Below are positions 1 through 64,000 of a stretch of 64,000 nt of DNA, one piece after another. The stretch's first letter is position 1. The number at the start of each line of letters is the position of its first letter. Location: IMG/VR virus record IMGVR_UViG_3300031251_000001, positions 1 through 64,000 of that record. The stretch is one strand, 5' to 3'. The translations under genes and the position numbers were made by a program. The notes beneath the pieces were generated by a model, which did not search any database, was not told the DNA's origin, and was given only the letters and a program-made list of their open reading frames with translations.

Positions 1-470
1 TAGCCACCCATGGTGCAGGCCTGCCAGATGCGATCATCGTGGTCAAAGACTTGCTCCACGGAGGAGTATTCATCGAGATCCTTCTGTCGTGCGTCGCAGA
101 AGTAGTAAGCAACGACATCCCAGTAGGCCTCACCAATCTTCAATCGCAGCTGATACGACGCGAGATAGGCCTGCTGGGTGACCAGGTAGAGCCCAGTGGC
201 ATCAAACACCAGCTCGGAGCTGCCTCCCCGTCCCATCACGTAGACGCCACTCTCAGCGAAGCGAGCATTGACGCAGACGAGCTTGCTACCGTCGGGTGTC
301 TCTCGGGCAAAGTAAACGGTCGTAAAGGCTACCAGCACTTCCATCTGTTTCTTCGCGCGATCCCGCTTATTAGGGTTCGAGTCGATGAACCTGAGCGACA
401 TGGGGAGCACCGCGTTTTCGTAACGCCGTGCGTTCAATTCTTCCTGGCTGATGGACCGTGCAGTGATCAT
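1..470 (-). CDS. hypothetical protein (3' end runs off the window)
   Basis: Open frame from ATG at 470 (MITARSISQEELNARRYEN...) to the window edge, with a GGAGGAG Shine-Dalgarno just upstream. Absent from the ORF track because no stop codon lies in the window. Confidence 0.7.
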   Translation of the reverse strand, partial: MITARSISQEELNARRYENAVLPMSLRFIDSNPNKRDRAKKQMEVLVAFTTVYFARETPDGSKLVCVNARFAESGVYVMGRGGSSELVFDATGLYLVTQQAYLASYQLRLKIGEAYWDVVAYYFCDARQKDLDEYSSVEQVFDHDDRIWQACTMGG

Positions 471-484
471 GGCTCCTCCTGGGG

Positions 485-500
485 CAAAATACGTATTTTG
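485..500. promoter_or_regulatory. 16-bp palindrome CAAAATACGTATTTTG, copy 1 (putative operator)
   Basis: Exact palindrome, intergenic, 14 nt upstream of the ATG at 470. Confidence 0.75.
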
Positions 501-502
501 GG

Positions 503-667
503 TTAAGGGTTCAGAAGATCGATGATTGGTTTGGCCTTCGGCTTGGGTGGCGACGGCTTCGGTGGCGGCAACTGGGATGTCGGCTCGTCCTCGGTGGTGT
601 CGGCCGCGATCTTGACTGCCAGTTCCAGGTCCTCATCAGTCCTGGCTACACCATGATCGCTGCCCAT
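503..667 (-). CDS. small Pro-rich hypothetical protein (54 aa)
   Basis: Manual translation MGSDHGVARTDEDLELAVKIAADTTEDEPTSQLPPPKPSPPKPKAKPIIDLLNP*; fills the gap between flanking minus-strand genes. Confidence 0.45.
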   Translation of the reverse strand: MGSDHGVARTDEDLELAVKIAADTTEDEPTSQLPPPKPSPPKPKAKPIIDLLNP

Positions 668-1722
668 GCCAGTCTCCAGAACTCATTGAAGGTATGCTCC
701 TGCTTCACCCGCAGCTTATCAGCTGTCTCGACTCGATCCCAGAGCGTCTGAGGCTTCTCGGCACAGCGATACCAGCCATCGAGGAAACTGGAAGCATTGA
801 AGGAGGCACGTTCCACGCCGCAAGGCTCAGGAAGCATGGGCATATCGACCAGGTGGCCACTGATGCCGTGCTGTATGATCTCCTTGATGGGATCGATGTT
901 GATGGCCAGGAGCGGCATTCGCATGGACCGGCACATGGCAGGATAGAAACCGAAGCTGGTGCGGCAAGAAGGATAGACCGCGATGTCCCGATCGCGTAGC
1001 CAGACCACGAGATCCTGAATGAACATGGGTGCATGCGTCTGGAAACGACCAGCATGCTGGATCTGCATATCGCGCACGAGCGTACGACAGCGCTTGGGCA
1101 GTGAACAGGTGAGGTAGCAGTCGACGATGTGGTTGTCGGTGTTGTTGAGGAACTGATTGACCGTGTGGAACCACTGTTCGGGGAACTCACGCAGGCAACC
1201 TGAGTCACAGATGGCTGCGAATCGGAGTGGGGAGCTGATCGGGGCCGGGAAGGAGCTGTCTCCGGAGGCCCACGAGAGCTTGGTCGTGGTCACTTCACCG
1301 TTGACGGTGGATAAGAAGCTGGCACCCGAGGCCAGGCGGTGCACCGCAGCTGAGGGGCAGATGACACGGTGAACACAGCTCCACACTTCGGCCTCGGATC
1401 GCTGAATCTCGTAAGGCGAGATAACCATGTCAAGGAACGTGGTCTTGTTGGTGAGGTCGGTGCGAGGCAGGTAGAACCAATTGTGGTAGGGGACGTAGCC
1501 AAAGGCCACGATGTGCTTAAACTTGGCCGGTGCCAGCTTCTGCAGCTTGTGGGCACACTTACGCGAGATAGATTTGGTGTCCCAGTAGCGATGGATGCCC
1601 TGACCTTTGGTGCCGGAGACCAGGTAGTAGACATCAACGCCGCAAGCGAGAGCCAGATCGGCTACTCGCAAAGCTGCCAGGGTTGTTTCGGAGCGGTCGT
1701 AGGGGGCAAGAATAGCTAGCAT
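646..1722 (-). CDS. GT-B fold (GT4/Glycos_transf_1-like) glycosyltransferase, degenerate catalytic motif
   Basis: C-terminal DIAVYPSCRTSFGFYPAMCRSMRMPLLAINIDPIKEIIQHGISGHLVD parallels the GT4 D..v.PS..E.FG....EAma.g.Pvv......Eii..g..G.lv signature, but both Glu are replaced. Confidence 0.65.
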   Translation of the reverse strand: MLAILAPYDRSETTLAALRVADLALACGVDVYYLVSGTKGQGIHRYWDTKSISRKCAHKLQKLAPAKFKHIVAFGYVPYHNWFYLPRTDLTNKTTFLDMVISPYEIQRSEAEVWSCVHRVICPSAAVHRLASGASFLSTVNGEVTTTKLSWASGDSSFPAPISSPLRFAAICDSGCLREFPEQWFHTVNQFLNNTDNHIVDCYLTCSLPKRCRTLVRDMQIQHAGRFQTHAPMFIQDLVVWLRDRDIAVYPSCRTSFGFYPAMCRSMRMPLLAINIDPIKEIIQHGISGHLVDMPMLPEPCGVERASFNASSFLDGWYRCAEKPQTLWDRVETADKLRVKQEHTFNEFWRLAWAAIMV

Positions 1723-1755
1723 GCCTGCCCATCTTACCGTGCAACTCTTCGCTGT

Positions 1756-1977
1756 CTAGTCCGGCACGGCCATCCAGTCTTTGGCGAGGATATCCTCGTT
1801 GGTCAGCGTGTAGGGCATGGGGCCGATAAAGCCGGTCTGCAGGTAGAGGTAGGGAGCCTGCATCTTGGAGTGGGCGTCAGGGATCTGGAGAGCCAACCAC
1901 ATCTGGTGAGGCAGCCAGGCACGACGCCTGACATGAAGACCAGCCTTGACTGCCTCAATTGCGCCGCCGATACCCAT
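1756..1977 (-). CDS. DUF2829 / Thoeris anti-defense 2 (Tad2)-like protein
   Basis: 73 aa; M.IG.AIEAVKAG..VRR.AW ... PY.Y ... PY.....DILA.DW pattern typical of DUF2829. Confidence 0.7.
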   Translation of the reverse strand: MGIGGAIEAVKAGLHVRRRAWLPHQMWLALQIPDAHSKMQAPYLYLQTGFIGPMPYTLTNEDILAKDWMAVPD

Positions 1978-1988
1978 AGAGAGGTCTC

Positions 1989-3962
1989 CTACTGCTGTGG
2001 CTGCTGGCCGCCCCCTTGCTGGAGCTGCTGCATGGCCTGGTTGCCGGCATCTGATTTGATTTGTCGCTTGGCCTTGTCCATCTTCGACATGACGATCTCA
2101 TGCAGGAAGGAATTAAACCGCCTCAGCTTCGCCAGTTCCGACCCCTTGGTCGGTTCAGGCGTTGTTACCAGTTGGGTCGCCAGGCTGTCAGCCAGGGCCT
2201 GCAGCTGCTGAGGATCGTCAGGCACTTTACCGCTGGTCTGCATCATGTACGAGGTTACTGGGGTCGGGGAGGCTCCGCCCGTCATGCCGCCGCCCATCGC
2301 ACCAGAGGGGTCGCCACCGCCCGCAGGAGCTCCACCGCCGCCTTGGGCTCCTCCGCCACCCTGCCCGCCGCCCTGGGCTCCCTGCATGCCCTGCATGGCC
2401 GATGCGGTAGAACCAGGCTGTAATTGAGCAGAAAGGCCCCTTTGTTCCATCTTCTTTTGAGAGTCGGCCTGAATGTCTGCCATTTCGACAGCTTCTTCGG
2501 CCATGTTCTCCTGTTCCTGCCGCCAATCCATATCGACTTCGCGGAAGGCCTTGCGACCGCTGACCTGCTGACCTGAGTACATCTGCAGGATGAGCTGACG
2601 CTTGGTTTCGTCGTCGACGATCGTGACTGGCTTGTAGTAGATCGAGTCGGGTGTCTCGGCGTTCGTTTCTTTGCAGACTCGCTTAGTGGCCCAACGCAGA
2701 AAGCTGTTGTGGTTGAGCACGATCGGCTTATTGGTCGATTCAAACAGACGGATGGCAATAGGCATCGCCTGCAGCTGCAGGGAGCCACGCCAGAGATCGG
2801 CCGGCACATCGATCTCATCGAGAAGGGCTGACTCGCCATACTCCAGGAGATCCTTGGGGGCGAGCTGCTGCGCACCGCCACCCATGAGCTGCATCTGCAG
2901 CGGGGTAGGAGCGATCTGGATGGAGGCCGGGTCACGCTTCCACTTCACCAGCATGCGGGTCATGTCGGCCACGATGTTCTGACCAGGCACGACAGAGAAG
3001 ATGCTGTCACCGCCTGTCGCACCGGGGATGCCGCTCTGCTGCGTCGGCGAGAGCACACGCATGGGGACCACGAAGTCCATACCGATGGCTTCGTTCTGCT
3101 TGCGGAGCACCTGCACATTCAGGATCGACTGGAGATTACCGAGGACACGGGGAATACCCCAACCCAGGTTCTCGATGCCACCCAGGGTGGGCGAGTGCAT
3201 GTGGAAGATGGCATTGTCGTGGAACTTGAATTGCGTGTTGAGCTGGATGGTCTTGAGCACTTCCTTGGGAACATTCTCCAGGAGGTGCAGGCCGTACTTG
3301 GGCTTCCAGCCACGGATCTGATTCTTGTAGCTTTCGGGGATACGCCAGATGTAGTGGCGTTTGCAACTGTAAGGATCGAAGAGAATATCGATCTCGTGCG
3401 GAGACCAGCGCTTGAGCTGGAGTGATTCTTTACGATCATCCTTCTTATCGTCGATGTCGTTCTTGGTCTTCTGCTTGCAGTGCGGGCAGATGGAGTAGAA
3501 CTCAGGGAAGCGGAACTCGAAGCCAGCCTCATAGAAGGCATTGGAGAGGATACGACGAAAGCCGCAGATCCTCTTACGTTCGCCGTCAGGGCTCCTACCG
3601 GTGCACACCAGGAAACGATTGAACGGCACCATGAGCGTACAGAAGGCATTGCCGTAGCAATGCTCATCCATCGACAGAGCACCCGTCATCTCGCTGATGC
3701 GCAGGTGCTCACGCATATAGGTGCCGAGCTGCTGACCTTCTTTATCCGAGTAACCTTTGCCTTCGTAGACCGGGTCGGTGAGAAAGTATTTGATCTTCCG
3801 GCCCAAGCCGTTGGTGTAACGGCCGTAAAACATGAAGATCCGCTCCGCGTAGAGCATCAGTTCCCTGATGCTCATCGGGGCAAGCGTATTGCCCAGCGTG
3901 CGGAACGGGTCGGCGAATCGAACGTGCGTGGAACTCATTTCCGACGACTGTATCGGGATCAT
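1989..3962 (-). CDS. phage portal protein (Cys-rich insertion; Gly/Gln-rich C-terminus)
   Basis: 657 aa; D...YGNAF, FHM..P......GWG.P and NEAI.MD...P.R segments typical of large-phage portals; CPHC zinc-finger-like insertion. Confidence 0.7.
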   Translation of the reverse strand: MIPIQSSEMSSTHVRFADPFRTLGNTLAPMSIRELMLYAERIFMFYGRYTNGLGRKIKYFLTDPVYEGKGYSDKEGQQLGTYMREHLRISEMTGALSMDEHCYGNAFCTLMVPFNRFLVCTGRSPDGERKRICGFRRILSNAFYEAGFEFRFPEFYSICPHCKQKTKNDIDDKKDDRKESLQLKRWSPHEIDILFDPYSCKRHYIWRIPESYKNQIRGWKPKYGLHLLENVPKEVLKTIQLNTQFKFHDNAIFHMHSPTLGGIENLGWGIPRVLGNLQSILNVQVLRKQNEAIGMDFVVPMRVLSPTQQSGIPGATGGDSIFSVVPGQNIVADMTRMLVKWKRDPASIQIAPTPLQMQLMGGGAQQLAPKDLLEYGESALLDEIDVPADLWRGSLQLQAMPIAIRLFESTNKPIVLNHNSFLRWATKRVCKETNAETPDSIYYKPVTIVDDETKRQLILQMYSGQQVSGRKAFREVDMDWRQEQENMAEEAVEMADIQADSQKKMEQRGLSAQLQPGSTASAMQGMQGAQGGGQGGGGAQGGGGAPAGGGDPSGAMGGGMTGGASPTPVTSYMMQTSGKVPDDPQQLQALADSLATQLVTTPEPTKGSELAKLRRFNSFLHEIVMSKMDKAKRQIKSDAGNQAMQQLQQGGGQQPQQ

Positions 3963-3986
3963 GTCGCATCCTGCGGCAAGAGTAAC

Positions 3987-4170
3987 TTACTTACGCGGTG
4001 CGGTCACCCGAGTCATCGTTTTGCCGAACAGATCATCCTGATCGTGTTCGTCGGAGCCGGTCTTGCGACCAGGCTCCGGATCAAACTTGATGCGATCATT
4101 GTCCATGACCGCGATCTTTTTGCGTGGTGGGAGCTGATCAACCGGCTGCTGGTTGTCCTTGCTCATCATC
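3987..4170 (-). CDS. small hypothetical protein
   Basis: MMSKDNQQ... start after a GGAGAAG SD, between 4138..5076 and the portal gene. Confidence 0.45.
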
Positions 4171-5076
4171 TTCTCCTTCGCCAGCGGGAGGCACATACGG
4201 GAACAGCACCACGTCAAGTGGGCCGATACTGAATTGTAACCCTATGTGCTTGACAAGCAAAGGCTCACTCTTACTCTTGCCGTTCGAGACGACCATCTGA
4301 ATCGCGTTATCGGACTGATCAGGAAACACTCGTGGTGTGGCTGAATCGCGAACGTCTAATGCCAGCACTACGAAGCCGTCCAGCACCTCAGCATGGTGAT
4401 AACGACCCTGCGTCGTGAAGCCACCCATCTTGTACTGGCAGAGGAAAGCAGGGGGCAATACCTCACCGTGGTTATTGCACCAGGGTACAGCTGCTGAAGG
4501 CTCATCACGATCGGTAGGTTCAGGGTCTACGCTCCCTTCTGCCTGCTTCAGCTGAGCATGCACCAACTGCTCGAACATCTCCTCCATCCGGGTCATGCGG
4601 GCATCCAGCTCGGGATGCAAGTCGTAGGCCGAGTCGGGTGGATTGTCGTCGAACTCTTCGTCAGGCGGCGGTGGTGGTGCCGGCCTGGCCGCGGGGCGGG
4701 CCTGGGGCTGCCGGGTCACGGGCCGAGCAGCTGCCGTCTTGGTCAGGGGGCGGGGAGCACGAGCCGAGTTCTGTGGTGTAGCGTTCAAGTCTTCCTCCTT
4801 GAGATTTTCGATGCCGCCCAACCAACGGTTATCTCCCGTGGTCTTCTGCAACCTGGCCGCATCGTCGTAAGTGATGGCAACGGGATCTTTGACACGTTCA
4901 CCGTCGACCGACTTGATCGCCAGGGTTCGTTTGCCGATGTCCTGGAACCTGACCCGATCAGGGCGGACATTGGTCTTCGAGGTGTTGACCTTAATCACGC
5001 GACCTCTGGATGCCTTGCGGGCACCGTCAAGAGTGTCCAGGCCTGTCTGATTGTACTCAACGTCATCCATGATCAA
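4138..5076 (-). CDS. hypothetical protein with Pro/Ala-rich linker
   Basis: 312-aa ORF co-oriented with its neighbours; contains KTA/KQA motifs. Confidence 0.7.
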   Translation of the reverse strand: MIMDDVEYNQTGLDTLDGARKASRGRVIKVNTSKTNVRPDRVRFQDIGKRTLAIKSVDGERVKDPVAITYDDAARLQKTTGDNRWLGGIENLKEEDLNATPQNSARAPRPLTKTAAARPVTRQPQARPAARPAPPPPPDEEFDDNPPDSAYDLHPELDARMTRMEEMFEQLVHAQLKQAEGSVDPEPTDRDEPSAAVPWCNNHGEVLPPAFLCQYKMGGFTTQGRYHHAEVLDGFVVLALDVRDSATPRVFPDQSDNAIQMVVSNGKSKSEPLLVKHIGLQFSIGPLDVVLFPYVPPAGEGEDDEQGQPAAG

Positions 5077-5166
5077 CCCGTAGATACCGACCTAATTAGT
5101 TGTGCCACCGCGCAACCACCAGGGTTGCACTTACTGGCTGTAGGCCTGTCGGAGACCTCCGAAGCT

Positions 5167-5192
5167 AAAGAAAACCCCGGTCGTTACCGGGG
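5167..5192 (-). terminator. intrinsic terminator
   Basis: Minus strand CCCCGGT-AACG-ACCGGGG followed by TTTTCTTT, downstream of 5245..6411; a second 11-bp hairpin lies at 5210..5234. Confidence 0.7.
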
Positions 5193-5244
5193 CATCTTAA
5201 CACAATAGTGGGCGATGACAATATGTCATCGCCCGGACTTGGGG

Positions 5245-6411
5245 TTAGACTTCGACTTCCACATCGATCATCATACGCCCCAGCCAACGCTGACCCAGCA
5301 GGGCCGTCGTCTTCAGGGGAGTAAAGAGATAGCTGAAGGTATCGTCGTCTGCGGTGTTAGCGACACCGCTCAGATCGTAGACCAGACTGTCCAGCAGCTG
5401 CTCCTTCGTGACAGCATAGGCTGCCAGCTTACTGCTGCTCAGAAGCCGAGCCGAATCATAGGGCACCGCCATGTGCCCGTCGTTGGAGTAGTTGAAGATC
5501 TCGTTGGCGAAGTAGAGCGAATTGATCGCGTCTACCATCCCAGGGAAGTGGGAGTCGAGCTCTGCCGTGCGGGCAGCCTGACAGTTGGCGTACTTGCCGC
5601 CGACCGACCACTCATCCCGTGGGAACATGGTGAACAGCTCTTGACCCGCTGTTACCGTGGCCCCGTGCTCGACGTGGATGCTGCTGATCGCCAGCAACAC
5701 CTGGTATCGCAACGGCGCCGAGATCTGCTCAACCGGCGTCACCTCAATGATGGTGCAGCCATCCACCTCGGACAGGGAGATTACCCCATCGAACGGGGTG
5801 TAATACTTCCTGCCGAACCGGAAGGCCCGATAGAGATCGGTGACGTCGGCTGCAGCCAAGTCCGCCACCAGCTGCCTCTTATCGTTGTCCGTAGGGGCCA
5901 CCAGGGCGGTGGTCATCAGGACAGGCAGCTGGAGATACTGGATGTCCATCGGGGCTACGCTCTCCGGAAGCGACCCGATCGCGTCCTGCCACTTCTTCTG
6001 GAAGACCACGGCAGCTGCCGTCATGTTCCAGTTGAGCTTGGAAGCGATGGTGGCAACCCGTTGCCCGACGTCGCAATGCCGCATCTGCTCCATCAGATCG
6101 CGATCAAACTTGATCCCGATGCGATGGCCGTTGTTGCTGATCTTATCAACACCACGGCCCAGCAGCGTACGGCTCTGGAAGTCCTGCAGGAAATACCAGC
6201 GCGTGTGCTTCTGCTGGCAGAGGAAGTGCCCACTGGCGAACTCCAACCCTGCGGGTTCCACCGTCATTGCTGATCCCAGCAGATGACGAGCCCCGAGCTT
6301 CTTCGGGGAGAATTGTTTGTTGTGTCGTGACAACTCACGAGTGGCCACCGTTTCGGGCCGTGCAGCGAAGGTCTTCAGAGCCTCGCCGGCTTTCTGATCG
6401 ATCGTAACCAT
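5245..6411 (-). CDS. hypothetical protein (contains a sandwich-barrel-hybrid-like V.HG..V.AG..L segment)
   Basis: ~388-aa ORF with an AAGGAG SD, its own promoter motif upstream and a terminator downstream. Confidence 0.7.
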   Translation of the reverse strand: MVTIDQKAGEALKTFAARPETVATRELSRHNKQFSPKKLGARHLLGSAMTVEPAGLEFASGHFLCQQKHTRWYFLQDFQSRTLLGRGVDKISNNGHRIGIKFDRDLMEQMRHCDVGQRVATIASKLNWNMTAAAVVFQKKWQDAIGSLPESVAPMDIQYLQLPVLMTTALVAPTDNDKRQLVADLAAADVTDLYRAFRFGRKYYTPFDGVISLSEVDGCTIIEVTPVEQISAPLRYQVLLAISSIHVEHGATVTAGQELFTMFPRDEWSVGGKYANCQAARTAELDSHFPGMVDAINSLYFANEIFNYSNDGHMAVPYDSARLLSSSKLAAYAVTKEQLLDSLVYDLSGVANTADDDTFSYLFTPLKTTALLGQRWLGRMMIDVEVEV

Positions 6412-6490
6412 ATTCAAACTCCTTGATAGAACAGAACTGCATGGATAGGCGCAGCTTCGTTCACGCCCTCACGATAGTAAGGGGCGTGAT

Positions 6491-6530
6491 CCGTTCATGT
6501 GTTATGACGCAGATGTGACGCTAGTTTAGC
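6491..6530 (-). promoter_or_regulatory. putative phage promoter GCTAAA-N15-CGTCATAA (copy 1)
   Basis: 31/40 identical to 47324..47363; sigma28-like TAAA-N15-..ATAA geometry; intergenic and upstream of a gene. Confidence 0.6.
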
Positions 6531-6533
6531 GAC

Positions 6534-7106
6534 CTACGGAGTGTGTTTGCGTGGCTTACTCTTACGTGGTTCACGCATCACCGGGATAGCGGCAGGAGCG
6601 TTGGCGGGGACAAGCAAGTAGTCCGAGTCGATGAAGCTGTCGTCGTTGGGGTGTGCCTGGCGTGCTACCAGGCCGCTGGCGCTAGCCTTGACGATCGACT
6701 TGGCATCGAGATCCTCAATGGTGACCTGGCCGTCCCCGGAAAGCATGTTGAGGGGACGTCCCACGAAAGGCATGACGAAGAAGAGATCGTTTCCTTTGAG
6801 CATGGCGGTGACGCTCTCGGCCAGGGCCTCCAGCGTCTGGAAGCCGCGGCAGCCACAGCTGATGGTGCTGAGGTCCAGGTAGAAGTACCAGTAGGGTGTC
6901 GATGGCTTGCTGACGCTGAGATCACTGGGCTCTTTGAGAAAGCCCTTCCACAGGGCGTCCACCACCGGAGGATCTTTAAGCAGCAAGGGAGCGACAACAG
7001 GGTCGAGGCTCTGCAGCATGGCAGCCCAGCGCTGCGACTGGCTGAGAGGCTTACCAACGGACGGCGGGGAACTCTCCACGTTCTCGGGCACTTTTGATCT
7101 CCTCAA
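6534..7106 (-). CDS. hypothetical protein
   Basis: 190-aa ORF in a tightly packed minus-strand run. Confidence 0.6.
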   Translation of the reverse strand: MRRSKVPENVESSPPSVGKPLSQSQRWAAMLQSLDPVVAPLLLKDPPVVDALWKGFLKEPSDLSVSKPSTPYWYFYLDLSTISCGCRGFQTLEALAESVTAMLKGNDLFFVMPFVGRPLNMLSGDGQVTIEDLDAKSIVKASASGLVARQAHPNDDSFIDSDYLLVPANAPAAIPVMREPRKSKPRKHTP

Positions 7107-7842
7107 TCGATTTGATCACACGGCGCTGGTCGGGAGCGGTCAGCTCATCCATGCGTTTGGTGACAGGTTGTTGGAACGGCACGTCAGGCACGTTGTAAGT
7201 GGTGTTGTCTTCAATGAGCGACATGGGGTCAGGGTGGCCTGCTACCACGGCGACCCCGAACTTAACGAACTTGGGGTCGGGATGGGCACGGATGGCGTGC
7301 AGCATCCCGTCGATGTTGCGACGAGCGATGAACTGTCCTTTGGTGGAGTTGACGGCAATCACCGATAGCTTGATAGCCCCTGGTCCCCCTGTCTGCGGGT
7401 CGGGAATGGTGAACTCCTGCTGCATGAACTTGTGGTAGTGACCGGTCACCTTATCCAGGAGGCCCACTGAGCACAGGAAGTCCAGCGTCTCCTTCCAGAA
7501 GTATTGCCGCACCGCGTAGAAGGTGTAGTTCCACTTGGGATCATTGCCGATGTCCAGGTACTTGAAGAAAGCCCTGGGCGTGGAATACTGGTACAGGCGA
7601 AACTTGGAATCAGACACCGAGGCCAAGTCGTGAAGGTAGGCGTCGTTAAACGTCTGGATCTTCATCGGAATGGCCAGGGTGAAGAAGGCAAAATCCTTGG
7701 CGATCGACGCCAACGACGTAAAGACACCGCTGGCGGCGACGAGGGGATAACGTGGAAAGGGTGAACGAGGATCAGCCAGTTGCTCTCCCTCGTGCACGCC
7801 CGGTGGCAACCACAGTTTTCCCCGCTCCGGATTAACTGGCAC
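7051..7842 (-). CDS. hypothetical protein
   Basis: 263-aa ORF overlapping both neighbours. Confidence 0.7.
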   Translation of the reverse strand: MPVNPERGKLWLPPGVHEGEQLADPRSPFPRYPLVAASGVFTSLASIAKDFAFFTLAIPMKIQTFNDAYLHDLASVSDSKFRLYQYSTPRAFFKYLDIGNDPKWNYTFYAVRQYFWKETLDFLCSVGLLDKVTGHYHKFMQQEFTIPDPQTGGPGAIKLSVIAVNSTKGQFIARRNIDGMLHAIRAHPDPKFVKFGVAVVAGHPDPMSLIEDNTTYNVPDVPFQQPVTKRMDELTAPDQRRVIKSIEEIKSARERGEFPAVRW

Positions 7843-8392
7843 TCTTGATCTCCTGGCCGACGAGACGCAGCTGCAAGCAGAGACTCAGGATAGTGCTCGT
7901 CTCGAAATCGATGTCGGTGCCGATGTTTTCCCAGCCCTCCGGGAAGTTGGTGAACCCGTTCTCCTTGAGGAGCTGCAGCATGCTGTGTTCACCTCGGTTG
8001 AGGATCTTGGGCAGGCTGATGGAGTGCTCCGGAGCGGCAACATAGAACGGTAAGGTGTAGGGGAACTTACCGTCCGCGTCAGGGCGAAGCGACCGTAGCC
8101 ACAGGTGGTGGATGATCCGCTGGGGCTCGAAGCCAACGAACTTCACTGGTTCATCCGGTGCCCACAGCCCTGAGCAGTTGAAGATCGGCTTCTGAACATT
8201 AAGCCAGCGCAGGGCCTTGAACGTGGCAGTTGCCTTTTCGTCAGTGGCGAACTTCACCGGGTTGTTGCCGTTGACGTCGATGATGCCGATCTCAGCAAGC
8301 TCACGAGGCTCCGTCTCCGTCCACTTCGCTGCTAGTAAATAGAGGTGTGTCTTGATTGGCACGGAAGAGTAACTCCTGGTTCTTATAGCCAT
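7832..8392 (-). CDS. hypothetical protein
   Basis: ORF between the resolvase and 7051..7842; start uncertain. Confidence 0.55.
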   Translation of the reverse strand: MAIRTRSYSSVPIKTHLYLLAAKWTETEPRELAEIGIIDVNGNNPVKFATDEKATATFKALRWLNVQKPIFNCSGLWAPDEPVKFVGFEPQRIIHHLWLRSLRPDADGKFPYTLPFYVAAPEHSISLPKILNRGEHSMLQLLKENGFTNFPEGWENIGTDIDFETSTILSLCLQLRLVGQEIKSAS

Positions 8393-9068
8393 AGACGGCA
8401 ATGAGGGCCGACTCGGCACGATTGTGATCTTTCACCCGTTCAAAATCAACTGCATTATCTTTGAACATGGCGATCGCGGCACGGCGTGCGGCGTTCTTGT
8501 CCCTGCTGATCAGGCCCATGTACTTCTTCCACATCTTGGCGGTCACGTAGGCAAACTTGAACCAACCATGCGTGTAGAGAACCATCGGCCACATGGCATT
8601 GGCGATGCCTACCGCAACACCAGAGTAAGGGCTGAGGCCGAACTGCCGTTTGCAGGCCCGACAGGCACCGCCACCGGGTCGGAACAACGTCACGACCACT
8701 TTCTCAATCGTGATGTGGATGTTGTTAGGATCATCGGTGGTTAAGCTAAGCAATTGAAAGAAGCGAGCCAACTCGTCGTACTTGTACTCGCTGCGAGTGG
8801 TCGTACGTTTGACCTTCTTCTTCTGCTTGGCCTTGAGGGCTCCAGCACGACGCAGTTTGAGGTGCTGTGTGTTGACCATCTTCTCGGCTTTGTTCGTCGG
8901 GATATCGAACACCTTGAAGTGGAACTTGCCGCTGGGATTGACCAGCATGACGCTAATCGCCCCCTCGATACCAGGATCGATACCAATGTAAATACGCTGC
9001 CCGGGGTGATAGTGGGCTAGAAACGACTCCAGCTCTTTGTCGATCGGAGGGATGATCTTCTTGGCCAT
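8301..9068 (-). CDS. RuvC-like Holliday junction resolvase
   Basis: IYIGIDPG (catalytic D), ITIEKV (E), WKK..GL...K..AR..A...F and DHNRAESALIA motifs. Confidence 0.8.
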   Translation of the reverse strand: MAKKIIPPIDKELESFLAHYHPGQRIYIGIDPGIEGAISVMLVNPSGKFHFKVFDIPTNKAEKMVNTQHLKLRRAGALKAKQKKKVKRTTTRSEYKYDELARFFQLLSLTTDDPNNIHITIEKVVVTLFRPGGGACRACKRQFGLSPYSGVAVGIANAMWPMVLYTHGWFKFAYVTAKMWKKYMGLISRDKNAARRAAIAMFKDNAVDFERVKDHNRAESALIAVYGYKNQELLFRANQDTPLFTSSEVDGDGAS

Positions 9069-9934
9069 TAGTTGCTTCGCTGCCCCCGCATCCGCCTCAA
9101 GGGCTGCTGGAGTACAACGCCTTTCGAGATGGGTTTAATGGGGATACCGGGAGGAGGAACAGGGTTACCCTGCATGCTGGCAGCAACGTCTGTCCGCCAC
9201 TGTGACGCATGCAGCGGATTGGCACGGTTGTTACAAACGGCGCGAAAATGCTCCATAAGCAGATGGACGGCTCGGGCACCGACATCCGCTTCGTGAGCCT
9301 TATCCTCGTTAATCACCAGATCGTACTTGGGTACCAGGTGCTCCATCAGCTTGTGGGCCTTGAACTTGTTGCCGTGGTTCACCAGGCGCGTGCACCAGGT
9401 ACGCATGGTGTCACTCGGCAGGAACTGCACTGCCGACTCGTTGGACTCCCGAGACGCGATCTCCAGGGCCTGCGAGTCGATGAGCTTGTCGGTGAAGCTG
9501 AAGTTGGGAGCGATCTGCAGATGGGCCATAGCCTTGGCGAGGCGGGGCTCATCGAAGCGGTAGGAGTTGTGCCCGGCAATGTAGTAACCACGCTTCATCA
9601 GCGAGGTGAAGATGTCGTGGTAGGCCTGGAACACCTTCTGGGCCGGCATACCGACTTCACACAACTTCTCCCAGGTGATGTCATAGCCGGAGAGATCACG
9701 GCGGACGCGCTCGAGTCCGGTGCGGAGCCGATTGAGGTTGGCTCCTGGTACCTGACGCCAGTCAATGAAGACTGACATCATGTGCTCAATCTTGCCATCG
9801 TTGACCTGGATGTGAGCAATGTTAACGACATAGTCGTCCAGGCTGAAGCCGGACGTTTCGAGATCGATGGCGACGTAGCGGGAGGGGAGCACCCCTCCCT
9901 GCTTACGCAGCCACAGCTCCGGCCAGTTAGCCAT
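9068..9934 (-). CDS. DEDD-family 3'-5' exonuclease (DnaQ-like)
   Basis: ExoI AIDLETSG, ExoII AGHN..RFD, IDS, ExoIII AHEADVG (last Asp apparently shifted or substituted). Confidence 0.8.
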   Translation of the reverse strand: MANWPELWLRKQGGVLPSRYVAIDLETSGFSLDDYVVNIAHIQVNDGKIEHMMSVFIDWRQVPGANLNRLRTGLERVRRDLSGYDITWEKLCEVGMPAQKVFQAYHDIFTSLMKRGYYIAGHNSYRFDEPRLAKAMAHLQIAPNFSFTDKLIDSQALEIASRESNESAVQFLPSDTMRTWCTRLVNHGNKFKAHKLMEHLVPKYDLVINEDKAHEADVGARAVHLLMEHFRAVCNNRANPLHASQWRTDVAASMQGNPVPPPGIPIKPISKGVVLQQPLRRMRGQRSN

Positions 9935-9935
9935 G

Positions 9936-10437
9936 TTAGCCTTTTCGACGGAACATAGAAGTGAAGTCCTGCCAAGCCCAACTCAGGCACTTACGCCAGG
10001 TTGGTCTCTTAACCAAGTTAGCTGCCGTCTTGGCCCCCTGACGGATGTTGGGATATCGCTTGATAGGGTCATCCTGCATGAGCGTCGCCTCCTGAATGCC
10101 CTCATAGAAGGCACCAATCAGTGCCGAGCCGAGATAGGCACACATGGCGACATGCACGTGAGGATCGGCATCGAGCCAGCCAAACTCCTTCATGGCCTCG
10201 TGCATCGGTTTATCGTTGCCACGAGCGGACATGACGAAGTTCGACAGTGACTCCATACCATAGGCGACCTGCTCATCGGTGATCCCTTCCTTGCGAAGGT
10301 AATCCTCAACCGTCTCCCAGGGACGCTTCTCCATGCGGTGCAGCATGGTCTGCACAAACCAGCCGAAGTTGTGGGCAATGTCCCGCTCCTGGGAATAGAG
10401 ACGGTCGTCTTTACCGATGGCCTGCAGAGACATGATC
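9936..10437 (-). CDS. hypothetical protein
   Basis: ORF abutting the exonuclease gene; AAGGAG SD near 10440. Confidence 0.6.
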
Positions 10438-11077
10438 ACTCCTTGATCGCGGGTAAATCGTTGAACGGCACAGCGCTGCAACGAATCTTATCAATAGTGG
10501 CCAGGATCTGGGAGAGGAACTCGTTCTTGTGCACGTAGGTATTGGTCCGGAACCCTTCCGCCGTGTAGAGCTCCGTGTTGGGCTCGTTGCCGGCGTCATA
10601 GCTACCGTCCGCACCGCGATGGATCATGAACGGACCATAGAGGAACTTCCCGTGCTCTACCAGCTGCTTCCTGATGTACTCCTCGGAGGCACAGAAGTAT
10701 TGAGCATAGTAGAACCGCGACGGCACATCACCGATGTGGGTTTGACTGTTCAGCTTCTCCACCTGAAACGTGCACTCAGGTCCGATCTTGAGAAACTGCT
10801 GGTGACCGGCTTGCGAGGAGTCCATGGCCAGGATCACCATGATCGCCACCATGTCGCACTTAGGTGAGTTGAGGAAGGTATTGATCGTTTCCTGAATACC
10901 CTTGGCTCTCCAGACTTCTTCCTTCTGCAGTCGATCCCACTGTGCGACGGTGAAACTTTTGCCTGCGATTTTACGTTTACCGGGATAGGGTCTCGGTGAG
11001 GTATCCACGCACGCCAGCAGCTGGTTACGGGTGATCGACTTGAGGCCGCTTAATGGTGTCACGGGTGGGTACTCCAA
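10436..11077 (-). CDS. hypothetical protein
   Basis: 213-aa ORF in the operon; start uncertain. Confidence 0.6.
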   Translation of the reverse strand: MEYPPVTPLSGLKSITRNQLLACVDTSPRPYPGKRKIAGKSFTVAQWDRLQKEEVWRAKGIQETINTFLNSPKCDMVAIMVILAMDSSQAGHQQFLKIGPECTFQVEKLNSQTHIGDVPSRFYYAQYFCASEEYIRKQLVEHGKFLYGPFMIHRGADGSYDAGNEPNTELYTAEGFRTNTYVHKNEFLSQILATIDKIRCSAVPFNDLPAIKE

Positions 11078-11474
11078 ATGCTACATGTTTGAACTTGGTG
11101 CCGGGGTCACCATCGAAAGAGACACAGCCGCCCGGCCTGAGCTTGAACCGTACCATCTTGCTCAGGAATAGATTGGCGAGTTCACGGGGGTGGATGGCGA
11201 GCGTCTCACGGATGAACTGCTCGAAGACCAGCCGATCGACTTCCGTGCTGTTGAGGCTGCGGATAAACCACTTGAGTTTGGGATAGTCTTCCACGCGGAT
11301 GAAGATCGTCTTACCCCGCAGCGGCACGACACGGGTCAGGAGGATACGATGAGCACCCGTCTTGCTGGGATGGATATGGCCGTCAACGCGGGTGATGCCG
11401 AGATCCTGAAACAGCTTATCGAGCTCGAACCGCACTTCGTCATACAGTTGCTTTCTTTTGGTTGTTTTCGGCAT
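11025..11474 (-). CDS. hypothetical protein
   Basis: Likely start MPKTTKRK after a GGAGGG SD. Confidence 0.6.
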   Translation of the reverse strand: MPKTTKRKQLYDEVRFELDKLFQDLGITRVDGHIHPSKTGAHRILLTRVVPLRGKTIFIRVEDYPKLKWFIRSLNSTEVDRLVFEQFIRETLAIHPRELANLFLSKMVRFKLRPGGCVSFDGDPGTKFKHVAFGVPTRDTIKRPQVDHP

Positions 11475-12303
11475 GAATGCCCTCCAGGCACTCCAGGCAC
11501 ACCTTGTCGCTGAACTCAGGATCAAAGGTGGCAGGTTTGTTGCATTGCTTACAGGTGCGATTCAAGAAGCCAAGTCGATGGGTTGCTGACGGACACTCAG
11601 CGAATCCATGAGGACAGAAGCGGCAAGGGAACTGATCAGCGTAGCCCTTGGGACACTTGGCGGAGACACGGAATCGTTGCTGTAGCAGTTTTCGGTTGTG
11701 GGACAGGAGCGAGCCTGTCACCTTGGTTTCACGGAAGGTGGGAGCCTCAGCAGCTCCGGCTACCAGCTTGAGGCAAAGCCGCAAGCGGACAAAATCCCGA
11801 GGGTGGCGATACACGATAGGGTTGGGGCGATCACCACGACGGCGGGGGAATCCCAGCCGTCGTTGGATGACGCCGCACAGACGCTGCGACCACCAGGTAG
11901 TGACCGTGCTGCCGGCCGCGGTGCCGGTGACGATGATGAACTTAAACAGTCCACCCCGCTCACCGGTACCACGAAACGACTGCCTGGCTGCGGAGATCAC
12001 GGCATAGCACCACTCGTCACGGGCTTGACCTCGCCACGGCGGCACCGACTGTGACCGGAGCAACTCCCGGTTGGCGCAGAGCCTGATACACAAAGGCATG
12101 AGCAATTCAGCGGTGAGTGTCTTCCCCATCAAATACCGCAGAGATGACTCAACGTGGTCATCCTTGACCCCCAGGTAGGAGGCGATGTGCGAATAGAAAT
12201 GGATGAAGACTTCACCGCGAAGCGACACGTTAAGATACCGAGAGACCGACGAGTAGAACTCATCGGCCTCATTGAGTATCTTGTTGACGCTCACTACGGC
12301 CAT
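11440..12303 (-). CDS. hypothetical protein with Cys-rich (zinc-binding) C-terminus
   Basis: 287 aa; CP....CRFC....C...TH and CKQC...CLEC clusters. Confidence 0.7.
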   Translation of the reverse strand: MAVVSVNKILNEADEFYSSVSRYLNVSLRGEVFIHFYSHIASYLGVKDDHVESSLRYLMGKTLTAELLMPLCIRLCANRELLRSQSVPPWRGQARDEWCYAVISAARQSFRGTGERGGLFKFIIVTGTAAGSTVTTWWSQRLCGVIQRRLGFPRRRGDRPNPIVYRHPRDFVRLRLCLKLVAGAAEAPTFRETKVTGSLLSHNRKLLQQRFRVSAKCPKGYADQFPCRFCPHGFAECPSATHRLGFLNRTCKQCNKPATFDPEFSDKVCLECLEGIHAENNQKKATV

Positions 12304-12306
12304 GGA

Positions 12307-13203
12307 TTATCTCCTGACGGCGGTCTTTCCCTTCGCAGCTGCTTTAGGGGCAACCTTGGCAGCCACCTGTTTGGGGGCCACCTTGGCGGGTTCACGAGGC
12401 GTGGACTTGGCGGGTTCCTTGTCGTCTGACTTGTAACCCTTCACGGCCTTGCCCAGCTTGACGCGGATATCGGTGAGCGACGCATAGTAGGCGTTAGCCG
12501 TACTCTGCAGCTCCTCGGCGGCGGTGATGGACTTGTCGAGCTCCTCAATCATGAACGGGTTGAGCTCATCCGGAGGGATATCGAGCAACCCGTTGTTGAT
12601 GGTGTCGTCCGCTGCTTCACCATACTTGTTGAGAGTATTGCAGAGCTTGTGGAACTTGCTCAGGGCCTGCATCGGCTTCTGAGGCACCCCTGGCTTCTTG
12701 CCGCCGCTGCGGTGGTGCTGAACACGCGAGTCGGAGTGTGAGGCTTCGCTGGCCAGCATGCTGTGCGACCAGCGCTGCTTGATGCAGGATGCCAGCATCT
12801 CCATCCGCTGGGTCTCACTGCCGATCTTGGAGAGCGACAGCCAATGGTTGTAGGTCAGCGCCATTGACCGCTTGGCCGCTTCCTCGGTCTTCTTGAGCAC
12901 GAACTCGCGAGTGAACGTATTGGCCAGCGTGCGGGCGTTGTAGAGCGTGGTGGTGGTCTGATCAAAGTAGATAGCCATCTGTTCGATAGGCTTGGCACCA
13001 TAGGACAGATCACCGCTCTCGATGCTCTGAAGCACCTCATTGACGTTGGTACCCAAATCGTAGTAGGTCAGCACACCGTTGTTGTTGAGCTTGACCATCC
13101 GCTCTTTGAGCTTGTCGCAGATGACCTGCAAGGGTTTGGTCATCTCTTTGTGCACACTGGCGGCGGTGCGCGGCACGGGCAGCCGTTCGACTTCCTGGGT
13201 CAT
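12307..13203 (-). CDS. DUF1016/YhcG N-terminal-like helical DNA-binding protein with Lys/Ala-rich tail
   Basis: YYDLG......YGAK.IEQ.A......L...R.LA..F ... LTYNHW..L......R..L...I...WS...L pattern resembles DUF1016_N; no nuclease domain follows. Confidence 0.55.
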   Translation of the reverse strand: MTQEVERLPVPRTAASVHKEMTKPLQVICDKLKERMVKLNNNGVLTYYDLGTNVNEVLQSIESGDLSYGAKPIEQMAIYFDQTTTTLYNARTLANTFTREFVLKKTEEAAKRSMALTYNHWLSLSKIGSETQRMEMLASCIKQRWSHSMLASEASHSDSRVQHHRSGGKKPGVPQKPMQALSKFHKLCNTLNKYGEAADDTINNGLLDIPPDELNPFMIEELDKSITAAEELQSTANAYYASLTDIRVKLGKAVKGYKSDDKEPAKSTPREPAKVAPKQVAAKVAPKAAAKGKTAVRR

Positions 13204-13205
13204 GG

Positions 13206-13811
13206 TTATACTTCCTCCTCATGTTGAGTGAACTGTGGTGTCCAGAACCGCTTGACACGTTCGATCAGTGTCACCAGCGGCTCGATAATGATCGATTCAC
13301 GAAGTGGGGAATCGGGACCAGGCACATACCGCAGTTGTAGCCCAGGAACATCTTCCTCCGTCGCGTAACCTGGATGGAGTGCGAGACCTCCCCGCACATT
13401 GATTCGTTTTACGATTAAGCAGGGCGAGCGGGCGTCATTCTCGTACATCCGTCTCGTCATGTCCATCGCTTTGACGTAAGCCTTCCCTAAAGGCGTGGTC
13501 TCGAATGCACTGAACATCCGAGGCAGGGTAGAGTTTTTATCGTCGTGCAGCTTGATGCCGCCGAGCGTGCTGCAGATCAGCAGAAACGGGAAACCATCAA
13601 CGCAGGCGTTAAAGGAATCCACCGACAGACCTGGCGTACCGTTGGTAGCCAGGTGATGAGCTCGCAGCTGCTTGATGTGGCGATCCACTCGAAACAGCTT
13701 CATCACGAGCGAGACAGTCTCCACCTCCAGGTTGATCTGGCTTTGACTGTCGCGCGACGTTCGATGGTTGACCTGCGAGATGAAGGCATCCCGCACGGGA
13801 TCATTCTTCAT
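13206..13811 (-). CDS. hypothetical protein
   Basis: 201-aa ORF coupled to the recA-like gene. Confidence 0.7.
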   Translation of the reverse strand: MKNDPVRDAFISQVNHRTSRDSQSQINLEVETVSLVMKLFRVDRHIKQLRAHHLATNGTPGLSVDSFNACVDGFPFLLICSTLGGIKLHDDKNSTLPRMFSAFETTPLGKAYVKAMDMTRRMYENDARSPCLIVKRINVRGGLALHPGYATEEDVPGLQLRYVPGPDSPLRESIIIEPLVTLIERVKRFWTPQFTQHEEEV

Positions 13812-15522
13812 CGTCTTCGGCCTCCTCCTTGGTCACCGGCTTACGTTCAGCCTCTTCCTTCTCATCCTTCTCCTTGGACTTCTTCTTGATCTTCTTAGCT
13901 TCCTCCTCCATGGCTTTCTTGGAGTGCTCGGCCACCAAGCGAGAAAGGATGTTGGGGTGCTTCTTCTCGTACTCCCGACGAATGGCGTCACGCTGTTCCA
14001 GGATGTCACCATCGAGGTAGGCGATCTCCTGAATACGCAGTGCCTTACGGATCATGGTCAGCACTTCAGGGTTGCGGTGGATCATGTCACCGAGCACACG
14101 GAACGGTACCGCGTCCTCTTTGGTCATCCCCAGCGTCTTAGAGTAAGCCGCGTTGGCGACATCACCCGTTTTCGTGATGGTCATGTGCCAGCCGGCATCG
14201 GTCAGGTTCTTCTTGTAGATGCCCTCCTGCACCGCCTTGGAAGCGAGCAGGGTCACCGTGGCGGCATTCCAGTCATAAGCCGTACGGAACTGCCAGCCCT
14301 GGGGGCTATCGTCAGGCTCGGTCCAGCGCAGGGAGTCTACCTGGATGACACGATGATCAGTACCGAACGAGTTCTTGTCGTTCTTGATCTTGATCGTGCT
14401 ACCCTCGTAGTTCGCAGCTCTGAACTTCTTCACCCGACGCAAGTCGAGATCGAATGATTCGACGAACTGCACCTGCTGACCGCCGGCCTTGCTCCTGGTC
14501 TCGAAGCCCTGCGAATCCTTGCCGAGCTTGGTCTGCGAGACCAGCACAACGAGGACGGGCCACTGTTCCAGGATGTTAGGCAGCGTCTTGAAGAAGTTGG
14601 TGTTCATCAAGGCTTCGTGGGGGTGGGCGCGATCGCCGTGGCCCCGCTCCCAGGTCTTCTCCTGATTCTCCTGAGACATCTTGCCGGAGATGGTATCCAC
14701 GGCCAGACCGAGCACCCGCGACCTGCCGATCTTCTCGATTTTCGTGACCTCACGAAAATTACCATTCTTCAGCTTGTGCTTGGTGGTGATCGGCACGCCG
14801 TTGAGCATGGTATGGATGGCAGCGTCGGTCTGCTTCTTGCAGATCTGTTGCCAGTGATCGACCGACCTGGCCCGATGGATCATGACCCGCTTGATGGAGT
14901 CACCCAGGAGACCCGGCGGCAGATTAGGCGACAACTTCGACTCGTGATCGATGTAGTTACCAAATCCACCATAGAGATCGATCCAGCGCATCAACTCCAA
15001 GGCCAAAGTCGATTTGGTGGAGCCCCAGACGCCAGCCAGGGTAATGACGGTGCCGATCGGCATGCCGGTGGCGCCGGCGATCCACTCCATCGGCAGACAG
15101 CCAGGGATGGGATCGCTGTCCCAGGCCGAGGATGCCCACATGGGGACGCCGATCCACAGGCCCCGTAGGGAGCCGGTGCCGATGAACTGCTGGGTATCGC
15201 CACTCTTCTTGAAGGAATGGGCGAGCTGTGCCTGGATGACGGCACTCTGTACGGTACGAGCGGCACGAGCCGAGGCGGGCAGGATCAGACCGCCGCCTCT
15301 TCTCTGCACGATGGGAGACCGACTAACCAACTCCTCCAGAGCGGGTGCGTCGGTAACGATGGGACTCTTATTGGCTGCTTTCTTTTTCGTGGTGGTGGGT
15401 TTAGCCTGGGCAGGCCTGGAGGGAGGGTTCTTCGTCGGGGGTGTGTAGTCAACGGCCACATCTGTTTCACGTGAAACACGTCCTGACTCGACCTGGATAG
15501 GTCCATTGCCGAAACGACCCAT
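13801..15522 (-). CDS. recA: RecA/UvsX-like recombinase
   Basis: G.P.G.V..LAG..GSTKSTLA (Walker A variant), YIDHE, AVDTISG (Walker B), SQ, AGG..VQF and K..KN motifs. Confidence 0.8.
   Translation of the reverse strand: MGRFGNGPIQVESGRVSRETDVAVDYTPPTKNPPSRPAQAKPTTTKKKAANKSPIVTDAPALEELVSRSPIVQRRGGGLILPASARAARTVQSAVIQAQLAHSFKKSGDTQQFIGTGSLRGLWIGVPMWASSAWDSDPIPGCLPMEWIAGATGMPIGTVITLAGVWGSTKSTLALELMRWIDLYGGFGNYIDHESKLSPNLPPGLLGDSIKRVMIHRARSVDHWQQICKKQTDAAIHTMLNGVPITTKHKLKNGNFREVTKIEKIGRSRVLGLAVDTISGKMSQENQEKTWERGHGDRAHPHEALMNTNFFKTLPNILEQWPVLVVLVSQTKLGKDSQGFETRSKAGGQQVQFVESFDLDLRRVKKFRAANYEGSTIKIKNDKNSFGTDHRVIQVDSLRWTEPDDSPQGWQFRTAYDWNAATVTLLASKAVQEGIYKKNLTDAGWHMTITKTGDVANAAYSKTLGMTKEDAVPFRVLGDMIHRNPEVLTMIRKALRIQEIAYLDGDILEQRDAIRREYEKKHPNILSRLVAEHSKKAMEEEAKKIKKKSKEKDEKEEAERKPVTKEEAEDDEE
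15463..15478. promoter_or_regulatory. parS: canonical bacterial parS site TGTTTCACGTGAAACA
   Basis: Exact match to the chromosomal parS consensus palindrome; read as VSRET in the recA-like frame. Confidence 0.7.
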
Positions 15523-15538
15523 TGCGACTCCTTCGGTT

Positions 15539-15554
15539 CAAAATACGTATTTTG
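15539..15554. promoter_or_regulatory. 16-bp palindrome CAAAATACGTATTTTG, copy 2
   Basis: Exact; between a terminator and the SD of the recA-like gene (16 nt upstream of ATG). Confidence 0.75.
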
Positions 15555-15555
15555 G

Positions 15556-15581
15556 AAACAACCCCGGCCCGAAGGCCGGGG
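15556..15581 (-). terminator. intrinsic terminator
   Basis: Minus strand CCCCGGCC-TTCG-GGCCGGGG-TTGTTT just after the stop of 15596..17557. Confidence 0.7.
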
Positions 15582-15595
15582 CGTCCGTGGGTTGA

Positions 15596-17557
15596 TTATC
15601 GCCGAGTGGCAGTGCCGCCGCTAGGTGGTTTCTTGACCGGAGCGGCAGCAGGTTTCACAGGGGCCTTGCCGGGAGCAGGCTTACCAGCTACTGGTTTGCC
15701 GGGAGCCGGTTTGACCGGGGCCTTGGCGGGTGCCGCAGCTGGTTTCACCGGAGCTTTGGCAGGAGCAGCTGCTGGCTTGACGGGAGCCTTACCGGGAGCC
15801 GGTTTGACCGGAGCCTTACCCGCGACGGGCTTGGCTGCTGGTCGTGCCGGTGGCGTGGGAGCCTTCCCTGCGGGAGTCTTACGGGCAGCAGCACGGGTAT
15901 CGGCCCCTGCTGCAGCACGCTTGGCCCGTTCGATGTCAGCAGTCGAGACAGCCGGCGTGGAGAAATCATCATCCTCTTCTTCGGGGGTGGTTTCTTCCTC
16001 CTCTTCGGCGTCAGCGTCCGCTTCGACCTCGGCATCAGGATCGTAGTCTTCAGTGACTTCCTCTTCGGTTGTCTCATCCTCTACGGGTGCCTCTTCCTCG
16101 GCTTCAGGATCGGCTTCCTGTTCTTCCTCGGCTTCAGGATCAGCTTCGGGATCTTCTTCGACCTCCCCTGCTTCCTGATCCTCCTCGGGTTGATCCTCGG
16201 TGATTTCCTCTTCCTCGACCTCACCCTGATCAGCAGCGTCGACTTCCTCGAAGGTCTCGTCGTCCTCTTCGGGTTCTTCGTACTTGGCTGCTGCCGGCGT
16301 CTTCGTGCCAGCCTTGGGCTTGGCAGCGGCCGTCTTGGGCTTAACGGGTGCAGGAGTCTCATCCTCGCCGCTGGTCTCATCGTCCCCAGGGACAACCGCG
16401 GAAACGCGAGACTGGAGAATGCCCTGAACCTCGTCAGTCAACAGGTGATCGTGCTCTTCCCAGCACTTGATCACCAAGCCGCCCACGTCCTTGAAGGCAC
16501 GAGCGATGACGGCTGCCTGCTCTTCGTCGTCCATAATGCGCAGCAGGCCAGGGTGGCTCTTGCCGTCAGCCTTATAGCCGTACCAGAAGTAGGCGGTCTG
16601 GAAGATCCGCTGGACGTGCTCAGCACTGAGGGTCGCTGAGAAAGGAGCCGTCTTGGCGGTGGCGGCGTATTCGCGGTACAGGTTGGTGTGCCAGCTGTAC
16701 TCGCCCAGTCCGTTGGTCGGAGCCCCACCATCCCAGGTGCATTCAGCGCCGGGAGTGACCTTGGGACCTGCCTTGAAGAACTCCAGGATGCGACCATTGA
16801 CCAGATTGCCTTCCTTACCGAGGAAGCCGATCGGATCAGTCTGGTACATCTTGTTGATATTCGTCTCGTTCTCTGAACCTTCCTTGCGGATGTCCAGATA
16901 GGCGAGCAGGCTCAGCGCTGTCGTTTTACCGATGCGGCAGATCGGCAGCGCATCTTCCTCACCCAAGCCATAAGGAACAGGATCCTTACGCTTGCCCTTG
17001 GCGGAGGGCAGCAAGTAGTTGTTCTTGCCGTGAGCCAGCACCGCACCCTGCATGAAGGCCATGTAGTCAGGGCCGGAGAGAGGCTTGGAGGCGTTGCCCT
17101 CGCGAGAGAACAACTTGTTCCATGACCCCTTCCAGTCTCGACCATCAGCCCACTTGCCGCTCTTGTTGGCTCGGAAGGCAGCCCAGTAGAGCAAGGTGTA
17201 AGGATTGGTGCGTTTACGCTCTTCCTCCTGCTGCGGTGAGTAGAGGATGAAGCTCACGCGGTCCTTGCCGGCGCCGACAAAACTCGCGGTGGCTACCACA
17301 GCGATCCAGTCCGTCTGCTCACGTTCTCCGGTACCGGCACGAGCACGCAAGAACTTGCTATCCGAGTGCACCGGATCCAGCGCAGGGTAGGGACGCATGA
17401 CCAGCTCATGATCCCTGGAAGGATAGTAGAGCTTAGTCCGCACCATCTGGTTGAGCAGCAGTGCGTCGGAACCGCCTCCCTCGTAATCGGCCGCAGCCCC
17501 GGCGGTACGACCGACATTCCCTGTCACAGCTTCCACATTCTTTCCAAAACGACCCAT
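15596..17557 (-). CDS. putative ssDNA-binding / nucleoid protein with acidic tract and histone H1-like Pro-Ala-Lys repeats
   Basis: Lies between DNA polymerase and recA; globular N-terminus, ~110-aa Glu/Asp tract, KAPVKPAAAPA repeats; AAGGAG SD before MGRFGK. Confidence 0.5.
   Translation of the reverse strand: MGRFGKNVEAVTGNVGRTAGAAADYEGGGSDALLLNQMVRTKLYYPSRDHELVMRPYPALDPVHSDSKFLRARAGTGEREQTDWIAVVATASFVGAGKDRVSFILYSPQQEEERKRTNPYTLLYWAAFRANKSGKWADGRDWKGSWNKLFSREGNASKPLSGPDYMAFMQGAVLAHGKNNYLLPSAKGKRKDPVPYGLGEEDALPICRIGKTTALSLLAYLDIRKEGSENETNINKMYQTDPIGFLGKEGNLVNGRILEFFKAGPKVTPGAECTWDGGAPTNGLGEYSWHTNLYREYAATAKTAPFSATLSAEHVQRIFQTAYFWYGYKADGKSHPGLLRIMDDEEQAAVIARAFKDVGGLVIKCWEEHDHLLTDEVQGILQSRVSAVVPGDDETSGEDETPAPVKPKTAAAKPKAGTKTPAAAKYEEPEEDDETFEEVDAADQGEVEEEEITEDQPEEDQEAGEVEEDPEADPEAEEEQEADPEAEEEAPVEDETTEEEVTEDYDPDAEVEADADAEEEEETTPEEEDDDFSTPAVSTADIERAKRAAAGADTRAAARKTPAGKAPTPPARPAAKPVAGKAPVKPAPGKAPVKPAAAPAKAPVKPAAAPAKAPVKPAPGKPVAGKPAPGKAPVKPAAAPVKKPPSGGTATRR
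15620..15880 (-). repeat. tandem coding repeats (KAPVKPAAAPA / KAPVKPAPG)
   Basis: Imperfect 27-33-bp units encoding about 5 KAPVKP repeats. Confidence 0.75.
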
Positions 17558-17571
17558 AACGTCTCCTTCTG

Positions 17572-20500
17572 CTAGGCAGCGGCATACCACAGTGGTATAC
17601 GGTGCTGTTCGCAATCCTTTTCAGTAAACGGTTCTGACCAGCGTGTCGACACTTCGTGTGACATGGATAGATAATAGGGTCCCGTTCCAAGCGACTCACC
17701 GTGAAGGTCAGTCGGGTAGATGGGCACTTGCTTGGCCATGGCCCAGCGGACCAGGCCTGTCTCCGGATGAGCCAGGTAATCGACCAGGTCGTACGGTGCT
17801 TCGATCAAGAGAGCATCGTGGATGGCCAGCAGCATTTTGACTTCCTTCTCGATCCCGGCCTCACGCAGAGCGTAATAGAGGTTGGCCACGCCCCGGTTGA
17901 GGGCACCAGCCACCAGAGCCTGGATCGGGAAGTTCATCGCCTGGCGTTCGATGTCGCCTGCCTGCCGCTTGTCCATCGCTCGTGGGAAGCGACGGCCGCG
18001 ACCAAAGCAGGAGAACATGACGCCCTCTTCGACAGCGATGCGGCGGCACTCGCTGAAGAACGGATCGAGTTCCGGGTACAGCTCGTACACGGTATCGATC
18101 ACCTGCTGTGCTTCCTCCTGGGTGATGTTGACGCCCTGCTCTTTGACAGCGAAGGCGATAGCCTTGGCACCGCGACCATAGAACAAACCGAACACCACGC
18201 TCTTGGCGATATGACGCAGGTTCTCCGCGTCGACCGACTTGAGCCCCGCCTTGCTGTAATCGCACTCCAGTTTGAAAGCGATGACCGCGATCATGGAGTG
18301 GATGTCCAAGTAGTCAGGATGCTTGGGGATACCCGGTGTGTCGCCATCGGGCAGGGTGTTACGACGCGCATGGTCGATGAGCACCTTACACCCCGACATG
18401 ATGCCGGCACCGAACAGCTCCGCACCCTTATAGTCGTGCTCGATGAAGCACATGCCGGGACGGGCCACGAACATCGATCGCAGCTTCTTGTTGTAGATCC
18501 AATTGCCCAGAGCATCCTGGCCGAAGATCTTCTTGAAGTCCTTGTCGCGATTCTTTGACTGATTCTGCAAGTTGGGTCGGAAGGACTTCCAACGGCTGGT
18601 TTCAGCAAAAGGAATGAAGTGGGACTTCACGACATCATCGGCGTCGATGCAGGCAGGCAGACCCTTGTCGTAGACGTGGCCACCCGTTTCGAGATCAATC
18701 TTGTAAGTGCCATCCTTGTTGAGCTCAGGGGGCCTCAGCGTCTGCTTGAGGGCCTGATCAAGAAATCGATGGTTGCGGATGAGATTGATCTTGGGGGCAA
18801 CGTCAGGGTTCTCTTCTGCCAGGATCGCCAACACCTGCTTGTTGGTCGAGGGACTGCGGAACAACGTCTCCCCTCGCTCGACGACATCCTCCCAGCGCAT
18901 CGGTGGCTTGGAAGTATCGATGAGCGGCTCCAGCTCCAGGGAGATAGCTCCCTCGGGCCGCAGCGACAAGGACTCACCCGTCTCCGGGTCGAACTTGCCG
19001 TTGTAACGTGTCCCAAAGAGGATCTCTTTGATCTGGTCGGTTGACCGCACATTGAGACCTTCTCGTTTCACTTTCTTCTTGGTGACCTTGAGTCCCTTCT
19101 TGAGCATCTTGCGTTTAGTCACCAGGTACCAGCGGTCGGGCCAGTTGAATGCCGCTTTGGCCTCCGCCTCCTTCTTGTCTCGTCCTCCCATGAACAAGGT
19201 AGTTAACTCTGCCAGTCTTTGTCGGTCGACTTTGATGCCGGTGGACTGCATCTCCAGGATCGGGGGCAGGGTCGACATGCCCTCCCAGAATGGCTCCCAG
19301 ACGCAATAGCCGTCATAGTCACAGCTGAGTCTCTTCTCCAGCTCCTCAGCGGCACGCAGGGTGACGTCGGCGTCATAACAGCCGTAGCTGTCACGCACGT
19401 GGATGCCGTCCTCCTCCAGCTCACCGATGAGGATCTCGTCAGGACACTCACCGTAACCATCCAGAGCGGCTGCGGTGATCTTCATCTTCGTGCAGTAGTC
19501 ATCCTTCCACTCTTCGAGCTTGCCCTCCCAGCGTGGTGCGGTGGTGTACCGCATCCCCAGGGACTCCAAGCCCAGGAAGGCTGTCTCTTCGATGGCGTGG
19601 GCGGCGACAGCGATATCGAATCCACCCTTGCCGGCCCGACACTGCTGCCACGGCTCACGGCCTTTCTCGTCGACCTTGTAGGGCACGGCGAACTCAGGAC
19701 GCAAGTCGAGACCGAAGTGGACGAACCACTCCAAATCATTCACGAAGAACGCACCGACCGCCCGCAAGCCACGCATGAAGTCTTTGAGTAGGCGGAACAA
19801 CCGTTTGACGGCCGGCCTACCGTACTTGTCGACGAAGGCGACGCCGCCACCCTGGTGGGTGAGCTTGAAACAGACAGCGGTCTTAAAGGCCCAGGACATC
19901 TGCACGGTCCGCAGGTAGGCACCTTTGTCGGTGGGGTGTTGTCCCTGCCACTCAGCATCCCATGCCACCATCCGTTTCTTCCGCCGCTTCATGGTGGCTT
20001 TAGCTTCTTTGACGATCTCGATCGCGTGCTCCAGGGTGGTGCACATACGGTGATCGATATCGTCTTCACGCTGGGTGCCGTCGCCGCTGGTGAGGAGGTA
20101 ACGGAACCGGCCCATGCCGCGCTCGAGTTGTCGCTTGCAGGCCACATCGGAGATAGCCTGCACGGGATGCAGAACCGTCATCACCGAAGCGGTGCGATCC
20201 TCGGCCTCATCGGGACAGCGATAGCTGATCTTCTCGATGCGACCCTCCATGTAGCCGACGCCGAACTTGCTGTCATTGAGTACCAGCTTGCTGGCGTCCG
20301 CCCCCAGGCACAGGATGTACTTGGGTTTGACAAGGAGGATCTCCATCCACAGGAGCGGCAGACAATCGGCTATCCACTTGGCCTTGGCCTTCTTGCTGCC
20401 GTCGGGTGGCACGAACTTGAGGATGTTGGTGACGTACCACTTGTTGGCCCCTTTGATGCGCAGGTCCCGAATGGTGTTGAGGAAGACCTCCCCCGTCTTA

Positions 20501-20883
20501 CCCATGAGGTTACGACGATAGGCTTGTTCCTCTTCCGCCGGCATCTTGCCGATGACCATGACCTCGGCTTCGTGAGGACCATCCACCGGCGGTACGACGT
20601 AGTCGCTGTCCAGCATCGACTTAGCCAGGTGCTCACTGTGCTGACCCCAGATGTGCCCAGGAATGAAAGAGGCCGGCAGATAGACGCCAGGCTTGGCTTC
20701 CACCATGAGCTCGGTACCGGGTACACGCAAGGCCTGGTCGTAGAGCCTGCTCATCTCCTCGGTGTAGAGCACCGGTTCTTTCTTTTTGGTTTTGGCGGTC
20801 TCCACTCCCATTGCCAGGTTGGCAGCGCGAATGAAGTCAGGCCCCGAGACGGGGATGCCAGGTGAGTTCCAGGGATAGATCAT
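17572..20883 (-). CDS. family A DNA polymerase with N-terminal uracil-DNA-glycosylase-like domain (SPO1-type architecture)
   Basis: UDG-4-like VMVIGKMP..EE, YVTNILKF.P, P..ILCLG, VLHP; exonuclease WDAEW and YGCYDAD; polymerase motifs A HDYKGAEL, B RHIAKSVVFGLFYG, C IHDALL. Confidence 0.9.
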   Translation of the reverse strand: MIYPWNSPGIPVSGPDFIRAANLAMGVETAKTKKKEPVLYTEEMSRLYDQALRVPGTELMVEAKPGVYLPASFIPGHIWGQHSEHLAKSMLDSDYVVPPVDGPHEAEVMVIGKMPAEEEQAYRRNLMGKTGEVFLNTIRDLRIKGANKWYVTNILKFVPPDGSKKAKAKWIADCLPLLWMEILLVKPKYILCLGADASKLVLNDSKFGVGYMEGRIEKISYRCPDEAEDRTASVMTVLHPVQAISDVACKRQLERGMGRFRYLLTSGDGTQREDDIDHRMCTTLEHAIEIVKEAKATMKRRKKRMVAWDAEWQGQHPTDKGAYLRTVQMSWAFKTAVCFKLTHQGGGVAFVDKYGRPAVKRLFRLLKDFMRGLRAVGAFFVNDLEWFVHFGLDLRPEFAVPYKVDEKGREPWQQCRAGKGGFDIAVAAHAIEETAFLGLESLGMRYTTAPRWEGKLEEWKDDYCTKMKITAAALDGYGECPDEILIGELEEDGIHVRDSYGCYDADVTLRAAEELEKRLSCDYDGYCVWEPFWEGMSTLPPILEMQSTGIKVDRQRLAELTTLFMGGRDKKEAEAKAAFNWPDRWYLVTKRKMLKKGLKVTKKKVKREGLNVRSTDQIKEILFGTRYNGKFDPETGESLSLRPEGAISLELEPLIDTSKPPMRWEDVVERGETLFRSPSTNKQVLAILAEENPDVAPKINLIRNHRFLDQALKQTLRPPELNKDGTYKIDLETGGHVYDKGLPACIDADDVVKSHFIPFAETSRWKSFRPNLQNQSKNRDKDFKKIFGQDALGNWIYNKKLRSMFVARPGMCFIEHDYKGAELFGAGIMSGCKVLIDHARRNTLPDGDTPGIPKHPDYLDIHSMIAVIAFKLECDYSKAGLKSVDAENLRHIAKSVVFGLFYGRGAKAIAFAVKEQGVNITQEEAQQVIDTVYELYPELDPFFSECRRIAVEEGVMFSCFGRGRRFPRAMDKRQAGDIERQAMNFPIQALVAGALNRGVANLYYALREAGIEKEVKMLLAIHDALLIEAPYDLVDYLAHPETGLVRWAMAKQVPIYPTDLHGESLGTGPYYLSMSHEVSTRWSEPFTEKDCEQHRIPLWYAAA

Positions 20884-21968
20884 GCTTCCATGCCTTCCAA
20901 AATACGTATTTTGGGTTTGAGCCCGAACTTCACCACCACGTCCTGTTTAGCGGCCTCTTGGATGATGTAAGGCCGCATGACCGACTTATCCAACTCGTCG
21001 GGATCGACTCCTTCAGGCAGACGAACAAAGGCTACCTGACCTGGTAGCTTCGTCCGTAGCTGCAGCGACAGCTTCTTGTGCTTGTCGGTGTCGAACTCAT
21101 CCGGATCCAGCAGATAGACCACACTGCCGTGCCGGAAGGCAACAGCAATCTGGCCGATCTGTGAATCGTTAAACTGGTGGCCCATCAGCGGGAAGGCCAT
21201 CGGACCGATGGCGAAGCGATCGTACCAACCCTCCACCATGATGCCCGTGTGGTACCTCCTGGCGATATGCAGGTTGAGTACCCCGGTCGAGTACGTCATG
21301 TCGGGACAGGTGAAATACTTGATCACGCCTTCACGCTTGAAGTCGATGTCGCCGACGAATCGTCCTTGCCAGCCGATGAGCCCAGTGGCATCACGGATGG
21401 GTACGATAATCCGGTGGAGAGCCGTGCGGAAGCGTGGGTTGGTGACAGCCACGCAGTAACTGACGCCGTGCCACTTGGAGAGCAGGTGCCCATCGACGTG
21501 TCGGCTGAGCAGGTAGGCATTGGCAGGGTGATGATAGGGTAGCTTGTGCAGCGGGGTACACACGCCGGGCATGGTAATGACCTTGGGCTCCGCTTTCCTG
21601 CCCTTGGCGACAGGCAAAGCAGCCAGCGACTTCGTCCCCATTTCGAGTCCCTGCGTGAACTCGTAAAGGTTCTGAGGATCGTCCAGGCAATCAGCGTTGA
21701 AGCAGTGGATGAGGAAGTTACCCTTCCGTCCATCACTCAGCATCTTGCCGAACATGTAGCTGACGTAGAGCCGTCGCTTGCGGTCAGGGCAGAAGGGGCA
21801 ATTGATGCGATAGAACTCGCCGCCTCGAACCTTGGCCAGCATGCGTTTGCCGGTGATAGGGTCGATGTAAGCAGGTCGATCGAACGCCTCACCCTCATGG
21901 TTGATCAGCACATCGTCGTACAGCTCCTTGAGCCGGTCGTAGAGTGCTGGATTCAGCGGATTGCTCAT
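20880..21968 (-). CDS. DNA primase (DnaG-like)
   Basis: Zinc finger CPFC...HCF..DC; RIIVPIRD..G..IGWQGR, KYF; TOPRIM VEGWYD, LDPD and LPEG.DP. Confidence 0.85.
   Translation of the reverse strand: MSNPLNPALYDRLKELYDDVLINHEGEAFDRPAYIDPITGKRMLAKVRGGEFYRINCPFCPDRKRRLYVSYMFGKMLSDGRKGNFLIHCFNADCLDDPQNLYEFTQGLEMGTKSLAALPVAKGRKAEPKVITMPGVCTPLHKLPYHHPANAYLLSRHVDGHLLSKWHGVSYCVAVTNPRFRTALHRIIVPIRDATGLIGWQGRFVGDIDFKREGVIKYFTCPDMTYSTGVLNLHIARRYHTGIMVEGWYDRFAIGPMAFPLMGHQFNDSQIGQIAVAFRHGSVVYLLDPDEFDTDKHKKLSLQLRTKLPGQVAFVRLPEGVDPDELDKSVMRPYIIQEAAKQDVVVKFGLKPKIRILEGMEA
20898..20913. promoter_or_regulatory. 16-bp palindrome CAAAATACGTATTTTG, copy 3
   Basis: Exact (extends to 18 bp); in the primase 3' end, 14 nt upstream of the DNA polymerase ATG. 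Confidence 0.75.
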
Positions 21969-23545
21969 ATACCGAGGTTGCTTCGTTGCTGAGGGTTCTG
22001 GGTTGGAATGTACTTGTCAGGGTTGTTGCTGCCTGCCTTACCGGCATCTTTGAGGGAGATGAAAGTACGGGTGCTCTCTTCAATGGTCATGTGGTCGGTG
22101 GCATCACTGAACTGGTAGAAGCTGCCGTCAAAGCGCACGATCAACCGAGGGCAGATCGGGCCGTGCCGGTTCTTGTCCGAGTACCAGGCACAGTAGCCAT
22201 CCTGGTTGACCTTGCCGCTGACCACGTTGATGTCGAGGTACATGCCGAACGACTTGCAGCCTTCCACGTCGGTACCGGCCATCGGGGCTCCCGGTGATCG
22301 CGAGTTGGCAGCACCGCTGAGCTGAGCCAGGAGTACCACGGGGACGTTGTACTTCTTGGCTACCTGAATACGCAGCTTACGCGGCAGATCACGCACTAAG
22401 TCGACACGATCGTCCTTGGTGTAGCGACCGTTGGAAGTCTCGATCACGTGATCCACCAGGGCACTGGTATGGTCGATCCATACCGAGTGGACGTAGGTGG
22501 TGTCGGTGTTGAGCAACCGGACGCAATTGGCGATCGTGGAAATCGACTGCACGGTGGCATGGTCGTTTTCCATGTTCGAGACGTCATAGAGCACGACGTT
22601 GTTGCTGATCGCTTTGGCTGCCGCCATGGCACGTCCCTTTTCGGAGATGTGCTTGGAGCCGGCGAACATCTTCTTCTCGTACTCCTGGGGCGGGTCGTTC
22701 TTCGTTCGCAGCCCCTCGAAGCCGACCTCCTGCAGGTACTTGGAGGGAATGCCGGCATAACAGCTGAGGAAGCGAAGGAGGAACTCCGACTTGGGGGTCT
22801 CGAAGGTGAAGATGGCAACGATCGGTTTGCGACCTTCAGCGTCCAGCTCCGCCGTCCTGGTGATCTGGCACGCGGCCCGTACCACTAGCGACGTCTTGCC
22901 ACCGCCGAAGGGGGCAGCAAAGCCAGCAACCCAACCACCGGCCATACCGCCGCCGAGGATGCGGTCGTAGACCTTGACCTCGGAAGAGCGACGGATAACC
23001 TTGGTGTTCTTCCACCACTCCCCGTCAAACATTTGTCCTGCTGCGGACAAAAGGGCCGGGGCCGAACGGGCTACCCGTTCGTTGATCTTGGCGAAGAAGT
23101 CAGGGATGTCTTCAGGTACCTGACCGATCTCACACTCCGCCTGGTAGGCCAGATAGATCGATTCCTCGACCATCCGCTTGCACAGGCTGATGCCCTTTTC
23201 GACGAGGTCGTCGGTGACTTTCATGCGATAGGCAACACGCACCAGTTCAACGGTCTCGTTGACCACATCCTCGGTGAAGACGCTAGGCATATCTTCCGCA
23301 GTCTCGCGCAGCGTCTGGATCAAAACATTGCGAGAGGGACGACTACCCAGAGCCAGAGCGTCACGGTAGAGACGCCACACCATGGCAAAGCCTGGGTTCC
23401 AACTAGCGATATCCTCGGGCTGGAGGGTATCAAGGAACTGCCTGGCGGCGGTCTCGGAAGCGAGCAACAGCTTGATGGCGTTGACCTTAGCGGTGCCGTT
23501 GAGGACCTTCCTTTTCTCCAGGTACTTTTCTTTGTCTGTGCCCAT
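21965..23545 (-). CDS. replicative DnaB-like helicase
   Basis: AAPFGGGKTS Walker A, FTFE, WIDH Walker B, LAQLS, KNRHG; adjacent to primase. Confidence 0.85.
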   Translation of the reverse strand: MGTDKEKYLEKRKVLNGTAKVNAIKLLLASETAARQFLDTLQPEDIASWNPGFAMVWRLYRDALALGSRPSRNVLIQTLRETAEDMPSVFTEDVVNETVELVRVAYRMKVTDDLVEKGISLCKRMVEESIYLAYQAECEIGQVPEDIPDFFAKINERVARSAPALLSAAGQMFDGEWWKNTKVIRRSSEVKVYDRILGGGMAGGWVAGFAAPFGGGKTSLVVRAACQITRTAELDAEGRKPIVAIFTFETPKSEFLLRFLSCYAGIPSKYLQEVGFEGLRTKNDPPQEYEKKMFAGSKHISEKGRAMAAAKAISNNVVLYDVSNMENDHATVQSISTIANCVRLLNTDTTYVHSVWIDHTSALVDHVIETSNGRYTKDDRVDLVRDLPRKLRIQVAKKYNVPVVLLAQLSGAANSRSPGAPMAGTDVEGCKSFGMYLDINVVSGKVNQDGYCAWYSDKNRHGPICPRLIVRFDGSFYQFSDATDHMTIEESTRTFISLKDAGKAGSNNPDKYIPTQNPQQRSNLGI

Positions 23546-23547
23546 AA

Positions 23548-24234
23548 TTACTGTCCTCCGTGCTTGAGAATCGTGGCTCGTAACAGCTCTGCATTCCTGA
23601 CGACGGCACTGGGAAGATACCCGGTGAGCAGAGCGTCATAGGTTGATTGGTTTGCCAGGTACTGGCAGGTCGCCAGTCGCAGTTTGAGGTCATACTCGTT
23701 CTCGTCAGCGATCTCATGCCGCAGACGCTCCAGCACCACGAGCTCGAACAGCGCCGGCAAATCTTCGGACTGCAGGTGCTGGATCGATAGCTGCTGCGTA
23801 GTGACGCGATGACAGAACAACACGACCTCGTGGGCGAGGAGGGCTGCGCGATGCTTGAACATAGCGGCGTAGTCGGTGTCCCGGTAGAGCTTCTCGATAC
23901 TCTTCTTCGTCAGCTCCTGGGGTGAAGCCAGGGAGCCGCAGAAGCCGTGCAGACTGGCGACGAAGAGGTAGTTCTCCGCCGGCCAATCCCTGAGCATGAG
24001 CCACCTCTCCAGTGAGGCAAAGTGGTTGGGCCGTTTACGATCCTCCACGTGCCGGGCCGGTCGGCCGTAGTAGACGCGGGGAGGAAGGTAGGCTTCAAAG
24101 CGTCCCGTGGAACGATGAATCGCCAAGCGCTGTCGAGCAACGTAAGGCACGAGCACGGACGCCCCCTTCGCTTCGTGTTCAACACGAGGCGGACGGGCGA
24201 CCAGTGGCGGGCCGAGACGGAAGAGCGACGTCAT
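23548..24234 (-). CDS. hypothetical protein (replication cluster)
   Basis: 228-aa ORF between the two helicases. Confidence 0.65.
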   Translation of the reverse strand: MTSLFRLGPPLVARPPRVEHEAKGASVLVPYVARQRLAIHRSTGRFEAYLPPRVYYGRPARHVEDRKRPNHFASLERWLMLRDWPAENYLFVASLHGFCGSLASPQELTKKSIEKLYRDTDYAAMFKHRAALLAHEVVLFCHRVTTQQLSIQHLQSEDLPALFELVVLERLRHEIADENEYDLKLRLATCQYLANQSTYDALLTGYLPSAVVRNAELLRATILKHGGQ

Positions 24235-25748
24235 TGGCCGTAGAACCTTTCGTATTGCTTGAGAGCGGGGTTATAGATGACCTGGTCGTAGCCCAGATCC
24301 TCGTACACCTTGAACCTCTTCCGTGCGTCCCGCTTGGCCTTGGAAGAGAAGGTGTCCCAGATGTCGTTATGAATCCCGTGCGTCTTGCCGGGCGACTTGC
24401 GCGTCAGACGACCGCTGACCTGATTGCAGCTCTCGTAAGAGACCACGCCGCTGGCGTAGACCGTCTCTTTGAGGAAGTCGAAAGAGACGCCGTAGTTCCA
24501 CACCAGATTAGCGATAGCGGCACGGCACTTGCCGGAGGTGAAATCATCGGTGACCTGCTTGATGCGGTCAAAGGTCATTTCTCCTTCTTCCGGCCCCAGC
24601 AAGCCGTGCTTCTCGTAGTAGCGGCGATCCGCTTCCTTGAGCTTCGTTTCCCCGTAGACCAGGGCGGTGCCGGGGCAATACTGGCGGACGTTCAGAGCGT
24701 GTTCGATGGTGGCAGTGGCAACGAAGACCTGATTGCCGTTACGGATGGCTTGCTTCAGGATGCGGGCTACCAGCTGGTTACGCAGATCATTAACCCAGTA
24801 GGTCTCACGCTTGTACTTCACGTCGTCCTTGATGCCGGCGGCGGGATCAACATCCATGCGGAAGCGGTGCCACACCACGACCACCGGGAGCACACGCCCT
24901 TTGGCTTCCGACTCCTTGAACGACTGCTTGAATCGCATGTCACCGAACATCTGCTGGCGACGATAGTTCTTGCCGTCGATTCGTTTGTCGAAGGTGGCAT
25001 CCAGTCCCCACATGATGCAGCGGTGGTACTGGGCCAGCCTCTCCATGTGCGAATCGGCCACGATGCGACGAGCCTCATCGACCAGCACCAGATCCACCTT
25101 CTCCTTGTCGATAGCGTCGAGGGAGTTGGCCGAGATCAGCATGACGCGGGCCTTGGGGTTGGTCTTCATGCCGCCGCCACGGACGCCAAAGTCGATCATC
25201 TTGGAGGAGAGCTCCGGGATGAGTCTCTGGCGGATGGTCGGTAGACCCACGACGATCACGTGGATACGCAGCTTCTTGAAGCCGGCACAGAGGGCACCGA
25301 TGATGTCACCCTTGCCCCACCCGGTCGGCAGGTTAGCCGTGCCGCCACGGTGGCGGTCAGCGATGATCATTTTGAGCAGGATGATCTGATCGGGATCGAG
25401 CGTGGGGTAGTAGCGGTTAACCCGTTCCCAATCAAAGATCCAACGGGTTGCATCAGCCGACCAGATGTAGCGCACATCAGGTTCATAGCCGTGCTTGATC
25501 AGGAAGTTCTTAACCGGGGTGAGGAACCCGGTGTCGGTGAGTATTCGCTGGTGACGGTCGACATGGAAGCACTGGACGAAAGTGTCTTCGCGGGTGTCCC
25601 ACCCCTGGGCCTGGGCAACACGTTTCTCGTAGCCCTGGAGGAACCGATGCTCGGTGAAGGTGAGCTTGGATCGGAGGAGGTCAGTGAGCTGCGGTGGAGA
25701 GTCGACCCGCATGCGGGTACCGTCCACGTAAATGGGAATTATCGCCAT
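24231..25748 (-). CDS. superfamily 2 helicase (UvsW-like)
   Basis: LPTGWGK motif I, LVDEAR motif II, GLDAT motif III, QVSGRLTR motif VI. Confidence 0.85.
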   Translation of the reverse strand: MAIIPIYVDGTRMRVDSPPQLTDLLRSKLTFTEHRFLQGYEKRVAQAQGWDTREDTFVQCFHVDRHQRILTDTGFLTPVKNFLIKHGYEPDVRYIWSADATRWIFDWERVNRYYPTLDPDQIILLKMIIADRHRGGTANLPTGWGKGDIIGALCAGFKKLRIHVIVVGLPTIRQRLIPELSSKMIDFGVRGGGMKTNPKARVMLISANSLDAIDKEKVDLVLVDEARRIVADSHMERLAQYHRCIMWGLDATFDKRIDGKNYRRQQMFGDMRFKQSFKESEAKGRVLPVVVVWHRFRMDVDPAAGIKDDVKYKRETYWVNDLRNQLVARILKQAIRNGNQVFVATATIEHALNVRQYCPGTALVYGETKLKEADRRYYEKHGLLGPEEGEMTFDRIKQVTDDFTSGKCRAAIANLVWNYGVSFDFLKETVYASGVVSYESCNQVSGRLTRKSPGKTHGIHNDIWDTFSSKAKRDARKRFKVYEDLGYDQVIYNPALKQYERFYGQ

Positions 25749-25846
25749 TCTCTTGCCTTTCCGGCATCATGGCGATAGACTTCCACTAGATGGATGGGCG
25801 TCTATCGCCGATATTGAGGGGCCGACAGTTAGCTGCTGTCGGCTCC
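25740..25846 (-). promoter_or_regulatory. structured 5' leader with kink-turn-like motif over the helicase start codon
   Basis: Alternative pairings: 25809-25800 with 25780-25771, or 25777-25769 with 25748-25740; an extra hairpin at 25818-25846. Confidence 0.45.
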
Positions 25847-25861
25847 TTGTGTTTTCAGATT

Positions 25862-26728
25862 CTACAAGGTTTCACACTGACGTGCAATGATCGAGTTGAA
25901 ATGCCTCTGTAAGGCCTGTTTTTCAGCCTCTCGCTGTACAAAGAACCCCGCTTTGTTGTTCAAAGTTGTATCAATCGTAACGTGATGCCAGTACGATACC
26001 AGCATCCGAATCCAAGTCTTAGTAGCGTTGACCACACCGTTCTTGCTGTACAGTGCGATTCGGTGCAAAAACGCATCCGGTCTTTTTAATTCTTCTTTAC
26101 TGAGTTGAGCACCAATCCCCCAGGAACGGTACGACAGCTTCGTGACGTCATCAATCAGCTTGCCCTCGCCGTAGCGGTGGGCCGAAACGCTGTTGATATC
26201 CAGCCACTGCGTCAGCCGGGTCCACTGACCCTTCGTGTCATCCGGATCAAGGAACCGCACCGGCGAGAGAATGTGACCCAGCAGTTTGCCCGTAGCGACC
26301 AGGTTGACTTTGTACGGGAAAGAGGCAAGCGGGTAGGTGATGTGCCGCTCCATGCGGAGCTCAATGGTCTCGTCGATCTCATCGGTGAGTGCCAGCCACC
26401 AGGTCGTAGGGTCGTCCCGTGGTGTCGAGCACTGTTTGTTATGCAGTGCCGCCGAGGAGTGTACAGCGAACAGGGACTTGAGTTTGATGAATCGGTCGCC
26501 CGAGGTGAGCACCGGGGCAAAGGCACGGTACGGGATGTTGGGCTTACACTGATTGATCTTCAGGTAAGGCAGGGCGTTGGCTGGCTCACAGTAAAAACGT
26601 ATGGAGCTGATCGAGTCGATCGGGATGGAGTTGAGCATCACGTCCACTGTCCCGCTGTGCGTCTCCTTCTCTTCGTCGGTACACCACGATCCGTTCCCAT
26701 CCCTGGTGAAGTGAAAGGCCAGCTGCAT
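25862..26728 (-). CDS. hypothetical protein, weak resemblance to the IS110 transposase C-terminal region
   Basis: SFP..VN....GKLLG.I..P.RF.DP......RL..WL echoes the Transposase_20 pattern; no DEDD domain seen. Confidence 0.5.
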   Translation of the reverse strand: MQLAFHFTRDGNGSWCTDEEKETHSGTVDVMLNSIPIDSISSIRFYCEPANALPYLKINQCKPNIPYRAFAPVLTSGDRFIKLKSLFAVHSSAALHNKQCSTPRDDPTTWWLALTDEIDETIELRMERHITYPLASFPYKVNLVATGKLLGHILSPVRFLDPDDTKGQWTRLTQWLDINSVSAHRYGEGKLIDDVTKLSYRSWGIGAQLSKEELKRPDAFLHRIALYSKNGVVNATKTWIRMLVSYWHHVTIDTTLNNKAGFFVQREAEKQALQRHFNSIIARQCETL

Positions 26729-26731
26729 GAT

Positions 26732-27358
26732 TCATCCTTGTTGCTGTCGTTCTCGAATCCTGTATCTCTCACGAAGCCTGACCAACAGTGAAGACATGAT
26801 CTGGGAAACACGCGATTCGGAGAGGTCCATCATTCTGCCGATCTCTTTCATAGTGACATCGTGCAGGTGATACAACCTCATGATCTCCCGTTCTCGTGGA
26901 TTGAGTCCAGCCAGGATCTCCTCCACCTGGTCACGTAAATCAACGTAGTAGAAACCAGCCACAGAGCGGTCAGCAAGCTCAGAGGCAAGATCAGTCTTCT
27001 TATAGTTAGCGGGAGCCTTGACGGCGTCGATCGATTGCAGACTCTCGGTGAAGTTCGGATCGGCGGCAATCCTTTTCTTTAGCTCCGTGCGACTGAACCG
27101 ACTACGTCGTCGCATGTAGTCCTGAATGCCGAAATGAGCGTGCATCGCCATGTAGCTCTTGAAGCTGCAATTGCGGTCAGGGTTATACCGTGGAGCATAG
27201 TCCAGCATGCGCATGTAGGCTTCGTTAGCGAGCTCATTGGCATCGTAGAGGTTGCCGAGCTTGTTCGCTGTAGCAGGACCAATCTCCTGAGCGATCTTCG
27301 TGATGATAGCAATCTGCTCAGCGGTCACTTCCACTTTCTGTTCTGGCTCGACATCCAT
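26732..27358 (-). CDS. RNA polymerase sigma factor, FliA/WhiG (sigma28)-like
   Basis: Region 2 YNPDRNCSFKSY.....FGIQDYMR; region 4 LNPREREIMRLY....TMKEIG..MDLSESRVSQI. Confidence 0.85.
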   Translation of the reverse strand: MDVEPEQKVEVTAEQIAIITKIAQEIGPATANKLGNLYDANELANEAYMRMLDYAPRYNPDRNCSFKSYMAMHAHFGIQDYMRRRSRFSRTELKKRIAADPNFTESLQSIDAVKAPANYKKTDLASELADRSVAGFYYVDLRDQVEEILAGLNPREREIMRLYHLHDVTMKEIGRMMDLSESRVSQIMSSLLVRLRERYRIRERQQQG

Positions 27359-27399
27359 GTCGATCTCCGGTCACTCCATGAGCGAACAGCTTACTCACT

Positions 27400-27966
27400 T
27401 CATCCTACCAGCGATAGACCTACCTCGGTCTCTTCGATGATGTTGCTGACACCGTTGCCTTCCTTATTGTCCTTGGGGACAGGGAACCTCTTCTTGCCGA
27501 TCTTCGAGAGCGTAATGCCATGATCGGTGTAGATGAAGTAGTTGTTGAACCCCGGCAGATGGATGGCACGGTAGACGTTAGCAATCGCATCCCGAAGCGT
27601 CTCAGCGATGGCACCAACGGTCATGTCTTCACGGCGGGCCACCAGCTCACCGATAGCAATCATGCGCTGGCCATCGTTCTTGAAGCCACCGTCCCAGTGA
27701 AGAAAAGCCCCAGGTGGGTCAGGAGGGTATGTGATCAACTTCTTCTCGCGTCGCAACTTGGCACCGTTACTGCGTCTGGCACGACCCTCCCTGATTTGCT
27801 CTTCCAGTGCCACGCCCTCGACTAAACCTCGAAGACGAGCCATGGCTGACATATCGTGACGCAGTTCTTCGACGTAATCTTTGCAGGCCTTCAGCTGCTC
27901 TTTCTTAGAGGGCAGCTGAAGGATGCGATCAATTTCCTTCCTGGTGTCATCAAGCATGGAATCCAT
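27400..27966 (-). CDS. hypothetical protein (possible C-terminal winged HTH)
   Basis: 188 aa; MTVGAIAETL.....NVYRAI ... ITLSKIGK. Confidence 0.6.
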   Translation of the reverse strand: MDSMLDDTRKEIDRILQLPSKKEQLKACKDYVEELRHDMSAMARLRGLVEGVALEEQIREGRARRSNGAKLRREKKLITYPPDPPGAFLHWDGGFKNDGQRMIAIGELVARREDMTVGAIAETLRDAIANVYRAIHLPGFNNYFIYTDHGITLSKIGKKRFPVPKDNKEGNGVSNIIEETEVGLSLVG

Positions 27967-27971
27967 TCCTA

Positions 27972-28601
27972 CTAGGCAGGCACGAGCTTAGCCGATTCCT
28001 TGTGCTTCGCCAACACGGATCTGACGGCACTACGCATCGTGCTCTCAAACCCGTCACGATCTGCATACGTGATGTCAGCGCTGGCTAAGAGGTCGGCATG
28101 ATCAGACAGAAAACTTTCAAGCTCCAGGATACCACCGCACGAGTCGATAACCTCGCCGGTGTCGTCATCGTCAATACGGGCGTACAGAAAACTGCCGTTG
28201 CAGTAATGGGTATAGAGCTCCAGGAGATCCCTGGCTTCCTGCTGGATGTCACGACCCTTGCGTTCCCTGGCGTTCATGGTACAGACAAGCAAGCCGGCGT
28301 TGCGAACGCCGTCCCAATCGTACTCCACGCCCGCTGTTCCCTCACCCTTGAGGAACCAAGAGCACTGGCCGTGCTCAAAGTAAGAACACATGAAGACCAA
28401 GCCGGCGTCGACTTTGCGTTTCATGGCTGGTGTGTAAGTGGGCGGTGCATTCCGGCTGATCCACTTGATGCCGATCTCGGCGTTGGGAAAGTGAAAGTTG
28501 CGGTGTTTGCTATTGAAGCTATGCAGGACAAACCCGCTCTCGTCCAAGGGATTCTCGGAGTCCTCGTCGGAGGTAACCGTGATGGAGATGTTGCGTTGCA
28601 T
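27972..28601 (-). CDS. hypothetical phage protein
   Basis: Probable start MQRNISITVTSDEDSENP; DSCGG motif. Confidence 0.65.
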   Translation of the reverse strand: MQRNISITVTSDEDSENPLDESGFVLHSFNSKHRNFHFPNAEIGIKWISRNAPPTYTPAMKRKVDAGLVFMCSYFEHGQCSWFLKGEGTAGVEYDWDGVRNAGLLVCTMNARERKGRDIQQEARDLLELYTHYCNGSFLYARIDDDDTGEVIDSCGGILELESFLSDHADLLASADITYADRDGFESTMRSAVRSVLAKHKESAKLVPA

Positions 28602-28839
28602 GATCGAACTCCAGACAGGCGCCGGCCATCGCGTCGACCACGAAGTCCAGCACCATAGACAAGATGAAATAGTAACCACAACAGGCGAAGGCGAGCAGGT
28701 TGATCAACTCCCCGGTGAAGCGACTGAGGAGACTAGGTGGGTGCTCTTCGAGTAGCTCCTGCACCACCTTCTCCCACGCGACTCCGTGGATCATACGGAC
28801 AGCATCCACGGCGGCATCCATTCTCTCTTGCTCTGTCAT
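28519..28839 (-). CDS. small hypothetical protein with a hydrophobic segment
   Basis: MTEQERMDAAV...; LINLLAFACCGYYFILSMVL hydrophobic stretch. Confidence 0.45.
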   Translation of the reverse strand: MTEQERMDAAVDAVRMIHGVAWEKVVQELLEEHPPSLLSRFTGELINLLAFACCGYYFILSMVLDFVVDAMAGACLEFDHATQHLHHGYLRRGLRESLGRERVCPA

Positions 28840-28888
28840 AGCGACCCCCAAGTAAAGCAGCCACCGCGAGGGTGGCTGCTGGTGCGTG

Positions 28889-31003
28889 TTACCCGATCTC
28901 AATGATCCGATCGAACGAAGGTTTGAGCAACGGATCATGGGTGATGACGATCATCTGCAGCCGATTGCGCAGCGACCGGGAGACAGCCTTCAGTACCTCA
29001 CCCAGGTAACGGCGATTCCGCTCATCCAGGTTGGCGGTCGGCTCATCCAGGACCAGCATGCCGATGTCACCGGCAAACAGTTCCAGCTGGGCCAGCCAGA
29101 AACAGATGGAGAGCACCACACGCTGACCGATCGACAGACGACTGATGGATCTCTCGCTCCGATCAGGCATGGAGATCATCAAATCGAGATCGTCGGTGGG
29201 TCGGCACGAGAAGCCGCCGCCGAAGCGTTTGATATTCCGGTTGATCGCCGGCTCGAGCTCCTTGAGGCAAGCACGCGAGACTCGTAGCGGCATGCGGGTG
29301 GGGTGCAGCAGCTCCGAGGCCTTCTCAATGACATCGATACGCTGCAGCATGACCAGGCTGTCTTCGATCTTCTTAGCGTTGGAAGCTAGCTCGGCCTGCT
29401 GCCGCTCCACCGACTCCTTGACCTGCTTGATCTTGCCCTTGAGCTCCGACGCCTTGGCACGCAGCCTGTCCTGGGCTTCCAGGTCAGCACTGCGGTCCTC
29501 GCCCGGTTTATCGATCTCGGTCAGAGTAGCTCGGCGAGCCCGATAGGTGGTGATCTGTTCCTTGAGCGAGGGAACAGCGGCCCGGTAGTCAGCCCTGGCG
29601 GCACGCAGCAGCTTCACCGTGGCATTACGCTTACGGATCTTGATGCGGGCCTGCTCAATGCGTTTGATGCGTTCTGCCTTCTCGGTGAGCTCCGGCTGCT
29701 CCACTGCCTTGCCCAGCGTTGCCTTGGCGCCGGCGATCTTGCTGGTCAGGTTGGCCTTCTCGGTGGTGGCAGCGTCGAATGCTTCCTTCTTGGCCTTGAG
29801 GTCCTTGGCCTTGGCCCGCAAGTCGAGCAGCTGGGCGTCGTAGGTATCCCGCTGCTTGCTCTTGTCGGTGATCATCTTCTGGATGTCATCAATAGCCTGG
29901 TTGCAGGTAGGGCACTTGGATTTACCCTTGAACTTGGCCATCGACTCAATCCAGGCGTGCAGCTCATCACGCTTGCCGGCGAGCACCTTACCATCGGTAG
30001 TGATCTTGAGCCACTCCTCCTGATCAAAGGGTTTGATCACGATGGTCTTGAGCTTGGACTCGTCAGCATCGATCTTGTTCTTCTTGGCCTTGTACTCGGC
30101 GTACTTGGCGATGTCGATCGCATATTGACGGATGGCCTGCAGATCAGCAGCGGCAACGGCCACGTACTTCTTGGTTGCTGCCAGATCCACCCGCCACTGC
30201 GCCTCACCCGTGAGTACCTTCTTGGCTGTCTCGATCTTCTCCCGTGACTCTTTCCCGCGTTTGGCGATCTTCTTGATGTCAGCGATAATTGAGTTACGCT
30301 GAGCCACCAGAGCCACCGAGTCACGCAGAACCTCATACTCTTCGTTAGTCAGGCACTGCACGAGGATGGCGTCGCGTTGTGTCTCGATCTCGACACGTTC
30401 CGCCCTGAGACGTTCGATCTCGGCGTTGATCTCGCCGCTCTTGTCTTGCACCGTGAGCTGAGTCTTCTTGAAGCCGGCGAAGATCCCCAGCGTCTTCTTG
30501 GCCAGAGCCAGGTCACCGAGCATCAACATTTTCTGGTAAACGGTTGCTCGGTCAGTGGACGTCGCGGAGAACAGAGCGTCGATTGCATTCTGTCGGAGAA
30601 AGACGGCATTAAGAACATCGGATGAGATCCCGAGGGATTCCATCCGTGCTTTAACTCCATCCCAACCCTCGACGTACTTCCCATCCGCTCCAGTGATGGT
30701 GATCTTGTCAGGGCGGATCGAATTGAGAAGGTGAACCTGTTGCTCGGCATGCTGAAAGGTGATGTCGACATAAGCCTTGTCCTTCTCCTTGGCCTTGTCC
30801 CGGATCACCTTCTTCTTGGTGTCGGCGATGCCGGTCCAGCGGTTAGTCATAGCGGAAACGATCGCTTCAGTCAGCGTCGTCTTGCCGCAGCCGTTCGGGC
30901 CGAAGATCCCGATGGTACCACGAGGAAGAGGATTCTTCTCGGTACCAAAGTGGATCTCCTTGTGCGGCCCGATATTGAAAAGTGTAGCGTACTTTAGGTA
31001 CAT
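28889..31003 (-). CDS. sbcC: SbcC/Rad50-like SMC-family ATPase
   Basis: GPNGCGKTT Walker A, coiled coils, CPTC zinc hook, LSIGQR signature, LDEPTANLD Walker B, ITHD. Confidence 0.9.
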   Translation of the reverse strand: MYLKYATLFNIGPHKEIHFGTEKNPLPRGTIGIFGPNGCGKTTLTEAIVSAMTNRWTGIADTKKKVIRDKAKEKDKAYVDITFQHAEQQVHLLNSIRPDKITITGADGKYVEGWDGVKARMESLGISSDVLNAVFLRQNAIDALFSATSTDRATVYQKMLMLGDLALAKKTLGIFAGFKKTQLTVQDKSGEINAEIERLRAERVEIETQRDAILVQCLTNEEYEVLRDSVALVAQRNSIIADIKKIAKRGKESREKIETAKKVLTGEAQWRVDLAATKKYVAVAAADLQAIRQYAIDIAKYAEYKAKKNKIDADESKLKTIVIKPFDQEEWLKITTDGKVLAGKRDELHAWIESMAKFKGKSKCPTCNQAIDDIQKMITDKSKQRDTYDAQLLDLRAKAKDLKAKKEAFDAATTEKANLTSKIAGAKATLGKAVEQPELTEKAERIKRIEQARIKIRKRNATVKLLRAARADYRAAVPSLKEQITTYRARRATLTEIDKPGEDRSADLEAQDRLRAKASELKGKIKQVKESVERQQAELASNAKKIEDSLVMLQRIDVIEKASELLHPTRMPLRVSRACLKELEPAINRNIKRFGGGFSCRPTDDLDLMISMPDRSERSISRLSIGQRVVLSICFWLAQLELFAGDIGMLVLDEPTANLDERNRRYLGEVLKAVSRSLRNRLQMIVITHDPLLKPSFDRIIEIG

Positions 31004-32124
31004 GATCCCGTCTCAAGATAGCGGTTGAGGAATGGTTTAAGTTTCTCTTCGGTTCGCTCCTTGCGGGCGATCAGCTCCATGACGAGCATGCGGACCTCGG
31101 GGTCTTCCGTCTCCTCGTTCAGAGCCTGACGGATTGCCTCGGCGGCCTTACTCTTCCACTCGACTGAGGTGACAAACTCCCCTTCAGGGACGTCAGCATA
31201 GAAGTAGCGGAAGAAGAGGTGTGCCCGGTCTTGAGCGATCGCGCGAACACGATCCTCGAAGTCTTCGAGCGCTTTGTCATACTCCACGTCCACAATCGGC
31301 TTCTCGATATCCTTGTCATAGGTAAACCTCCGTTTGGGTGCGGTGTAGTTGCCTAAGTCGAGGTGTAGCTTCTTGAGGGCGTCGATAGCGTGCTGCTCGG
31401 TGACGCAGCGACGCAGGCGGATAACGTGGCGGGTACGCAGCTTGATCTTCGTGAACAGGTTCTTCTCGAAGAGCCAGACGTGTTTGACCTCCTCCTCAGC
31501 GATGTCCTGCATGCAGGTCGTGCCGGGGGAGAGGAACTTGAGGATGTCCTTACCCTTGCCGCCGCGATCGATCTTCTTGAGGAGGTGGCGGTGGATGTCA
31601 CCGGAGACCACCGTCTTGATGTTGGTGGGGACGTTAACCAGACTGTCATCCGGCTCAGGACCGAAGGGCTTGTGCTCGGCCCACATCTGGTGGCAGACCA
31701 GCAGGTTGGCTGCCGACGGAATAGACTCGAGCGCGCCACGCAGGAGCTCGGTATCGGTGTAATCGAGCCCATAGAGGGTAACCCCGCCGTCGCACTTGAT
31801 CAGCTGACGATGGAGGTGGGTGCCGCCGCAAAGCGTGGCCCAGGGCGGATCACTGACCTCATGCTGACCCTGGACGAAGTAAACGCACTCCTGGTCTCCA
31901 GTGATGCTGCGGCAACTGGCGATGAACCTGCGCAGCTCCTTGAAGGCTCGGCTGTTGATACGCTTGCGGTCGATGACGTCGCCGCACAGAACGATCTTCT
32001 TGACCTTCTTACGTTTGACGATGGCCAGGATCTGGGGCAACACCTGGTAGGCATCAAAGAACAAGGGACGAGAGGGCCAACACGCATCATCAAGGTGCAT
32101 GTCGCCGACGAATAAGATGGACAT
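30994..32124 (-). CDS. sbcD: SbcD/Mre11-like metallophosphoesterase nuclease
   Basis: GDMH, GDVID, GQHE, CHQ and GDIH motifs; adjacent to sbcC; start MSILFVGD after a GGAG SD. Confidence 0.85.
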   Translation of the reverse strand: MSILFVGDMHLDDACWPSRPLFFDAYQVLPQILAIVKRKKVKKIVLCGDVIDRKRINSRAFKELRRFIASCRSITGDQECVYFVQGQHEVSDPPWATLCGGTHLHRQLIKCDGGVTLYGLDYTDTELLRGALESIPSAANLLVCHQMWAEHKPFGPEPDDSLVNVPTNIKTVVSGDIHRHLLKKIDRGGKGKDILKFLSPGTTCMQDIAEEEVKHVWLFEKNLFTKIKLRTRHVIRLRRCVTEQHAIDALKKLHLDLGNYTAPKRRFTYDKDIEKPIVDVEYDKALEDFEDRVRAIAQDRAHLFFRYFYADVPEGEFVTSVEWKSKAAEAIRQALNEETEDPEVRMLVMELIARKERTEEKLKPFLNRYLETGSCT

Positions 32125-32137
32125 GGGGACTCCTATC

Positions 32138-32153
32138 CAAAATACGTATTTTG
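32138..32153. promoter_or_regulatory. 16-bp palindrome CAAAATACGTATTTTG, copy 4
   Basis: Exact (extends to 22 bp, 32135..32156); intergenic, 13 nt upstream of the sbcD ATG. Confidence 0.75.
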
Positions 32154-32159
32154 GATTGT

Positions 32160-32477
32160 TCAGACGTTGTAACCGAGCAGGAAGACGGTACGCCGCCACA
32201 GCTCCACCTGGTCAGCAGAGGAGTAGCGGGTCGAGAGCTCTTGCAGATTGCGGACGATGGGATGGATGCAGTAGAGATCCATCACCATGAGCAGCAGAGC
32301 GTTAAACACCCTACGTGCCTCACCCTCGAAGTTCTCCCCCACGTGCCAATAGATCGGGTGGGCACGCAGGTCATCCATTCCGAGGACTTTGATATTCTTA
32401 GGCCAGTCAAACGACGGCATCGCCGCGAGGGACAGGTCGTCATCCTCACGGGGTTCTTCTGGTTTGGGTTTACGCAT
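32160..32477 (-). CDS. hypothetical protein
   Basis: 105-aa ORF in the operon. Confidence 0.6.
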   Translation of the reverse strand: MRKPKPEEPREDDDLSLAAMPSFDWPKNIKVLGMDDLRAHPIYWHVGENFEGEARRVFNALLLMVMDLYCIHPIVRNLQELSTRYSSADQVELWRRTVFLLGYNV

Positions 32478-32482
32478 GGTGC

Positions 32483-32797
32483 CTATTGGACGACATAGAC
32501 ATTGCCGTGGCGGTAGTTGCCGGCGGCAATGCCTTCAGGGTCAAGAGGGGGATTGAAGCGTTCCGAGTCGATAGTGACGTGAGCGGGGGTGAGCCCGTGC
32601 GGCGCCTGGAACTGGAACCTATGTTTATTCTTCTTCTTGGCTTCGCTCAAGTTGAGTTCGTCGGTAATCAGCTTGTCGAGCTGCGTTCGACTGAGCAGAG
32701 AAACGATGGTCCGGTCCTGAAACTGATACACGTAGAGGCGCCTTCTTGTCAGCCACAACAGGAGTGACAGGACGGCGAGGAGCGTCTTGCTGATCAT
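32483..32797 (-). CDS. hypothetical protein with N-terminal hydrophobic anchor
   Basis: MISKTLLAVLSLLLWL..., GGAAGGA SD. Confidence 0.55.
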   Translation of the reverse strand: MISKTLLAVLSLLLWLTRRRLYVYQFQDRTIVSLLSRTQLDKLITDELNLSEAKKKNKHRFQFQAPHGLTPAHVTIDSERFNPPLDPEGIAAGNYRHGNVYVVQ

Positions 32798-33677
32798 GCG
32801 TGTCCTTCCTTAGACAGCCGTAGGTAGCGTAGAGGCGGCGACCAGCCAGTGCTTTATTGGCGTCCGGTAGGACATCCCAACTGTATCGCCTGTACCACGA
32901 TTTAGGGATTCTCGTGGCAATGGCTACTTGCTGAGCCAGCGATGCAGGATCAACCACCATCGCAGCTGAAGTCCTGGTCACGTGCATACTATCCCGCACA
33001 GAGACCAACTTTATCAGATCATCCACTTCGCTGCGAGGCAGAATCACGAGAGAGCTGGTAACAGGAGTGATCCGGTAGACTTGCTCGTCACGAAGTCGGG
33101 TGCTGAGACCTTTGGCTATTTGCACTTTGAAGCTGTCGCATTTGATGCTGCCTAACCAATTAAAGTGTTTGTACTGATCCATGGATTGGTTGAAAAACCA
33201 CGACCAGTAATTGAACTCGTTGTTCAATCGATGTGTCACGATCAAAGGGAGGTCTACAGCGAAAGGATCATGTGCTCTTTTGATAACACAAATGGATAGG
33301 TCCTCCCGTCCAGGCAGTGGGTTACCGTTCTCGTTGAGAAGGTACTCAAATACTTTCTTGAACGTCGGGATGGTCCTGGTTCTCACCCAGCAATAGGGAC
33401 ACCAATAGTGCAGACGGCAGCTTCGCTTCACGGTGCCAGTTGCCAAACGAACGCCGATAGGAAAGCAATCACTGAGGAGATCCACGGCTCGGTCCGCTGT
33501 GATGGATTTTTTGCCGTTACAGATCTCCTCTTTGCCGTAGCTACCCATGCGACGGATGGCAATCTGCTTGGGAAGGTAGCTAGGGCTGTGTGCCATTTCT
33601 TTGCGGGGATTGAGAAAGGGATAAATGGCAGAATGGATGCACCGAAGAAGGTGCGAAAAGACGGCCGGAGTGTGCAT
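32625..33677 (-). CDS. degenerate Rep_1/HUH-like protein with CxxxxxCPxC zinc motif
   Basis: SCRLHYWCPYCW and ALAGRRLYATYGCLR resemble the N- and C-terminal motifs of pC194-type Rep proteins; HUH motif and catalytic Tyr not evident. Confidence 0.4.
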   Translation of the reverse strand: MHTPAVFSHLLRCIHSAIYPFLNPRKEMAHSPSYLPKQIAIRRMGSYGKEEICNGKKSITADRAVDLLSDCFPIGVRLATGTVKRSCRLHYWCPYCWVRTRTIPTFKKVFEYLLNENGNPLPGREDLSICVIKRAHDPFAVDLPLIVTHRLNNEFNYWSWFFNQSMDQYKHFNWLGSIKCDSFKVQIAKGLSTRLRDEQVYRITPVTSSLVILPRSEVDDLIKLVSVRDSMHVTRTSAAMVVDPASLAQQVAIATRIPKSWYRRYSWDVLPDANKALAGRRLYATYGCLRKDTHDQQDAPRRPVTPVVADKKAPLRVSVSGPDHRFSAQSNAARQADYRRTQLERSQEEE

Positions 33678-34023
33678 GGCGTGTTGTCCTGAGAGTTGTC
33701 GATTAAAGATGAGAATGACCGCTTGTAGTGACCCACAAAAAATCCAAAATACGGATTTTGAAATGGCTCTTTTTGGGCCTCTCTCTCATGAGTCTTTTCC
33801 GTGTTTTCACGGGGAATAATTCGATTATCCTACTATCTCACTATTGGTTCCTTACCCCACCGCCTATGACAATTTTGAACCATCAGCCCACACCCCGCCG
33901 TTTAGAAAGATAGACCCTGTATTATTACTACATAATAATACGAACACCTTCGTGCGTCCCCTTGGAAAGGGGGACGCACTCCGGTGTGTAACGTAATACC
34001 AAGACTAGGAAAGAAGAGACGAC
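33678..34023. other. AT-rich intergenic region with inverted repeats (candidate replication origin / control region)
   Basis: Longest non-coding gap in the window; GTATTATTA-CTACA-TAATAATAC (33919..33941), GTGCGTCCCC...GGGGACGCAC (33952..33979) and a one-mismatch palindrome copy. Confidence 0.4.
33745..33760. promoter_or_regulatory. palindrome variant CAAAATACGGATTTTG (1 mismatch), copy 5
   Basis: 15/16 match, in the AT-rich gap upstream of 32625..33677. Confidence 0.6.
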
Positions 34024-34398
34024 CTAGATGGCAGGGTCGGGCTTGTTCGACTTGAGCTTGGCAGCGCGAAGCTCGGCAGCTGCCTTGGCCTGGATGCGTA
34101 ACTTCTTCACTTGCCCGACTCGCACCGTGACGGGGATGTTGCGCTTAGCACAATACTTCTTAAACGACTGGATCACCTTCAGGCTGATCTGCTTCACCTT
34201 GGCCAGCACCTCGGAGGAGGTACTAGCCAGGTCCTCGACTGTCACGATGCCCAGGACCTCCAGAGGCTTGACGATCTTGGAGTTGATACGCAGCTCAGCC
34301 AGGGGCTTCTTCTCCACCGGGTCAGGGATGGCGACCAGGTGAGTCACCCGCTTGCCGATGCGTGGCTCCGGGACGGTAGGTATCCAACTGCGCTTCAT
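34024..34398 (-). CDS. stand-alone RNA polymerase alpha-subunit C-terminal-domain-like protein
   Basis: PLAELRINSKIVKPLEVLGIVTVEDLASTSSEVLAKVKQISLKVIQSFK parallels the alpha-CTD HhH pattern (i.eL.ls.r..n.L...gi.tv.dL...s.eell.i.n.g.ksl.ei). Confidence 0.6.
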   Translation of the reverse strand: MKRSWIPTVPEPRIGKRVTHLVAIPDPVEKKPLAELRINSKIVKPLEVLGIVTVEDLASTSSEVLAKVKQISLKVIQSFKKYCAKRNIPVTVRVGQVKKLRIQAKAAAELRAAKLKSNKPDPAI

Positions 34399-34417
34399 GA
34401 TCGCCTCGACTGGAAAG

Positions 34418-34433
34418 CAAAATACGTATTTTG
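34418..34433. promoter_or_regulatory. 16-bp palindrome CAAAATACGTATTTTG, copy 6
   Basis: Exact; intergenic, 19 nt upstream of the alpha-CTD-like gene ATG. Confidence 0.75.
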
Positions 34434-34435
34434 AT

Positions 34436-34906
34436 TTAACCGAACGTGTAGGTTACGCCTAGCCCAACCCCACGCGACCTCTGCCTCCCTTTCAAGCCCC
34501 TCGACTTGAGCAGGTGCTGCGCAGCCAGTGCTTCCTCGGGGACGCAAGCACGGACGGCATAGCGACGACCAGAGAGGCCACGACTGACCGAGTCGAGAAG
34601 GATGGTAGCGATGCCCTGGCGGCGGTACTCGGGGTGGACGCCTACCCACTTGACCAGCATGCGACCACTGGCACGACTGCGACGACAGAGGATGGCACCA
34701 CGGTACTGACCGTCGACCGTGGCGGCGAGGATCATGTGGTTACGCAGCAACCGGGAGACGTCGCTGCTGGAGAGGTTGGCCCTGCGGGTGGTAGCACGGT
34801 CAAGGTTAAAGAGATCAGCGACGGCGAAACAATCAGACTCTTCGGGAATGGCCAGGGTGACGACCTGGCCGGTTTTAGTGTGGCGGGTGAATAGCATGCT
34901 AACCAT
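34436..34906 (-). CDS. GNAT (RimI-like) N-acetyltransferase
   Basis: VGVHPEYRRQGIAT acetyl-CoA-binding motif A; V.E..LAAQ.L....G. Confidence 0.8.
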   Translation of the reverse strand: MVSMLFTRHTKTGQVVTLAIPEESDCFAVADLFNLDRATTRRANLSSSDVSRLLRNHMILAATVDGQYRGAILCRRSRASGRMLVKWVGVHPEYRRQGIATILLDSVSRGLSGRRYAVRACVPEEALAAQHLLKSRGLKGRQRSRGVGLGVTYTFG

Positions 34907-35528
34907 CCTGGTTGTAGTTCCTTGGTTGATAGAGTTCTTCCTCGAAGACCTTGCCGAGTCGAATGTTGGAGGCTCGGGCCATCTTGCTGCAGACGTCGGC
35001 GAGGGAGTTGAGTTCGCTGGTCTCGCGTTTGAGCCAGTGCCAGTGGACGAGGAGGCCCTGACGTTTCATCATTTCGATCGCGTCCCAGATCATCATGTTG
35101 GCGGTACGGGCGCTCTTCCGCTCGGAAGCACGCTGAACGTATTCACTGTCAGTGACGATGTGGACATGGCGAAACTCAATTTTTCCGCCATTATTTTTCC
35201 GTTCCTCCAGGACACGGCTGAGAATCTCCGCCAGCGGGGCGAAGTAGGCCATGAGCTCGGCGAAATTGATGCTGCAACGGTTGATGGAGCCGAAGAACTG
35301 GAGGCGTTCCCGGTTGGCGATGTCGATCAGCGTGCAGTACCAGCCGGAGGGCAGGTGACGTTGGCTGCCGCTACCGTCCCCCACGAGCACGTAATCTGCT
35401 TTCTCAATTGCGAGCTTCTCCAGCAGGGCTGACAGCTTCTGCTTTCCCAGGGTGGGGTTCCAGGTAGGCTTTTTGGCCTTGTTCTTTTCCATGCGTAGCC
35501 GTCTCCTCTGTTTGTCGTCGGGGTGCAT
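34899..35528 (-). CDS. rnhA: ribonuclease HI
   Basis: VGDGS, SINFAEL, IVTDSEYV, WHW.KR....LN.LAD catalytic D-E-D-D set; start uncertain. Confidence 0.85.
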   Translation of the reverse strand: MHPDDKQRRRLRMEKNKAKKPTWNPTLGKQKLSALLEKLAIEKADYVLVGDGSGSQRHLPSGWYCTLIDIANRERLQFFGSINRCSINFAELMAYFAPLAEILSRVLEERKNNGGKIEFRHVHIVTDSEYVQRASERKSARTANMMIWDAIEMMKRQGLLVHWHWLKRETSELNSLADVCSKMARASNIRLGKVFEEELYQPRNYNQDG

Positions 35529-35860
35529 GGCTTGCCTCCTGCAATCCATCTCGCGTCGACAGCAACACGCTGCGACCCAGCTGCACGAACTCATTCACCT
35601 TTTGATGGGTGATATTCACGGCACTGTTGAGCAGTCCGTTGGTGATGTCGATGTTCACGTGTGCATCGTGCACGGTGACTTCACCCTGGGTGCCGGTACA
35701 GAAGATGTGCCGGGCCAGGTCGGGGGTGTTGACGTTTTTCTGGTAGGCCAGTCCGATGACCACGCCGCGGAGCTCGGGGTACTGCAGCCTGAGCTTGTTG
35801 GCAAACTCGAAGCACGACTCGGCGATCTTCTGGTCAAACGTATTCGGTGTCGGGTCCATG
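35404..35860 (-). CDS. hypothetical protein
   Basis: MDPTPNTFDQK... ORF overlapping the RNase H 5' end. Confidence 0.55.
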
Positions 35861-36187
35861 TTTGCTTGCCTCGTATTCGATCTGCTCAGCATTCGACCAT
35901 TTCGAGGTCCGGCTGAAGGGATGGGTGATGTCGTTGAACAGGTTGGCTAACCGGGAGATGGCGAGAACTGCAACAAAATAGAAACTCCAAGCGTGGCACG
36001 TCAGAGCCACGACTAGCAGCAGGGCAATCCAGATCGAAAAACACCAAGCGCAGTTGAAGAAGTATCCGATAAGGCCTGGTAGCTTGACGGCGCGGCAACG
36101 AAGCCAGCCGGACAAGCGGCTATGCTTCCAGACCTCAACGACCTGCCAACAGGCAAGCGCTGCGATGAAGATCTCAGATAACGTCAT
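35834..36187 (-). CDS. small membrane protein (DUF1360-like, CxWC motif)
   Basis: Hydrophobic helices, FFNCAWCFSIWIA; GGAGG SD before MTLSEIF. Confidence 0.65.
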   Translation of the reverse strand: MTLSEIFIAALACWQVVEVWKHSRLSGWLRCRAVKLPGLIGYFFNCAWCFSIWIALLLVVALTCHAWSFYFVAVLAISRLANLFNDITHPFSRTSKWSNAEQIEYEASKHGPDTEYV

Positions 36188-36467
36188 GTCATCCTCCCAG
36201 TGGGATTGTTTCCAGTATGACCCACTGGCGGGTTCGGCCGCGATCAGAGGAACGGCCTTCCAGATCCAGCTCGTGTCCTTGAGCGGATCGTGTCGCGTCG
36301 ATGGGCAAGTGTAGCGCAATCAGCTGAGTCGTGTCCAGTCGCATGCCCTGCGTCTGGATGCGACGCCTTCCTGTTCGTTGCAGGAAGAGCACAGAGCTGG
36401 TGGAATCGGTTACCATCGTCACACCCTCGGGAGTCAGATTGTGTCAGCAGCGGTTCTTAATTCGATC

Positions 36468-38351
36468 ATGGCTACTGTGCCCACCACCGCTAACGGTGAA
36501 GTCCCCGCACCCTACGCGGCGGCGGAGCGGGAGGCACGAACCTCTAAACACATTCTAAACCTTCTGAACAACTACCGGGACGATCCCAAGAAGATGGTGT
36601 CGGTCGAACCGCTCCTTCCGTTGATGATCAAGCTGGAAGGCAAGCCGATGACGCTGCGGGATCACTTCCCCTTCGAGCCCTTCTTTCGCACCCGCCTGGC
36701 CGACGTCATCCAGTTCAAGACGGGACGACAGGCTGGCAAGTCGGCATCGTTGTCAGCTCGCACGATCGCGATGACCAACACGATTGACAACTTCTCCACG
36801 CTGGTGGTCACGCCGCTCTTCGAGCAGGCCCGACGACTCTCGACCATGTACTTCCGTCCGATGCTGGAGAACTCGCCGGTGCGGTCGCTGTTTGCTGACA
36901 GCGTCAACGCCTTGAAGAACGTCATGCACCGTATCTTCCGCAACGGAAGCCAGGTGATCTTCTCGTACGCCTACCTGAGTGCGGATCGTAACCGTGGTAT
37001 CTTCGCGGATCAGTTGGTGATCGATGAGCTCCAGGACATGCGACACGAGAACATCTCGGTGCTCATGGAGTGCTTGTCAGCTCGTAAGTGGAAGCTGCGT
37101 ATTGAAACCGGCACACCCAAGAGCATGGCCAATACGGTTCAAAAAGAATGGAACCATTCCAGCCAAGCCGAGTGGGTGATCAAGTGCCGCACCGCCGGCT
37201 GCAACTATTGGAACGTCGCGTCGCTGCATGAGGACTTGCTCGACATGGTCGGCGGCAGGCCACGCGATGACATCGGGCCGGGGAAGCCGGCCACGAGCTG
37301 TGCCAAGTGCGGCAAGATGATTGACCCCCGCTGGGGACACTGGCACCACTTCAACAAGAAGCTGCGCTGGGAACACGCCGGCTACCACGTCCCGCAGATC
37401 CTCCTGCCTATCCACTCCGAGAACAAGAAGGCCTGGGGCATGCTCCTGGCCAAGATGGGCGGAGCATACGGTTACGACTTCAACAAGTTCCTCAACGAAG
37501 TCATGGGCGAGTCGACCGATGACGGCATGCAGGTCATCTCCGAATCGGATCTCAAGCGAGCAGCGTGCCTGCCCTGGAAGAATGTGTTCGAGGAAGCGGT
37601 TAAGCACACAGGCGATTATGCGGTCCGGTACATGTCGGTGGATTGGGGCGGCTATGGCGTGAAGATGACGTCGTTCACTGTCATCACGATCATGGCCCCC
37701 AACGAGCGGGGTGGCATGGACATCCTCTTCTCGCACCGCGTCAATCGCATCAACGATTTCCCGTACGAGGCCAAACTGATCGCTCAGTTCTTCAAGGCGT
37801 TCCGCTGTGCCCTGCTCATCAACGATATGAACACCATCGGTATGGTCCGTGAGTCCATGCTGCGTCAGGTCGGCATGCCGGCGTCTCGCATCCTGGGTTC
37901 GATGAACACCGGCGTCCAGACTCGTGAGATCTGTCACTTCCACCAGCCGACGACCACCTACCCGTACACGTACATGTCACTGCACAAGACACGAAGCCTG
38001 GCCGTCACTTGCGACGCACTGCGGTCGTGCGCCATCCGGACGTTCCAATTCGATTACGAGAGTGAAGAGCGACCAGGCGTGCTCAAGGATTTTGAGGCGT
38101 TGATCGAAGAGCGAATTGAGCGACCTTCGGTGGGTCAGGTCTACACCATCATCCGTGATCCCGACAAGCCGGACGATTTCGCCCACACGGTGAACATGGG
38201 AGCGTGGTACCACTGGCGATCAACCAACCGCATGCCCGATTTGGCGGCGGCTGCTCGACTGACTCTCCCGGCTGATATTCTGAAACACATCGAACCGGAG
38301 TTCACGGACATCGAGTGGGATGAGATCAACGACAGCAGGCACTTCGGTTAA
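36468..38351 (+). CDS. terL: terminase large subunit (GpA-like)
   Basis: KTGRQAGKS Walker A, IDELQD Walker B, GTPK, zinc-binding Cys cluster, nuclease SVDWGG and PDDFAH; frame is open from 36378. Confidence 0.88.
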   Translation: MATVPTTANGEVPAPYAAAEREARTSKHILNLLNNYRDDPKKMVSVEPLLPLMIKLEGKPMTLRDHFPFEPFFRTRLADVIQFKTGRQAGKSASLSARTIAMTNTIDNFSTLVVTPLFEQARRLSTMYFRPMLENSPVRSLFADSVNALKNVMHRIFRNGSQVIFSYAYLSADRNRGIFADQLVIDELQDMRHENISVLMECLSARKWKLRIETGTPKSMANTVQKEWNHSSQAEWVIKCRTAGCNYWNVASLHEDLLDMVGGRPRDDIGPGKPATSCAKCGKMIDPRWGHWHHFNKKLRWEHAGYHVPQILLPIHSENKKAWGMLLAKMGGAYGYDFNKFLNEVMGESTDDGMQVISESDLKRAACLPWKNVFEEAVKHTGDYAVRYMSVDWGGYGVKMTSFTVITIMAPNERGGMDILFSHRVNRINDFPYEAKLIAQFFKAFRCALLINDMNTIGMVRESMLRQVGMPASRILGSMNTGVQTREICHFHQPTTTYPYTYMSLHKTRSLAVTCDALRSCAIRTFQFDYESEERPGVLKDFEALIEERIERPSVGQVYTIIRDPDKPDDFAHTVNMGAWYHWRSTNRMPDLAAAARLTLPADILKHIEPEFTDIEWDEINDSRHFG

Positions 38352-38533
38352 TCTTTGTTCTTGTGGTCGGGGCAGAAATAGATGAACTTTTGACCCGTCC
38401 ACTTCAGGCTCCAGCCCCTGGGGACGTCACCGTCCACTCGACCTTCGACGCATGTTTTGTCGCAATGCTCACACTTCAATTTCACTCGTTCGATGGAGCT
38501 TGGCGGTTGGTAGGTCGATCGCGGCTTGGACAT
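38348..38533 (-). CDS. small zinc-finger protein
   Basis: 61 aa; CEHC ... P.GW ... FCPDH. Confidence 0.55.
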   Translation of the reverse strand: MSKPRSTYQPPSSIERVKLKCEHCDKTCVEGRVDGDVPRGWSLKWTGQKFIYFCPDHKNKD

Positions 38534-38569
38534 GTTGTTCTCCCTCTGGTTAAGCTGATAGCTTAATTA

Positions 38570-40345
38570 TTATTCCTCTACCTCAGATCGCACAGGATCG
38601 CGAGCCTCAGAGTCACCACCCAGACCCTCGCAGATGGTGGAGATCGTGGCAGGCGGGGGCAGGGGTGCGATCCACTGGCCTAAATTGTCCCTCTTCTTGA
38701 TCGGCGTAGGGTCGAATACAGGCATGTCGGATTCTGCCATTGTGGCAGGCCGATGGAAGAGGGTAGCGATCTCGAACAGCTCAGCCTTCAGCTTGCTGGA
38801 ATACTCGATGTTGATCTGGTACAGAGCGGCCAGGTTTCGGAGCCACAACCAACACTCTCCCTCGACCTCCTTGGCCGGCCCCTCGAAGGGGTAGGTCACG
38901 TCGCCGTGCACCAGGTGACCACGGTACCAAGCCTGGCCGCCACGGGTGAATAAAGCCGTGAAGCGAAGGTCAGCGTTGAGCACCGACCAGACGTCATTGG
39001 TCTGCTGCACGAACCATCCGGTGCGAGTCCGCAAAATACGTATTTTGCGATTGGCCAGGTAGACCGCCTGGGTGTTGTTTTGTTTCTCCTGCCGATCAAG
39101 GCAGCGACTCCACTTACCCTGCGACGGACTCTTGAGCTGCGAGGTGATGAGTTGCGGGTCGAAGTGGTTCAGACGCATGTGTCGGATCATCGCCGTGATC
39201 TCATCCGGAGCAGCGTTGGTGATCCACTTGTTCATCGCCGTCTGCCAGGTGCGCGTGCGGTGCGACAACCACTCAATGAGTTCCAGCGGCTCACGCTGCC
39301 GGACATAGGTCGAGAGGGTTTCGTAGTCTGTGCCGGAGTAACCCTTGGCACAGATGTGACCATCGGTCATCGCCGCCATGCAGACCATGTACCAGGTGAG
39401 CTTCGGTCCCCAGAACACGATCTTCTTGCCGCTGAGACTCTGCCAGGCTAAGGTAGTGCGTGCCTGATCATCCCAGTGCCAGCCCACCATAGGCACGAGT
39501 GCTTCGGAGTAGCGATGTTGAATCTTGCTGATGCGCGGAGCGATGAGGGGCTCATAGACAGCATAAACCGTACCCTCGCCGGACTTGATGCACTCCTCCA
39601 ACCCTGTCAAACCCCCTTCGGGGCGATCTTTGTCGCAGGGAACGTAATCCCGTACAACCCGGTCCTTATGCTTCGTGACCAGGTGAATGCCCGCCAGTTT
39701 GGTGAGCGACGACCAACTGGGGACCACTACGTAATACTTCGACTTGGGAATACGTAGCGGACGGTGGAGCAGCGGATAGAGCACAGCGGCAGAGACATAG
39801 CCATAGCGTTCACAGTGCTCATCCGCCGGCTTGTTGTAGTTCAAGTGGTGAATGATGCTGATCACTTCCTTGGGCATCTGCTCGGAGCGAAGGATCTTCT
39901 CGGCGCCGTGCCAGATCTCTTCCACGGTGTTGGGCTTGCTCTTGCCGATCGGTGAACCAGAGGGGAAGTGGGAGGCGAGTCGTTGCCTGGCTTCGTCACG
40001 GGAGCACTTCCAGCTGGCGGACGCCAGATCCACGACACTGCCGCTGAAATCACAGGATCGACATTCGACGGTGACGACGGACGTGGTACACTCACAGATA
40101 AGCAGGTCGAGCGTCTTGCAACGCGGGCACCAGATGGTTGCCGGCAAACAGGCGTCAGGCAATTCAAGCCCAATGGCTTTGGCGATGACAGACCAAGCCG
40201 ATCCCGACTTATAACTTTGGAGCGATCCCATGACGTTAGTTGACATTGCTAGTGACGTGTCCTTGTCCATGACGAAGCAGGTGCGAGATAAGTACGGCCT
40301 GCCTGGGTTCGTTAAAGGTGCAACTGATGATGATCTGCGGCACAC
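38570..40345 (-). CDS. hypothetical protein with N-terminal primase-type zinc finger
   Basis: CPRC...CRSCDFSGSVVDL resembles a CHC2-like zinc-binding domain; no intact TOPRIM motif; true start probably near 40270 or 40246. Confidence 0.6.
   Translation of the reverse strand: MCRRSSSVAPLTNPGRPYLSRTCFVMDKDTSLAMSTNVMGSLQSYKSGSAWSVIAKAIGLELPDACLPATIWCPRCKTLDLLICECTTSVVTVECRSCDFSGSVVDLASASWKCSRDEARQRLASHFPSGSPIGKSKPNTVEEIWHGAEKILRSEQMPKEVISIIHHLNYNKPADEHCERYGYVSAAVLYPLLHRPLRIPKSKYYVVVPSWSSLTKLAGIHLVTKHKDRVVRDYVPCDKDRPEGGLTGLEECIKSGEGTVYAVYEPLIAPRISKIQHRYSEALVPMVGWHWDDQARTTLAWQSLSGKKIVFWGPKLTWYMVCMAAMTDGHICAKGYSGTDYETLSTYVRQREPLELIEWLSHRTRTWQTAMNKWITNAAPDEITAMIRHMRLNHFDPQLITSQLKSPSQGKWSRCLDRQEKQNNTQAVYLANRKIRILRTRTGWFVQQTNDVWSVLNADLRFTALFTRGGQAWYRGHLVHGDVTYPFEGPAKEVEGECWLWLRNLAALYQINIEYSSKLKAELFEIATLFHRPATMAESDMPVFDPTPIKKRDNLGQWIAPLPPPATISTICEGLGGDSEARDPVRSEVEE
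39032..39047. promoter_or_regulatory. 16-bp palindrome CAAAATACGTATTTTG, copy 7 (intragenic)
   Basis: Exact (extends to 20 bp); encodes KIRIL within 38570..40345. Confidence 0.7.
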
Positions 40346-41408
40346 CGACAGCAGTCTTGCTCACGACGTGTTCGCTTGCCCGAAGCTCAGGAAGTTCGCC
40401 AACATCAGTGGACCGGCTACCTGGCTCAATTATGCCATGTTCCGGGAACAAGAGAATAACTTCAAAGAGGCAGACAGGCTAGTCATCAAGTCCAACTTCC
40501 TCAAACATGCCGACTTCTGGGGCGTACGAAAGTACCTCCTGATGGTGGATGACAAGGTCAATATCGACCGCCGCGAGCCGATGACCAAAACGGCTTCCGC
40601 TGGTGATTATGCTTTCTCGGTGACAGACGCCGCCGGCATCACGCATCATCGCTGTTACGTAGGCGACGTGCCCAGCCTGCTCAAGTCGGCTGCCTGGTTG
40701 CACACCCACGGCCGGGATCTGGTGTTCGCTGAACGACAGAAGATTGCTCAGTGCATCCTCGACCGGGCCGATCAATACGAGATCTCGTTCGACCCTGACA
40801 TGGAAGAGCACCTGCACAAGACCGCAGGCCTCGGCGTCTCGACGCGAGCCAGCGTCGCCAAGGCCTTGACAGCTCGGGCCGTGCTGTCGGAGGGGATAGC
40901 CAAAGACGCACTCTACAAGTTCGCGGAAGATTGCAAAAACGGGGAGAATGATTTCACCGACAACGCCACCGCCCTCGACGTGGTGAGGAGACTGGACGCT
41001 TTTGATCAGATGCCCGGCTGGAGAAATAAGTACGCCAGCGGCCTTCCCCTTCCCGAGGAGATCCTTGATGTCACCCACCGCAAGGTGGCTGAACTCAAGA
41101 ACCACATCGTGGAGACGGCCACTGGTCGTATCTACTCCAAGGATCAGTTCGCCGGCCTCAACATGGAGCTCCTGGCTGACCATGTCGGACTGGAGTTCGC
41201 CAAGCGGGCCTCGATCGATGAGTCCATCGATCCTGACATGATTTGTGCCATGCTCAAGACGGCTAATCATGACACCGCTCAGGCCTTCGACCGTTTCATG
41301 CAACAACGCGGAGTGAAACCCGTTTCCTCGCCGACGATCCTGGTTCGGCTCGAACCAGAGGCGGGAGCGTGGGGTAAACTCGCCGAGTCTTACTCCCTTT
41401 CCAACTGA
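40230..41408 (+). CDS. putative head-associated protein with recurrent K-x-A motifs
   Basis: 392 aa; KGA, KHA, KTA (x3), KSA, KIA, KFA, KYA, KVA, KRA, KLA; GGAG SD. Confidence 0.55.
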   Translation: MTLVDIASDVSLSMTKQVRDKYGLPGFVKGATDDDLRHTDSSLAHDVFACPKLRKFANISGPATWLNYAMFREQENNFKEADRLVIKSNFLKHADFWGVRKYLLMVDDKVNIDRREPMTKTASAGDYAFSVTDAAGITHHRCYVGDVPSLLKSAAWLHTHGRDLVFAERQKIAQCILDRADQYEISFDPDMEEHLHKTAGLGVSTRASVAKALTARAVLSEGIAKDALYKFAEDCKNGENDFTDNATALDVVRRLDAFDQMPGWRNKYASGLPLPEEILDVTHRKVAELKNHIVETATGRIYSKDQFAGLNMELLADHVGLEFAKRASIDESIDPDMICAMLKTANHDTAQAFDRFMQQRGVKPVSSPTILVRLEPEAGAWGKLAESYSLSN

Positions 41409-42078
41409 CGTCCGTGCGACGAGAGAAACAGTAGCGGCAACGGGAGCAGGTCATCTTGTGTCCTGTCCCTTGCTCAGCCGGACAAACCAGTGAAGCACGA
41501 CCGGGAGTCTCCCAGAACTTGGCGAGGCTCCCTTGCTTTTCCCTGAACACCAACTCGGCCGCATACCCCGGAACATCACGGTCATCGACTGCCAGGTAGG
41601 CTACCCCGGCAAAAGGCAATCCACGCATGGGTGGTTCTCCGGTGTCACGATCGGCGGAGAGCCACAGGTAGACGTTGGGCAGTGCTGCCAGGTCAAAGAG
41701 AGCACCGAGGATGTTGGCTTCCCGCCAGGAGCGGGTGTAGATCAGGAACTTGGTCTGTGGCACGCGCAGGGCGATCTCGATGACCTTGCGGACATAGATC
41801 GCACTGTAGAAGTCACCGGAGACGTGCCACCTGACCATACGGTACCGCTGCAGGCGGATGGTCATCACCACATCATTAACGAACTCAGCCGTATGCGTGC
41901 TGGCTTCGTTTTCGGTCAGGGCCTGCTTGACGCTGGGCATGTGGAAGTAGCCCTGGGCAGCGTAGCAGATTTTATCGCACGTCGGCGAACGACCCGGACA
42001 GGTGGACCGGGCCGGGATCGAGAACGTGGCGATGTCGTTGCCGAGCTTGATATTGCCCGTGCGGAGAAGTGAAGTCAT
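41296..42078 (-). CDS. Gp88-like (radical-SAM-related) phage protein
   Basis: GN.KL....FSIPA..TCPG....C...CYA, RWHVSGDF, YTRS, LWLSAD, CP......TC..C.YC. Confidence 0.75.
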   Translation of the reverse strand: MTSLLRTGNIKLGNDIATFSIPARSTCPGRSPTCDKICYAAQGYFHMPSVKQALTENEASTHTAEFVNDVVMTIRLQRYRMVRWHVSGDFYSAIYVRKVIEIALRVPQTKFLIYTRSWREANILGALFDLAALPNVYLWLSADRDTGEPPMRGLPFAGVAYLAVDDRDVPGYAAELVFREKQGSLAKFWETPGRASLVCPAEQGTGHKMTCSRCRYCFSRRTDVSWKGSKTRRVYPTLPPLVRAEPGSSARKRVSLRVVA

Positions 42079-42314
42079 TTCGTCTTCTTTCCGGGAAACA
42101 GGGGGTGAACCTCTTCGAGCTGAACCGGCGGCACAGCGATCTCCAGCGGTTCGTTGGTGCGGGTGATCTTGCGGACCGCACCTTCGCCACGCAAGAGTTT
42201 CTTTCTGGCCTCGTCGGAAGAGCGTGCGGTGATGTCCACTACGCTCTGGACACGGTAGACCTGAACAGTGTCAGCTCGATACAGCTTCAGGCTGGGGCGT
42301 TTCTTCTTGGCCAC
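42075..42314 (-). CDS. small hypothetical protein
   Basis: GTG start after an AGGAG SD (MAKKKRPSLK...); V.ITA.S.DEA motif. Confidence 0.5.
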   Translation of the reverse strand: MAKKKRPSLKLYRADTVQVYRVQSVVDITARSSDEARKKLLRGEGAVRKITRTNEPLEIAVPPVQLEEVHPLFPGKKTK

Positions 42315-43167
42315 GAGTAGGCTCCTGGTAGGGATAAAGGAGGCTGTCAAAAACGGTGACAGCGTGACTAACAAAAGAAGCAGTTTGCAACTCGTAGGGG
42401 CCTGGTGCGGCAGCACCATGCAGGCTTTTGATCCGGTCACAGTAGACCATCCAGCAGAAAGCGACGGACTGCAGCAAACGGGCAAGTCGAGGAGGGTGTA
42501 GGCCTGCCGTGTGGAACTTCATGCTGCTACTGTTCAGGATGAGCATGAGGGATCGGGTCTCTCGGCGTTGCTCGATCGCGGCATAGGTCCAGTGCTCCAA
42601 CCCGAGCGAGGTGGCAAACTCGTTGAGTGCTGCGGCACGGATCAACTCAGGAATGTCCAGATCCTCTGACCCGGTCACCATCTTGTTGACCGCCTCGTTA
42701 GCCATGTGACTCATGTGCTGCAGATCGTCGATGCCGTAGAGCATGGACGGAAACAGGCTCGTCCCGGTCTGGGCGATCCAAACCAGGTTGTAGCGTGGGT
42801 CGTTACGGAGGTTATGTGATCCTTGCAAGGTGAAGTGGACGTCACGCGCAGCACAGCGAGCAGCATCCACGACTTTGAACTCGTCAATGTCCTCGCCCCG
42901 TTTGCAGAGGATGCGGGCACTGCTGGTAATGTCGGTGCTGAGCGTGGAAGGACCTTGTTGGACGTTTTCGATAAACCGGCAGGCAAGATGGATCTGTTGC
43001 TCATGGTTGCCGCTCTCGTAGACCACGAAGAGCAGACGGCTGCCATGCACCACAGCCATGCCATCCTTGATCAGCAAACGGAAGCGAACACGCAAAACCT
43101 CCAGGGCCTTGTCGATCTTCTGCTTCACGTAATCGGCGGTGTCTGCAGATAGTTCTTCAGTAGCCAT
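42271..43167 (-). CDS. hypothetical protein
   Basis: 298-aa ORF in the operon. Confidence 0.65.
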   Translation of the reverse strand: MATEELSADTADYVKQKIDKALEVLRVRFRLLIKDGMAVVHGSRLLFVVYESGNHEQQIHLACRFIENVQQGPSTLSTDITSSARILCKRGEDIDEFKVVDAARCAARDVHFTLQGSHNLRNDPRYNLVWIAQTGTSLFPSMLYGIDDLQHMSHMANEAVNKMVTGSEDLDIPELIRAAALNEFATSLGLEHWTYAAIEQRRETRSLMLILNSSSMKFHTAGLHPPRLARLLQSVAFCWMVYCDRIKSLHGAAAPGPYELQTASFVSHAVTVFDSLLYPYQEPTRGQEETPQPEAVSS

Positions 43168-43433
43168 TGTTCTTCTTGCTCCCTAGCGAGTTGATAGGTG
43201 GGTTGCGGCGGGTAGAGACTGATCCGATAGCGATCGTTCCCTTCGGCATCGGCCAGCGGGGACAGGTCGGCATAGTACCAGCCGTGGTACCGTGAGCTGT
43301 GGTCGTTGATAGGTAAAAGATGGGATGCCCGAAAGACGTCAGCTTCGGGCAAGACGTCGCGGATCGGCAGCTGGGGGCTGTCGATCGCGCGAATCACCCC
43401 GTTCGGGCAGAAGCTGATGGTGACCCGGTCCAT
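43125..43433 (-). CDS. small conserved-type protein (RASH..P...W.ADLSP motif)
   Basis: Motif resembles small proteins that accompany DUF1257/DUF2997 genes in Planctomycetota. Confidence 0.6.
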   Translation of the reverse strand: MDRVTISFCPNGVIRAIDSPQLPIRDVLPEADVFRASHLLPINDHSSRYHGWYYADLSPLADAEGNDRYRISLYPPQPTYQLAREQEEQWLLKNYLQTPPIT

Positions 43434-44107
43434 AGGTCTCCTAATTGTTGTGGTTGCTTCTCGAATCCGCGGCCAACAAGGTCAATGGATCCAGAGCGTC
43501 TCATGGTTAAGTCGATAGACTGCTTCTCGCTGAGCCGGACGGTGAAGCAAGGTTGCCCTGGATCGGTGGCAACCAGCTTAGCGACCTCAAAGCCACGCGC
43601 TTTTATCTCCAGCAGGGTGCGTCCGGTGACCTTGGCTTGAATCAGCCGCTCGAAGGTGGCGTCGGGTAGCTGGTCGTCGTCAATGTGGCCCCTGGTCTTA
43701 TCGAACAGGTCCTTGCTCATCAACATGCGTGCGAGACCGCGACCCGTGTTGTAGAGGTTGCATACCGGCAAGAGCTTGCCCTCCGGACCACGCACCAGTC
43801 CGACTTGAAACATGTTCTTATCGATGCGGTTCCGGATCACGTACTCGGCATTGAAGCCGGGAGCACAGGTGGGTTTACGAAACACAGCATTCATACGAGA
43901 CTGGATCTCGCTGGGTGACATGTTTTGATTGTCGTAGTCGCGATAGAAGGCATTGTTGCCGTTGCTTCGTGCTCCATACTCGGCCGCGATCTCTGCGCAA
44001 TCCAGTAGCTCTAAGCCGTAATGCGGGCAGCCGCTGCGCAGGCCCTGCACGTCCTGGATGACGTCGATCACTTTGGATTTTTGTTGAACCGTGGCACCGA
44101 GTGACAT
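43394..44107 (-). CDS. DUF1257-like hypothetical protein
   Basis: N-terminal I.D...L...C...GL and downstream VGL ... ARG pattern; AGGAG SD. Confidence 0.45.
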   Translation of the reverse strand: MSLGATVQQKSKVIDVIQDVQGLRSGCPHYGLELLDCAEIAAEYGARSNGNNAFYRDYDNQNMSPSEIQSRMNAVFRKPTCAPGFNAEYVIRNRIDKNMFQVGLVRGPEGKLLPVCNLYNTGRGLARMLMSKDLFDKTRGHIDDDQLPDATFERLIQAKVTGRTLLEIKARGFEVAKLVATDPGQPCFTVRLSEKQSIDLTMRRSGSIDLVGRGFEKQPQQLGDLWTGSPSASARTG

Positions 44108-44122
44108 GGTTTGCTCCTGGGT

Positions 44123-44156
44123 AAAAAGAAAACACCAGGCTGGGGAGCCTGGTGTT
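44123..44156 (-). terminator. intrinsic terminator
   Basis: Minus strand AACACCAGGCT-CCCC-AGCCTGGTGTT followed by TTCTTTTT, after the acidic ORF. Confidence 0.8.
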
Positions 44157-44178
44157 GTTGTAGTCCGCGTGACGCTAG

Positions 44179-44550
44179 TTAATCATCGTCATCGTCGTCG
44201 AAGTCATCCTCGTCGTCGAGGTCTTCATCATCAATGTCCTCGTCATCGAAGTCATCGTCGAGGTCGTCCTCGTCGTCCTCGTCATCCTCATCGTCGAAGT
44301 CATCTTCTTCGTCGAGGCCCTCGTCCTCGAAGTCCTCGTCGTCGAAATCATCGTCGTCGAGTTCATCGAGATCTTCGTCCTCGTCCTCATCCTCCTCATC
44401 GTCGAGATCTTCGTCCTCGTCTTCATCGTCGGGCACGGTTTTACGACGGCCGGCCTGGATGGGCATCAGGATGGGTCCCCAGCCATCCACTTCGACGAGA
44501 ACGCTGGGTGTTGGTTTGAATAGTGATCTAACGGCTAGAGACAGGAGCAT
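44179..44550 (-). CDS. small protein with ~83-aa Asp/Glu-rich tail
   Basis: GAGG SD upstream, terminator downstream; tail of DEDED/DDDF/DEDL units. Confidence 0.65.
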   Translation of the reverse strand: MLLSLAVRSLFKPTPSVLVEVDGWGPILMPIQAGRRKTVPDDEDEDEDLDDEEDEDEDEDLDELDDDDFDDEDFEDEGLDEEDDFDDEDDEDDEDDLDDDFDDEDIDDEDLDDEDDFDDDDDD

Positions 44551-45283
44551 GTCCTATTCCTCGTTTAAGTGACGCAGCCAGCTTTTGGGTGTTGCCTGTT
44601 TTCATAGGGAGTGACTCCAGCTGGGAAAGGAGTCGATCGATTTCCTGGCGTAAATGATCATCCACTTCGGAGGCCTTGGCGTCATTGCTCTTGGCCATGC
44701 CGAGCGTGATGTCGGGGTCGCCCATATCCTGCACTGACTCTATCAGATCACCGGGGAGAACGAACTCAGTCAGGATGGAGGGCGGGCGGGAGAAGCCCTC
44801 CATTTTGAGTTGGTTCACCACGTAGGCGCGAACGATCTCGGAGGGGAAGGCGGGATCTTCCTCGTGATCGGGCCACAGCAGCGTGGCCTCCGCGACTCCC
44901 CAAGCGCACTCCATGACGTCGGCAGGGTCGAAGTCAGTGAAGTTAGCTTCGCTTCCGGAGAAGGCGTTGCAGCCACGGATGAAGGCGGAGATGTCGTTCC
45001 AGAAGGCATCGCTGGTCACGATGTCGATGGCCGTCATCAGCCGGTCAATGTTGCCGGCGGATGGTTCCACCTTGAAGACGCGTTCCAGCTCGGCACGGAG
45101 CGTGGCGGGTGACCAGGTCAGGCAGTCGAGGGCTTCGTCGGTTTCGCGTTGCGGGCCGAAGCGATCGACCACGATGGCAAGCATGGTGGTACCGAAGGTC
45201 TCGTCATCAACCAGGAGTCGTTCAATGACATCGTTGGCTTGAGGGAGACTACGGACGCCGGAGCCGGTGACTGCTGGTTGCAT
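44528..45283 (-). CDS. hypothetical phage protein (acidic; possibly virion-associated)
   Basis: Start MQPAVTG after an AAGGA SD; FDPAD..ECAWGV.E motif. Confidence 0.65.
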   Translation of the reverse strand: MQPAVTGSGVRSLPQANDVIERLLVDDETFGTTMLAIVVDRFGPQRETDEALDCLTWSPATLRAELERVFKVEPSAGNIDRLMTAIDIVTSDAFWNDISAFIRGCNAFSGSEANFTDFDPADVMECAWGVAEATLLWPDHEEDPAFPSEIVRAYVVNQLKMEGFSRPPSILTEFVLPGDLIESVQDMGDPDITLGMAKSNDAKASEVDDHLRQEIDRLLSQLESLPMKTGNTQKLAASLKRGIGHAPVSSR

Positions 45284-45305
45284 GGTTCCATCCTTGGGAC
45301 TGACT

Positions 45306-46172
45306 CTATCGTAGCTTAGGGAGCTCGTAGTTTGCCCAGAACGTCTCCAGCTTCTCTTCCTTCTCCCGTTTCTTGGAGGAGGCGTTAGGCCGGCCGATGC
45401 TGATGGACTTCCATTTGTAGAGCTTCTTGGCTTGCTGGTACTCAGGGCAGTCATAGCCACTGAGCAGGAACTTGGCGTGTTTAAGATTACCCAAAGCCTT
45501 GAGCATTTCAACGTGCTCAGGACCATTCATTTCCACGCGATAGACGTCGGGACTGACGCGAGTGTCGGGGAAGTAGGGCGGATCGATGTAGAACCACACA
45601 CCAGGCTTGTCCATCGACTTGATCAGTTTGGTGACGTGGAGTTTTCGGATCATCACGTGTCGTAATCGCACCGAAGCCTGGGGCAAACCCTCCACGGCGC
45701 CAAAGAGTGCCGAGGCCTGCTCCAGCATGCCGTTACGGAGGCGACAGAAGGAAGCTGGGGCAAAGCTGTCACCGCGACCGCTCATGGAGAGACGCATCGC
45801 CAGGAAGTAGTGGTAGGCAGCTGCGGTCTTATCGAGGATTTCGAGTCGGTTCGATTCAACGGTATTGTGCGAAGCTCTCCATTGTTCCTCGCTGAAGGGG
45901 GTAGCACGGAGCATCCGGATTAACTTGTCGGAGAGCTTGGGGTTAGCCAGCACCTCATAGAAGTTGGTGATCCAGCCGTCGAGATCGTTGATGATCTCGC
46001 CAACCTTGCCGTTGTCCTCGATCCAGTCCCAACCCTCGGCCCAGCCACCGACACAAGCGAAGACGCGGATGCGGTGTGGGGCGGCAAGTTGCTTGATGAT
46101 GTTCTTCAGATAGAACTTACCACCATGCACTTTCAGAGGTTTAGCTTGTTTTGGAGTTCGCAAGGGTTTCAT
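45306..46172 (-). CDS. DNA adenine methyltransferase (Dam/D12 class)
   Basis: PLK.HGGK, INDLD...NFY, FYIDPPY catalytic motif IV, LSGYD. Confidence 0.88.
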   Translation of the reverse strand: MKPLRTPKQAKPLKVHGGKFYLKNIIKQLAAPHRIRVFACVGGWAEGWDWIEDNGKVGEIINDLDGWITNFYEVLANPKLSDKLIRMLRATPFSEEQWRASHNTVESNRLEILDKTAAAYHYFLAMRLSMSGRGDSFAPASFCRLRNGMLEQASALFGAVEGLPQASVRLRHVMIRKLHVTKLIKSMDKPGVWFYIDPPYFPDTRVSPDVYRVEMNGPEHVEMLKALGNLKHAKFLLSGYDCPEYQQAKKLYKWKSISIGRPNASSKKREKEEKLETFWANYELPKLR

Positions 46173-46599
46173 CCTTTTGCTTGTTGAGGCGTTTCATCAT
46201 GGGCGTGGTGTGGAGGGTGAAGCTAGTTTCCATGTTCACGCTGATGTCGTGGAGATCACCATCGAACGTATCACCTCTGGACAAGTCGAAGAAGAGGGGC
46301 TTAACCCAGGTTCGCTTGATGGCGGCAATGGAGAGCGAGCCGATCACCACGACTTTGTGGTCAATGAGAGCGATGGCCAGCTCATCGTCATGCGTGAAGC
46401 CTTGAACGATCAGATCGATGCAGCGAAAGATCATGGGCTCGGCAACAAAGCCCAAGTGGGTGAACCATTCGTGGATACCCAGACGCCAGATGACGGCGGG
46501 TGAAATGGAACCGTCTTTGGCCATCGCTTCCTTGTGGGTCGCAATAACGAAAGACGGTGAAAGAAGCGGGAACAGCGAGGCGAGTTGTGTCTCGGTCAT
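46141..46599 (-). CDS. hypothetical protein
   Basis: 152-aa ORF overlapping the methyltransferase start. Confidence 0.6.
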   Translation of the reverse strand: MTETQLASLFPLLSPSFVIATHKEAMAKDGSISPAVIWRLGIHEWFTHLGFVAEPMIFRCIDLIVQGFTHDDELAIALIDHKVVVIGSLSIAAIKRTWVKPLFFDLSRGDTFDGDLHDISVNMETSFTLHTTPMMKRLNKQKDETLANSKTS

Positions 46600-46886
46600 G
46601 CAGCGAAGCGAACCTCCATCATGTAGCCAATGGCCACCTTGTCTTCAGTATCTTCGTCTTCGGTGTGCTCATAGGCGGCGTTTACGGGAAAGGGATGAGC
46701 GGACTTGATGATCGCGGCTCCACGGATGCCCTTGGCCTTGAGCCATTTGTCCGCGAAGCTACGAGCCTGACCCTGCAGGAGATCGCTGATGGCCAAGTTC
46801 TTTTGACCTTTGTCGAACCCCATGTCGGAGAAGACCATGACGCTGATGGGATCAATGGTCTGGCTCTTCTCGTCGATAACTTTCAT
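46596..46886 (-). CDS. hypothetical protein
   Basis: MKVIDEK... start after an AGGAG SD. Confidence 0.6.
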   Translation of the reverse strand: MKVIDEKSQTIDPISVMVFSDMGFDKGQKNLAISDLLQGQARSFADKWLKAKGIRGAAIIKSAHPFPVNAAYEHTEDEDTEDKVAIGYMMEVRFAA

Positions 46887-46918
46887 GCTGCACTCCTGCG
46901 GTTTGGTCAACGGCTAAA

Positions 46919-46956
46919 GGAAAAACCCTCGGTAAGGATAACCATTACCGAGGGTT
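46919..46956 (-). terminator. intrinsic terminator
   Basis: 12-bp stem AACCCTCGGTAA/TTACCGAGGGTT followed by TTTCCTTT on the minus strand. Confidence 0.7.
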
Positions 46957-46958
46957 AT

Positions 46959-47047
46959 GCAAGTGGACCTTGCGGTCGCACTTGCGAAGGAGCGATCACA
47001 GCACGATTTCTGCAGGTGGTCGCTGATGCTGCTGAATACAGCAGATC
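46959..47047 (-). ncRNA. candidate structured RNA / structured 3' UTR (three hairpins, one with GCAA tetraloop)
   Basis: Back-to-back stems at 46959-46985, 46991-47024 and 47026-47047, followed by the terminator. Confidence 0.3.
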
Positions 47048-47056
47048 GCGTGCCCC

Positions 47057-47290
47057 TTATAGGAAATAGGTGACGTTGAACTCACTGCGGATGGCAGTGA
47101 CGGCATTGCCGTGGATTTCGAGGTTCTCTGCACCGCTGCAGAGGAAGTCAGCGGCCAGGATTGGATTGTCGAGGTCGACCCGACGAGCAATCCGTTTCCC
47201 TTGTCCGCGCACTTCACGTAACACTGTCTCGCCTTCATGTTGAAGGAAGAGATCTCGGACTTGTTCTTTGGTGGCAGGCATGTTGGGCAC
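47057..47290 (-). CDS. small hypothetical protein
   Basis: 77 aa; GGAG SD; promoter motif upstream. Confidence 0.6.
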   Translation of the reverse strand: MPNMPATKEQVRDLFLQHEGETVLREVRGQGKRIARRVDLDNPILAADFLCSGAENLEIHGNAVTAIRSEFNVTYFL

Positions 47291-47323
47291 TCCAGAGGGT
47301 AAGAGATCAGTGCGAGCTATACA

Positions 47324-47363
47324 CCGTTCATCTCTTATGACGCAAATCCGGCTCCAATTTAGC
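47324..47363 (-). promoter_or_regulatory. putative phage promoter GCTAAA-N15-CGTCATAA (copy 2)
   Basis: 31/40 identical to 6491..6530 with identical spacing. Confidence 0.6.
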
Positions 47364-47407
47364 CAGGATCTTTGTGACCCCTCAGAGGCATCATACGTTC
47401 ACTGCGG

Positions 47408-47719
47408 TTAGCCGGCTGGCTGGCGAGCAATGATTTTGTTGATTGACCCCAGCGGGATCGTCAGCTTGTCAACACCCAGGAGACCGATGATATCTCGCTT
47501 GTCTAAGGACGACATACTGTTCACCCTGCTCCTGACGCTGGCGAAGATGTCTGCCTGTTTGACTACGTTTCGGCACGACATGCAGTCACCTGCGGTAAGC
47601 GCACTATCGGCCGTACGCAGCTGATCCCTGTAGTTATTCAGGATCGGGAAGCGGGTCAGGAACCTGACATCGGTGATGAGCAGGCGGCACATAGGGTCGT
47701 CAAGGAAGCGTTCAATCAT
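47408..47719 (-). CDS. hypothetical protein (CxxC)
   Basis: 103 aa, last gene of the structural run. Confidence 0.6.
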   Translation of the reverse strand: MIERFLDDPMCRLLITDVRFLTRFPILNNYRDQLRTADSALTAGDCMSCRNVVKQADIFASVRSRVNSMSSLDKRDIIGLLGVDKLTIPLGSINKIIARQPAG

Positions 47720-47726
47720 GCCTGCC

Positions 47727-48128
47727 TCACGAGGTTAGGTTATAGGTTTCCATGCTGGTCAGACTGCTCAGCCGGGCCGTGGCGGCTAGTAATTGCTCTA
47801 CACGTGCGCGAATTTCATCCAGACCGTACTCGTAGTCGGCTGACGAGCGGAAGTCGAGAATGACTTCGTTGGAGCGAAAGAAGGGGAACTCATTGTCGAC
47901 GTTGGGGTCGTCGACAGGGTACTCCGCCATGTCAGCGACGGAGGCAACATTAGTGAACTTATTCACCTGATCTTCACTTCCCAGGGCCAGGGGCTGGCGG
48001 ATGAAGACGAAGATGTTGGGGTCGATACCTACCGGATTGGCTGTCACCAGGCGGAGCCGGAACACATCCAGATCCGCAGAGTCAACACGTGTCAGCCCGT
48101 ACCGCTGGAGATCGATCGTGACTGACAT
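47727..48128 (-). CDS. hypothetical protein, probably structural
   Basis: 133 aa; IFVF ... F..VAS.AD..EYP ... PFFR motif. Confidence 0.6.
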   Translation of the reverse strand: MSVTIDLQRYGLTRVDSADLDVFRLRLVTANPVGIDPNIFVFIRQPLALGSEDQVNKFTNVASVADMAEYPVDDPNVDNEFPFFRSNEVILDFRSSADYEYGLDEIRARVEQLLAATARLSSLTSMETYNLTS

Positions 48129-48137
48129 AGTAATCCC

Positions 48138-48416
48138 TTACTCTGGTTCCAGGTCCGGAATATCGGCCGGCATTCCTTTGCCGGTGCCATCGCGGGAGAT
48201 GACTCCCTTAATTTGTATTCTACCTCCTGATGGATGAATCATCATAGTCTTGGGATCAAACTTGATGGCCTCCTTCGTCCTGGCGTCGACGATCTTGATC
48301 GTGCAGTTCACTGTCTGCACGTTAGGCCCGAGAGGGCTCTCGGCATTATCGAGGTTGGTTTGCGCGATCGCAGTGAACTGGCGTAGTACGGGCTTCTCAG
48401 ACGTATTCAATGACAT
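48138..48416 (-). CDS. hypothetical protein
   Basis: 92-aa ORF overlapping the glycosyltransferase stop. Confidence 0.55.
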   Translation of the reverse strand: MSLNTSEKPVLRQFTAIAQTNLDNAESPLGPNVQTVNCTIKIVDARTKEAIKFDPKTMMIHPSGGRIQIKGVISRDGTGKGMPADIPDLEPE

Positions 48417-50520
48417 CGGTCACGGTTCCCTTCTTAGCTAGAGCGACGATAGCCTTCTGGACAAAGGCATCATAGGGGTGCTTCCAGTGTGGGTTAAGGT
48501 GATAGGTTCCAGTGGGCAGCGCAGCGGTGCCGGCCTCTACGTACTTGGCGTTCAAGTCGGCTGACGAGGAGGCGTGGTAGGCGCTAACGCCCCAGCGGTA
48601 AATGTATTGCCAGGCAGACGGCTCCAGGGCGGGTCGCAACACCGGGAGACCCAGACGGGCGACCTTCTCCATGAAGATCTTATCGTAGTCCCCCGTGGTT
48701 GGCTCAATGAGCCGGTGCTCGACTGCCACACTCCGCTTGAAGACCGATGTCATCAGGCCGTATCCGAAGTTCTTGGGATCAACAATCCCCTCGTAGGTTG
48801 TCTCGCCCTTCACACCGACTGGCCAGAACCAGTAGCGCTGTGAGTTGTACATGAAGCAGGTGGGGTCTTTCTGAAGGGCACTCATGGCCTGGTCCAGTCG
48901 ACCGGGGAGGCTGATATCATCGTCGTCCCAGACAGCCACGTATTCCTCAGCCATCGACATGCCGATGGCGAACTTCTCTCCCAGGGAGAGGCAGCGTTTG
49001 GGCAGGTTAATGATCTGGACGTTATGGGCTCCGCATTTCAGCTCCGAGCCGCGAGCATCGTTGATGATGATCAGTTCCTTGTGTGGCCACGATTGCAGCA
49101 GGAACGACTGAATCGACTCTTCCAGGAGTCGCTGATACTTGGTGCCGGCCCGCCCGAAGGTCATGCAGATGGCGGTGACCTTGGGTGGGATCTGGGGAGC
49201 AGCGGAGAGGGCCACGGGGTGAGCGGAGAGCTTGGCCAAGGGTTTCTTCTCCGGAGGTTTAGGAGGAGGTGGGGGCAGAGTCTGCGTCTCGGTATAGGTG
49301 GTGGTCGAGGTTTGAGTGTCACACTCGGTGCTGGTCTCAGCAGAGGCCGTGGCTACTATGGCCGCTGGTATGTGCTGCACCATGTGATCGATTGCTTCTT
49401 TGCTGATTGATGCAAGGAACTGAGCATCATTTTCTACATCTACCGATTTCCTGAAGTTGAGATCTGCGCTCTCGCGAAGATCAGGGATTCCAAAATACGT
49501 ATTTTGCGGCGGGTGAATCACCGGCAGGATGCTGTTGTGCTGATCGTAGCCGTCGACGTTGGCGAAGTTGATGAACTTCTTGTCCTGGCGAACGATGATC
49601 TCTTTCTTCTGCACCGCCGAGTACATGACCAGATCGTTGCCTTCGTCGGGCTTGGGCAGGTCGGGGTAGACCTTGCGAGCAGCAGCAAGCGCCTCTTCAA
49701 TGTCGTCCTCGCTTTGCCCTTTATGGTCACGGAAATGGATGAGCACGTCATCCCATCGAAGGCCGAGCTCCACGCGGCCAATGATGTAGTTAGCCATCAT
49801 CCGCCAGGCCGGTGACTCAAAACCTTTACCGCGAATATGGGTGAAGCGGTGTTGCCATTTCAGACCCTTGATGCAGACACAGCGACCGCCACGCTGTCGT
49901 ACTTTGGCGTGGGTGTAGACTTCTTCACCGCCGAAGTTCCGGAAGTTGTCGTTGAAACCGACCCAGTCTTTGGTACGCATGCCGAACAGGCCCATGCCGT
50001 GGGCCGGAATCTCCAGCCACTTATCCTCCTGGAAGGTCGTGTGCCAGGTCCCCAGCATGACGTCAGTGCCCCACTGCGGCTCCATGTGGGTAGCCAGCAC
50101 CTGTTCGGTGTCGTCGTAGCAGAGCGGGCCGTGCAGCAGATCCTTGTTATCCGGGAAGGTCTCGATGTACTCGTGGATCGCCTCGCAGGCCCCAGGGTGC
50201 AGGATGACGTGGGAGTCCACGCACAGGGTGTAGTCTGAGGCTGATTCCTGAAAGACCAGGTTACGGGGCCTGGCTGTGCCATCTTGCTTGGAATGGATGT
50301 AGCGGACGTTCATGCCGGGCGTGTCCCGCATCATCTTGTTGCAGAGTTCAAAGTTGAGTTGGGCTTCGGCGGGTCGCTTGGTGTTGTCGATCACCAGGAG
50401 CTGGTCCACCCACTTCTTCTGGAATAATCGTGTCGTAGTGAGCGTAGCCCAGAGGCCGTCGTAATCTGTGTGGACAGCCATGCCCACCGTGAGCGTATTC
50501 TTCCGCATTGTCGACTCCAT
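48397..50520 (-). CDS. two-domain GT-A glycosyltransferase: polypeptide GalNAc-transferase-like domain plus GT2 domain
   Basis: Domain 1: ARPRN, CVDSHV (DxH), P.HGMGLFGM, GF...F..FGGEE.....KV...GG...C......WQH.F. Domain 2: KVTAIC.T, Q.....ELIIIND, WDDDD.S.P.RL. Thr/Pro-rich linker between them. Confidence 0.85.
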   Translation of the reverse strand: MESTMRKNTLTVGMAVHTDYDGLWATLTTTRLFQKKWVDQLLVIDNTKRPAEAQLNFELCNKMMRDTPGMNVRYIHSKQDGTARPRNLVFQESASDYTLCVDSHVILHPGACEAIHEYIETFPDNKDLLHGPLCYDDTEQVLATHMEPQWGTDVMLGTWHTTFQEDKWLEIPAHGMGLFGMRTKDWVGFNDNFRNFGGEEVYTHAKVRQRGGRCVCIKGLKWQHRFTHIRGKGFESPAWRMMANYIIGRVELGLRWDDVLIHFRDHKGQSEDDIEEALAAARKVYPDLPKPDEGNDLVMYSAVQKKEIIVRQDKKFINFANVDGYDQHNSILPVIHPPQNTYFGIPDLRESADLNFRKSVDVENDAQFLASISKEAIDHMVQHIPAAIVATASAETSTECDTQTSTTTYTETQTLPPPPPKPPEKKPLAKLSAHPVALSAAPQIPPKVTAICMTFGRAGTKYQRLLEESIQSFLLQSWPHKELIIINDARGSELKCGAHNVQIINLPKRCLSLGEKFAIGMSMAEEYVAVWDDDDISLPGRLDQAMSALQKDPTCFMYNSQRYWFWPVGVKGETTYEGIVDPKNFGYGLMTSVFKRSVAVEHRLIEPTTGDYDKIFMEKVARLGLPVLRPALEPSAWQYIYRWGVSAYHASSSADLNAKYVEAGTAALPTGTYHLNPHWKHPYDAFVQKAIVALAKKGTVTDVIEYV
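49491..49506. promoter_or_regulatory. 16-bp palindrome CAAAATACGTATTTTG, copy 8 (intragenic)
   Basis: Exact; encodes QNTYF in the glycosyltransferase interdomain linker. Confidence 0.7.
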
Positions 50521-50568
50521 CCGTGTGTCGGCTGTAGTCTACAGGAGCTGGTGGGGGTGTCAATTGAA

Positions 50569-52401
50569 CTAGGCGCCACCAGTTGACGATGCGAACGTGA
50601 ACGCCGTCGAAGAGTGGAAGGTGACGGTGGTGGTTGAGGTGGTTGTGGTGGTAGTGGTGGTCGTGGAGGTGGTGGTAGTTTCCGTGATGGTGGTGGTTGT
50701 CGTGGTGAAGGTGGCGGTAACCGTAGTGGATCCGGTGTCTGTGCTTGTCGTGGTCGTGGTGGTCGTGGTGGTCGTGACATCACCGGTGGCGGTGGTGGTC
50801 GTATCGGTGCTGGTGTCCGTGGTGGTCGTGGTAGTGGTGTCGGTCGAGGTGTCGCTAAAGGTGGTGTCGGTACCCGTATCGGTGCTGGTGTCCGAGGTGC
50901 TGCTGGTATCGGTGTAAGAGGTGGTTGTCAGGGTGGCGGTGGTGGTCGTGTCGGTGCTGGTATCTCCTGTCGTGGTCGTGGTGGTCGTGGTGGTCGTTGA
51001 GGAGGTCGAGAAGGTATCGGAGAACGTGTAAGTATGGGTCGTGGAAGTCGAGGAGGTGGTTCCCGTGCCGGTACTGGTCGTGGTGGTCGTCGTGGTGGTT
51101 GTGGTCGTGGTATCGCTGCCGACCGTCTGACCGCAAGCGGAGGAGACGCCGGCCCATTCCAGCCACATGCCCAGCCAGCCGCTCGGCGTGGAGGGAGGAA
51201 TCGGCAGGGAGAGGATGTCGAACTCAATGGTGTTGGCACCCGAGACAAACGGTCCAGTGATGTTGTAGAGCCGTGGTGGGCCGCCCAGCATGAACAGGTT
51301 AGCGTCATAAGGCCCGATGTCGGTCAGGCCGGCCACCCCCACCGAGGTGCCGTTGATGCGGACAGCGGTGCAGTAGTTGTCACAGATGAAACGGAACTCC
51401 AGGAGCAAGTCAGCAGGGCTGCTAACTGTTCCTGGGATGGTGAAGTCCAGATGGAAAGTGTAGGTCGTGGAGACGCCCGCTGACACGGTGCCGGCGCAAT
51501 CCTTGGCGATCCAGCGGGCATTGTTACCTGGTAGCATCCACGGCGGTGAGGGGTAGGCCGCCGAATCCATCGACTTAGCCGGTGAACCGGAGATAGTCCA
51601 GTTGGCGTCATTGTTACAGGGATCGCCGAGCACGACGTTGGAGGCGTCGCAGCCGGTATTGTAGAGGCCCAGGTCCACCGGCTTGAGGTAGCACTGGATC
51701 ATGTCGCACTCGACGAACGATGACCGCCACACCTCGGCCTTGACGTCGCCGCTGGGCCACTCAATGTAGGAGACCAGGGCGCTTTGAAGTGCTCCCTCGG
51801 AATTAACGCAGAAGTCAGTGACCACGGGTTGAATCTGCGGATCGACGATGAGATCAGTGAAATCGAAATCAAAGTCAAAGACAGGAGCACAAGGCGTCCC
51901 CGACTTGGTCAGGGTGACAATGTCGGGCTGCACCGAGGTGGCGTTAATCGTGATATCAGCGCAGGGTATCTGAATGGCCCCGATGATGGTGATGACGCAG
52001 TTGCCATCAGCGTCCTGGGCGGTGCCACCGGTCAGGGTGAAGGCCGGTGGGTTAGGTGGTTCGACCTGGGTGATGCTGGTATGCGTCTGGATCGTCGGAC
52101 ACAGCGCCGGCGGGAGCACCAGCTCGCCGCCGATGGTCAGAACGCAACTATTACCGGGGACACGATCAGTAGAGAGTTGCAGGCCGACAGGCTCATCACC
52201 GATGCGGTATCGGACAGGCACGATGCTGTCGATGAAGGTGGGGCAGGGAGCCTCAATGTCCATCGGCACGAGCACGTTATCGAGGCAGTCAGGGATGTCC
52301 AGCGGAGGCGTATCGACATCAGTGTCCGGCAACATGCCACCCGGTGGAATCGGGGTGACAGGCGGATAACCGCACCGGGTTGTGTCGAACACATTACTCA
52401 T
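50569..52401 (-). CDS. tail-module protein with Cys/Pro-rich N-terminus, jelly-roll/lectin-like domain and poly-Thr mucin-like C-terminus
   Basis: WI....... YTF...F.I ... F..DN....V.ING ... F..G.N.IEF galactose-binding-like pattern; last ~180 aa mostly Thr. Confidence 0.7.
   Translation of the reverse strand: MSNVFDTTRCGYPPVTPIPPGGMLPDTDVDTPPLDIPDCLDNVLVPMDIEAPCPTFIDSIVPVRYRIGDEPVGLQLSTDRVPGNSCVLTIGGELVLPPALCPTIQTHTSITQVEPPNPPAFTLTGGTAQDADGNCVITIIGAIQIPCADITINATSVQPDIVTLTKSGTPCAPVFDFDFDFTDLIVDPQIQPVVTDFCVNSEGALQSALVSYIEWPSGDVKAEVWRSSFVECDMIQCYLKPVDLGLYNTGCDASNVVLGDPCNNDANWTISGSPAKSMDSAAYPSPPWMLPGNNARWIAKDCAGTVSAGVSTTYTFHLDFTIPGTVSSPADLLLEFRFICDNYCTAVRINGTSVGVAGLTDIGPYDANLFMLGGPPRLYNITGPFVSGANTIEFDILSLPIPPSTPSGWLGMWLEWAGVSSACGQTVGSDTTTTTTTTTTTTSTGTGTTSSTSTTHTYTFSDTFSTSSTTTTTTTTTTGDTSTDTTTTATLTTTSYTDTSSTSDTSTDTGTDTTFSDTSTDTTTTTTTDTSTDTTTTATGDVTTTTTTTTTTSTDTGSTTVTATFTTTTTTITETTTTSTTTTTTTTTSTTTVTFHSSTAFTFASSTGGA
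50575..51120 (-). repeat. low-complexity ACC/ACG (poly-Thr) coding repeat
   Basis: Runs of up to 12 Thr with recurring DTSTDTTTTAT units. Confidence 0.85.
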
Positions 52402-52403
52402 AG

Positions 52404-53324
52404 CTAGACGAACTCGACCTCAGTAGGACAGACGATCAGGCCCGTGAAGTTGACGTTGATGATTACCCGATTTTCCGCTGCCACGGTAGTTATCGCAATC
52501 CCTTGGCGGCTGGAGAGGATCAGATCGGGGCCGCTGCCGCCACCGATACTGCGGATTGTCTGTTGGCAGGCAATGCTTCCGTCGAGGAAGGTCGACCAGG
52601 CAGGGGCCACCTCATCCGGAGAAAGCTGCAGCTCGCCGCACGGCACCGGATCACCGGCTCGTACGGAGATGGAAAGCTGGATGGTGTTGCTGCTGTCGCT
52701 CTGTTGAACGCGAACGCGATAACCGGGGAGGAACGTGAAGTCGCCCACCATGCAGCTTCCCAGGATCCAGTAAGAAGGCCTACCGCTCCAGTCGAAGAGC
52801 GGGCAGCCTGGTGGGGCCTGGGAGAGGGTGCGATCCTTGTTGGCGACGGTGATGGATTGAACGTAGGAATCAGCCAAAGACTGGATGGTCGCCTGTTCCA
52901 CAAAGTTGTCAGTGAGGGTCAATGTGTCGTCGGTAGCCAGGATGCCATCCAGAGCGGTCAGGTCGCCGATGGTGATAGCTCCTGTCCAGAGATCAGGCGT
53001 GCACGGGATCGCCGGATCGCTGCCGTCGGCTGCTACGACGCCGTTGAAGACGGTGTACTTCGTGGAGGTGCGATCCAGAGCGATGTCCAGGCCCAGGTCG
53101 TTGCGCACAAAAACGGGAGCATCGCACTTGAAGTGGAAGATCAAAGTGCCCGACGAGTCTTCGACACTGTCCAGCCAGATGTTGTGTTCACCAACGACGA
53201 ACTCGCTCTGCGGCAGAAGAAGGAACTCAGCATCGACCAGCACAGGCAGCGGCAGCCCCGCAGCGGACTGCAGCAGGGGATAATGCCTCTTCTCGTTCAG
53301 GTTGTTCCAGGCCGGGAAAATCAT
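52404..53324 (-). CDS. tail/baseplate-associated protein (W.N.N..R.YP paralog family)
   Basis: N-terminal WNNLNEKRHYPL; beta-rich with C-terminal Cys. Confidence 0.65.
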   Translation of the reverse strand: MIFPAWNNLNEKRHYPLLQSAAGLPLPVLVDAEFLLLPQSEFVVGEHNIWLDSVEDSSGTLIFHFKCDAPVFVRNDLGLDIALDRTSTKYTVFNGVVAADGSDPAIPCTPDLWTGAITIGDLTALDGILATDDTLTLTDNFVEQATIQSLADSYVQSITVANKDRTLSQAPPGCPLFDWSGRPSYWILGSCMVGDFTFLPGYRVRVQQSDSSNTIQLSISVRAGDPVPCGELQLSPDEVAPAWSTFLDGSIACQQTIRSIGGGSGPDLILSSRQGIAITTVAAENRVIINVNFTGLIVCPTEVEFV

Positions 53325-54127
53325 GGTGTGAACCTCTGGCGACCGCCAACAATGGACAAGTCGAGTGACTCGGTGCTGGCGAGGAGGGCCAGCGGCGTGT
53401 CAGAAGCCAGGCTGTTATCGATCGACATGCCAACCATGCCGTATTGATTTGGTGTCACGGTGAAGGAACCGCCGGGGTACTTCACCAGCAGAGATTGCAG
53501 GTACTTAACACCATTGAACTGGCTCTCCGGAGCACACAGGTTTCTCTTAAAGAGCGGATCGCCCGTGACGTTAACCGTGATCGAATAGCTCGACTCGCTG
53601 GTCTGATCTAGCTCTAAGATGACACCGTTCTCTCCGATCAGCCACACTTCGCCGGCTGCCGTATTACCGGCGGTATCGGCAATGGCCCGTACGCCTACCT
53701 GGGGCTGTGGGATAACCGCTGAGGCCACCAGCTCGGTGCCGGCGGGATCAAACTTATGCAGCCCTACCGACCAGGAGCGGAAGGCGTTCAGGCGGATCGG
53801 GTCGCTCAGGATCATTCCTGCCGGCATCCCGAAGAGGTCGACGATAGGAACGACACTCGGAGGCGAGATGACGTCAAAGGTGGCTAGTGCCCTGATTTCC
53901 TCGGAGTCGTCTCCGAAGCGAAGGATCACGGTGTCGGCTGAGATCTCCACCTGAGACAGGTAGGCACCATTGTCGATGCCGATCGGGTAGAGCACCAAGT
54001 CGATGAAGGTGTTGTCGATGAGGACATCGCCTGCAGCGTTCCGCAGTGTGGCCCGTGACGAGAACGGATAGGCGGAGAGGTCTTTTTCTTTCTGGTATTC
54101 CAGATAGCCGGTACGGGTGCTTTGCAT
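53321..54127 (-). CDS. tail/baseplate-associated protein (paralog family)
   Basis: N-terminal EYQKEKDLSAYPF; GEVWLIGENGV, GDPLF...C. Confidence 0.65.
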   Translation of the reverse strand: MQSTRTGYLEYQKEKDLSAYPFSSRATLRNAAGDVLIDNTFIDLVLYPIGIDNGAYLSQVEISADTVILRFGDDSEEIRALATFDVISPPSVVPIVDLFGMPAGMILSDPIRLNAFRSWSVGLHKFDPAGTELVASAVIPQPQVGVRAIADTAGNTAAGEVWLIGENGVILELDQTSESSYSITVNVTGDPLFKRNLCAPESQFNGVKYLQSLLVKYPGGSFTVTPNQYGMVGMSIDNSLASDTPLALLASTESLDLSIVGGRQRFTP

Positions 54128-55710
54128 TAGACGGCCTCATGGTGGAAGTGTGAGAAGACCGTCTGGCTGTTGTAAGCGGCGATGCCGTCGATGCCGTCCG
54201 AGGGTCGATAGTAGAGCAGGTTGAAGGAGCTCAAATCCCAGGAACCGCCTTCGTCGAGGTTGGTGGCGTTGGCATTAAGCCTAACGCCCAGGTTGCCCTC
54301 ATCCACTGTCGTCACAGAGACTGAATACCAGTCTCCCATCGTGACGACCATTTCGGTCTGGGCGATGGTGACCAGCGTGAAGCCGTTGTAGTATCGGATG
54401 AGCAGGTTCTGTGTCGGGTAATCGATCAAGATCAGGAAATAACGGGGAGTACCACCCGAGAAGCGGTAGTTGATCATGAGCCCGCCGTTACGCTGGGCAC
54501 CGATGTCGCCTGGTACCAGCTTCAAATGGCAGAGTGTGTAGCGGTCGACCGTCTTCATGTCCGTGCCGACCCAACCGGCCAGATTGGTGTCGAAGATGTC
54601 CTCAGCCTGGAGAGCTTGACCCAGATCACTGAAAGCAGTGCAATAGCCATCGGCGTTCGGGTCGCTGCCGAAAGCAGAGGTAAAGCTGAAGCTCCCTTCG
54701 ATGGCGGCAAAGTTGGGAGCAGTGCCGGCACGGAAGCACACCTCAAAAGGCAGCGTAATCGTACCAGGGGTAGTGCCGTCCGGAGGCTGGGTACTCCCTG
54801 TCGTGGTGGTCGTGGTGCCGGTGATGATGACCGGTTGGTACTCGTTGGGTAGCTTGCCGTCCGAGTCGGCGATCTGCGGAGCGGAACAGACGGCCTGCCG
54901 TGGCATGGAGCAGTTGAGGACAAAGCCGTGACCATCGGTGTAGCGGGTGACTGAGGCGCAGCCCTGGAAGTCCAGGATGATCTGCCCAGCACAGCTAGGC
55001 TGCACCTGGGAAATGCTCTCGATGGGTTGCGGGTCAGGACAGGTATTACTCTCAGGACGGGTGTCGCACGGCCCCAGGTAGGTTTGGATGATCGGCGTCG
55101 TAGCGGTACTGAACTCGTCACCTTGACCGTCTGAGAGACTCATGACGATGCAGTTGCGTGGCTTGCCATTGATGGTGCGAACTTCCTTGGCGATCGTGAA
55201 GGGAGCCTGGCCAACCAAATTGACGATGCCGGTTAGGGCGTCTCCCGCCTGATCACCCTTCATGGACGACACCGGGAGAGCCTCATAGCTGGAAGCAGCC
55301 CTGCGCGACAGGATCGACTGAGATGGCGTGCTGAAGCGGTGTGAAACCAGGGCATCGTCGATGACCACGGGACCGAAGACAATCCAACCACCCACCCCTT
55401 TGACGAGAGGGGTGAGTCGAACCATCATGCGGTCGCTCTTCTTGACGAGAGTGGCGGCAGCAACGGGAACGCCAGGCGTTGAGGGATCACTGCAAGCGTT
55501 GATCATCACCGTGCACATGCCGGGGCCGCTGGTCAGTGCCGAGAAGTAAAGATCGCTACCCAGGCTATCAGGGAACTTGATCTTAGCGTCGATAATGATG
55601 CCGGATTGCAGCACTTGTCCGGCGTCGTCCACGCGCGTCGCCAGATCGCTCAACGGGTAGCCGTTGTCGGTGGTCTGGTCGTACCAATGTTCGTGGGATG
55701 TAGTGGGCAT
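54127..55710 (-). CDS. tail/baseplate-associated protein (paralog family) with short poly-Thr linker and C-terminal beta-sandwich
   Basis: WYDQTTDNGYPL; GPC..RPES.TC; ITGTTTTTTGST linker. Confidence 0.65.
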   Translation of the reverse strand: MPTTSHEHWYDQTTDNGYPLSDLATRVDDAGQVLQSGIIIDAKIKFPDSLGSDLYFSALTSGPGMCTVMINACSDPSTPGVPVAAATLVKKSDRMMVRLTPLVKGVGGWIVFGPVVIDDALVSHRFSTPSQSILSRRAASSYEALPVSSMKGDQAGDALTGIVNLVGQAPFTIAKEVRTINGKPRNCIVMSLSDGQGDEFSTATTPIIQTYLGPCDTRPESNTCPDPQPIESISQVQPSCAGQIILDFQGCASVTRYTDGHGFVLNCSMPRQAVCSAPQIADSDGKLPNEYQPVIITGTTTTTTGSTQPPDGTTPGTITLPFEVCFRAGTAPNFAAIEGSFSFTSAFGSDPNADGYCTAFSDLGQALQAEDIFDTNLAGWVGTDMKTVDRYTLCHLKLVPGDIGAQRNGGLMINYRFSGGTPRYFLILIDYPTQNLLIRYYNGFTLVTIAQTEMVVTMGDWYSVSVTTVDEGNLGVRLNANATNLDEGGSWDLSSFNLLYYRPSDGIDGIAAYNSQTVFSHFHHEAV

Positions 55711-55713
55711 AGG

Positions 55714-57237
55714 TTAGCAGCTGCAAACGCCTCCGGTGACAGGAGGGGAAGAGTTCAGAGGAACCGTCTGGTTCAGGCTAGCACGTGTGTCGTAGAGACT
55801 ACCATTGCTCGGTCCACCCAGGATCACAGACTCCTCGGCATCCCCGACTGTCGGCGAGTGGACGGTCATAGTAACCTTAACCTGTTTGCCGCTGCAACCA
55901 GGGATGCACAAACGGAAGCGAACCGAGCTGCTGGTCTGAGGATCGGCATAGTCGAACTTGGTGTAGAAGAGGGGCCAGGCTCCATTGAGTGGAACAGATT
56001 CTTCGATCGCCAGGCTGGAGTTATAACGGAACGCTGGACCGCACAGCGTTGGCGTGGAGCTGGGGGAGCCACCGATCATCTCGAACTTAAATCGCATCTC
56101 CAGCGGAATGAGACACTTCTTGCCAGCATTGCAGTAGATGCCGCTGACAGCCACACGGCAATTAGGCTCCTGGGTGACCATGAGCTTGGCGGGGTTATTG
56201 CGTCGACAATCTCGCTCTGCCAACCAGCGCTCGACACTGGAGTGATAATCGTCTCGTGCTTCCTTGAGCGTGTTGGCGATGTCCTGCCAGCGATCCCAGA
56301 GTCGTGAGACGGCCTTGTAGGTATTGACGTAAAACACAGGCGGGCAGACCTGGTCGCAGGCACTGTAGATGGCTAGTGCGTTGGGAGTCGTATGTGCTGA
56401 GCCGGCGGAGATGGAGACAGGCACCTGGAGGCGGTAACAGTCATCGGTAGAGAGGAAGAATCGGCCCGAGGCGTCAGGTGCCTGTTTGTTGATCGTGGTC
56501 AGGTAATCGACGGTGCCGTCGCAACCGGGGGTCTTACCCAGGCCGGCGCCGGCAACGGCGTTGAAAGCGAGTGTCGTAGACCGTCTGGTCCCTTCTGTGA
56601 CAACAGTGTCGGAAACGTCGATGCGGATGTTGTAACCGGCGACGATCTTGAACGTAGGAGCGGTATAGATGCCGCCGCCGAAGACGCTGTGGATGCCGCC
56701 ATTGACTTGGGTGTAGGTACGCGGGTCGAGGATCGCGGCCGTGGGAACGTAGGCATCCTCGTAGAGAGCAATGCCGCTGCTGGTGACTACCAGACGCAAG
56801 ACCTTGTCGGCGGTCAGCCATTCCATGACCAGACGGTCAGCACCCCAGGGAACGACGTGGTAGCGGGCACTCTCGGCTACGGGGTCGAAGACGGTGACGT
56901 TGTTAGCATCCTTGATGATCGGAGCAACACGGGTGACAGGCCCCGAGAGCGAATCCTCCCAGTCCGTGTCCCAGGTCTCCCACAGCAGAGAGATCTCTTC
57001 CCAGGTCAAATCATCGACGACTTCGGGGAGCTGCAGCTTAGTGATGCGAAGCGGATAGGCAAACCGCGCGACGTTGTAGTCCGCTGGTGTGTTGATGTCA
57101 GCTGGGCCGTAGGCCAGGTAGAGATCATGGATAATGCCGCTGAGATCAGAAGATCCCACAAACGGGTAATTGTGTCCCGTCTTGGGGGCCTGATCCACGG
57201 AGATACGAGGTAGATGATCAGCGTCAAACGACGGCAT
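55714..57237 (-). CDS. tail/baseplate-associated protein (paralog family, Cys-rich)
   Basis: GHNYPF; GAGLG..PGC, TIN...PD..G.F.L..DDCY. Confidence 0.65.
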   Translation of the reverse strand: MPSFDADHLPRISVDQAPKTGHNYPFVGSSDLSGIIHDLYLAYGPADINTPADYNVARFAYPLRITKLQLPEVVDDLTWEEISLLWETWDTDWEDSLSGPVTRVAPIIKDANNVTVFDPVAESARYHVVPWGADRLVMEWLTADKVLRLVVTSSGIALYEDAYVPTAAILDPRTYTQVNGGIHSVFGGGIYTAPTFKIVAGYNIRIDVSDTVVTEGTRRSTTLAFNAVAGAGLGKTPGCDGTVDYLTTINKQAPDASGRFFLSTDDCYRLQVPVSISAGSAHTTPNALAIYSACDQVCPPVFYVNTYKAVSRLWDRWQDIANTLKEARDDYHSSVERWLAERDCRRNNPAKLMVTQEPNCRVAVSGIYCNAGKKCLIPLEMRFKFEMIGGSPSSTPTLCGPAFRYNSSLAIEESVPLNGAWPLFYTKFDYADPQTSSSVRFRLCIPGCSGKQVKVTMTVHSPTVGDAEESVILGGPSNGSLYDTRASLNQTVPLNSSPPVTGGVCSC

Positions 57238-58199
57238 CACCCACCCCCTGTGACGCATCCACGGTCGGAGAGACGAGCACCCAACACGGTCGACTGGAAC
57301 ACAGCGTTGTTGGCTTGCAGCACGGAGCCGAAGCCTTCCACGATGGCTGCCTGGGCCAGGAGACGCTGAAGGTCAGCGGTGATCGCTTCCAAGTCGGAAC
57401 AGGTGGCACAGGGCTCGGTACAGGGGTTCCTGATGATCAGGCCGTTGGTGGCCGGCGTCAGGGTGACGCAAGCGGTGCCGAGAAGATTGTAGTTTCCTTC
57501 ATTGTCCCCAGGGATGTCGTTGATAAAGCGGATTGGCGTGGCCTGGGTGACGTCGCCGCTGCAGACGCAGTCTTCAGCAAAGTTGAGATCGGTGGAGGCG
57601 TTGAGCTGCAGGAGGGTTGGTTGGCCGGCGATTTGAGTAGCAACCCACTGGGTACCGATGCCGTCCGTGAACACCGCGTCACCGTAGATTCGAGCGCTCT
57701 CCTGTTGCCCGTTGACTACGGTGAACGAGATCATGCTCTGTAGCAGGGGGCGGACGGTATCCGGATCCAGTTGGCCTTCGTTGAAAGAGAACTCGAAGTA
57801 GCCGCTGGGCTGGAAATCAATGTCATCGGTCTTGCCGATGGTCAGCTTGCCGGAGGTGTCATCGAAGGGCTCGATGCCAGACAGGGCGTACGTACGGCCG
57901 GGAGTCAGCGTTTGCTTGTCGATGAGGGCAGAAGCAACTGGAACGGTGGGACCACCACTGGAGGGGCTGTAGCCAATGGTGACCGAGTAACCAGTGCCGT
58001 AGACGCCCAGCTTGTAAAGGAAGAAGCGTGCCGGGTCGACCGTCATGGCGGCATGCACCGGGAGATCGATGGCGACCAGGAAACTATTAGGTAGAAGGAA
58101 AAGGCCGGTCAGGTCACTCCCGCCGGCGCTGTCAGCCAGGGGATACCTGCGGCCCTCGTTGAGGTTCCGCCATTCAAGATTAGTCAGGCCGAGCGGCAT
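57237..58199 (-). CDS. tail/baseplate-associated protein (paralog family) with C-terminal coiled coil
   Basis: EWRNLNEGRRYPL; IN.IP.D..GN..L.G..C; NPC.EPC..C.DL. Confidence 0.65.
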   Translation of the reverse strand: MPLGLTNLEWRNLNEGRRYPLADSAGGSDLTGLFLLPNSFLVAIDLPVHAAMTVDPARFFLYKLGVYGTGYSVTIGYSPSSGGPTVPVASALIDKQTLTPGRTYALSGIEPFDDTSGKLTIGKTDDIDFQPSGYFEFSFNEGQLDPDTVRPLLQSMISFTVVNGQQESARIYGDAVFTDGIGTQWVATQIAGQPTLLQLNASTDLNFAEDCVCSGDVTQATPIRFINDIPGDNEGNYNLLGTACVTLTPATNGLIIRNPCTEPCATCSDLEAITADLQRLLAQAAIVEGFGSVLQANNAVFQSTVLGARLSDRGCVTGGG

Positions 58200-58207
58200 A
58201 GTGGACC

Positions 58208-59992
58208 CTAGCTATTAACCAGTTGCGAGCTGATGGCGAGGAGGCCAATGTTGCTGTTGTAACTATCGGAAGCCCCACGCCCGATGCTAAAGAGCACGGT
58301 GTCGCCGGCAGCCACGTCGAACGGCGTGGCTTCAATGTCCACGTATTGGTTAGTACCGGTGAAGGTAACAGCGGTGTTGACAGTAACGCTGAACTCGGCT
58401 CCTGTGCCGGGCACCGAGGCTGGTGTGGTCGGGTTGACCGGGATACGCCGAGCGGTGGCGGTCATGGCTGGCAAGGTACCCGCTACGGGGCCAAAGAGGC
58501 GGAGCTTCATCTTCAGTGTTGCTGAGATGATGGCCGAGGCCGGTACACGGAAAGAGACACGAATTGAGGAGGCTTGTCCCTTGGGGAAGCTGACGTAAGG
58601 GATGTCCTGGTAGATGTTATCTTCGGCGCCATTGAGGCGGACGAACTCCGCCGTCAGCTCAATCAGGCTCTCAGGTACAGCCGAGATGCCCACCAGGCCC
58701 TGGTACACCAGTGGCGTCGAGCTGTCCCCATCGACTAGGTGGATGGGTGTCTGATCGCTGGTCAGGAGGATGGTGTCAGAGGTGGCGTAGATACCCTCGG
58801 TGACACGGCCCTGGGTGAACTTGCCGTCTTCGGTGAGTTCCTTGAGAGCCAGGGAGCCGCGAGTGTTCCCTGCCAGGGTGGACAGGGCAAAGTCGAGATT
58901 GAGGAGGAGATCGCCCACCGTAGCTGTTTTGGTCGTGTCGCTGGCACAGATCACTTTGAGCCTGGTGTCGAGGCTGCGCAGGCTGGTGACGACCGAGGTC
59001 TCAGTGCTGAACCGCAGACGAGTGAAATAGAGCTTGAGGCTCATGTAGACATTACGCGGGCACTCCGGCGTGTCGCCATCGGTCGGAGGAGTGGCAGGGT
59101 AGTCATACGGCCAGGGGACATCCTGGTAACAGTCGCTCATCCACCAGAGGCCGTTCTTGTCGATGATGCAGGCACCGTTGTGGCCCTGGGCAACCGACAT
59201 GCCACTGTAGATCGGGCTGAGGCCCTTATCCCAGACGAGATCAACCGACGCCAGATCCAGCGGAGGCCACACCGCTGCCAGTTGAGGATGCTTGGTGAGG
59301 TTGTACCCCCAGACGGCTCCTGCCGGCGCGTTACCGGCGAAGATGCTGTTGCCGGCGGGCAGCCAGCCCGTCTGTGTGTTATCGGGGCTGCCGATCGTGT
59401 GTCGTACTCCGGAGCCGGGGGGAGTCACGGTGCCGGCGGGTTTGCAGAAGAGATCGAACTTCAGGTGAGTGTGTGATTCGAGAAGGTCAGGCCGCCACGG
59501 GTCTACGACAATTTTGCCGTTGAAGATCGACAGGACACGAATGGAGACCGAAGGGGTGCCGGTAATCAGCTTGCCGGGGGTGACGGCGGACAGGAAGTAA
59601 TCACCATCCGCAGGAGTGACGGAACCGGTGCTGGCGGTCAAGTCGATGGTGTCGACGCCGAAGATGGTCAGGTCGCCACGCAGGGAGCCGGTCTTGGCAC
59701 GGACAACGCCGATCACCTTGGCCAGGGGGTCCAGGCGAAGGTAGCCGCTCGATTGGCTGGCGACAGCCAGGGCGGGCCGATAGTTGAGAGCACCCTCATC
59801 CCAGGAGACGGGCTGACCCACGACGCAATCACTGGACAGGGCCACATCCGAAATGATGAGTTGGCGTCCGGCTGACAGGGAGTTCAGGAGCGTACGCAGG
59901 TCATCGATTTGTCGCTGCAGATCACCCAGCGGGCGATTGGCGACTCCTGCGCGTACTGGCTCACCATCGACGATCAACCGTGCCGTGCTCAT
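58208..59992 (-). CDS. tail fiber-like structural protein
   Basis: IVDGEPV.AGVANRP...L N-terminus; G.YFLS...PG.L motif; located in the baseplate module. Confidence 0.6.
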   Translation of the reverse strand: MSTARLIVDGEPVRAGVANRPLGDLQRQIDDLRTLLNSLSAGRQLIISDVALSSDCVVGQPVSWDEGALNYRPALAVASQSSGYLRLDPLAKVIGVVRAKTGSLRGDLTIFGVDTIDLTASTGSVTPADGDYFLSAVTPGKLITGTPSVSIRVLSIFNGKIVVDPWRPDLLESHTHLKFDLFCKPAGTVTPPGSGVRHTIGSPDNTQTGWLPAGNSIFAGNAPAGAVWGYNLTKHPQLAAVWPPLDLASVDLVWDKGLSPIYSGMSVAQGHNGACIIDKNGLWWMSDCYQDVPWPYDYPATPPTDGDTPECPRNVYMSLKLYFTRLRFSTETSVVTSLRSLDTRLKVICASDTTKTATVGDLLLNLDFALSTLAGNTRGSLALKELTEDGKFTQGRVTEGIYATSDTILLTSDQTPIHLVDGDSSTPLVYQGLVGISAVPESLIELTAEFVRLNGAEDNIYQDIPYVSFPKGQASSIRVSFRVPASAIISATLKMKLRLFGPVAGTLPAMTATARRIPVNPTTPASVPGTGAEFSVTVNTAVTFTGTNQYVDIEATPFDVAAGDTVLFSIGRGASDSYNSNIGLLAISSQLVNS

Positions 59993-60028
59993 GTAGTGCC
60001 TCCTTGCACTTCTCCATCTTAACCGAAC

Positions 60029-60541
60029 TTAGGCGTCAGGAGACAGGAACGGCAAACGCACCACGATCAGCTTCTGGCTGCCTGGTGAGAAGAGGAACTG
60101 CTCAGCACCCTGCATGTAGAAGCGACAGAGCTGCAGATCCTGGGAACGGTCATTCGGGTTGAGGATGGCGACCACGGCTCCGCCGTAGATCTTGGAGTTG
60201 GAACCACTGCTGAAGCTGAGACCGTTCACGCCGACTGTTTGACCGCCGTCACCGGGGTTACCAATCATCGACAGAATGTTGTCGACGTAGTCATCGTCGC
60301 TGGCGGAAGGGGCCAGGAAACCCAGCGGCACCCGCAGGTAGTCCAACGGGTCAGACAGGCCGGCATAGTAGTCCACGCCGTCCGTGAACGCAAAGCTGGG
60401 CACGGTGACTGCGTCACTGGGGGAGACGACGTTTTTGAACTCAACGTACATCTCGCGGGGGATGAACTTCTCGTTGCCGGGAATCATCATGTTCGCCAGG
60501 ATGCGGGCACCTTCAGCCATGATAGCGGTGATCATCTGCAA
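60029..60541 (-). CDS. tail-associated structural protein
   Basis: 170 aa; MY.EF.N ... DYLRVP; baseplate context. Confidence 0.55.
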   Translation of the reverse strand: MQMITAIMAEGARILANMMIPGNEKFIPREMYVEFKNVVSPSDAVTVPSFAFTDGVDYYAGLSDPLDYLRVPLGFLAPSASDDDYVDNILSMIGNPGDGGQTVGVNGLSFSSGSNSKIYGGAVVAILNPNDRSQDLQLCRFYMQGAEQFLFSPGSQKLIVVRLPFLSPDA

Positions 60542-62004
60542 TCCACTCCTGTGTTCTCGATCGTGACGTCAGGTTCTTCGGAGACCCAGGGCGTCAAGGA
60601 TACTTCAACGAAATCCATGGTGCTGACGTCAGGCTCGGGGATGGTGTAACCATCGAAGTTGACGTCGCAAATGATTTGAACAATGTACCAGATGTGCGGG
60701 GCACTGACATGCCGCAACCGGCTCAGATTGGTGAGCGGGAGAGAGTTCTTGCCCAGCTGACCGGTGAAGATGGTTACGGCGATGGCGTTCCGCAGAAAGT
60801 TATCCATCACCCAGCGCAGCGGCGAAATGGTAGCAGGGAGCATACCAGCAGCCGGCTCAGGATCATCGACTGTCAATCCGAGCATCATCTTGGCCAGGCT
60901 GATCCCCTGGGCTACTTCCCGCTTGCGTACTTCGGCCCAGAAGACGTCATCATTAGCGCTGAGATCGAACTCCACCTCCAGGAAGCCCGTGTCGGTGTTG
61001 ACCGTGGTACGCACCGGTACTGAGGTTTCACCGACCAGGAGAGGCGGACTACTGATATCAAGCCACTCTGGTTGAATCTCCAGATAGGGGAACACGCTGT
61101 CTATGAAACCATGGTTCAATCGATTAACGATTACCGCACTGGTCAGGGATTGACCGGACCGCAGCACGTCCCCGACTGCGACCGTTGCTGTCGCACTGTC
61201 GTTGCCTCGGTAAACCTGATCTGAGGTGACAATGGTCAGTTCGGTGGCGCTGTAGAAGACGTTTTCCACCACTTCGCCGTCACGGATCGCAAAGCCGCTG
61301 TCAGTGATGGCCGACAGCAAGGCGATCGTGTTACTGATCGTGTTGGTTTTTGTGATGGCGTCGTAGACACCATTGACGGCACGGCGAGCAGTGGGAGTCG
61401 AGACAGTGGGCAGCCCCACAGCGTAGCCGTAGAAGTTGTAAAGGTAGTGCAGCTCGGAGCGGCAGCCCCAGAACCAGACCCAGAGTTCGCGATCGACCAC
61501 CACGCCGGCGTCGATGATGTCATTGACAGGAGCACCGGGCTCGTTGAACGGGTTTTTAGCGAAAATCAGCTTACTATTGACGATGTTGTAGTCCACACCG
61601 CCAAACCAGCTGATCGTGGATCCATCCAATCTGTCTATGATCAAAGCGACATCAATCAGGCCGTCCGGCAGGGACCAACTGAAGACGTTTTTGTTGAATT
61701 GACCGTAGTTGAAACTGCCATCGAAGAAAAGGTTGGGGTCATCGAAACGATATAGGGAATCGGCTGTAGAGCGGTCTGACTCACGCAGTCGAACAAGCAG
61801 GGCTTCCTGCTTCATGAGGAGAGGGCACTTCTGTCGGCTGAAGCTGTTGCGGTAGTCGTCGAGGAGTCCCAGGGCGTGCCGGTCCTGCAGCAGACGGGCA
61901 CTGATCAGGTTCTTCGTCAGCGGATCACGGTCCGTGTTCGACCAGAACGACCCCAGGGCCGTCAGCACCTCATCCGGAAGATCCAGCTGCTCGGGGTAGA
62001 CCAT
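60532..62004 (-). CDS. baseplate wedge-like structural protein
   Basis: LGSFW N-terminus, G.DY; directly follows baseplate J. Confidence 0.55.
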   Translation of the reverse strand: MVYPEQLDLPDEVLTALGSFWSNTDRDPLTKNLISARLLQDRHALGLLDDYRNSFSRQKCPLLMKQEALLVRLRESDRSTADSLYRFDDPNLFFDGSFNYGQFNKNVFSWSLPDGLIDVALIIDRLDGSTISWFGGVDYNIVNSKLIFAKNPFNEPGAPVNDIIDAGVVVDRELWVWFWGCRSELHYLYNFYGYAVGLPTVSTPTARRAVNGVYDAITKTNTISNTIALLSAITDSGFAIRDGEVVENVFYSATELTIVTSDQVYRGNDSATATVAVGDVLRSGQSLTSAVIVNRLNHGFIDSVFPYLEIQPEWLDISSPPLLVGETSVPVRTTVNTDTGFLEVEFDLSANDDVFWAEVRKREVAQGISLAKMMLGLTVDDPEPAAGMLPATISPLRWVMDNFLRNAIAVTIFTGQLGKNSLPLTNLSRLRHVSAPHIWYIVQIICDVNFDGYTIPEPDVSTMDFVEVSLTPWVSEEPDVTIENTGVDCR

Positions 62005-62006
62005 TG

Positions 62007-63659
62007 CTATCTCGATACGGGGATGCTGTTGGTGGCGGTGATGGAGATGTCGTCAATCGACGAGAAGAACTGCACGGTACGGTAGCTGATGCCCTGCAGC
62101 GGCAAGTAGGGAATGTCGATCAACGTCGCCGAGTCAAACAGGAGGGTGTTGTCCTGGTTATCGACTAACCGTCCTCGTGCTGAGGCTCGTGCCACTTTAC
62201 CGTTCGTGCCGATCACCGAATAGACCGCGTTGATGATGTCGCTGACGTAGAGCTTCCCGATGAAGTTAGTCCGGTTGATTACACGGGCCACAGCGTCCTG
62301 GATGGCTCCGTTGTCAAAGAGCGGATCGGTGTCCTGACGGGTGAGCGAGAGATCGACGCTGACCCAGCAGGGGAAGGGAGCCCGCACCAGGCAGTCCGCC
62401 CCAGGATGGTCCACCAGCTTGTTGGAAGCATAGCCATCCTGAATAGCGGCGATCCGGCTGATGGCGGAGAGCACGACGTTGTAGGACGCTGTGGCTCCAA
62501 TCGCCAAGGCTGTGACATCGGTCGCAGTATCAATGAAGTCGATTGTCGCGGTCTGGTAACGGCTATAGCGGCCATCCACCGGGTTACTGACGTCGGGATC
62601 ATCGACGCCAATGTTGACGCCCCGTGAGAGGCTCTGCACTGCGAAGGAGCCGCCCAGGGTCGAGCCGACCGGCAGAATGGAGGCGACCTCGTAGAAGCCG
62701 GGCATATCGTCTTTGGTGATGAGGATACGCCAGACACTTTTAGGGGTGCCGTCGCTGGTGGTCAGCTTCTCGGAGAGAACAGCGGTTTTGGTGATCTGTG
62801 TTTTGAGGGCTACCTCATCCGTTCGCACATACCAATCGACTCGCCCACCAACTCCCACAGGGATCAGGAAACGACGATCACGTCGCATCTCGGCGTCGCC
62901 GGCGCCAATGATGGAATCACAGACGAAATCGGATAGGGTGGTGTCGCCACGCAGCAGGGCACGCATGGCAGGGCGGGAAGCGAAGGAGGGACGGGCTACT
63001 CCAGCTTCCAGCTTGTCAATGAGATCTTCGTTGGTCTCGGAATCAATGCCATTGCGGAAATCGCTGGCGGCGTAAGACGAGGTGAAGCCGGTGGGGACCA
63101 CATTCGGCGTGACGATGGCTCCGGCACGAAGCATGCCGACGCTGCCCGTCTGCGAGCAAACAATGGTGATCGTGAACTCGTAGCTGTCGTTGTCAATTTT
63201 GGTGATCAGCCGATCAGTCGGGGTGGCGATATCACCGGGGTCATTGCGTGCCGAGAAGACGGTGGTCGTAGTGAACTGCAGCGGTCCTGAGAAGAAGATG
63301 CTGCCGACGGGTACGACCAAGGGAGTATCGTTATCGCGGATGATCTTGATCTCACCTTCGGCCGCGACAGCGGGGAGACGGTCGATGCCGAAATTGGCCA
63401 CGATGTCGGTGACCATATCGGGGTCGGCCGCAGCGGGGTCATTCTTGATCAGGGTCAAGCTGCGGTTAGCCAGGACTTCGTTGTAGAGCGTGGTGGTCTG
63501 GGCTGTCAGCAGGGCGTGGATACGCGAGAGCACGTCATACACCGCGCCACGGGAGCTGTCGATCTGCGGATCAAACTCCACGATCTGCCGTACCGTGGAG
63601 TCAGCGAGGTTGGTCACCAGATCAGGTGCCAGCGTCTCAAGAGTGGGAGCTGTGATCAT
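62007..63659 (-). CDS. baseplate J-like protein
   Basis: NFG.DR..A..A.G, VP.G..F, G.D.ETNE.L, G.GD.EM.RD, GG.VD.YV. Confidence 0.8.
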   Translation of the reverse strand: MITAPTLETLAPDLVTNLADSTVRQIVEFDPQIDSSRGAVYDVLSRIHALLTAQTTTLYNEVLANRSLTLIKNDPAAADPDMVTDIVANFGIDRLPAVAAEGEIKIIRDNDTPLVVPVGSIFFSGPLQFTTTTVFSARNDPGDIATPTDRLITKIDNDSYEFTITIVCSQTGSVGMLRAGAIVTPNVVPTGFTSSYAASDFRNGIDSETNEDLIDKLEAGVARPSFASRPAMRALLRGDTTLSDFVCDSIIGAGDAEMRRDRRFLIPVGVGGRVDWYVRTDEVALKTQITKTAVLSEKLTTSDGTPKSVWRILITKDDMPGFYEVASILPVGSTLGGSFAVQSLSRGVNIGVDDPDVSNPVDGRYSRYQTATIDFIDTATDVTALAIGATASYNVVLSAISRIAAIQDGYASNKLVDHPGADCLVRAPFPCWVSVDLSLTRQDTDPLFDNGAIQDAVARVINRTNFIGKLYVSDIINAVYSVIGTNGKVARASARGRLVDNQDNTLLFDSATLIDIPYLPLQGISYRTVQFFSSIDDISITATNSIPVSR

Positions 63660-64000
63660 GAGGTCCTCGGCAGGGTCGGCAACGTCACTTGGATATCCGG
63701 GCTGTCCCCGGCCAGAGTGGTCAATTTCAGGGAAAGCGTCACGCGACCATCGCCGATGTCGGCACTCAGCAACTCCACGTTGTCGATCTGATCCGTGAGG
63801 GTGTCAGTATCAAGCACCTGGAGAGCGAATTGGCGTCGCAGGTCTATCATAGCAGACGCGAAAGACTGGCTTACGTCAGCGGCGGTGCGGAGACGGCCCT
63901 GCTTGACGTCGGTCATGAAGCGACAGCCGGTGTTGGGCCAGAAGAGCACCGAACCCATCTCGGTGAAGAGCAGGATGATGAAGCGCTGAATCGTCTTCTG
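63656..64000 (-). CDS. baseplate wedge subunit (gp25-like), 5' end outside the window
   Basis: Frame is open to the window edge: QKTIQRFIILLFTEMGS...P..GC.F; precedes baseplate J. Confidence 0.55.
   Translation of the reverse strand, partial: QKTIQRFIILLFTEMGSVLFWPNTGCRFMTDVKQGRLRTAADVSQSFASAMIDLRRQFALQVLDTDTLTDQIDNVELLSADIGDGRVTLSLKLTTLAGDSPDIQVTLPTLPRTS

What the first reader, a model, noticed from the sequence alone, without database searches (positions are those of the whole stretch)
485..49506. Dispersed 16-bp palindrome CAAAATACGTATTTTG (8 copies) marking a putative replication/recombination regulon
Seen: exact copies at 485, 15539, 20898, 32138, 34418, 39032 and 49491, plus a one-mismatch copy at 33745, all very AT-rich in a GC-rich genome. 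Five lie 13-19 nt upstream of a start codon, next to the SD: the ORF starting at 470, recA-like, DNA polymerase, sbcD and the alpha-CTD-like gene. Three are maintained inside coding sequence in two different frames (KIRIL, QNTYF), so selection appears to act on the nucleotide sequence. It matches no LexA, NrdR or parS consensus I know. Inference: it binds a dimeric phage protein, acting as an SOS-like operator set or a parS/NBS-like genome-organising site. Alternatively it is an RNA hairpin translational operator, given its fixed position by the SD.
Basis: partly seen in the sequence, partly recalled or inferred. Interest (0 to 1): 0.85.

Follow-up and report, generated by a model that had tools for sequence, protein, structure and literature searches.

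The report
Genome-wide palindromic sites in jumbo phage
A 16-base palindrome repeated 23 times around a 214-kb uncultivated phage genome, almost always in the short gaps between genes, is most likely the docking site of a phage-encoded ParB/KorB-like DNA-binding protein that controls or organises blocks of genes; related phages carry their own versions of the same system.

Summary
CAAAATACGTATTTTG occurs 7 times exactly and once with one mismatch in the window, against 0.02 expected. The window is the first 64 kb of a circular 214-kb phage contig, which holds 22 exact copies and 1 variant. There are no copies with 2-3 mismatches and no lone half-sites. Nineteen of the 23 lie between genes, typically as stop codon, motif, Shine-Dalgarno, ATG.

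A second phage, with proteins 35-60% identical, keeps the same 16-mer at orthologous junctions. More distant relatives carry different perfect palindromes in 11 to over 31 identical copies. These again sit ahead of the DNA polymerase and recA-like genes, so site and reader co-evolve.

Dyad symmetry is conserved but hairpin stability is not (0 to -8 kcal/mol). No -35/-10 pattern accompanies the motif, and copies also sit between convergent genes and inside genes.

It is conserved across the clade and lies in an operon headed by a palindrome.

Best reading: a KorB/Noc-like dispersed site set for a dimeric phage protein. Binding is not shown. It is not an SOS box, a parS site, a standard promoter or a terminator.

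The parts
485..500 (.). Palindrome copy, exact. It lies 2 nt after the upstream stop codon and 14 nt before the ATG of the ORF 470..3.
15539..15554 (.). Palindrome copy, exact. It directly follows a GC hairpin with a T-run, and lies 16 nt before the ATG of the recA/UvsX-like gene. It heads the operon recA-like, 201-aa gene, ParB-HTH-like gene.
20898..20913 (.). Palindrome copy, exact. It lies 14 nt before the ATG of the DNA polymerase, inside the last 11 codons of the primase-like gene (frame KIRIL).
32138..32153 (.). Palindrome copy, exact. It lies 13 nt before the ATG of sbcD, the first gene of sbcDC.
33745..33760 (.). One-mismatch copy (CAAAATCCGTATTTTG on the gene strand). It lies in a 346-nt non-coding gap, 67 nt before the next start.
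34418..34433 (.). Palindrome copy, exact. It lies 2 nt after a stop codon and 19 nt before the ATG of the 124-aa alpha-CTD-like gene.
39032..39047 (.). Palindrome copy, exact, in mid-gene: residue 400 of a 558-aa ORF, frame KIRIL.
49491..49506 (.). Palindrome copy, exact, in mid-gene: residue 335 of a 703-aa glycosyltransferase-family-2 protein, frame QNTYF.
12307..13203 (-). Candidate reader of the palindrome. It is a 298-aa helical protein (Pfam DUF1016_N) with a ParB/Noc/KorB-type HTH fold, long helices and a basic tail. It has no CTPase domain.
   Evidence: Binding is inferred, not shown.
13801..15522 (-). recA/UvsX-like recombinase, the first gene behind the copy at 15539. The orthologous gene in distant relatives is also headed by their own palindrome.
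17572..20883 (-). DNA polymerase (UDG-like, exonuclease and family-A polymerase domains in one protein), behind the copy at 20898. Relatives have their own palindrome ahead of this gene.
30994..32124 (-). sbcD-like phosphoesterase behind the copy at 32138.

Best explanation
The 16-bp palindrome, weakly extended to tcCAAAATACGTATTTTGga, is a double-stranded DNA recognition site for a symmetric phage-encoded DNA-binding protein. The best candidate is the clade-wide ParB/Noc/KorB-type helix-turn-helix protein encoded at 12307-13203. About 23 identical sites are spread round the 214-kb genome at gene boundaries. The protein bound there most likely acts as a global switch or barrier on transcription of the adjoining gene blocks. 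Those blocks include the conserved recA-like, polymerase and sbcDC units and the protein's own operon. RK2 KorB at its OB sites and mycobacteriophage repressors at stoperators work in this manner. Shown here: the existence of the sites, their invariance and placement, their conservation and concerted change among relatives, the lack of promoter, terminator or hairpin features, and the fold and conservation of the candidate protein. Inferred: that this protein binds this site, and that binding regulates transcription.
For: (1) There are 22 exact copies and 1 variant in 168 kb held, none with 2-3 mismatches and no lone half-sites. Nineteen of 23 lie in the roughly 5% of the genome that is non-coding. 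(2) The flank preferences are symmetric (TC upstream, GA downstream) but do not pair within copies: 9 of 23 are complementary against 9.9 expected. This fits two independent half-site contacts rather than a stem. (3) Every lineage variant is a perfect palindrome, yet RNA hairpin energy ranges from 0 to -8 kcal/mol and is -0.6 here. Symmetry is what is kept, not folding. (4) A phage with proteins 35-60% identical keeps 16/16, 16/16 and 15/16 bases at three orthologous junctions, while the flanks are 30-45% identical. (5) Distant relatives carry other palindromes: TTGACTCCGGAGTCAA at least 27 times, TTGATTCCGGAATCAA at least 31 times, TTGAATCCGGATTCAA at least 11 times, plus AAAATCCGGATTTT and GTGGAGACGTCTCCAC. 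Eight orthologous genes are preceded by the respective variant in two of these genomes, so the change was concerted, as with a co-evolving reader. (6) The protein from 12307-13203 gives an AF2 model with pLDDT 82.6. Foldseek ranks 1-31 in the PDB are all ParB/Noc/Spo0J/SopB DNA-binding domains with probability about 1. TM-score is 0.66 on the Noc domain bound to its site, and KorB-operator complexes also appear. All of these proteins bind 13-16-bp palindromes as dimers. (7) A profile of this protein finds a homologue in 65 related loci, including every lineage that has its own palindrome. (8) Its gene lies in an operon headed by a palindrome in the focal phage and in two distant relatives, and 75 nt behind a site in a third. 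That is the layout of an autoregulated regulator.
Against: No binding has been shown. The Foldseek E-values are weak (0.07-1), and sequence searches against the PDB find no ParB. The protein lacks the ParB CTPase domain, so a KorB-type sliding clamp is excluded. No promoter could be recognised at the sites, so there is nothing obvious for an operator to control. All 16 positions being invariant is tighter than usual for operator sets. Even spacing in the focal genome (P=0.003) and mid-gene copies falling in the longest gaps fit an organising role better than a regulatory one. A canonical parS at 15463-15478 is a rival target for a ParB-like protein. However, it is absent from all relatives that have the protein.
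Confidence: 0.45

Rival explanations
1. Same kind of protein-DNA site, but its role is to organise the genome rather than regulate it. Noc/NBS- or parS-like anchoring, compaction, partition or replication-related spacing would be examples. The intergenic placement would then only reflect what coding sequence tolerates.
For: The spacing of the 23 sites round the circle is more even than chance: CV 0.57 against 0.94 +/- 0.17, P=0.003. The three mid-gene copies lie in the longest gaps between intergenic copies. Copies occur between convergent genes. The candidate reader has the Noc/ParB DNA-binding fold.
Against: Relatives show no regular spacing (CV 0.71-0.98). Their sites cluster in regions of small genes and occur as tandem pairs 56 nt apart. 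Sites have stayed ahead of the same genes (polymerase, recA-like) across very deep divergence, which an organiser has no need for. The candidate lacks the CTPase and spreading domain of ParB/Noc.
Confidence: 0.15
2. The palindrome is the core of a phage-specific promoter read by a phage-modified or phage-encoded RNA polymerase. Transcription would start just after the motif, giving 10-20-nt leaders. A hairpin promoter of the phage N4 type is one version.
For: It is an AT-rich island in a 58% G+C genome, immediately ahead of SD-ATG at 14 or more genes. It directly follows terminator-like hairpins at 15539 and at contig 84133. The downstream flank favours G then A. Concerted change of all copies is also what T7-group promoters show (own knowledge). 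If the loop centre were at -11, the start would fall 3-4 nt after the motif, which fits the geometry.
Against: Perfect dyad symmetry in every lineage is not expected of a promoter. No RNA polymerase was found among about 130 proteins scanned. The phage's own sigma factor has a different, clearly bipartite promoter, CTAAA-N15-CGTCATAA. Sites occur at 4 of 13 convergent junctions but at only 1 of about 11 divergent ones, and also in mid-gene. One copy is followed at once by a terminator-like hairpin (contig 165219). Terminators followed directly by SD-ATG are common without the motif, so the argument 'terminator then motif means promoter' is weak. The DNA hairpin is worth only -2 kcal/mol.
Confidence: 0.13
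3. The element works in RNA, as a hairpin bound by a phage protein. Possible roles are a translational operator next to the SD (T4 RegA or gp43-like), a boxB/nut-like antitermination site, or a processing site in long polycistronic transcripts.
For: The position is next to the SD at most copies. Nearly all genes are co-directional, and many terminators must be read through. In one relative the GGAG inside the palindrome serves as the SD for five genes and would be sequestered in the stem. Lambdoid N/boxB pairs also co-evolve (own knowledge).
Against: The hairpin is worth only -0.6 kcal/mol here and 0 in the AAAATCCGGATTTT lineage. No stem covariation exists among 23-31 copies, although RNA-binding proteins usually tolerate it. 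The flanks do not covary. The distance to the start ranges from 9 to 134 nt and differs between orthologous sites: 17 vs 11 nt to the start, and 17 vs 6 nt to the CTAAA box. The convergent-junction and mid-gene copies have no start to control.
Confidence: 0.12
4. The site belongs to a host transcription factor that the phage exploits, as with NtcA or PhoB sites in cyanophages. Lineage differences would then reflect different hosts.
For: The palindromes differ between lineages with different G+C content. The TTGA-N8-TCAA variants look loosely like CRP/FNR-family boxes (own knowledge).
Against: A scan of 185,579 species genomes gave only scattered single hits, median G+C 43%, with no genome holding several copies and no related prophage. 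Complete invariance is unusual for host regulons. A conserved phage-encoded candidate reader exists.
Confidence: 0.05
5. A selfish or REP-like small palindromic repeat that spreads into intergenic gaps and has no function for the phage.
For: The copies are identical, the location is intergenic, and the sequences are lineage-specific.
Against: Positions are conserved between phages with 35-83% protein identity while the flanks have diverged. That indicates old, selected sites, not recent spread. No transposase or RAYT-like gene was seen. At 16 bp it is shorter than known mobile repeats.
Confidence: 0.03

Closest known systems
KorB and its OB operators on IncP plasmid RK2 (PMC11790492; the count of 12 sites is from my own knowledge)
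   Same: Near-identical short palindromes (OB core TTTAGCGGCTAAA) are dispersed over a replicon, at and away from promoters. They are read by a ParB-family HTH dimer that acts as a global regulator, including of its own operon.
   Different: KorB is a CTP-dependent sliding clamp with a ParB N-terminal domain and a partner, KorA. The phage candidate has only the HTH-type domain plus long helices. The site sequences are unrelated. Here the replicon is a 214-kb phage with 23 sites.
Noc and its NBS sites in Bacillus (PDB 6y93 and 7ol9 appear; the figure of about 70 sites is from my own knowledge)
   Same: Palindromes of 14-16 bp with AT-rich arms and a CG-type centre are scattered over a genome. 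The best structural match of the candidate protein is the Noc DNA-binding domain. The relatives' centres (TCCGGA) resemble the NBS centre (CCCGGG).
   Different: Noc tethers DNA to the membrane and spreads using CTP. There is no evidence for either activity here, and the sequence differs.
17-bp dyad repeats of Cluster O mycobacteriophages (PMC4351075)
   Same: There are 34 copies with invariant arms throughout a phage genome. Most are intergenic or near gene 5' ends, and about a third are in genes. They have no orientation, the function is unknown, and the phages are not obviously temperate.
   Different: The phages and sequence are unrelated (TGTTCGG-N3-CCGAACA, G+C-rich, with a variable centre). 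No reader has been proposed there. Here a candidate reader and clade-wide co-variation are found.
Stoperators of Cluster A mycobacteriophages (PMC9283540, PMC6550527)
   Same: Twenty to thirty copies of one short site lie in short intergenic gaps across the genome. A phage repressor bound there blocks transcription elongation. Site and repressor co-evolve between subclusters.
   Different: Stoperators are asymmetric 13-mers oriented with transcription and bound by a monomer, in temperate phages. Here the site is a perfect palindrome, and the lifestyle is unknown.
Canonical parS / chromosomal ParB
   Same: A 16-bp palindrome with a central ACGT, read by a ParB-type HTH.
   Different: Only the four central bases agree. 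A true parS (TGTTTCACGTGAAACA) is present separately, once, at 15463-15478.
T7-group promoters and their RNA polymerases (own knowledge)
   Different: Those promoters are asymmetric and 23 bp long. No such polymerase was found here.

Membership tests
LexA / SOS box | Sequence matches a LexA consensus of some bacterial clade | tested here: not met
   Compared from my own knowledge with the known consensus sequences (CTGT-N8-ACAG, GAAC-N4-GTTC, GTTC-N7-GTTC, TTAG-N6-TACTA and others). None matches. This rests on recall, not on a database.
LexA / SOS box | A LexA-type (S24 peptidase) repressor is encoded, or host SOS genes carry the site | tested here: inconclusive
   No such domain was found among about 130 proteins scanned. 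About 46 kb of the genome was not held, and the host is unknown.
parS / ParB partition site | Match to TGTTNCACGTGAAACA | tested here: not met
   Only 4 of 16 positions agree (the central ACGT). A perfect parS exists separately at 15463-15478.
parS / ParB partition site | ParB with an N-terminal CTPase domain, and ParA | tested here: not met
   The candidate has only the HTH-type helical domain and no beta strands. No ParBc or ParA Pfam hit was found in the proteins scanned.
KorB/Noc-like dispersed palindromic sites | Many near-identical palindromes dispersed over the replicon | tested here: met
   23 sites over 214 kb, of which 22 are identical.
KorB/Noc-like dispersed palindromic sites | Reader with a ParB-family DNA-binding domain | tested here: inconclusive
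   The Foldseek top 31 PDB hits are all ParB/Noc/Spo0J/SopB domains with probability about 1, but E is 0.07-1. There is no sequence-level hit.
   This needs EMSA, DAP-seq or ChIP.
Sigma-70-type promoter | -35 and -10 hexamers 16-18 bp apart | tested here: not met
   Nothing is conserved 8-30 nt upstream of the motif. Consensus-like promoters are not enriched: 5 vs 5.9 and 4 vs 7.4.
Promoter of the phage's own FliA-like sigma factor | CTAAA-N15-CGTCATAA | tested here: not met
   That motif occurs at four other places. The palindrome does not contain it.
Intrinsic terminator | Stable G+C-rich stem followed by a U-run | tested here: not met
   The stem is A-U only and worth -0.6 kcal/mol. The real terminator-like hairpins are separate, neighbouring features.
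Stoperator (Cluster A mycobacteriophage) | Asymmetric site oriented with transcription | tested here: not met
   The site is a perfect palindrome with symmetric flanks.
Stoperator (Cluster A mycobacteriophage) | Many copies in short intergenic gaps of co-directional genes | tested here: met
N4-type hairpin promoter | Extrudable 5-7-bp stem with a 3-nt loop, and a virion RNA polymerase | tested here: inconclusive
   The palindrome has an even length. The DNA hairpin is worth -2 kcal/mol. No polymerase was recognised in the large proteins tested.
RNA translational operator | Fixed geometry relative to the SD/AUG, and stem covariation | tested here: not met
   The distance ranges from 9 to 134 nt and differs between orthologous sites. 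There is no covariation.

The most novel reading that the evidence does not exclude
A large clade of uncultivated 135-235-kb phages shares an undescribed genome-wide control system. A ParB-type HTH protein without a CTPase domain reads 16-26-bp palindromes that change in concert with it. These sites would act as orientation-independent barriers or insulators, dividing an almost unidirectionally transcribed genome into units of about 5-10 kb. The replication and recombination genes, and the regulator itself, would sit at unit heads.
Probability: 0.2. Interest if true: 0.8.

Novelty: new variant of a known kind. Interest (0 to 1): 0.6.

Why it matters
Gene regulation and genome organisation in large uncultivated phages are almost unknown. 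Most of this phage's proteins match no family. This finding gives a concrete and testable cis element with a candidate trans factor, conserved across dozens of metagenomic phage genomes. Natural specificity variants exist: ACGT versus CCGG centres, and C/T/A at one half-site position. It may also shed light on the unexplained invariant dyad repeats of Cluster O mycobacteriophages. It would extend the ParB/Noc/KorB way of reading dispersed palindromes to lytic-looking jumbo phages. The site-protein pairs could serve as orthogonal parts for synthetic regulation.

Tried and rejected
- No nucleotide relative and no close protein relative exists among deposited phages.
- The literal sequence is absent from the literature library in any relevant context.
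- Rfam gave no hit in the window or in two loci, and the window has no tRNA.
- All 12 Pfam/PHROG calls, covering about 130 proteins, found no HTH, ParBc, S24 or RNA-polymerase domain. They did find a sigma factor, a primase, ThyX, methyltransferases and others.
- AF2 of the 124-aa alpha-CTD-like protein without an alignment failed (pLDDT 44), so it was not fold-searched.
- The second candidate binder, 27400-27957, had no hit anywhere.
- The 24-bp palindrome of relative L043 proved to be single-copy. Not every relative has a recognised multi-copy site in the 23 kb held.
- The idea that the mid-gene copy in the glycosyltransferase marks an old gene boundary was rejected. The homologous gene of a relative aligns from residue 443, not 335.
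- 'Terminator then motif means promoter' was weakened, because terminators directly followed by SD-ATG are common without the motif.
- A formal test of co-variation between the recognition helix and the site was not attempted. With about 9 lineages it would be confounded by phylogeny.

Full report
**Observation**

The pattern search finds the 16-mer CAAAATACGTATTTTG exactly at 485, 15539, 20898, 32138, 34418, 39032 and 49491, and with one mismatch at 33745. Dinucleotide-preserving shuffles give 0.02 expected, and none reaches 8. The window is about 58% G+C, and the motif is 75% A+T.

A scan of IMG/VR shows that the window is the first 64 kb of IMGVR_UViG_3300031251_000001, a 214,229-bp contig. 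Its last 127 nt repeat its first 127 nt, which indicates a circular assembly. The contig holds 22 exact copies.

I could read 168 kb of the contig. In that stretch there are 22 exact copies, one copy with one mismatch, none with two or three mismatches, and one chance-level match with four. The 8-mers that make up the motif occur essentially only inside full copies, so there are no lone half-sites.

**Placement**

A simple codon-usage gene call gives 93-96% coding sequence. In the window, 65 of 69 genes are on the minus strand.

- Nineteen of the 23 sites lie between genes.
- One lies in the last 11 codons of a primase-like gene, and so also 14 nt before the polymerase start.
- Three are in mid-gene.

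The usual layout in gene direction has four parts: the stop codon of the upstream gene, 2-6 nt, the motif, then 9-25 nt holding a GGAG-type Shine-Dalgarno and the start codon. In longer gaps the motif is not tied to either side. The distances to the next start are 14, 56, 67 and 134 nt. One copy (contig 210557) fills the 24-nt gap between two convergent stop codons.

The flanks add a weak symmetric extension, TC before the motif and GA after it. An A-rich bias at -4/-3 comes from the stop codons. Nothing is conserved where a -35 element would lie. The -1/+1 flank bases are complementary in 9 of 23 copies, against 9.9 expected if they were independent. I counted this by hand. The palindrome is therefore not being extended as a stem.

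**What the downstream genes are**

In the window the genes behind the motif are:

- a recA/UvsX-like recombinase;
- a polymerase with UDG-like, exonuclease and family-A polymerase domains in one protein;
- sbcD, with sbcC after it;
- a 124-aa protein with a weak RNA-polymerase alpha-CTD likeness;
- a 156-aa unknown protein.

Elsewhere on the contig they include thyX, a 1466-aa unknown protein next to the tail and baseplate genes, a probable secreted protein, and several small unknowns. The set is therefore wider than replication and recombination, although those genes are prominent.

**Not a standard promoter, terminator or stable hairpin**

- Sigma-70-like promoters are no more frequent than in shuffles.
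- The phage encodes its own FliA/WhiG-like sigma factor at 26732-27358. A matching bipartite promoter, CTAAA-N15-CGTCATAA, occurs in four other intergenic gaps with leaders of 45-90 nt. The palindrome is not that promoter.
- As RNA the 16-mer folds with only -0.6 kcal/mol. As DNA the value is -2 kcal/mol.
- G+C-rich hairpins with T-runs are common between genes. Many are followed directly by SD-ATG without the palindrome. They must therefore be read through. Finding a palindrome right after such a hairpin (15539, contig 84133) does not prove a promoter.
- At contig 165219 the order is reversed: palindrome first, then hairpin.

**Relatives with the same site**

One scan of metagenome contigs found fragments of a second phage (Ga0075160_10005874, Ga0075160_10099583, Ga0075158_10003344, Ga0209174_10091789 and others). 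Its proteins are 35-60% identical to the focal phage.

At three orthologous junctions it has 16/16, 16/16 and 15/16 of the motif bases, while the 40-nt flanks are only 30-45% identical. Further copies in those fragments show the same stop, motif, SD, ATG layout.

At one junction both phages have a terminator, then the palindrome, then a CTAAA-N15 promoter. The gap between the palindrome and the CTAAA box is 17 nt in one and 6 nt in the other.

**Relatives with different sites**

The polymerase has a large family of full-length relatives, the nearest at about 50% identity. An alignment-based scan brought in 80 loci from phage contigs, many of 135-235 kb.

Several of these carry their own repeated perfect palindromes. 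A second scan counted the copies:

| Palindrome | Copies found | Contig size |
|---|---|---|
| TTGACTCCGGAGTCAA | at least 27, identical | 135.5 kb |
| TTGATTCCGGAATCAA | at least 30, plus 1 variant | 144 kb |
| TTGAATCCGGATTCAA | at least 11 | 74 kb |

AAAATCCGGATTTT, GTGGAGACGTCTCCAC and CGACAAAAWCGWTTTTGTCG recur in other lineages.

These sites are again almost all intergenic between co-directional genes. They lie 2-200 nt before the next start. They occupy 3 of 8 convergent junctions and 1 of 6 divergent junctions in those genomes.

Between the first two genomes, eight orthologous genes with 47-83% identity are each preceded by the respective variant. Among them are the polymerase, the recA-like gene and a ligase. 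The recA-like genes of the focal phage and of that lineage are homologous at 22% identity. Each has its own palindrome 16-17 nt before the start.

The arrangement is therefore old, and the site sequence has changed in concert. RNA hairpin energies of the variants range from 0 to -8 kcal/mol. The shared property is dyad symmetry, not stability.

**A candidate reader**

Pfam gives only DUF1016_N. I built an 18-sequence alignment from the related loci. With it, AlphaFold2 gives a confident, all-helical model with pLDDT 82.6 and a disordered basic tail.

Foldseek against the PDB ranks ParB, Noc, Spo0J and SopB DNA-binding domains in places 1-31, and KorB-operator complexes a little lower. Probabilities are near 1, and TM-score reaches 0.66 on the Noc domain bound to its site. 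The E-values, however, are only 0.07-1. The viral library adds 'ParB-like protein' and 'Chromosome partitioning protein'. A profile search of PDB sequences finds nothing. The ParB N-terminal CTPase fold is absent.

A profile of the alignment finds a homologue in 65 related loci, including every lineage with its own palindrome.

The gene order is also suggestive:

- In the focal phage it is palindrome, recA-like, 201-aa gene, this gene, with overlaps or 2-nt gaps.
- In two distant relatives it is palindrome, recA-like, this gene.
- In another relative a site lies 75 nt before this gene.

That is the look of a regulator in an operon controlled from its own site.

A perfect canonical parS at 15463-15478 could be an alternative target. 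However, it occurs in no relative. The conserved protein therefore pairs better with the conserved dispersed palindromes.

**Interpretation**

The data fit a double-stranded DNA site read by a symmetric protein best. A ParB/Noc/KorB-type HTH protein is the leading candidate.

The closest working analogues are:

- KorB at its dispersed OB palindromes on RK2 (PMC11790492);
- Noc at its NBS sites;
- among phages, the stoperators of Cluster A mycobacteriophages (PMC9283540) and the unexplained invariant 17-bp dyad repeats of Cluster O (PMC4351075).

What the bound protein does is inferred. I favour control of transcription at block boundaries, as repression or barrier. Three things support this. 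Sites have stayed ahead of the same genes over deep divergence. They cluster among small genes in relatives. And the candidate's own operon is headed by one.

A purely organising role remains a serious rival. In the focal genome the sites are more evenly spaced than chance (CV 0.57, P=0.003), and the mid-gene copies fall in the longest gaps. This regularity is not seen in relatives.

Promoter and RNA-level readings are weaker, for the reasons given above. A host-factor site is not supported by the truncated genome scan.

**Limits**

- Binding is not shown.
- About 46 kb of the contig was not read.
- Most proteins match no family.

Noticed in passing
window 15463-15478: A perfect canonical parS palindrome, TGTTTCACGTGAAACA, occurs once. 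It lies inside the 5' end of the recA-like gene, about 60 nt from the motif copy at 15539, and is absent from all 238 loci held when that check was run. It may recruit host ParB/SMC, or hint at plasmid-like maintenance.
   Followed up: partly
window 26732-27358 (-); promoters at window 6528-6502 and 47361-47335, L006 4567-4541, L026 3762-3736: The phage encodes a FliA/WhiG-like sigma factor (Sigma70 regions 2 and 4). A matching promoter class, CTAAA-N15-(G)CGTCATAA, occurs in four intergenic gaps. The second phage has CTAAA-N15-CGGCATAA at the orthologous place.
   Followed up: partly
window 5144-5099; L001 3985-3940; L009 2615-2570; L020 2519-2474; L039 10831-10786, 5846-5801, 4876-4831 (all on the gene strand): Seven copies of a roughly 60-90-nt structured-RNA-like element lie in long intergenic gaps. 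It has two hairpins, an invariant CCUGGUGG loop and a CACAAC tail. Ten of 20 predicted pairs show compensatory changes among the 7 copies. There is no Rfam match. It could be a put-like antiterminator RNA, an sRNA or a ribozyme. The loop resembles the E. coli Chi sequence (7 of 8 bases).
   Followed up: partly
e.g. window 44108-44178; L029 276-348 and 2274-2319; L039 1458-1531; L026 6326-6388: Many G+C-rich hairpins with T-runs are followed at once by SD-ATG, leaving no room for a promoter. Terminator read-through or antitermination must be routine in this phage.
   Followed up: no
window 34024-34398 (-): A free-standing 124-aa protein has only weak matches, and all of them are to the C-terminal domain of the RNA polymerase alpha subunit (Pfam E 0.003; four PDB hits at E 0.4-0.9). 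A single-sequence AF2 model was unusable (pLDDT 44).
   Followed up: partly
whole contig (site coordinates listed in note 5): The 23 sites are spaced more evenly round the 214.1-kb circle than chance (CV 0.57 against 0.94, P=0.003). The three mid-gene copies fall in the longest gaps. Three relatives do not show this.
   Followed up: partly
L133:4720, L145:2194, L152:609, L186:323, L204:1471, L220:5828 (contig IMGVR_UViG_3300020153_000001): In this relative several genes, including a 750-aa LigD-type ligase, start 2-4 nt after the palindrome core. The GGAG inside TTGACTCCGGAGTCAA would then be their Shine-Dalgarno, paired with CUCC in the other arm.
   Followed up: no
window 17572-20883 (-) and proteins P0003, P0007, P0010, P0018 and others: The polymerase fuses a UDG-like domain, an exonuclease and a family-A polymerase. 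Many relatives are 300-500 residues longer and match in 3-4 separate stretches, which suggests inteins or other insertions.
   Followed up: no
window 33678-34023: A 346-nt non-coding gap, richer in A+T, holds a strong terminator-like hairpin, an AT palindrome (tattattatgtagtaataata) and the one-mismatch copy. There was no Rfam or tRNA hit.
   Followed up: no
L029 1210-1386 (contig about 178.6 kb): A tRNA-like sequence with a CAU anticodon stem-loop (tRNA-Met type) was seen by eye in an intergenic gap. It was not run through ARAGORN.
   Followed up: no
L171:5567/5623, L173:235/290, L191:992/1053 (contig IMGVR_UViG_3300031950_000001): Palindrome copies occur as tandem pairs 55-61 nt apart. One pair brackets a terminator-like hairpin.
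   Followed up: no

What the first reader, a model, noticed from the sequence alone, without database searches (positions are those of the whole stretch)
15463..15478. Perfect host-type parS site embedded in the phage recA-like gene
Seen: TGTTTCACGTGAAACA, an exact match to the bacterial chromosomal parS consensus, encoding VSRET in the low-complexity N-terminal extension. It is 60 bp from palindrome copy 2, giving the order terminator - palindrome - SD - parS. Chance expectation for a given 16-mer in 64 kb is about 1.5e-5 under equal base frequencies. No parA/parB gene is visible in this window. Inference: the phage may recruit host ParB (and through it ParA/SMC) to position or segregate its genome, titrate host segregation machinery, or let ParB spreading regulate recA.
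Basis: partly seen in the sequence, partly recalled or inferred. Interest (0 to 1): 0.78.

Follow-up and report, generated by a model that had tools for sequence, protein, structure and literature searches.

The report
Orphan host-type parS in jumbo phage
A complete 214-kb soil phage with no partition genes of its own carries one perfect copy of the bacterial chromosome "centromere" site parS inside its recombinase gene.

Summary
TGTTTCACGTGAAACA sits at 15463-15478, spanning the last base of codon 15 and codons 16-20 (VSRET) of a 573-aa UvsX/RecA-like gene on the minus strand. It lies 60 bp past a promoter-like palindrome.

It is the only parS-like site (up to 3 mismatches) in the closed 214,229-bp genome. 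That genome has no ParB, ParA, tyrosine integrase or tubulin gene.

Chance expectation is 1.4e-5 to 4.5e-5 per genome. The same 16-mer is strongly over-represented in phage DNA:
- at least 119 IMG/VR contigs, against 2 to 24 for control palindromes;
- 278 GenBank phage records, against 0 and 4 for controls.

None of 55 checked parS-bearing records encodes a ParB N-terminal domain. About 26 of the 119 IMG/VR loci are phi29-like, and phi29 is the published case of a phage using host Spo0J/ParB through its own parS sites.

Against a function here: there is one site only, it lies in a poorly conserved N-terminal peptide, the only close relative (60% identity) lacks it, ten distant relatives lack it, and the host is unknown.

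Verdict: a real site, probably (about 0.55) a selected host-ParB loading site. It is a new member of a known kind. Binding and function are inferred, not shown.

The parts
15463..15478 (.). Perfect 16-bp chromosomal-type parS palindrome TGTTTCACGTGAAACA. It is the only copy in the 214-kb genome.
   Evidence: Chance expectation is 1.4e-5 to 4.5e-5 per genome.
13801..15522 (-). UvsX/RecA-like recombinase gene (573 aa). parS covers the last base of codon 15 and codons 16-20, inside a poorly conserved N-terminal peptide that starts with MGRFG.
   Evidence: The N-terminal motif is shared with two other genes of the phage.
15528..15533 (-). Shine-Dalgarno AAGGAG, with a 5-nt spacer before the ATG.
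   Evidence: Read from the sequence. A GGAGG stands in the same place in the relative L002.
15539..15554 (.). Copy of the genome-wide palindrome CAAAATACGTATTTTG, a likely phage promoter or operator, 60 bp from parS.
   Evidence: The genome has 22 copies of the 14-bp core. About half lie 5-33 nt upstream of gene starts. It is conserved at the same place in L002.
15562..15581 (-). G+C-rich hairpin (CCCCGGCC, loop, GGCCGGGG) followed by a T-rich run. It looks like a terminator for the upstream gene.
   Evidence: An equivalent hairpin is present in L002.
15596..17557 (-). Upstream gene: a globular N-terminal part, an acidic E/D-rich stretch and a basic AKAPVKPA-repeat tail. Its probable start MGRFGKN is at 17557.

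Best explanation
The 16-mer is a genuine orphan parS: a nucleation site for the host's chromosomal ParB, kept in a phage that encodes no ParA or ParB. Proposed mechanism: after injection, or during replication, host ParB-CTP dimers recognise the palindrome, close into clamps and slide onto the flanking replication and recombination module. The resulting ParB complex ties the phage chromosome to the host's ParA, SMC or pole-anchoring apparatus. Phage DNA would then be positioned and inherited with the nucleoid when lytic growth stalls, for example in starved or dormant rhizosphere cells or in a carrier state. Many replicating copies could also titrate host ParB. The site is written into five codons of a mutation-tolerant N-terminal peptide of the recombinase gene. 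Shown here: the sequence, its uniqueness, the absence of phage ParAB, the strong enrichment of this exact 16-mer in ParB-less phages, and the phi29 precedent. Inferred: ParB binding in this host, selection on this particular copy, and the downstream effect.
For: - Exact consensus match at 15463-15478. Expectation is 1.4e-5 to 4.5e-5 per genome.
- Three of its five full codons are rare in this phage: GTT 15%, TCA 10%, ACA 10%. P(parS | peptide RVSRET) is 4.6e-5.
- The genome is closed, with a roughly 126-bp terminal overlap, and has no ParB_N, HTH_ParB, CbiA, AAA_31 or Phage_integrase match.
Controls gave 2 for the reversed palindrome, 21 for swapped half-sites, of which about 7 are one family, and 24 for the phage's own palindrome.
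- GenBank phages: 278 records, 152 at 99% identity or more, against 0 and 4 for controls.
- 0 of 50 IMG/VR and 0 of 5 cultured parS-bearing records encode ParB_N. The five cultured phages carry 1-3 perfect sites, tightly clustered where there are several.
- High-GC parS-bearing viral loci have all-different flanks and mostly phage-type genes.
- phi29 carries five parS sites and exploits host Spo0J (PMC2731898).
- All 17 ParBs tested from diverse clades prefer parS (PMC7383237).
- An independent assembly of the source run gives the same sequence at even depth.
Against: - There is one site only, whereas phi29 has five and several analogues have 2-5.
- It lies in a coding, poorly conserved N-terminal peptide.
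- The only close relative (60% identity, same synteny) has no parS at the homologous place or anywhere on its 9.2-kb contig.
- Ten distant relatives (RecA-like 24-36% identity, 1.64 Mb in total, four at least 90% complete) have none within 2 mismatches.
- The host is unknown. The ThyX hint to Planctomycetota, Chloroflexota or Gemmatimonadales is weak (37-43% identity), and in five such MAGs only two 1-mismatch sites were found.
- The phage encodes DNA methylases and glycosyltransferases that might modify its DNA.
- No binding or phenotype data exist.
Confidence: 0.55

Rival explanations
1. Fortuitous palindrome. The 16-mer arose by drift in a fast-evolving N-terminal peptide and is not under selection as DNA. 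It could still bind ParB by accident if the host has one.
For: - Single copy, in coding sequence.
- Absent from the only close relative and from ten distant relatives.
- The number of 16-bp perfect palindromes outside the repeat family (4) matches chance (about 2.9).
- The V and R residues it encodes are shared with a paralogous N-terminal motif (GNVGR against GRVSR). Protein constraint therefore already fixes part of the sequence.
Against: - The expectation of this exact 16-mer is 1.4e-5 to 4.5e-5 per genome.
On that base rate alone most phage-borne copies are not chance.
- It uses three rare codons.
Confidence: 0.3
2. A cis element unrelated to ParB: an operator for a phage-encoded DNA-binding protein, or an mRNA hairpin tuning translation of the recombinase.
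For: It sits 44 nt into the ORF and 60 bp from a promoter-like palindrome. In some Microbacterium phages the same 16-mer lies inside an HTH-protein gene.
Against: - It is unique in the genome, so it is not part of a regulon.
- The RNA fold of the region is no more stable than shuffles, z = +1.16.
- No Rfam family matches.
- No ParB-type HTH is encoded.
- Exact identity to the pan-bacterial ParB site would then be a coincidence.
Confidence: 0.08
3. Host-derived patch or assembly chimera that brought a chromosomal parS into the contig.
For: Chromosomal parS sites often lie inside genes. The source is a metagenome assembly.
Against: - A second assembly of the source run covers 14000-17000 in one 69-kb contig with no differences and flat depth.
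- The flanking gene and its start are conserved in a relative from another sample.
- No bacterial homologue of the gene turned up.
Confidence: 0.03

Closest known systems
phi29-family parS sites bound by host Spo0J (ParB) for spore entrapment of the phage genome. Meijer et al. 2005, as summarised in PMC2731898.
   Same: A lytic phage without its own ParB carries the host's chromosomal parS sequence, and the host partition protein acts on phage DNA. About 26 of the 119 parS-bearing IMG/VR loci found here are phi29-like.
   Different: phi29 is a roughly 19-kb protein-primed podovirus of endospore formers, with five sites plus Spo0A boxes. This is a 214-kb PolA-encoding myovirus-like phage of 58% G+C with one site inside a gene, an unknown host, and no evidence of sporulation.
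Chromosomal ParABS centromeres (parS consensus of Livny et al. 2007; ParB specificity in PMC7383237).
   Same: Identical 16-bp sequence.
   Different: Chromosomal sites cluster near oriC on a replicon that encodes parAB. Here there is a single site, no parAB and no origin signal.
Plasmid-prophage partition cassettes (P1 and N15 from general knowledge; extrachromosomal mycobacteriophage parABS, PMC7157519).
   Same: Phage DNA segregated by a ParB-parS complex.
   Different: Those elements encode their own ParA and ParB and use their own parS repeats. This phage encodes neither, and no tyrosine integrase or other lysogeny gene was found among those tested.
Unstudied orphan parS sites seen here in cultured phages: Roseobacter phage DSS3P8, Lactobacillus phage Lpa804, Gordonia phage PatrickStar, Microbacterium phage OneinaGillian, Clostridium phage phi8074-B1.
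   Same: Perfect consensus parS and no ParB_N gene. Some are large phages (142-146 kb). OneinaGillian has a single site inside a gene, as here.
   Different: Most have 2-3 clustered, intergenic sites among small hypothetical genes. Their hosts are known to belong to ParB-bearing clades. None is related to this phage.

Membership tests
Chromosomal-type parS (ParB nucleation site) | 16-bp palindrome matching the consensus TGTTNCACGTGAAACA | tested here: met
   Exact match at 15463-15478.
Chromosomal-type parS (ParB nucleation site) | Bound by a cognate ParB, with CTP-dependent loading and spreading | not testable with these tools
   The host is unknown. The complex-prediction job was not folded and gives no evidence. 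Literature shows 17 diverse ParBs prefer this sequence (PMC7383237).
Chromosomal-type parS (ParB nucleation site) | Lies on a replicon that encodes parA and parB, usually in an origin-proximal cluster | tested here: not met
   No ParB_N, HTH_ParB, CbiA or AAA_31 in the whole genome. Single site. No origin signal in the GC skew.
phi29-type phage-borne host parS | Phage genome carries host-type parS while lacking its own ParB | tested here: met
phi29-type phage-borne host parS | Several parS sites spread over the genome (five in phi29) | tested here: not met
   One site, and none within 3 mismatches elsewhere.
phi29-type phage-borne host parS | phi29-like virion and replication genes (protein-primed PolB, gp16 ATPase, phi29 MCP) | tested here: not met
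   The phage has a UDG-PolA fusion, DnaB, primase, gpA-type TerL, baseplate J and an RNAP beta-prime-like gene. The nearest known phages are Salmonella phage Arash and Vibrio phage D69, at 24-30% amino-acid identity.
phi29-type phage-borne host parS | Host is an endospore former and the site promotes spore entrapment | not testable with these tools
   Host unknown. 57.6% G+C and the ThyX affinities do not point to Bacillus.
Self-encoded ParABS partition cassette of plasmid-prophages | Adjacent parA and parB genes with cognate parS repeats, and a lysogenic or plasmid lifestyle | tested here: not met
   No ParA or ParB families and no tyrosine integrase.
Structured cis-regulatory RNA | Unusually stable or conserved RNA fold, or a match to a curated RNA family | tested here: not met
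   z = +1.16 against shuffles. No Rfam hit in the window.

The most novel reading that the evidence does not exclude
Orphan host-type parS sites may be a widespread and largely unstudied way for phages to plug into the host ParB, ParA and SMC machinery, well beyond phi29 and sporulation. If so, the jumbo phage's single coding-embedded site would be a recent host-specific adaptation that couples a 214-kb phage chromosome to host chromosome organisation.
Probability: 0.4. Interest if true: 0.8.

Novelty: new member of a known kind. Interest (0 to 1): 0.55.

Why it matters
If the site works, a large lytic-looking phage with no partition genes would borrow the host's centromere-binding protein through sixteen bases written into a recombinase gene. 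That would extend the phi29 principle to a new phage type, probably one whose host does not form spores. It also points to a general survival or genome-organisation strategy, such as inheritance during stalled infection, SMC recruitment or ParB titration. The strategy is testable in cultured analogues: Lpa804, DSS3P8 and the Gordonia and Microbacterium phages. A perfect parS could also serve as a host-range marker, since it should be useful only in hosts with canonical ParB.

Tried and rejected
- More relatives. A single-protein scan of viral contigs with the RecA-like protein found none, and the PolA scan found none. The metagenome and genome scans with the two-sequence alignment returned only the phage itself and L002.
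- Population variation. The source run shows no variants. Two other rhizosphere runs hold only scattered 151-bp pieces, none over parS.
- Origin mapping. Cumulative GC skew rises monotonically and gives no origin signal, because 214 of 279 crude ORFs are on one strand.
- Host identification. The protein atlas gives only viral clusters. ThyX's best bacterial hits are 37-43% identical, in Planctomycetota, Chloroflexota and Gemmatimonadales MAGs, which is too weak to name a host. parS counts in five such MAGs were uninformative.
- Nucleus-forming (phiKZ-like) phage, which would exclude ParB. No tubulin was found, and the nearest phages are Arash- and D69-like, not phiKZ. Chimallin itself was not tested.
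- Hypermodified pyrimidines. ThyX is present and no ThyA-like hydroxymethylase was found, but methylases and glycosyltransferases leave this open.
- RNA structure and Rfam: nothing.
- ParB-DNA complex prediction: the job was not folded and is no evidence either way.
- Swapped half-site control. It turned out partly contaminated by one contig family and by arrays of parS half-sites, so it overstates the chance background.
- Literature. The held library yielded no paper on natural host-type parS in phages beyond the phi29 family. Livny et al. 2007 is not held. This does not show that no such paper exists.

Full report
**What is there.** The 16-mer TGTTTCACGTGAAACA is at window 15463-15478. It lies in the minus-strand ORF 13801-15522. 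That ORF is 573 aa and matches RecA (Pfam E=5e-9) and the PHROG UvsX-like recombinase family. In that frame the site covers the last base of codon 15 and codons 16-20, GTT TCA CGT GAA ACA, which encode VSRET.

On the minus strand the order is:
- end of a 653/672-aa gene with acidic and basic low-complexity tails;
- a G+C hairpin (15581-15562);
- the palindrome CAAAATACGTATTTTG (15554-15539);
- the Shine-Dalgarno AAGGAG (15533-15528);
- the ATG (15522);
- parS.

Downstream and upstream neighbours form a replication and recombination module: a UDG-PolA fusion, a primase, a DnaB-like helicase, and Rad50/Mre11-like genes.

**The genome.** The window is the first 64 kb of a 214,229-bp IMG/VR virus record. 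It comes from a rhizosphere metagenome, contig Ga0265327_10000075. The first 126 bases recur at the far end, so the assembly is closed.
- G+C is 57.6%.
- There is one tRNA-Met.
- 214 of 279 crude ORFs are on one strand.
- There is a gpA-type terminase, a baseplate J gene and an RNA polymerase beta-prime-like gene.
- The nearest known phages are only 24-30% identical in TerL and the RNAP subunit: Salmonella phage Arash and Vibrio phages D69/D181/D148.

Whole-genome family searches found no ParB_N, HTH_ParB, CbiA, AAA_31, Phage_integrase or tubulin. In each case the search did ring in control genomes. The phage therefore has no recognisable partition system of its own, and no tyrosine integrase or other lysogeny gene among those tested.

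**Is it more than chance, within this genome?** The expected number of exact occurrences in the genome is 2.2e-5 to 4.5e-5 under order 0-3 Markov models, and 1.4e-5 under a codon-aware model. There is no second site within 3 mismatches. A perfect 16-bp palindrome as such is not remarkable. Apart from 13 copies of the phage's own CAAAATACGTATTTTG there are four, against about 2.9 expected. The unusual thing is that one of them is exactly parS. Three of the five codons it uses are rare in this phage (GTT 15%, TCA 10%, ACA 10%), and given the peptide RVSRET the DNA would be parS with probability 4.6e-5.

**Base rate in phages.** This comparison was the most informative.

| Pattern | IMG/VR contigs | GenBank phage records |
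|---|---|---|
| Reversed palindrome, ACAAAGTGCACTTTGT | 2 | 0 |
| Swapped half-sites, GTGAAACATGTTTCAC | 21 | not run |
| Shuffled half-site, TTCTGTACGTACAGAA | not run | 4, one lineage |
| The phage's own palindrome, CAAAATACGTATTTTG | 24 | not run |

- About seven of the 21 swapped half-site hits are one contig family, and several others carry extra parS half-sites. That control therefore overstates the chance background.
- The GenBank phage collection holds 2.3 Gb, so about 0.5 exact copies of any one 16-mer are expected by chance.
- GenBank hits are in phages of Clostridium, Microbacterium, Listeria, Gordonia, Bacillus, Lactobacillus, Arthrobacter, Ruegeria and Clavibacter, and in microviruses and inovirus-like records. 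No Escherichia, Klebsiella or Salmonella phage appears among the ten commonest names or the 116 rows listed.
- None of 50 parS-bearing IMG/VR records has a ParB_N gene, and none of five cultured examples does.
- Those five cultured phages carry one to three perfect sites, tightly clustered where there are several.
- Among the IMG/VR loci, parS sites in contigs of at least 50% G+C have all-different flanks, so they are independent. Ten ORFs taken at or next to the site in loci of at least 55% G+C were mostly unmatched in Pfam or phage-type: polyvalent protein, SNF2 helicase, ClpP-type protease, cell-wall hydrolase.

On base rates, then, a perfect parS in a phage genome is much more often biological than accidental.

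**Precedent.** About 26 of the 119 IMG/VR loci are phi29-like, with protein-primed PolB, gp16 ATPase, phi29 capsid and tail knob. For phi29 it is published that the genome carries five parS sites. Host Spo0J (ParB) helps segregate the phage genome into the prespore (PMC2731898, citing Meijer et al. 2005). ParB specificity for this sequence is conserved across 17 ParBs from diverse clades (PMC7383237). Any host with a canonical ParB should therefore load it on this site, provided the phage DNA is accessible and unmodified.

**Evidence against function in this phage.**
- The RecA-like protein has one close homologue in 1.8 billion representatives, P0002 at 60% identity, on a 9,255-bp contig from another sample.
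- That contig has the same synteny: gene end, hairpin, the same palindrome, Shine-Dalgarno, ATG. It has no parS within 3 mismatches, and the local peptide differs.
- All other homologues, about 35% identical or less, align only from residue 100-140 onward. The N-terminal peptide is therefore lineage-specific.
- Ten distant relatives in IMG/VR have no parS within 2 mismatches. Their RecA-like proteins are 24-36% identical, they total 1.64 Mb, and four are at least 90% complete.
- The site is thus a lineage-specific gain, or a loss in the relative, and conservation at synonymous positions cannot be tested.
- The source run shows no variation, and other runs do not cover the site.

**Other readings.**
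- The RNA fold of the 5' region is no better than shuffles, z = +1.16.
- There is no Rfam hit.
- The site is unique, so it is not an operator of a regulon.
- An assembly chimera is unlikely, because an independent assembly gives an identical 69-kb contig at flat depth.

**Host and accessibility.**
- The host is unknown.
- ThyX's best bacterial matches (37-43% identity) are Planctomycetota, Chloroflexota and Gemmatimonadales MAGs. Two of five such MAGs have one 1-mismatch parS each. This is too weak to use.
- No tubulin was found, and there is no phiKZ affinity. Nothing therefore suggests a phage nucleus that would exclude ParB, though chimallin was not tested.
- ThyX is present and no ThyA-like hydroxymethylase was found.
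- DNA methylases and several glycosyltransferases are encoded, so DNA modification remains a caveat.

**Verdict.** I put about 0.55 on a selected host-ParB loading site, 0.3 on a fortuitous site (which could still bind ParB), and the rest on other cis functions or artefact. It is a new member of a known kind, phage-borne host parS as in phi29. It differs in phage type, probably in host biology, and in having a single coding-embedded site. The broader pattern seen along the way, hundreds of ParB-less phages with perfect parS, is the more interesting lead. I found no paper on it in the held library.

Noticed in passing
GenBank phage collection: KT870145.1 (841, 141133, 143177); MG557979.1 (69954, 71614, 76749); KU998252.1 (78559, 79524); MH727556.1 (53050); JQ246028.1 (5586, 17479): Perfect parS sites occur in many cultured phages that have no ParB_N gene. 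In all, 278 records match, against 0 and 4 for control palindromes. Hosts include Ruegeria, Lactobacillus, Gordonia, Microbacterium, Clostridium, Listeria, Arthrobacter and Clavibacter. Multi-site phages have the sites clustered within 1-7 kb, mostly intergenic among small hypothetical genes.
   Followed up: partly
IMG/VR loci L051, L061, L064, L084, L118, L144 (and 11 more in the same terL cluster): A group of 17 viral contigs shares a terminase large subunit (median 51% identity, 62% to Pelagibacter phage HTVC027P). In six of them a perfect parS lies 33-151 bp upstream of terL in AT-rich non-coding DNA near the contig end, with otherwise unalignable flanks. In the other eleven the sites lie elsewhere, from just inside terL to about 2.4 kb on either side. 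HTVC027P itself has no parS within 3 kb of its terL.
   Followed up: partly
Whole genome G000; window copies at 485, 15539, 20897, 32135, 34418, 39030, 49491: There are 22 copies of the palindrome core AAAATACGTATTTT (17 expected-free perfect 16-22 bp palindromes). About half lie 5-33 nt upstream of start codons, after terminator-like hairpins. The element is conserved at the same place in the 60%-identical relative L002. It is a likely phage-specific promoter or operator.
   Followed up: partly
window 15522, window 17557, G000 72464 (L171:8464), L002:235: Three proteins of the phage start with a shared N-terminal peptide, M-x-RFG followed by a G-[NR]-[VL]-x-R-type stretch. They are the RecA-like protein, the 653-aa acidic/basic protein and a 1,429-aa protein. 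The relative's RecA-like protein shares only the M-x-RFG start. This may be a common targeting or interaction tag. parS is written into this peptide.
   Followed up: partly
G000 1-126 and 214103-214229: The first roughly 126 bases are repeated at the end of the record. The genome is therefore closed (circular or terminally redundant), although IMG/VR labels it linear.
   Followed up: yes
window 15596-17614 (-): The upstream gene encodes a globular N-terminal part, a long E/D-rich acidic stretch and a C-terminal AKAPVKPA-repeat basic tail that resembles histone-H1/AlgP-type DNA-binding tails. The relative L002 ends with a similar K-rich tail.
   Followed up: no
window 17572-20883 (-); G000 96994-100695 (-): The DNA polymerase A carries an N-terminal uracil-DNA-glycosylase-superfamily domain. 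A 1,232-aa protein has an RNA polymerase Rpb1 domain 5 (beta-prime-like). The nearest known phages are Salmonella phage Arash and Vibrio phages D69/D181/D148, at 24-30% identity, so this is a deeply divergent jumbo-phage lineage.
   Followed up: partly
IMG/VR loci L159, L160, L164, L166: Contigs found with the swapped half-site control (GTGAAACATGTTTCAC) carry further tandem GTGAAACA or TGTTTCAC half-sites next to the hit. This suggests arrays of parS half-sites rather than chance matches.
   Followed up: no
GenBank Microbacterium phages (e.g. NC_048020.1 at 42157-42174, MK977698.1 at 42172-42189): In one Microbacterium phage group the perfect parS lies inside a gene annotated as a helix-turn-helix DNA-binding protein. 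This recalls the parS inside chromosomal parB/spo0J genes.
   Followed up: no

What the first reader, a model, noticed from the sequence alone, without database searches (positions are those of the whole stretch)
25740..25846. Two-state RNA switch with a canonical kink-turn pattern burying the SF2 helicase start codon
Seen on the mRNA: UAUCGCCAU-GA-UGCC-GGAAA-GGCA-AGA-GA-AUGGCGAUA. The first and last 9 nt are perfectly complementary and the last include the AUG. The interior fits the k-turn consensus (C-stem, 3-nt bulge, tandem G-A/A-G pairs, NC-stem). The same 5' strand can instead pair over 10 bp with GGCGAUAGAC upstream (25809-25800), which would free the start codon; a further hairpin lies at 25818-25846. 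Inference: a translational switch, possibly sensing an L7Ae-family protein or autoregulated by the helicase.
Basis: partly seen in the sequence, partly recalled or inferred. Interest (0 to 1): 0.6.

Follow-up and report, generated by a model that had tools for sequence, protein, structure and literature searches.

The report
Two-state helicase leader, not a kink-turn
The 113-base gap before a helicase gene of an uncultivated soil jumbo phage can fold to hide or expose the start codon. It also carries a backward-facing terminator that hints at a small antisense RNA, while the kink-turn resemblance is lost in the nearest relative.

Summary
The sequence observation is correct and far from chance. 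Segment 2 (25780-25769) can pair either with the start-codon segment (25748-25740, 9 bp) or with an upstream copy (25809-25800, 10 bp). No such pair of helices arose in 20,000 simulated leaders. The leader is the best-conserved stretch of the locus: 76% identity to the only close relative, against 49% and 64% for the flanking genes. Codons 2-3 use rare codons that keep the pairing.

The kink-turn reading fails. In the relative, the GA of the non-bulged strand is UC and forms ordinary pairs with the ribosome-binding region. The phage has no L7Ae-family gene.

At equilibrium the full leader is open (closed state +5.0 kcal/mol here, +2.5 in the relative). It closes only when segment 1 is absent or masked.

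The "further hairpin" (25815-25849) behaves as an intrinsic terminator on the opposite strand. It is about 8 kcal/mol more stable there, has a conserved T-tract, and is the only such site between co-directional genes in 214 kb.

My best model is a translational sequestor/anti-sequestor leader, probably flipped by a roughly 70-nt cis-antisense RNA that masks segment 1, as in plasmid pSK41 RNAI. No RNA data exist and there are only three lineages, so this remains inference.

The parts
24231..25748 (-). SF2-type DNA helicase gene (505 aa). Start AUG at 25748-25746; codons 2-3 are GCG-ATA (rare codons).
   Evidence: ORF list. Pfam ResIII and PHROG DNA helicase. N-terminus MAI invariant in the three homologues. 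Codon usage.
25740..25748 (-). Segment 3: AUGGCGAUA (start codon plus codons 2-3). It is the 3' arm of the closing helix (state B).
   Evidence: Identical in L002. Not complementary in L006, which has ATGGCCATC.
25749..25768 (-). Interior of the closing hairpin: GA / UGCC-GGAAA-GGCA / AGAGA. It holds the weak Shine-Dalgarno-like AAGG and AAGAGA.
   Evidence: The 3' half (AAAGGCAAGAG) is conserved in L002. The 5' half is the least conserved part of the leader and in L002 forms Watson-Crick UCUU:AAGA.
25769..25780 (-). Segment 2: GUCUAUCGCCAU, the shared strand. Positions 25780-25771 pair with segment 1 (state A, open). Positions 25777-25769 pair with segment 3 (state B, closed).
25781..25799 (-). 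Apical part of stem A. The sequence AUCUAGUGG (25791-25783) is conserved in L002, but the upper-stem pairing is not. On the + strand this block lies at the predicted start of the antisense RNA.
25800..25809 (-). Segment 1: GGCGAUAGAC, the anti-sequestor. When free it forms the small hairpin GGCG-AUAGA-CGCC.
   Evidence: L002 has A to G here, giving G.U. L006 has GGCGACA: UGUCGCC, a U-A to C-G double change.
25815..25849 (+). Hairpin 1, read on the + strand (antisense to the helicase): 14-15 pairs and terminator-like.
   Evidence: Flagged as terminator-like on the antisense strand in W and in L002. Energies are -26.2 against -18.3 kcal/mol (W) and -24.7 against -16.5 (L002), antisense against sense. 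Two double compensatory changes between W and L002. It is the only strong antisense-facing site between two - strand genes in 214 kb.
25850..25861 (+). T-tract after hairpin 1 on the + strand (TGTTTTCAGATT). On the mRNA it reads AAUCUGAAAACA, directly after the upstream stop codon.
   Evidence: Ten bases (AATCTGAAAA) are identical in L002.
25753..25781 (+). Weak sigma-70-like promoter candidate on the + strand: TTGCCT (25753-25758), 17 nt spacer, TAGACT (25776-25781). The predicted start is near 25788, giving an RNA of about 70 nt ending near 25857.
   Evidence: Own scan, 8 of 12 matches. The same hexamers and the same 17-nt spacing occur in L002 although the spacer sequence differs. It is below the tool's 9 of 12 threshold, and such matches occur 0.72 per kb per strand. 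This is inference only.
25862..26728 (-). Upstream 288-aa ORF of unknown function. Its stop codon (25864-25862) lies 53 nt before segment 1.

Best explanation
The 113-nt gap before the helicase gene is a conserved post-transcriptional control region of a jumbo-phage replication operon.

On the mRNA, segment 2 can pair with the start-codon segment. This closing hairpin (state B) buries the AUG and the weak ribosome-binding site. Segment 2 can instead pair with the upstream segment 1 (state A), which leaves the start region open.

State A is the more stable one and is also transcribed first, so read-through transcripts of the operon are translatable by default. The leader closes when segment 1 is masked or missing.

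The most likely masking agent is a small cis-antisense RNA. It would be made from the opposite strand, start near 25788 and end at the backward-facing terminator (25815-25857). It is complementary to segment 1 and hairpin 1, so binding would free segment 2 to lock the start codon. That would throttle helicase synthesis, as the RNAI countertranscript does for Rep of plasmid pSK41. 5' processing that removes segment 1 would have the same effect.

The kink-turn look of the internal loop is a by-product of the purine-rich ribosome-binding region. It is not a conserved feature.

Shown: the helices, their exclusivity, their conservation, and the strand asymmetry of hairpin 1. Inferred: that translation is controlled, that an antisense RNA exists, and where it starts.
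For: - Helices and energies: state A is the MFE. State B costs +5.0 kcal/mol (W) and +2.5 (L002). An RNA lacking segment 1 folds into state B (-23.5 and -24.8).
- Non-randomness: 0 of 20,000 simulations gave two helices sharing an arm. The local start-region fold ranks 2nd of 257.
- Conservation: the leader is 76% identical to L002, against 49% (upstream gene) and 64% (helicase), with a peak of 82% over 25830-25771.
- Pairing is kept through A-U to G.U changes in both helices. In L002 the diverged 5' strand gains UCUU:AAGA pairs with the RBS.
- L006 shows a U-A to C-G double change in the 1:2 stem.
- Rare codons GCG-ATA are retained.
- Hairpin 1 is terminator-like only on the antisense strand in W and L002. 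It is about 8 kcal/mol more stable there and has a conserved T-tract.
- It is the only strong site of that orientation between co-directional genes. The 12 sense-facing terminator-like sites between - strand genes all passed the scan's T-rich-tail filter.
- The TTGCCT-17-TAGACT candidate promoter is kept in L002 with constant spacing.
- The genes of the operon are otherwise packed with 0-3 nt gaps or overlaps. This is the only sizeable gap, both here and in L002.
- Precedent: the pSK41 RNAI mechanism (PMC5703833) and SR4/bsrG (PMC3834814).
Against: - No RNA data: no RNA run holds the sequence. The DNA runs showed only identical or near-identical copies.
- Only three lineages exist, so the covariation evidence rests on a handful of substitutions.
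- The third lineage (L006, 42% aa identity) keeps a 1:2-type stem and a structured start region. It lacks the 2:3 complementarity and has no clear antisense terminator.
- The antisense promoter is only an 8 of 12 match. That is expected by chance about once per 1.4 kb per strand (roughly 8% for this position). Its hexamers also overlap blocks conserved for other reasons.
- All Watson-Crick covariation is strand-neutral and could equally reflect DNA palindromes.
- The host is unknown, so promoter and terminator rules are assumed.
Confidence: 0.42

Rival explanations
1. Static structured leader with no switching. Stem 1:2 and hairpin 1 are mRNA processing or stability elements (for example an RNase III-type site or protective hairpins) in a polycistronic phage transcript. 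The weak, partly structured start region simply keeps helicase translation low. The 2:3 complementarity is rarely populated and has no regulatory role.
For: - State A is favoured by 2.5-5 kcal/mol and forms first during transcription, so state B is under 2% at equilibrium.
- L006 keeps the long stem and a structured start region without 2:3 pairing.
- The apical sequence AUCUAGUGG is conserved without a conserved structure, as expected for a protein or nuclease recognition site.
Against: - Rare codons GCG-ATA are retained in two lineages while neighbouring third positions vary.
- The diverged 5' strand of L002 increases complementarity to the RBS.
- Two 9-10 bp helices sharing an arm never arose in 20,000 simulations.
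- It does not explain the antisense-strand terminator.
Confidence: 0.22
2. The functional product is a + strand small RNA that ends at hairpin 1 and acts mainly in trans, or by direct duplex formation and RNase cleavage of the helicase mRNA. Leader conservation then reflects that RNA and its promoter, not a two-state mRNA fold.
For: - Strand asymmetry and uniqueness of the terminator.
- The conserved T-tract and the conserved block from the -10 candidate to the terminator.
Against: - The G.U-preserving changes in stems 1:2 and 2:3 fit the sense strand and would be C.A mismatches on the antisense strand. In L002, stems A and B are 3-5 kcal/mol more stable on the sense strand.
- Segment 3 and the rare codons lie outside the shortest predicted antisense RNA.
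Confidence: 0.15
3. DNA-level element. The three 9-10 bp copies in alternating orientation are binding sites for a phage DNA-binding protein (operator, iterons of a replication origin next to the helicase and DnaB genes), or they are part of a promoter for the phage sigma factor encoded two genes upstream.
For: - Three copies lie about 29 and 31 bp apart (about three helical turns) next to replication genes.
- Watson-Crick covariation is equally expected for co-evolving half-sites.
- The phage has its own sigma factor.
Against: - Half-sites 20-30 bp apart are unusual for dimeric binders.
- The motif occurs nowhere else in the window as a cluster.
- There is no AT-rich region and no GC-skew turning point here.
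- Changes are wobble-compatible on defined strands.
- No sigma-70-like promoter is found on the sense strand.
- The phage's recurrent intergenic motifs are different sequences.
Confidence: 0.1
4. One reading: the internal loop is a genuine kink-turn bound by an L7Ae-family protein (or by the helicase), and binding stabilises the closed state to repress translation.
For: - In this phage the loop fits the pattern exactly: a 4-bp C-stem, 3-nt bulge AGA, G.A/A.G, then a 9-bp NC-stem.
- L7Ae regulates translation through 5'UTR k-turns in archaea (PMC5539422).
Against: - The G.A/A.G pairs are replaced by Watson-Crick pairs in L002 and the C-stem register shifts.
- This is the least conserved part of the leader.
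- 3b.3n is A-U, a class that does not fold in metal ions alone (PMC4382518).
- The phage has no PF01248 gene, and there is no Rfam match.
- The bulged-strand purines are explained by the ribosome-binding region.
Confidence: 0.03

Closest known systems
pSK41 RNAI / rep leader (staphylococcal RepA_N plasmids; Kwong et al., as reviewed in PMC5703833)
   Same: [quoted passage not shown] Binding is proposed to induce a stem-loop that sequesters the ribosome-binding site of a replication gene. Here, masking segment 1 gives the start-codon-burying hairpin in silico, and a terminator for the countertranscript sits in the leader.
   Different: The setting is a phage operon, not a plasmid. The target is an SF2 helicase, not an initiator. 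The antisense RNA is only predicted and there is no sequence similarity. The predicted RNA is about 70 nt, with one small 5' hairpin plus the terminator.
Phage lambda cIII mRNA alternative structures (from my own knowledge; no paper was read here)
   Same: A phage gene whose start region exists in two alternative folds, one occluding the SD and AUG and one exposing them, with a trans factor shifting the balance.
   Different: In lambda the alternative pairings involve the coding region and RNase III binding. Here an upstream anti-sequestor and possibly an antisense RNA are involved.
[quoted passage not shown]
   Same: Antisense RNA binding at a distance from the SD causes refolding that extends the helix sequestering the SD and inhibits translation.
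   Different: SR4 pairs with the 3' part of the mRNA, and the system is a toxin-antitoxin pair, not a replication gene leader.
Kink-turn / L7Ae translational operators (archaeal L7Ae 5'UTR, PMC5539422; k-turn rules, PMC4382518)
   Same: The sequence pattern C-stem, 3-nt bulge, G.A/A.G, NC-stem lies next to a start codon in this one phage.
   Different: The pattern is not conserved in the closest relative. The 3b.3n pair is Watson-Crick. The phage has no L7Ae-family gene. The resemblance is best explained by the purine-rich RBS.

Membership tests
Kink-turn (k-turn) RNA motif | C-stem, three-nucleotide bulge, tandem sheared G.A / A.G pairs, then NC-stem (sequence pattern) | tested here: met
   In W the non-bulged strand reads ...CAU-GA-UGCC and the bulged strand reads GGCA-AGA-GA-AUGG. 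This is a pattern match only.
Kink-turn (k-turn) RNA motif | G.A / A.G pairs conserved in homologous RNAs | tested here: not met
   In L002 the GA becomes UC and the bulged-strand GA loses a base. UCUU:AAGA forms Watson-Crick pairs, and 3 of 4 C-stem pairs are broken column for column.
Kink-turn (k-turn) RNA motif | 3b.3n pair of a type that allows ion-induced folding (3n = G or 3b = C; PMC4382518) | tested here: not met
   3b.3n is A-U Watson-Crick. By the published rule such a k-turn does not fold in metal ions alone.
Kink-turn (k-turn) RNA motif | Cognate L7Ae/YbxF-family binding protein available | tested here: inconclusive
   PF01248 has no match in the 214-kb phage genome at E <= 1, while the control genomes were positive. 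The host is unknown, so a host protein cannot be excluded.
Kink-turn (k-turn) RNA motif | Kinked three-dimensional geometry with A-minor contacts | not testable with these tools
   This needs FRET, a crystal structure or probing.
Sequestor / anti-sequestor translational leader | Start codon and/or SD base-paired in one conformer | tested here: met
   The 9-bp helix covers AUG plus codons 2-3, and the RBS is enclosed. The local fold ranks 2nd of 257 starts.
Sequestor / anti-sequestor translational leader | Mutually exclusive alternative helix that uses the sequestor strand | tested here: met
   Segment 2 is shared by the 10-bp and the 9-bp helix. This arose in 0 of 20,000 simulations.
Sequestor / anti-sequestor translational leader | Both helices conserved with pairing-preserving changes in relatives | tested here: inconclusive
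   Both are kept in L002, with one G.U change each. The 1:2 stem is kept in L006 with one double change, but 2:3 is absent there. Only three lineages exist.
Sequestor / anti-sequestor translational leader | Conformers differ in translation output | not testable with these tools
   This needs reporter fusions or toeprinting.
Cis-antisense (countertranscript) RNA control | Intrinsic terminator on the strand opposite the target leader | tested here: met
   Seen. The hairpin is 8 kcal/mol more stable on the antisense strand in W and L002. It is unique in orientation among intergenic sites of the genome. It was not found in L006.
Cis-antisense (countertranscript) RNA control | Promoter on the opposite strand upstream of that terminator | tested here: inconclusive
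   TTGCCT-17-TAGACT is an 8 of 12 match, conserved with the same spacing in L002. It is below the tool's threshold, with a chance density of 0.72 per kb per strand.
Cis-antisense (countertranscript) RNA control | Antisense transcript detected | not testable with these tools
   No RNA run holds the stretch. Only DNA contigs could be laid.
Sense-strand intrinsic terminator (hairpin 1) | GC-rich hairpin followed by a U-tract on the gene's own strand | tested here: not met
   The sense tail is CCCUCAAUAUC and was not flagged on the - strand. Twelve terminator-like hairpins with T-rich tails were found on the sense strand between - strand genes elsewhere in the genome, while hairpin 1 has such a tail only on the + strand.
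Any Rfam family | Covariance-model match | tested here: not met
   No match at gathering score in the 64-kb window. Only chance-level hits (E >= 1) in 25650-25950.

The most novel reading that the evidence does not exclude
A jumbo phage times or limits synthesis of its replication helicase with a roughly 70-nt cis-antisense RNA. That RNA does not cover the ribosome-binding site. It masks an upstream anti-sequestor, so that the mRNA itself refolds and locks the start codon. This is plasmid-style countertranscript copy-control logic placed inside a phage replication operon.
Probability: 0.3. Interest if true: 0.55.

Novelty: new member of a known kind. Interest (0 to 1): 0.4.

Why it matters
Post-transcriptional control in uncultivated jumbo phages is almost unexplored, and this phage lineage has no relatives among sequenced isolates. 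If the model holds, it would show countertranscript-driven refolding of a leader inside a phage replication operon. That mechanism is best known from plasmid copy-number control.

It would also give a compact element of about 110 nt (a sequestor, an anti-sequestor and an antisense trigger) that could be tested and reused as a riboregulator.

The negative result also matters. A perfect kink-turn pattern next to a start codon can arise from a purine-rich ribosome-binding region, so it should not be called without conservation of the G.A pairs.

Tried and rejected
- Known RNA families: nothing at Rfam gathering score in the window. Only chance hits in a sensitive local scan.
- Kink-turn / L7Ae: rejected for the reasons given above.
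- More homologous leaders:
  - phage isolates by DNA and protein: none useful;
  - IMG/VR by protein, by alignment and by three DNA patterns: only chance matches;
  - metagenome contigs: only the L002 lineage plus relatives at 23-29% identity with unrelated leaders;
  - genome contigs: none;
  - word search with the whole protein, with its N-terminal 200 aa and with P0003: three lineages only;
  - exhaustive HMMER search: scores drop from 921 to 316 bits after the two known relatives;
  - all six L002-type contigs have identical leaders.
- Reads: no RNA runs. DNA contigs of three further rhizosphere samples carry the same phage with an identical leader where covered, so they gave no variation.
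- Leader-peptide attenuation: W has an AUGAUG-initiated 29-codon frame overlapping the start. L002 has a 20-codon frame across segments 1-2. Neither is conserved in the other lineage, so this was rejected.
- Coupling to the upstream ORF: its stop codon is 53 nt before segment 1, too far for a terminating ribosome to open the stems.
- Sense-strand sigma-70 promoter inside the gap: none found.
- GGCGATAG as a dispersed genomic motif: no other cluster in the window.
- CTAGTGG and GCTAAC words: the latter are mostly stop-codon contexts and are not a motif.
- Replication origin: no AT-rich stretch and no skew inflection.
Full report
**Context.** The window is the first 64 kb of a 214,229-bp IMG/VR virus record from a rhizosphere metagenome, rated 100% complete. 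GC content is about 58%. The finding lies in a long block of - strand genes:
- SbcC-like ATPase, 28889-31003
- sigma factor, 26732-27358
- ORF of unknown function (288 aa), 25862-26728
- SF2/ResIII-type helicase, 24231-25748
- 228-aa ORF, 23548-24234
- DnaB-like helicase, 21965-23545

The sigma-factor, 288-aa, helicase, 228-aa and DnaB ORFs are packed with overlaps or gaps of 2-3 nt. The 113-nt gap at 25749-25861 is the only sizeable gap among them. The same holds in the closest relative. No sequenced phage isolate is related.

**Checking the observation.**
- The 42-nt piece folds exactly as proposed: -18.7 kcal/mol, z = -5.25.
- The whole leader is strongly structured: z = -4.86.
The small UGCC/GGCA hairpin is kept and the AUG is not held by segment 2.
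- Constrained folding puts the closed state 5.0 kcal/mol above the open one. An RNA that begins after segment 1 folds into the closed state.
- Two perfect 9-10 bp helices sharing one arm did not occur in 20,000 first-order Markov simulations of the leader.
- Among 257 predicted starts of the genome, this start region is the second most stably folded. It ties for the longest perfect stem over a start codon.

**Relatives.** Exhaustive and word-based protein searches find only two related helicase lineages:
- P0002, 60% identity, on six contigs from two JGI metagenomes and two ENA assemblies, all with identical leaders;
- P0003, 42% identity, on one MAG contig.

The next hits score a third as many bits and have unrelated upstream regions. 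Covariation evidence is therefore thin by necessity.

**W against L002.**
- The leader is 76% identical, with a peak of 82% over 25830-25771. The upstream gene is 49% identical and the helicase gene 64%. The gap is therefore under stronger constraint than the proteins around it.
- All three segments are kept.
- Within the helices the only changes are A to G in segment 1 and A to G at the 3' end of segment 2. Each turns an A-U pair into G.U on the sense strand.
- Codons 2-3 are GCG-ATA in both, although ATA is 4.6% of Ile codons and GCG 14.8% of Ala codons in this phage. Third positions of the following codons differ.
- The closed state is only 2.5 kcal/mol above the open one in L002.

**The kink-turn.** In W the loop fits the pattern with the correct strand polarity:
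- -1b.-1n is A-U;
- L1-L3 is AGA;
- the tandem pairs are G1b.A1n and A2b.G2n;
- 3b.3n is A-U.

Against this:
- The 5' strand of that loop is the least conserved part of the leader.
- In L002 the non-bulged GA is UC, the bulged GA loses a base, and UCUU pairs with AAGA of the ribosome-binding region. The hairpin becomes a nearly continuous 16-bp stem with two single-base bulges.
- Column for column, three of the four C-stem pairs are broken.
- A Watson-Crick 3b.3n pair belongs to the class that does not fold in metal ions alone (PMC4382518).
- The phage encodes no L7Ae-family protein.
- Rfam gives nothing.

What is conserved is sequestration of the start region, not a kink. The purines of the bulged strand are simply the weak Shine-Dalgarno region (AAGG ... 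AAGAGA). Other genes of this phage use AAGGAG-type sites.

**L006.** The 222-nt gap has:
- a GC-rich hairpin;
- a 9-bp stem CCGGCGACA : UGUCGCCGG, which shares the GGCGAYA / URUCGCC core with W through a U-A to C-G double change;
- a UUUCCC:GGGAAA hairpin over the RBS region;
- a 5-bp hairpin holding the AUG.

Its start is ATGGCCATC (preferred codons) and is not complementary to segment 2. The long upstream stem and a structured start region are thus shared by all three lineages. The switch geometry is shared by only two.

**Hairpin 1.**
- The terminator scan flags it only on the strand antisense to the helicase, in W and independently in L002. It is the top-ranked site in a 12-kb scan.
- Folded from that strand it has 14 continuous pairs: -26.2 kcal/mol in W and -24.7 in L002. 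On the sense strand it scores -18.3 and -16.5, because G.U pairs become C.A mismatches.
- It is followed by TGTTTTCAGA on that strand. Ten bases of that tract are identical in L002.
- W and L002 differ by two double compensatory changes in the stem.
- In a genome-wide scan, 12 terminator-like hairpins between - strand genes face the sense direction, each with the T-rich tail the scan requires. Hairpin 1 is the only strong one facing backwards, and there is no + strand gene nearby for it to serve.

This argues that a + strand transcript ends at about 25857.

**Where might that transcript start?** A candidate start is defined by TTGCCT (25753-25758), a 17-nt spacer and TAGACT (25776-25781). The hexamers and the spacing are identical in L002 although the spacer sequence has diverged. 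This is only an 8 of 12 match, with a chance density of 0.72 per kb per strand. It also overlaps the RBS and segment 2, so it is weak evidence. It would give an RNA of about 70 nt complementary to hairpin 1, segment 1 and the conserved AUCUAGUGG block.

Both that RNA and the freed segment 1 of the mRNA can form complementary 4-bp hairpins with 5-nt loops (GGCG-UCUAU-CGCC and GGCG-AUAGA-CGCC). That geometry is typical of loop-loop initiation, which I state from general knowledge.

**Model.** Read-through operon transcripts fold into the open state and are translated. The nearest copy of the phage's recurrent 16-bp palindromic motif upstream on this strand is at 32138-32153. An antisense RNA, or 5' processing, that removes segment 1 from play lets segment 2 lock the AUG and RBS. 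The three informative wobble substitutions agree with this division of labour: stems A and B fit the sense strand, and hairpin 1 fits the antisense strand. Three substitutions are a small sample. The closest precedent is pSK41 RNAI, which binds the rep leader upstream of the initiation region and induces an RBS-sequestering stem-loop (PMC5703833). SR4/bsrG is a second example of antisense-induced SD sequestration (PMC3834814).

**Uncertainty.**
- There are no RNA data, and the DNA reads gave no variants.
- The host is unknown.
- L006 lacks the switch.
- Rivals are a static processing or stability leader, a trans-acting + strand sRNA, and DNA-level binding sites.

I rate the combined model at about 0.4, the existence of some + strand transcript ending here at about 0.5-0.6, and the kink-turn reading at about 0.03.

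**Verdict.** This is a new member of a known kind of control (a structured leader with a sequestor and anti-sequestor, probably antisense-driven), found in a novel jumbo phage. Interest is moderate.

Noticed in passing
window 485-500, 15539-15554, 20898-20913, 32138-32153, 33745-33760, 34418-34433, 39032-39047, 49491-49506 (and 15 more outside the window in G000): The perfect 16-bp palindrome CAAAATACGTATTTTG occurs 23 times in the 214-kb phage (22 perfect copies and one with a mismatch). It usually lies 10-30 nt upstream of a Shine-Dalgarno plus ATG of a - strand gene. It is a candidate phage-specific promoter or operator. The helicase lies inside the unit between the copies at 32138 and 20913.
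   Followed up: partly
window 6491-6511 and 47324-47344 (also G000 84077, 113662, 161398), - strand: A second recurrent intergenic motif, TGCGTCATAA-N4-TGAACGG, has five copies upstream of - strand genes. It may be a second promoter class, for example for the phage sigma factor.
   Followed up: no
window about 5100-5150 (- strand); further copies near G000 122640, 147040, 177990, 182330, 183240, 186330, 202780, 207890, 208860, 213845: A repeated element of about 60 nt has the conserved blocks GGCCTACAGC, CCTGGTGG and GGCACAACG. There are about 11 copies, all on the - strand and mostly intergenic, with hairpin potential. It has no Rfam match in the window copy. It could be an unrecognised structured RNA family of this phage.
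   Followed up: no
window 26732-27358 (-) and 28889-31003 (-): A phage-encoded sigma-70-family factor (regions 2 and 4) and an SbcC-like ATPase sit just upstream of the helicase. The L006 relative carries an SbcC-like ATPase at the corresponding position. The lineage has no relatives among 50,697 phage records.
   Followed up: partly
window 25770-25681 (-) and L002:2386-2448: Short non-conserved reading frames lie in the leaders. W has AUGAUG followed by a 29-codon frame overlapping the helicase start out of frame. L002 has a 20-codon frame running across segments 1 and 2. Neither exists in the other lineage, so a leader-peptide mechanism is unlikely.
   Followed up: yes
L006:4795-4812: The longer gap of the distant relative contains TTGGTACAAT, an extended -10-like sequence, upstream of its hairpin. 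A promoter inside that gap is possible, but the consensus scan did not flag it.
   Followed up: no
G000 about 178,700-178,790 (outside the window): An intergenic region looks like a tRNA gene by eye. It was not checked with ARAGORN.
   Followed up: no
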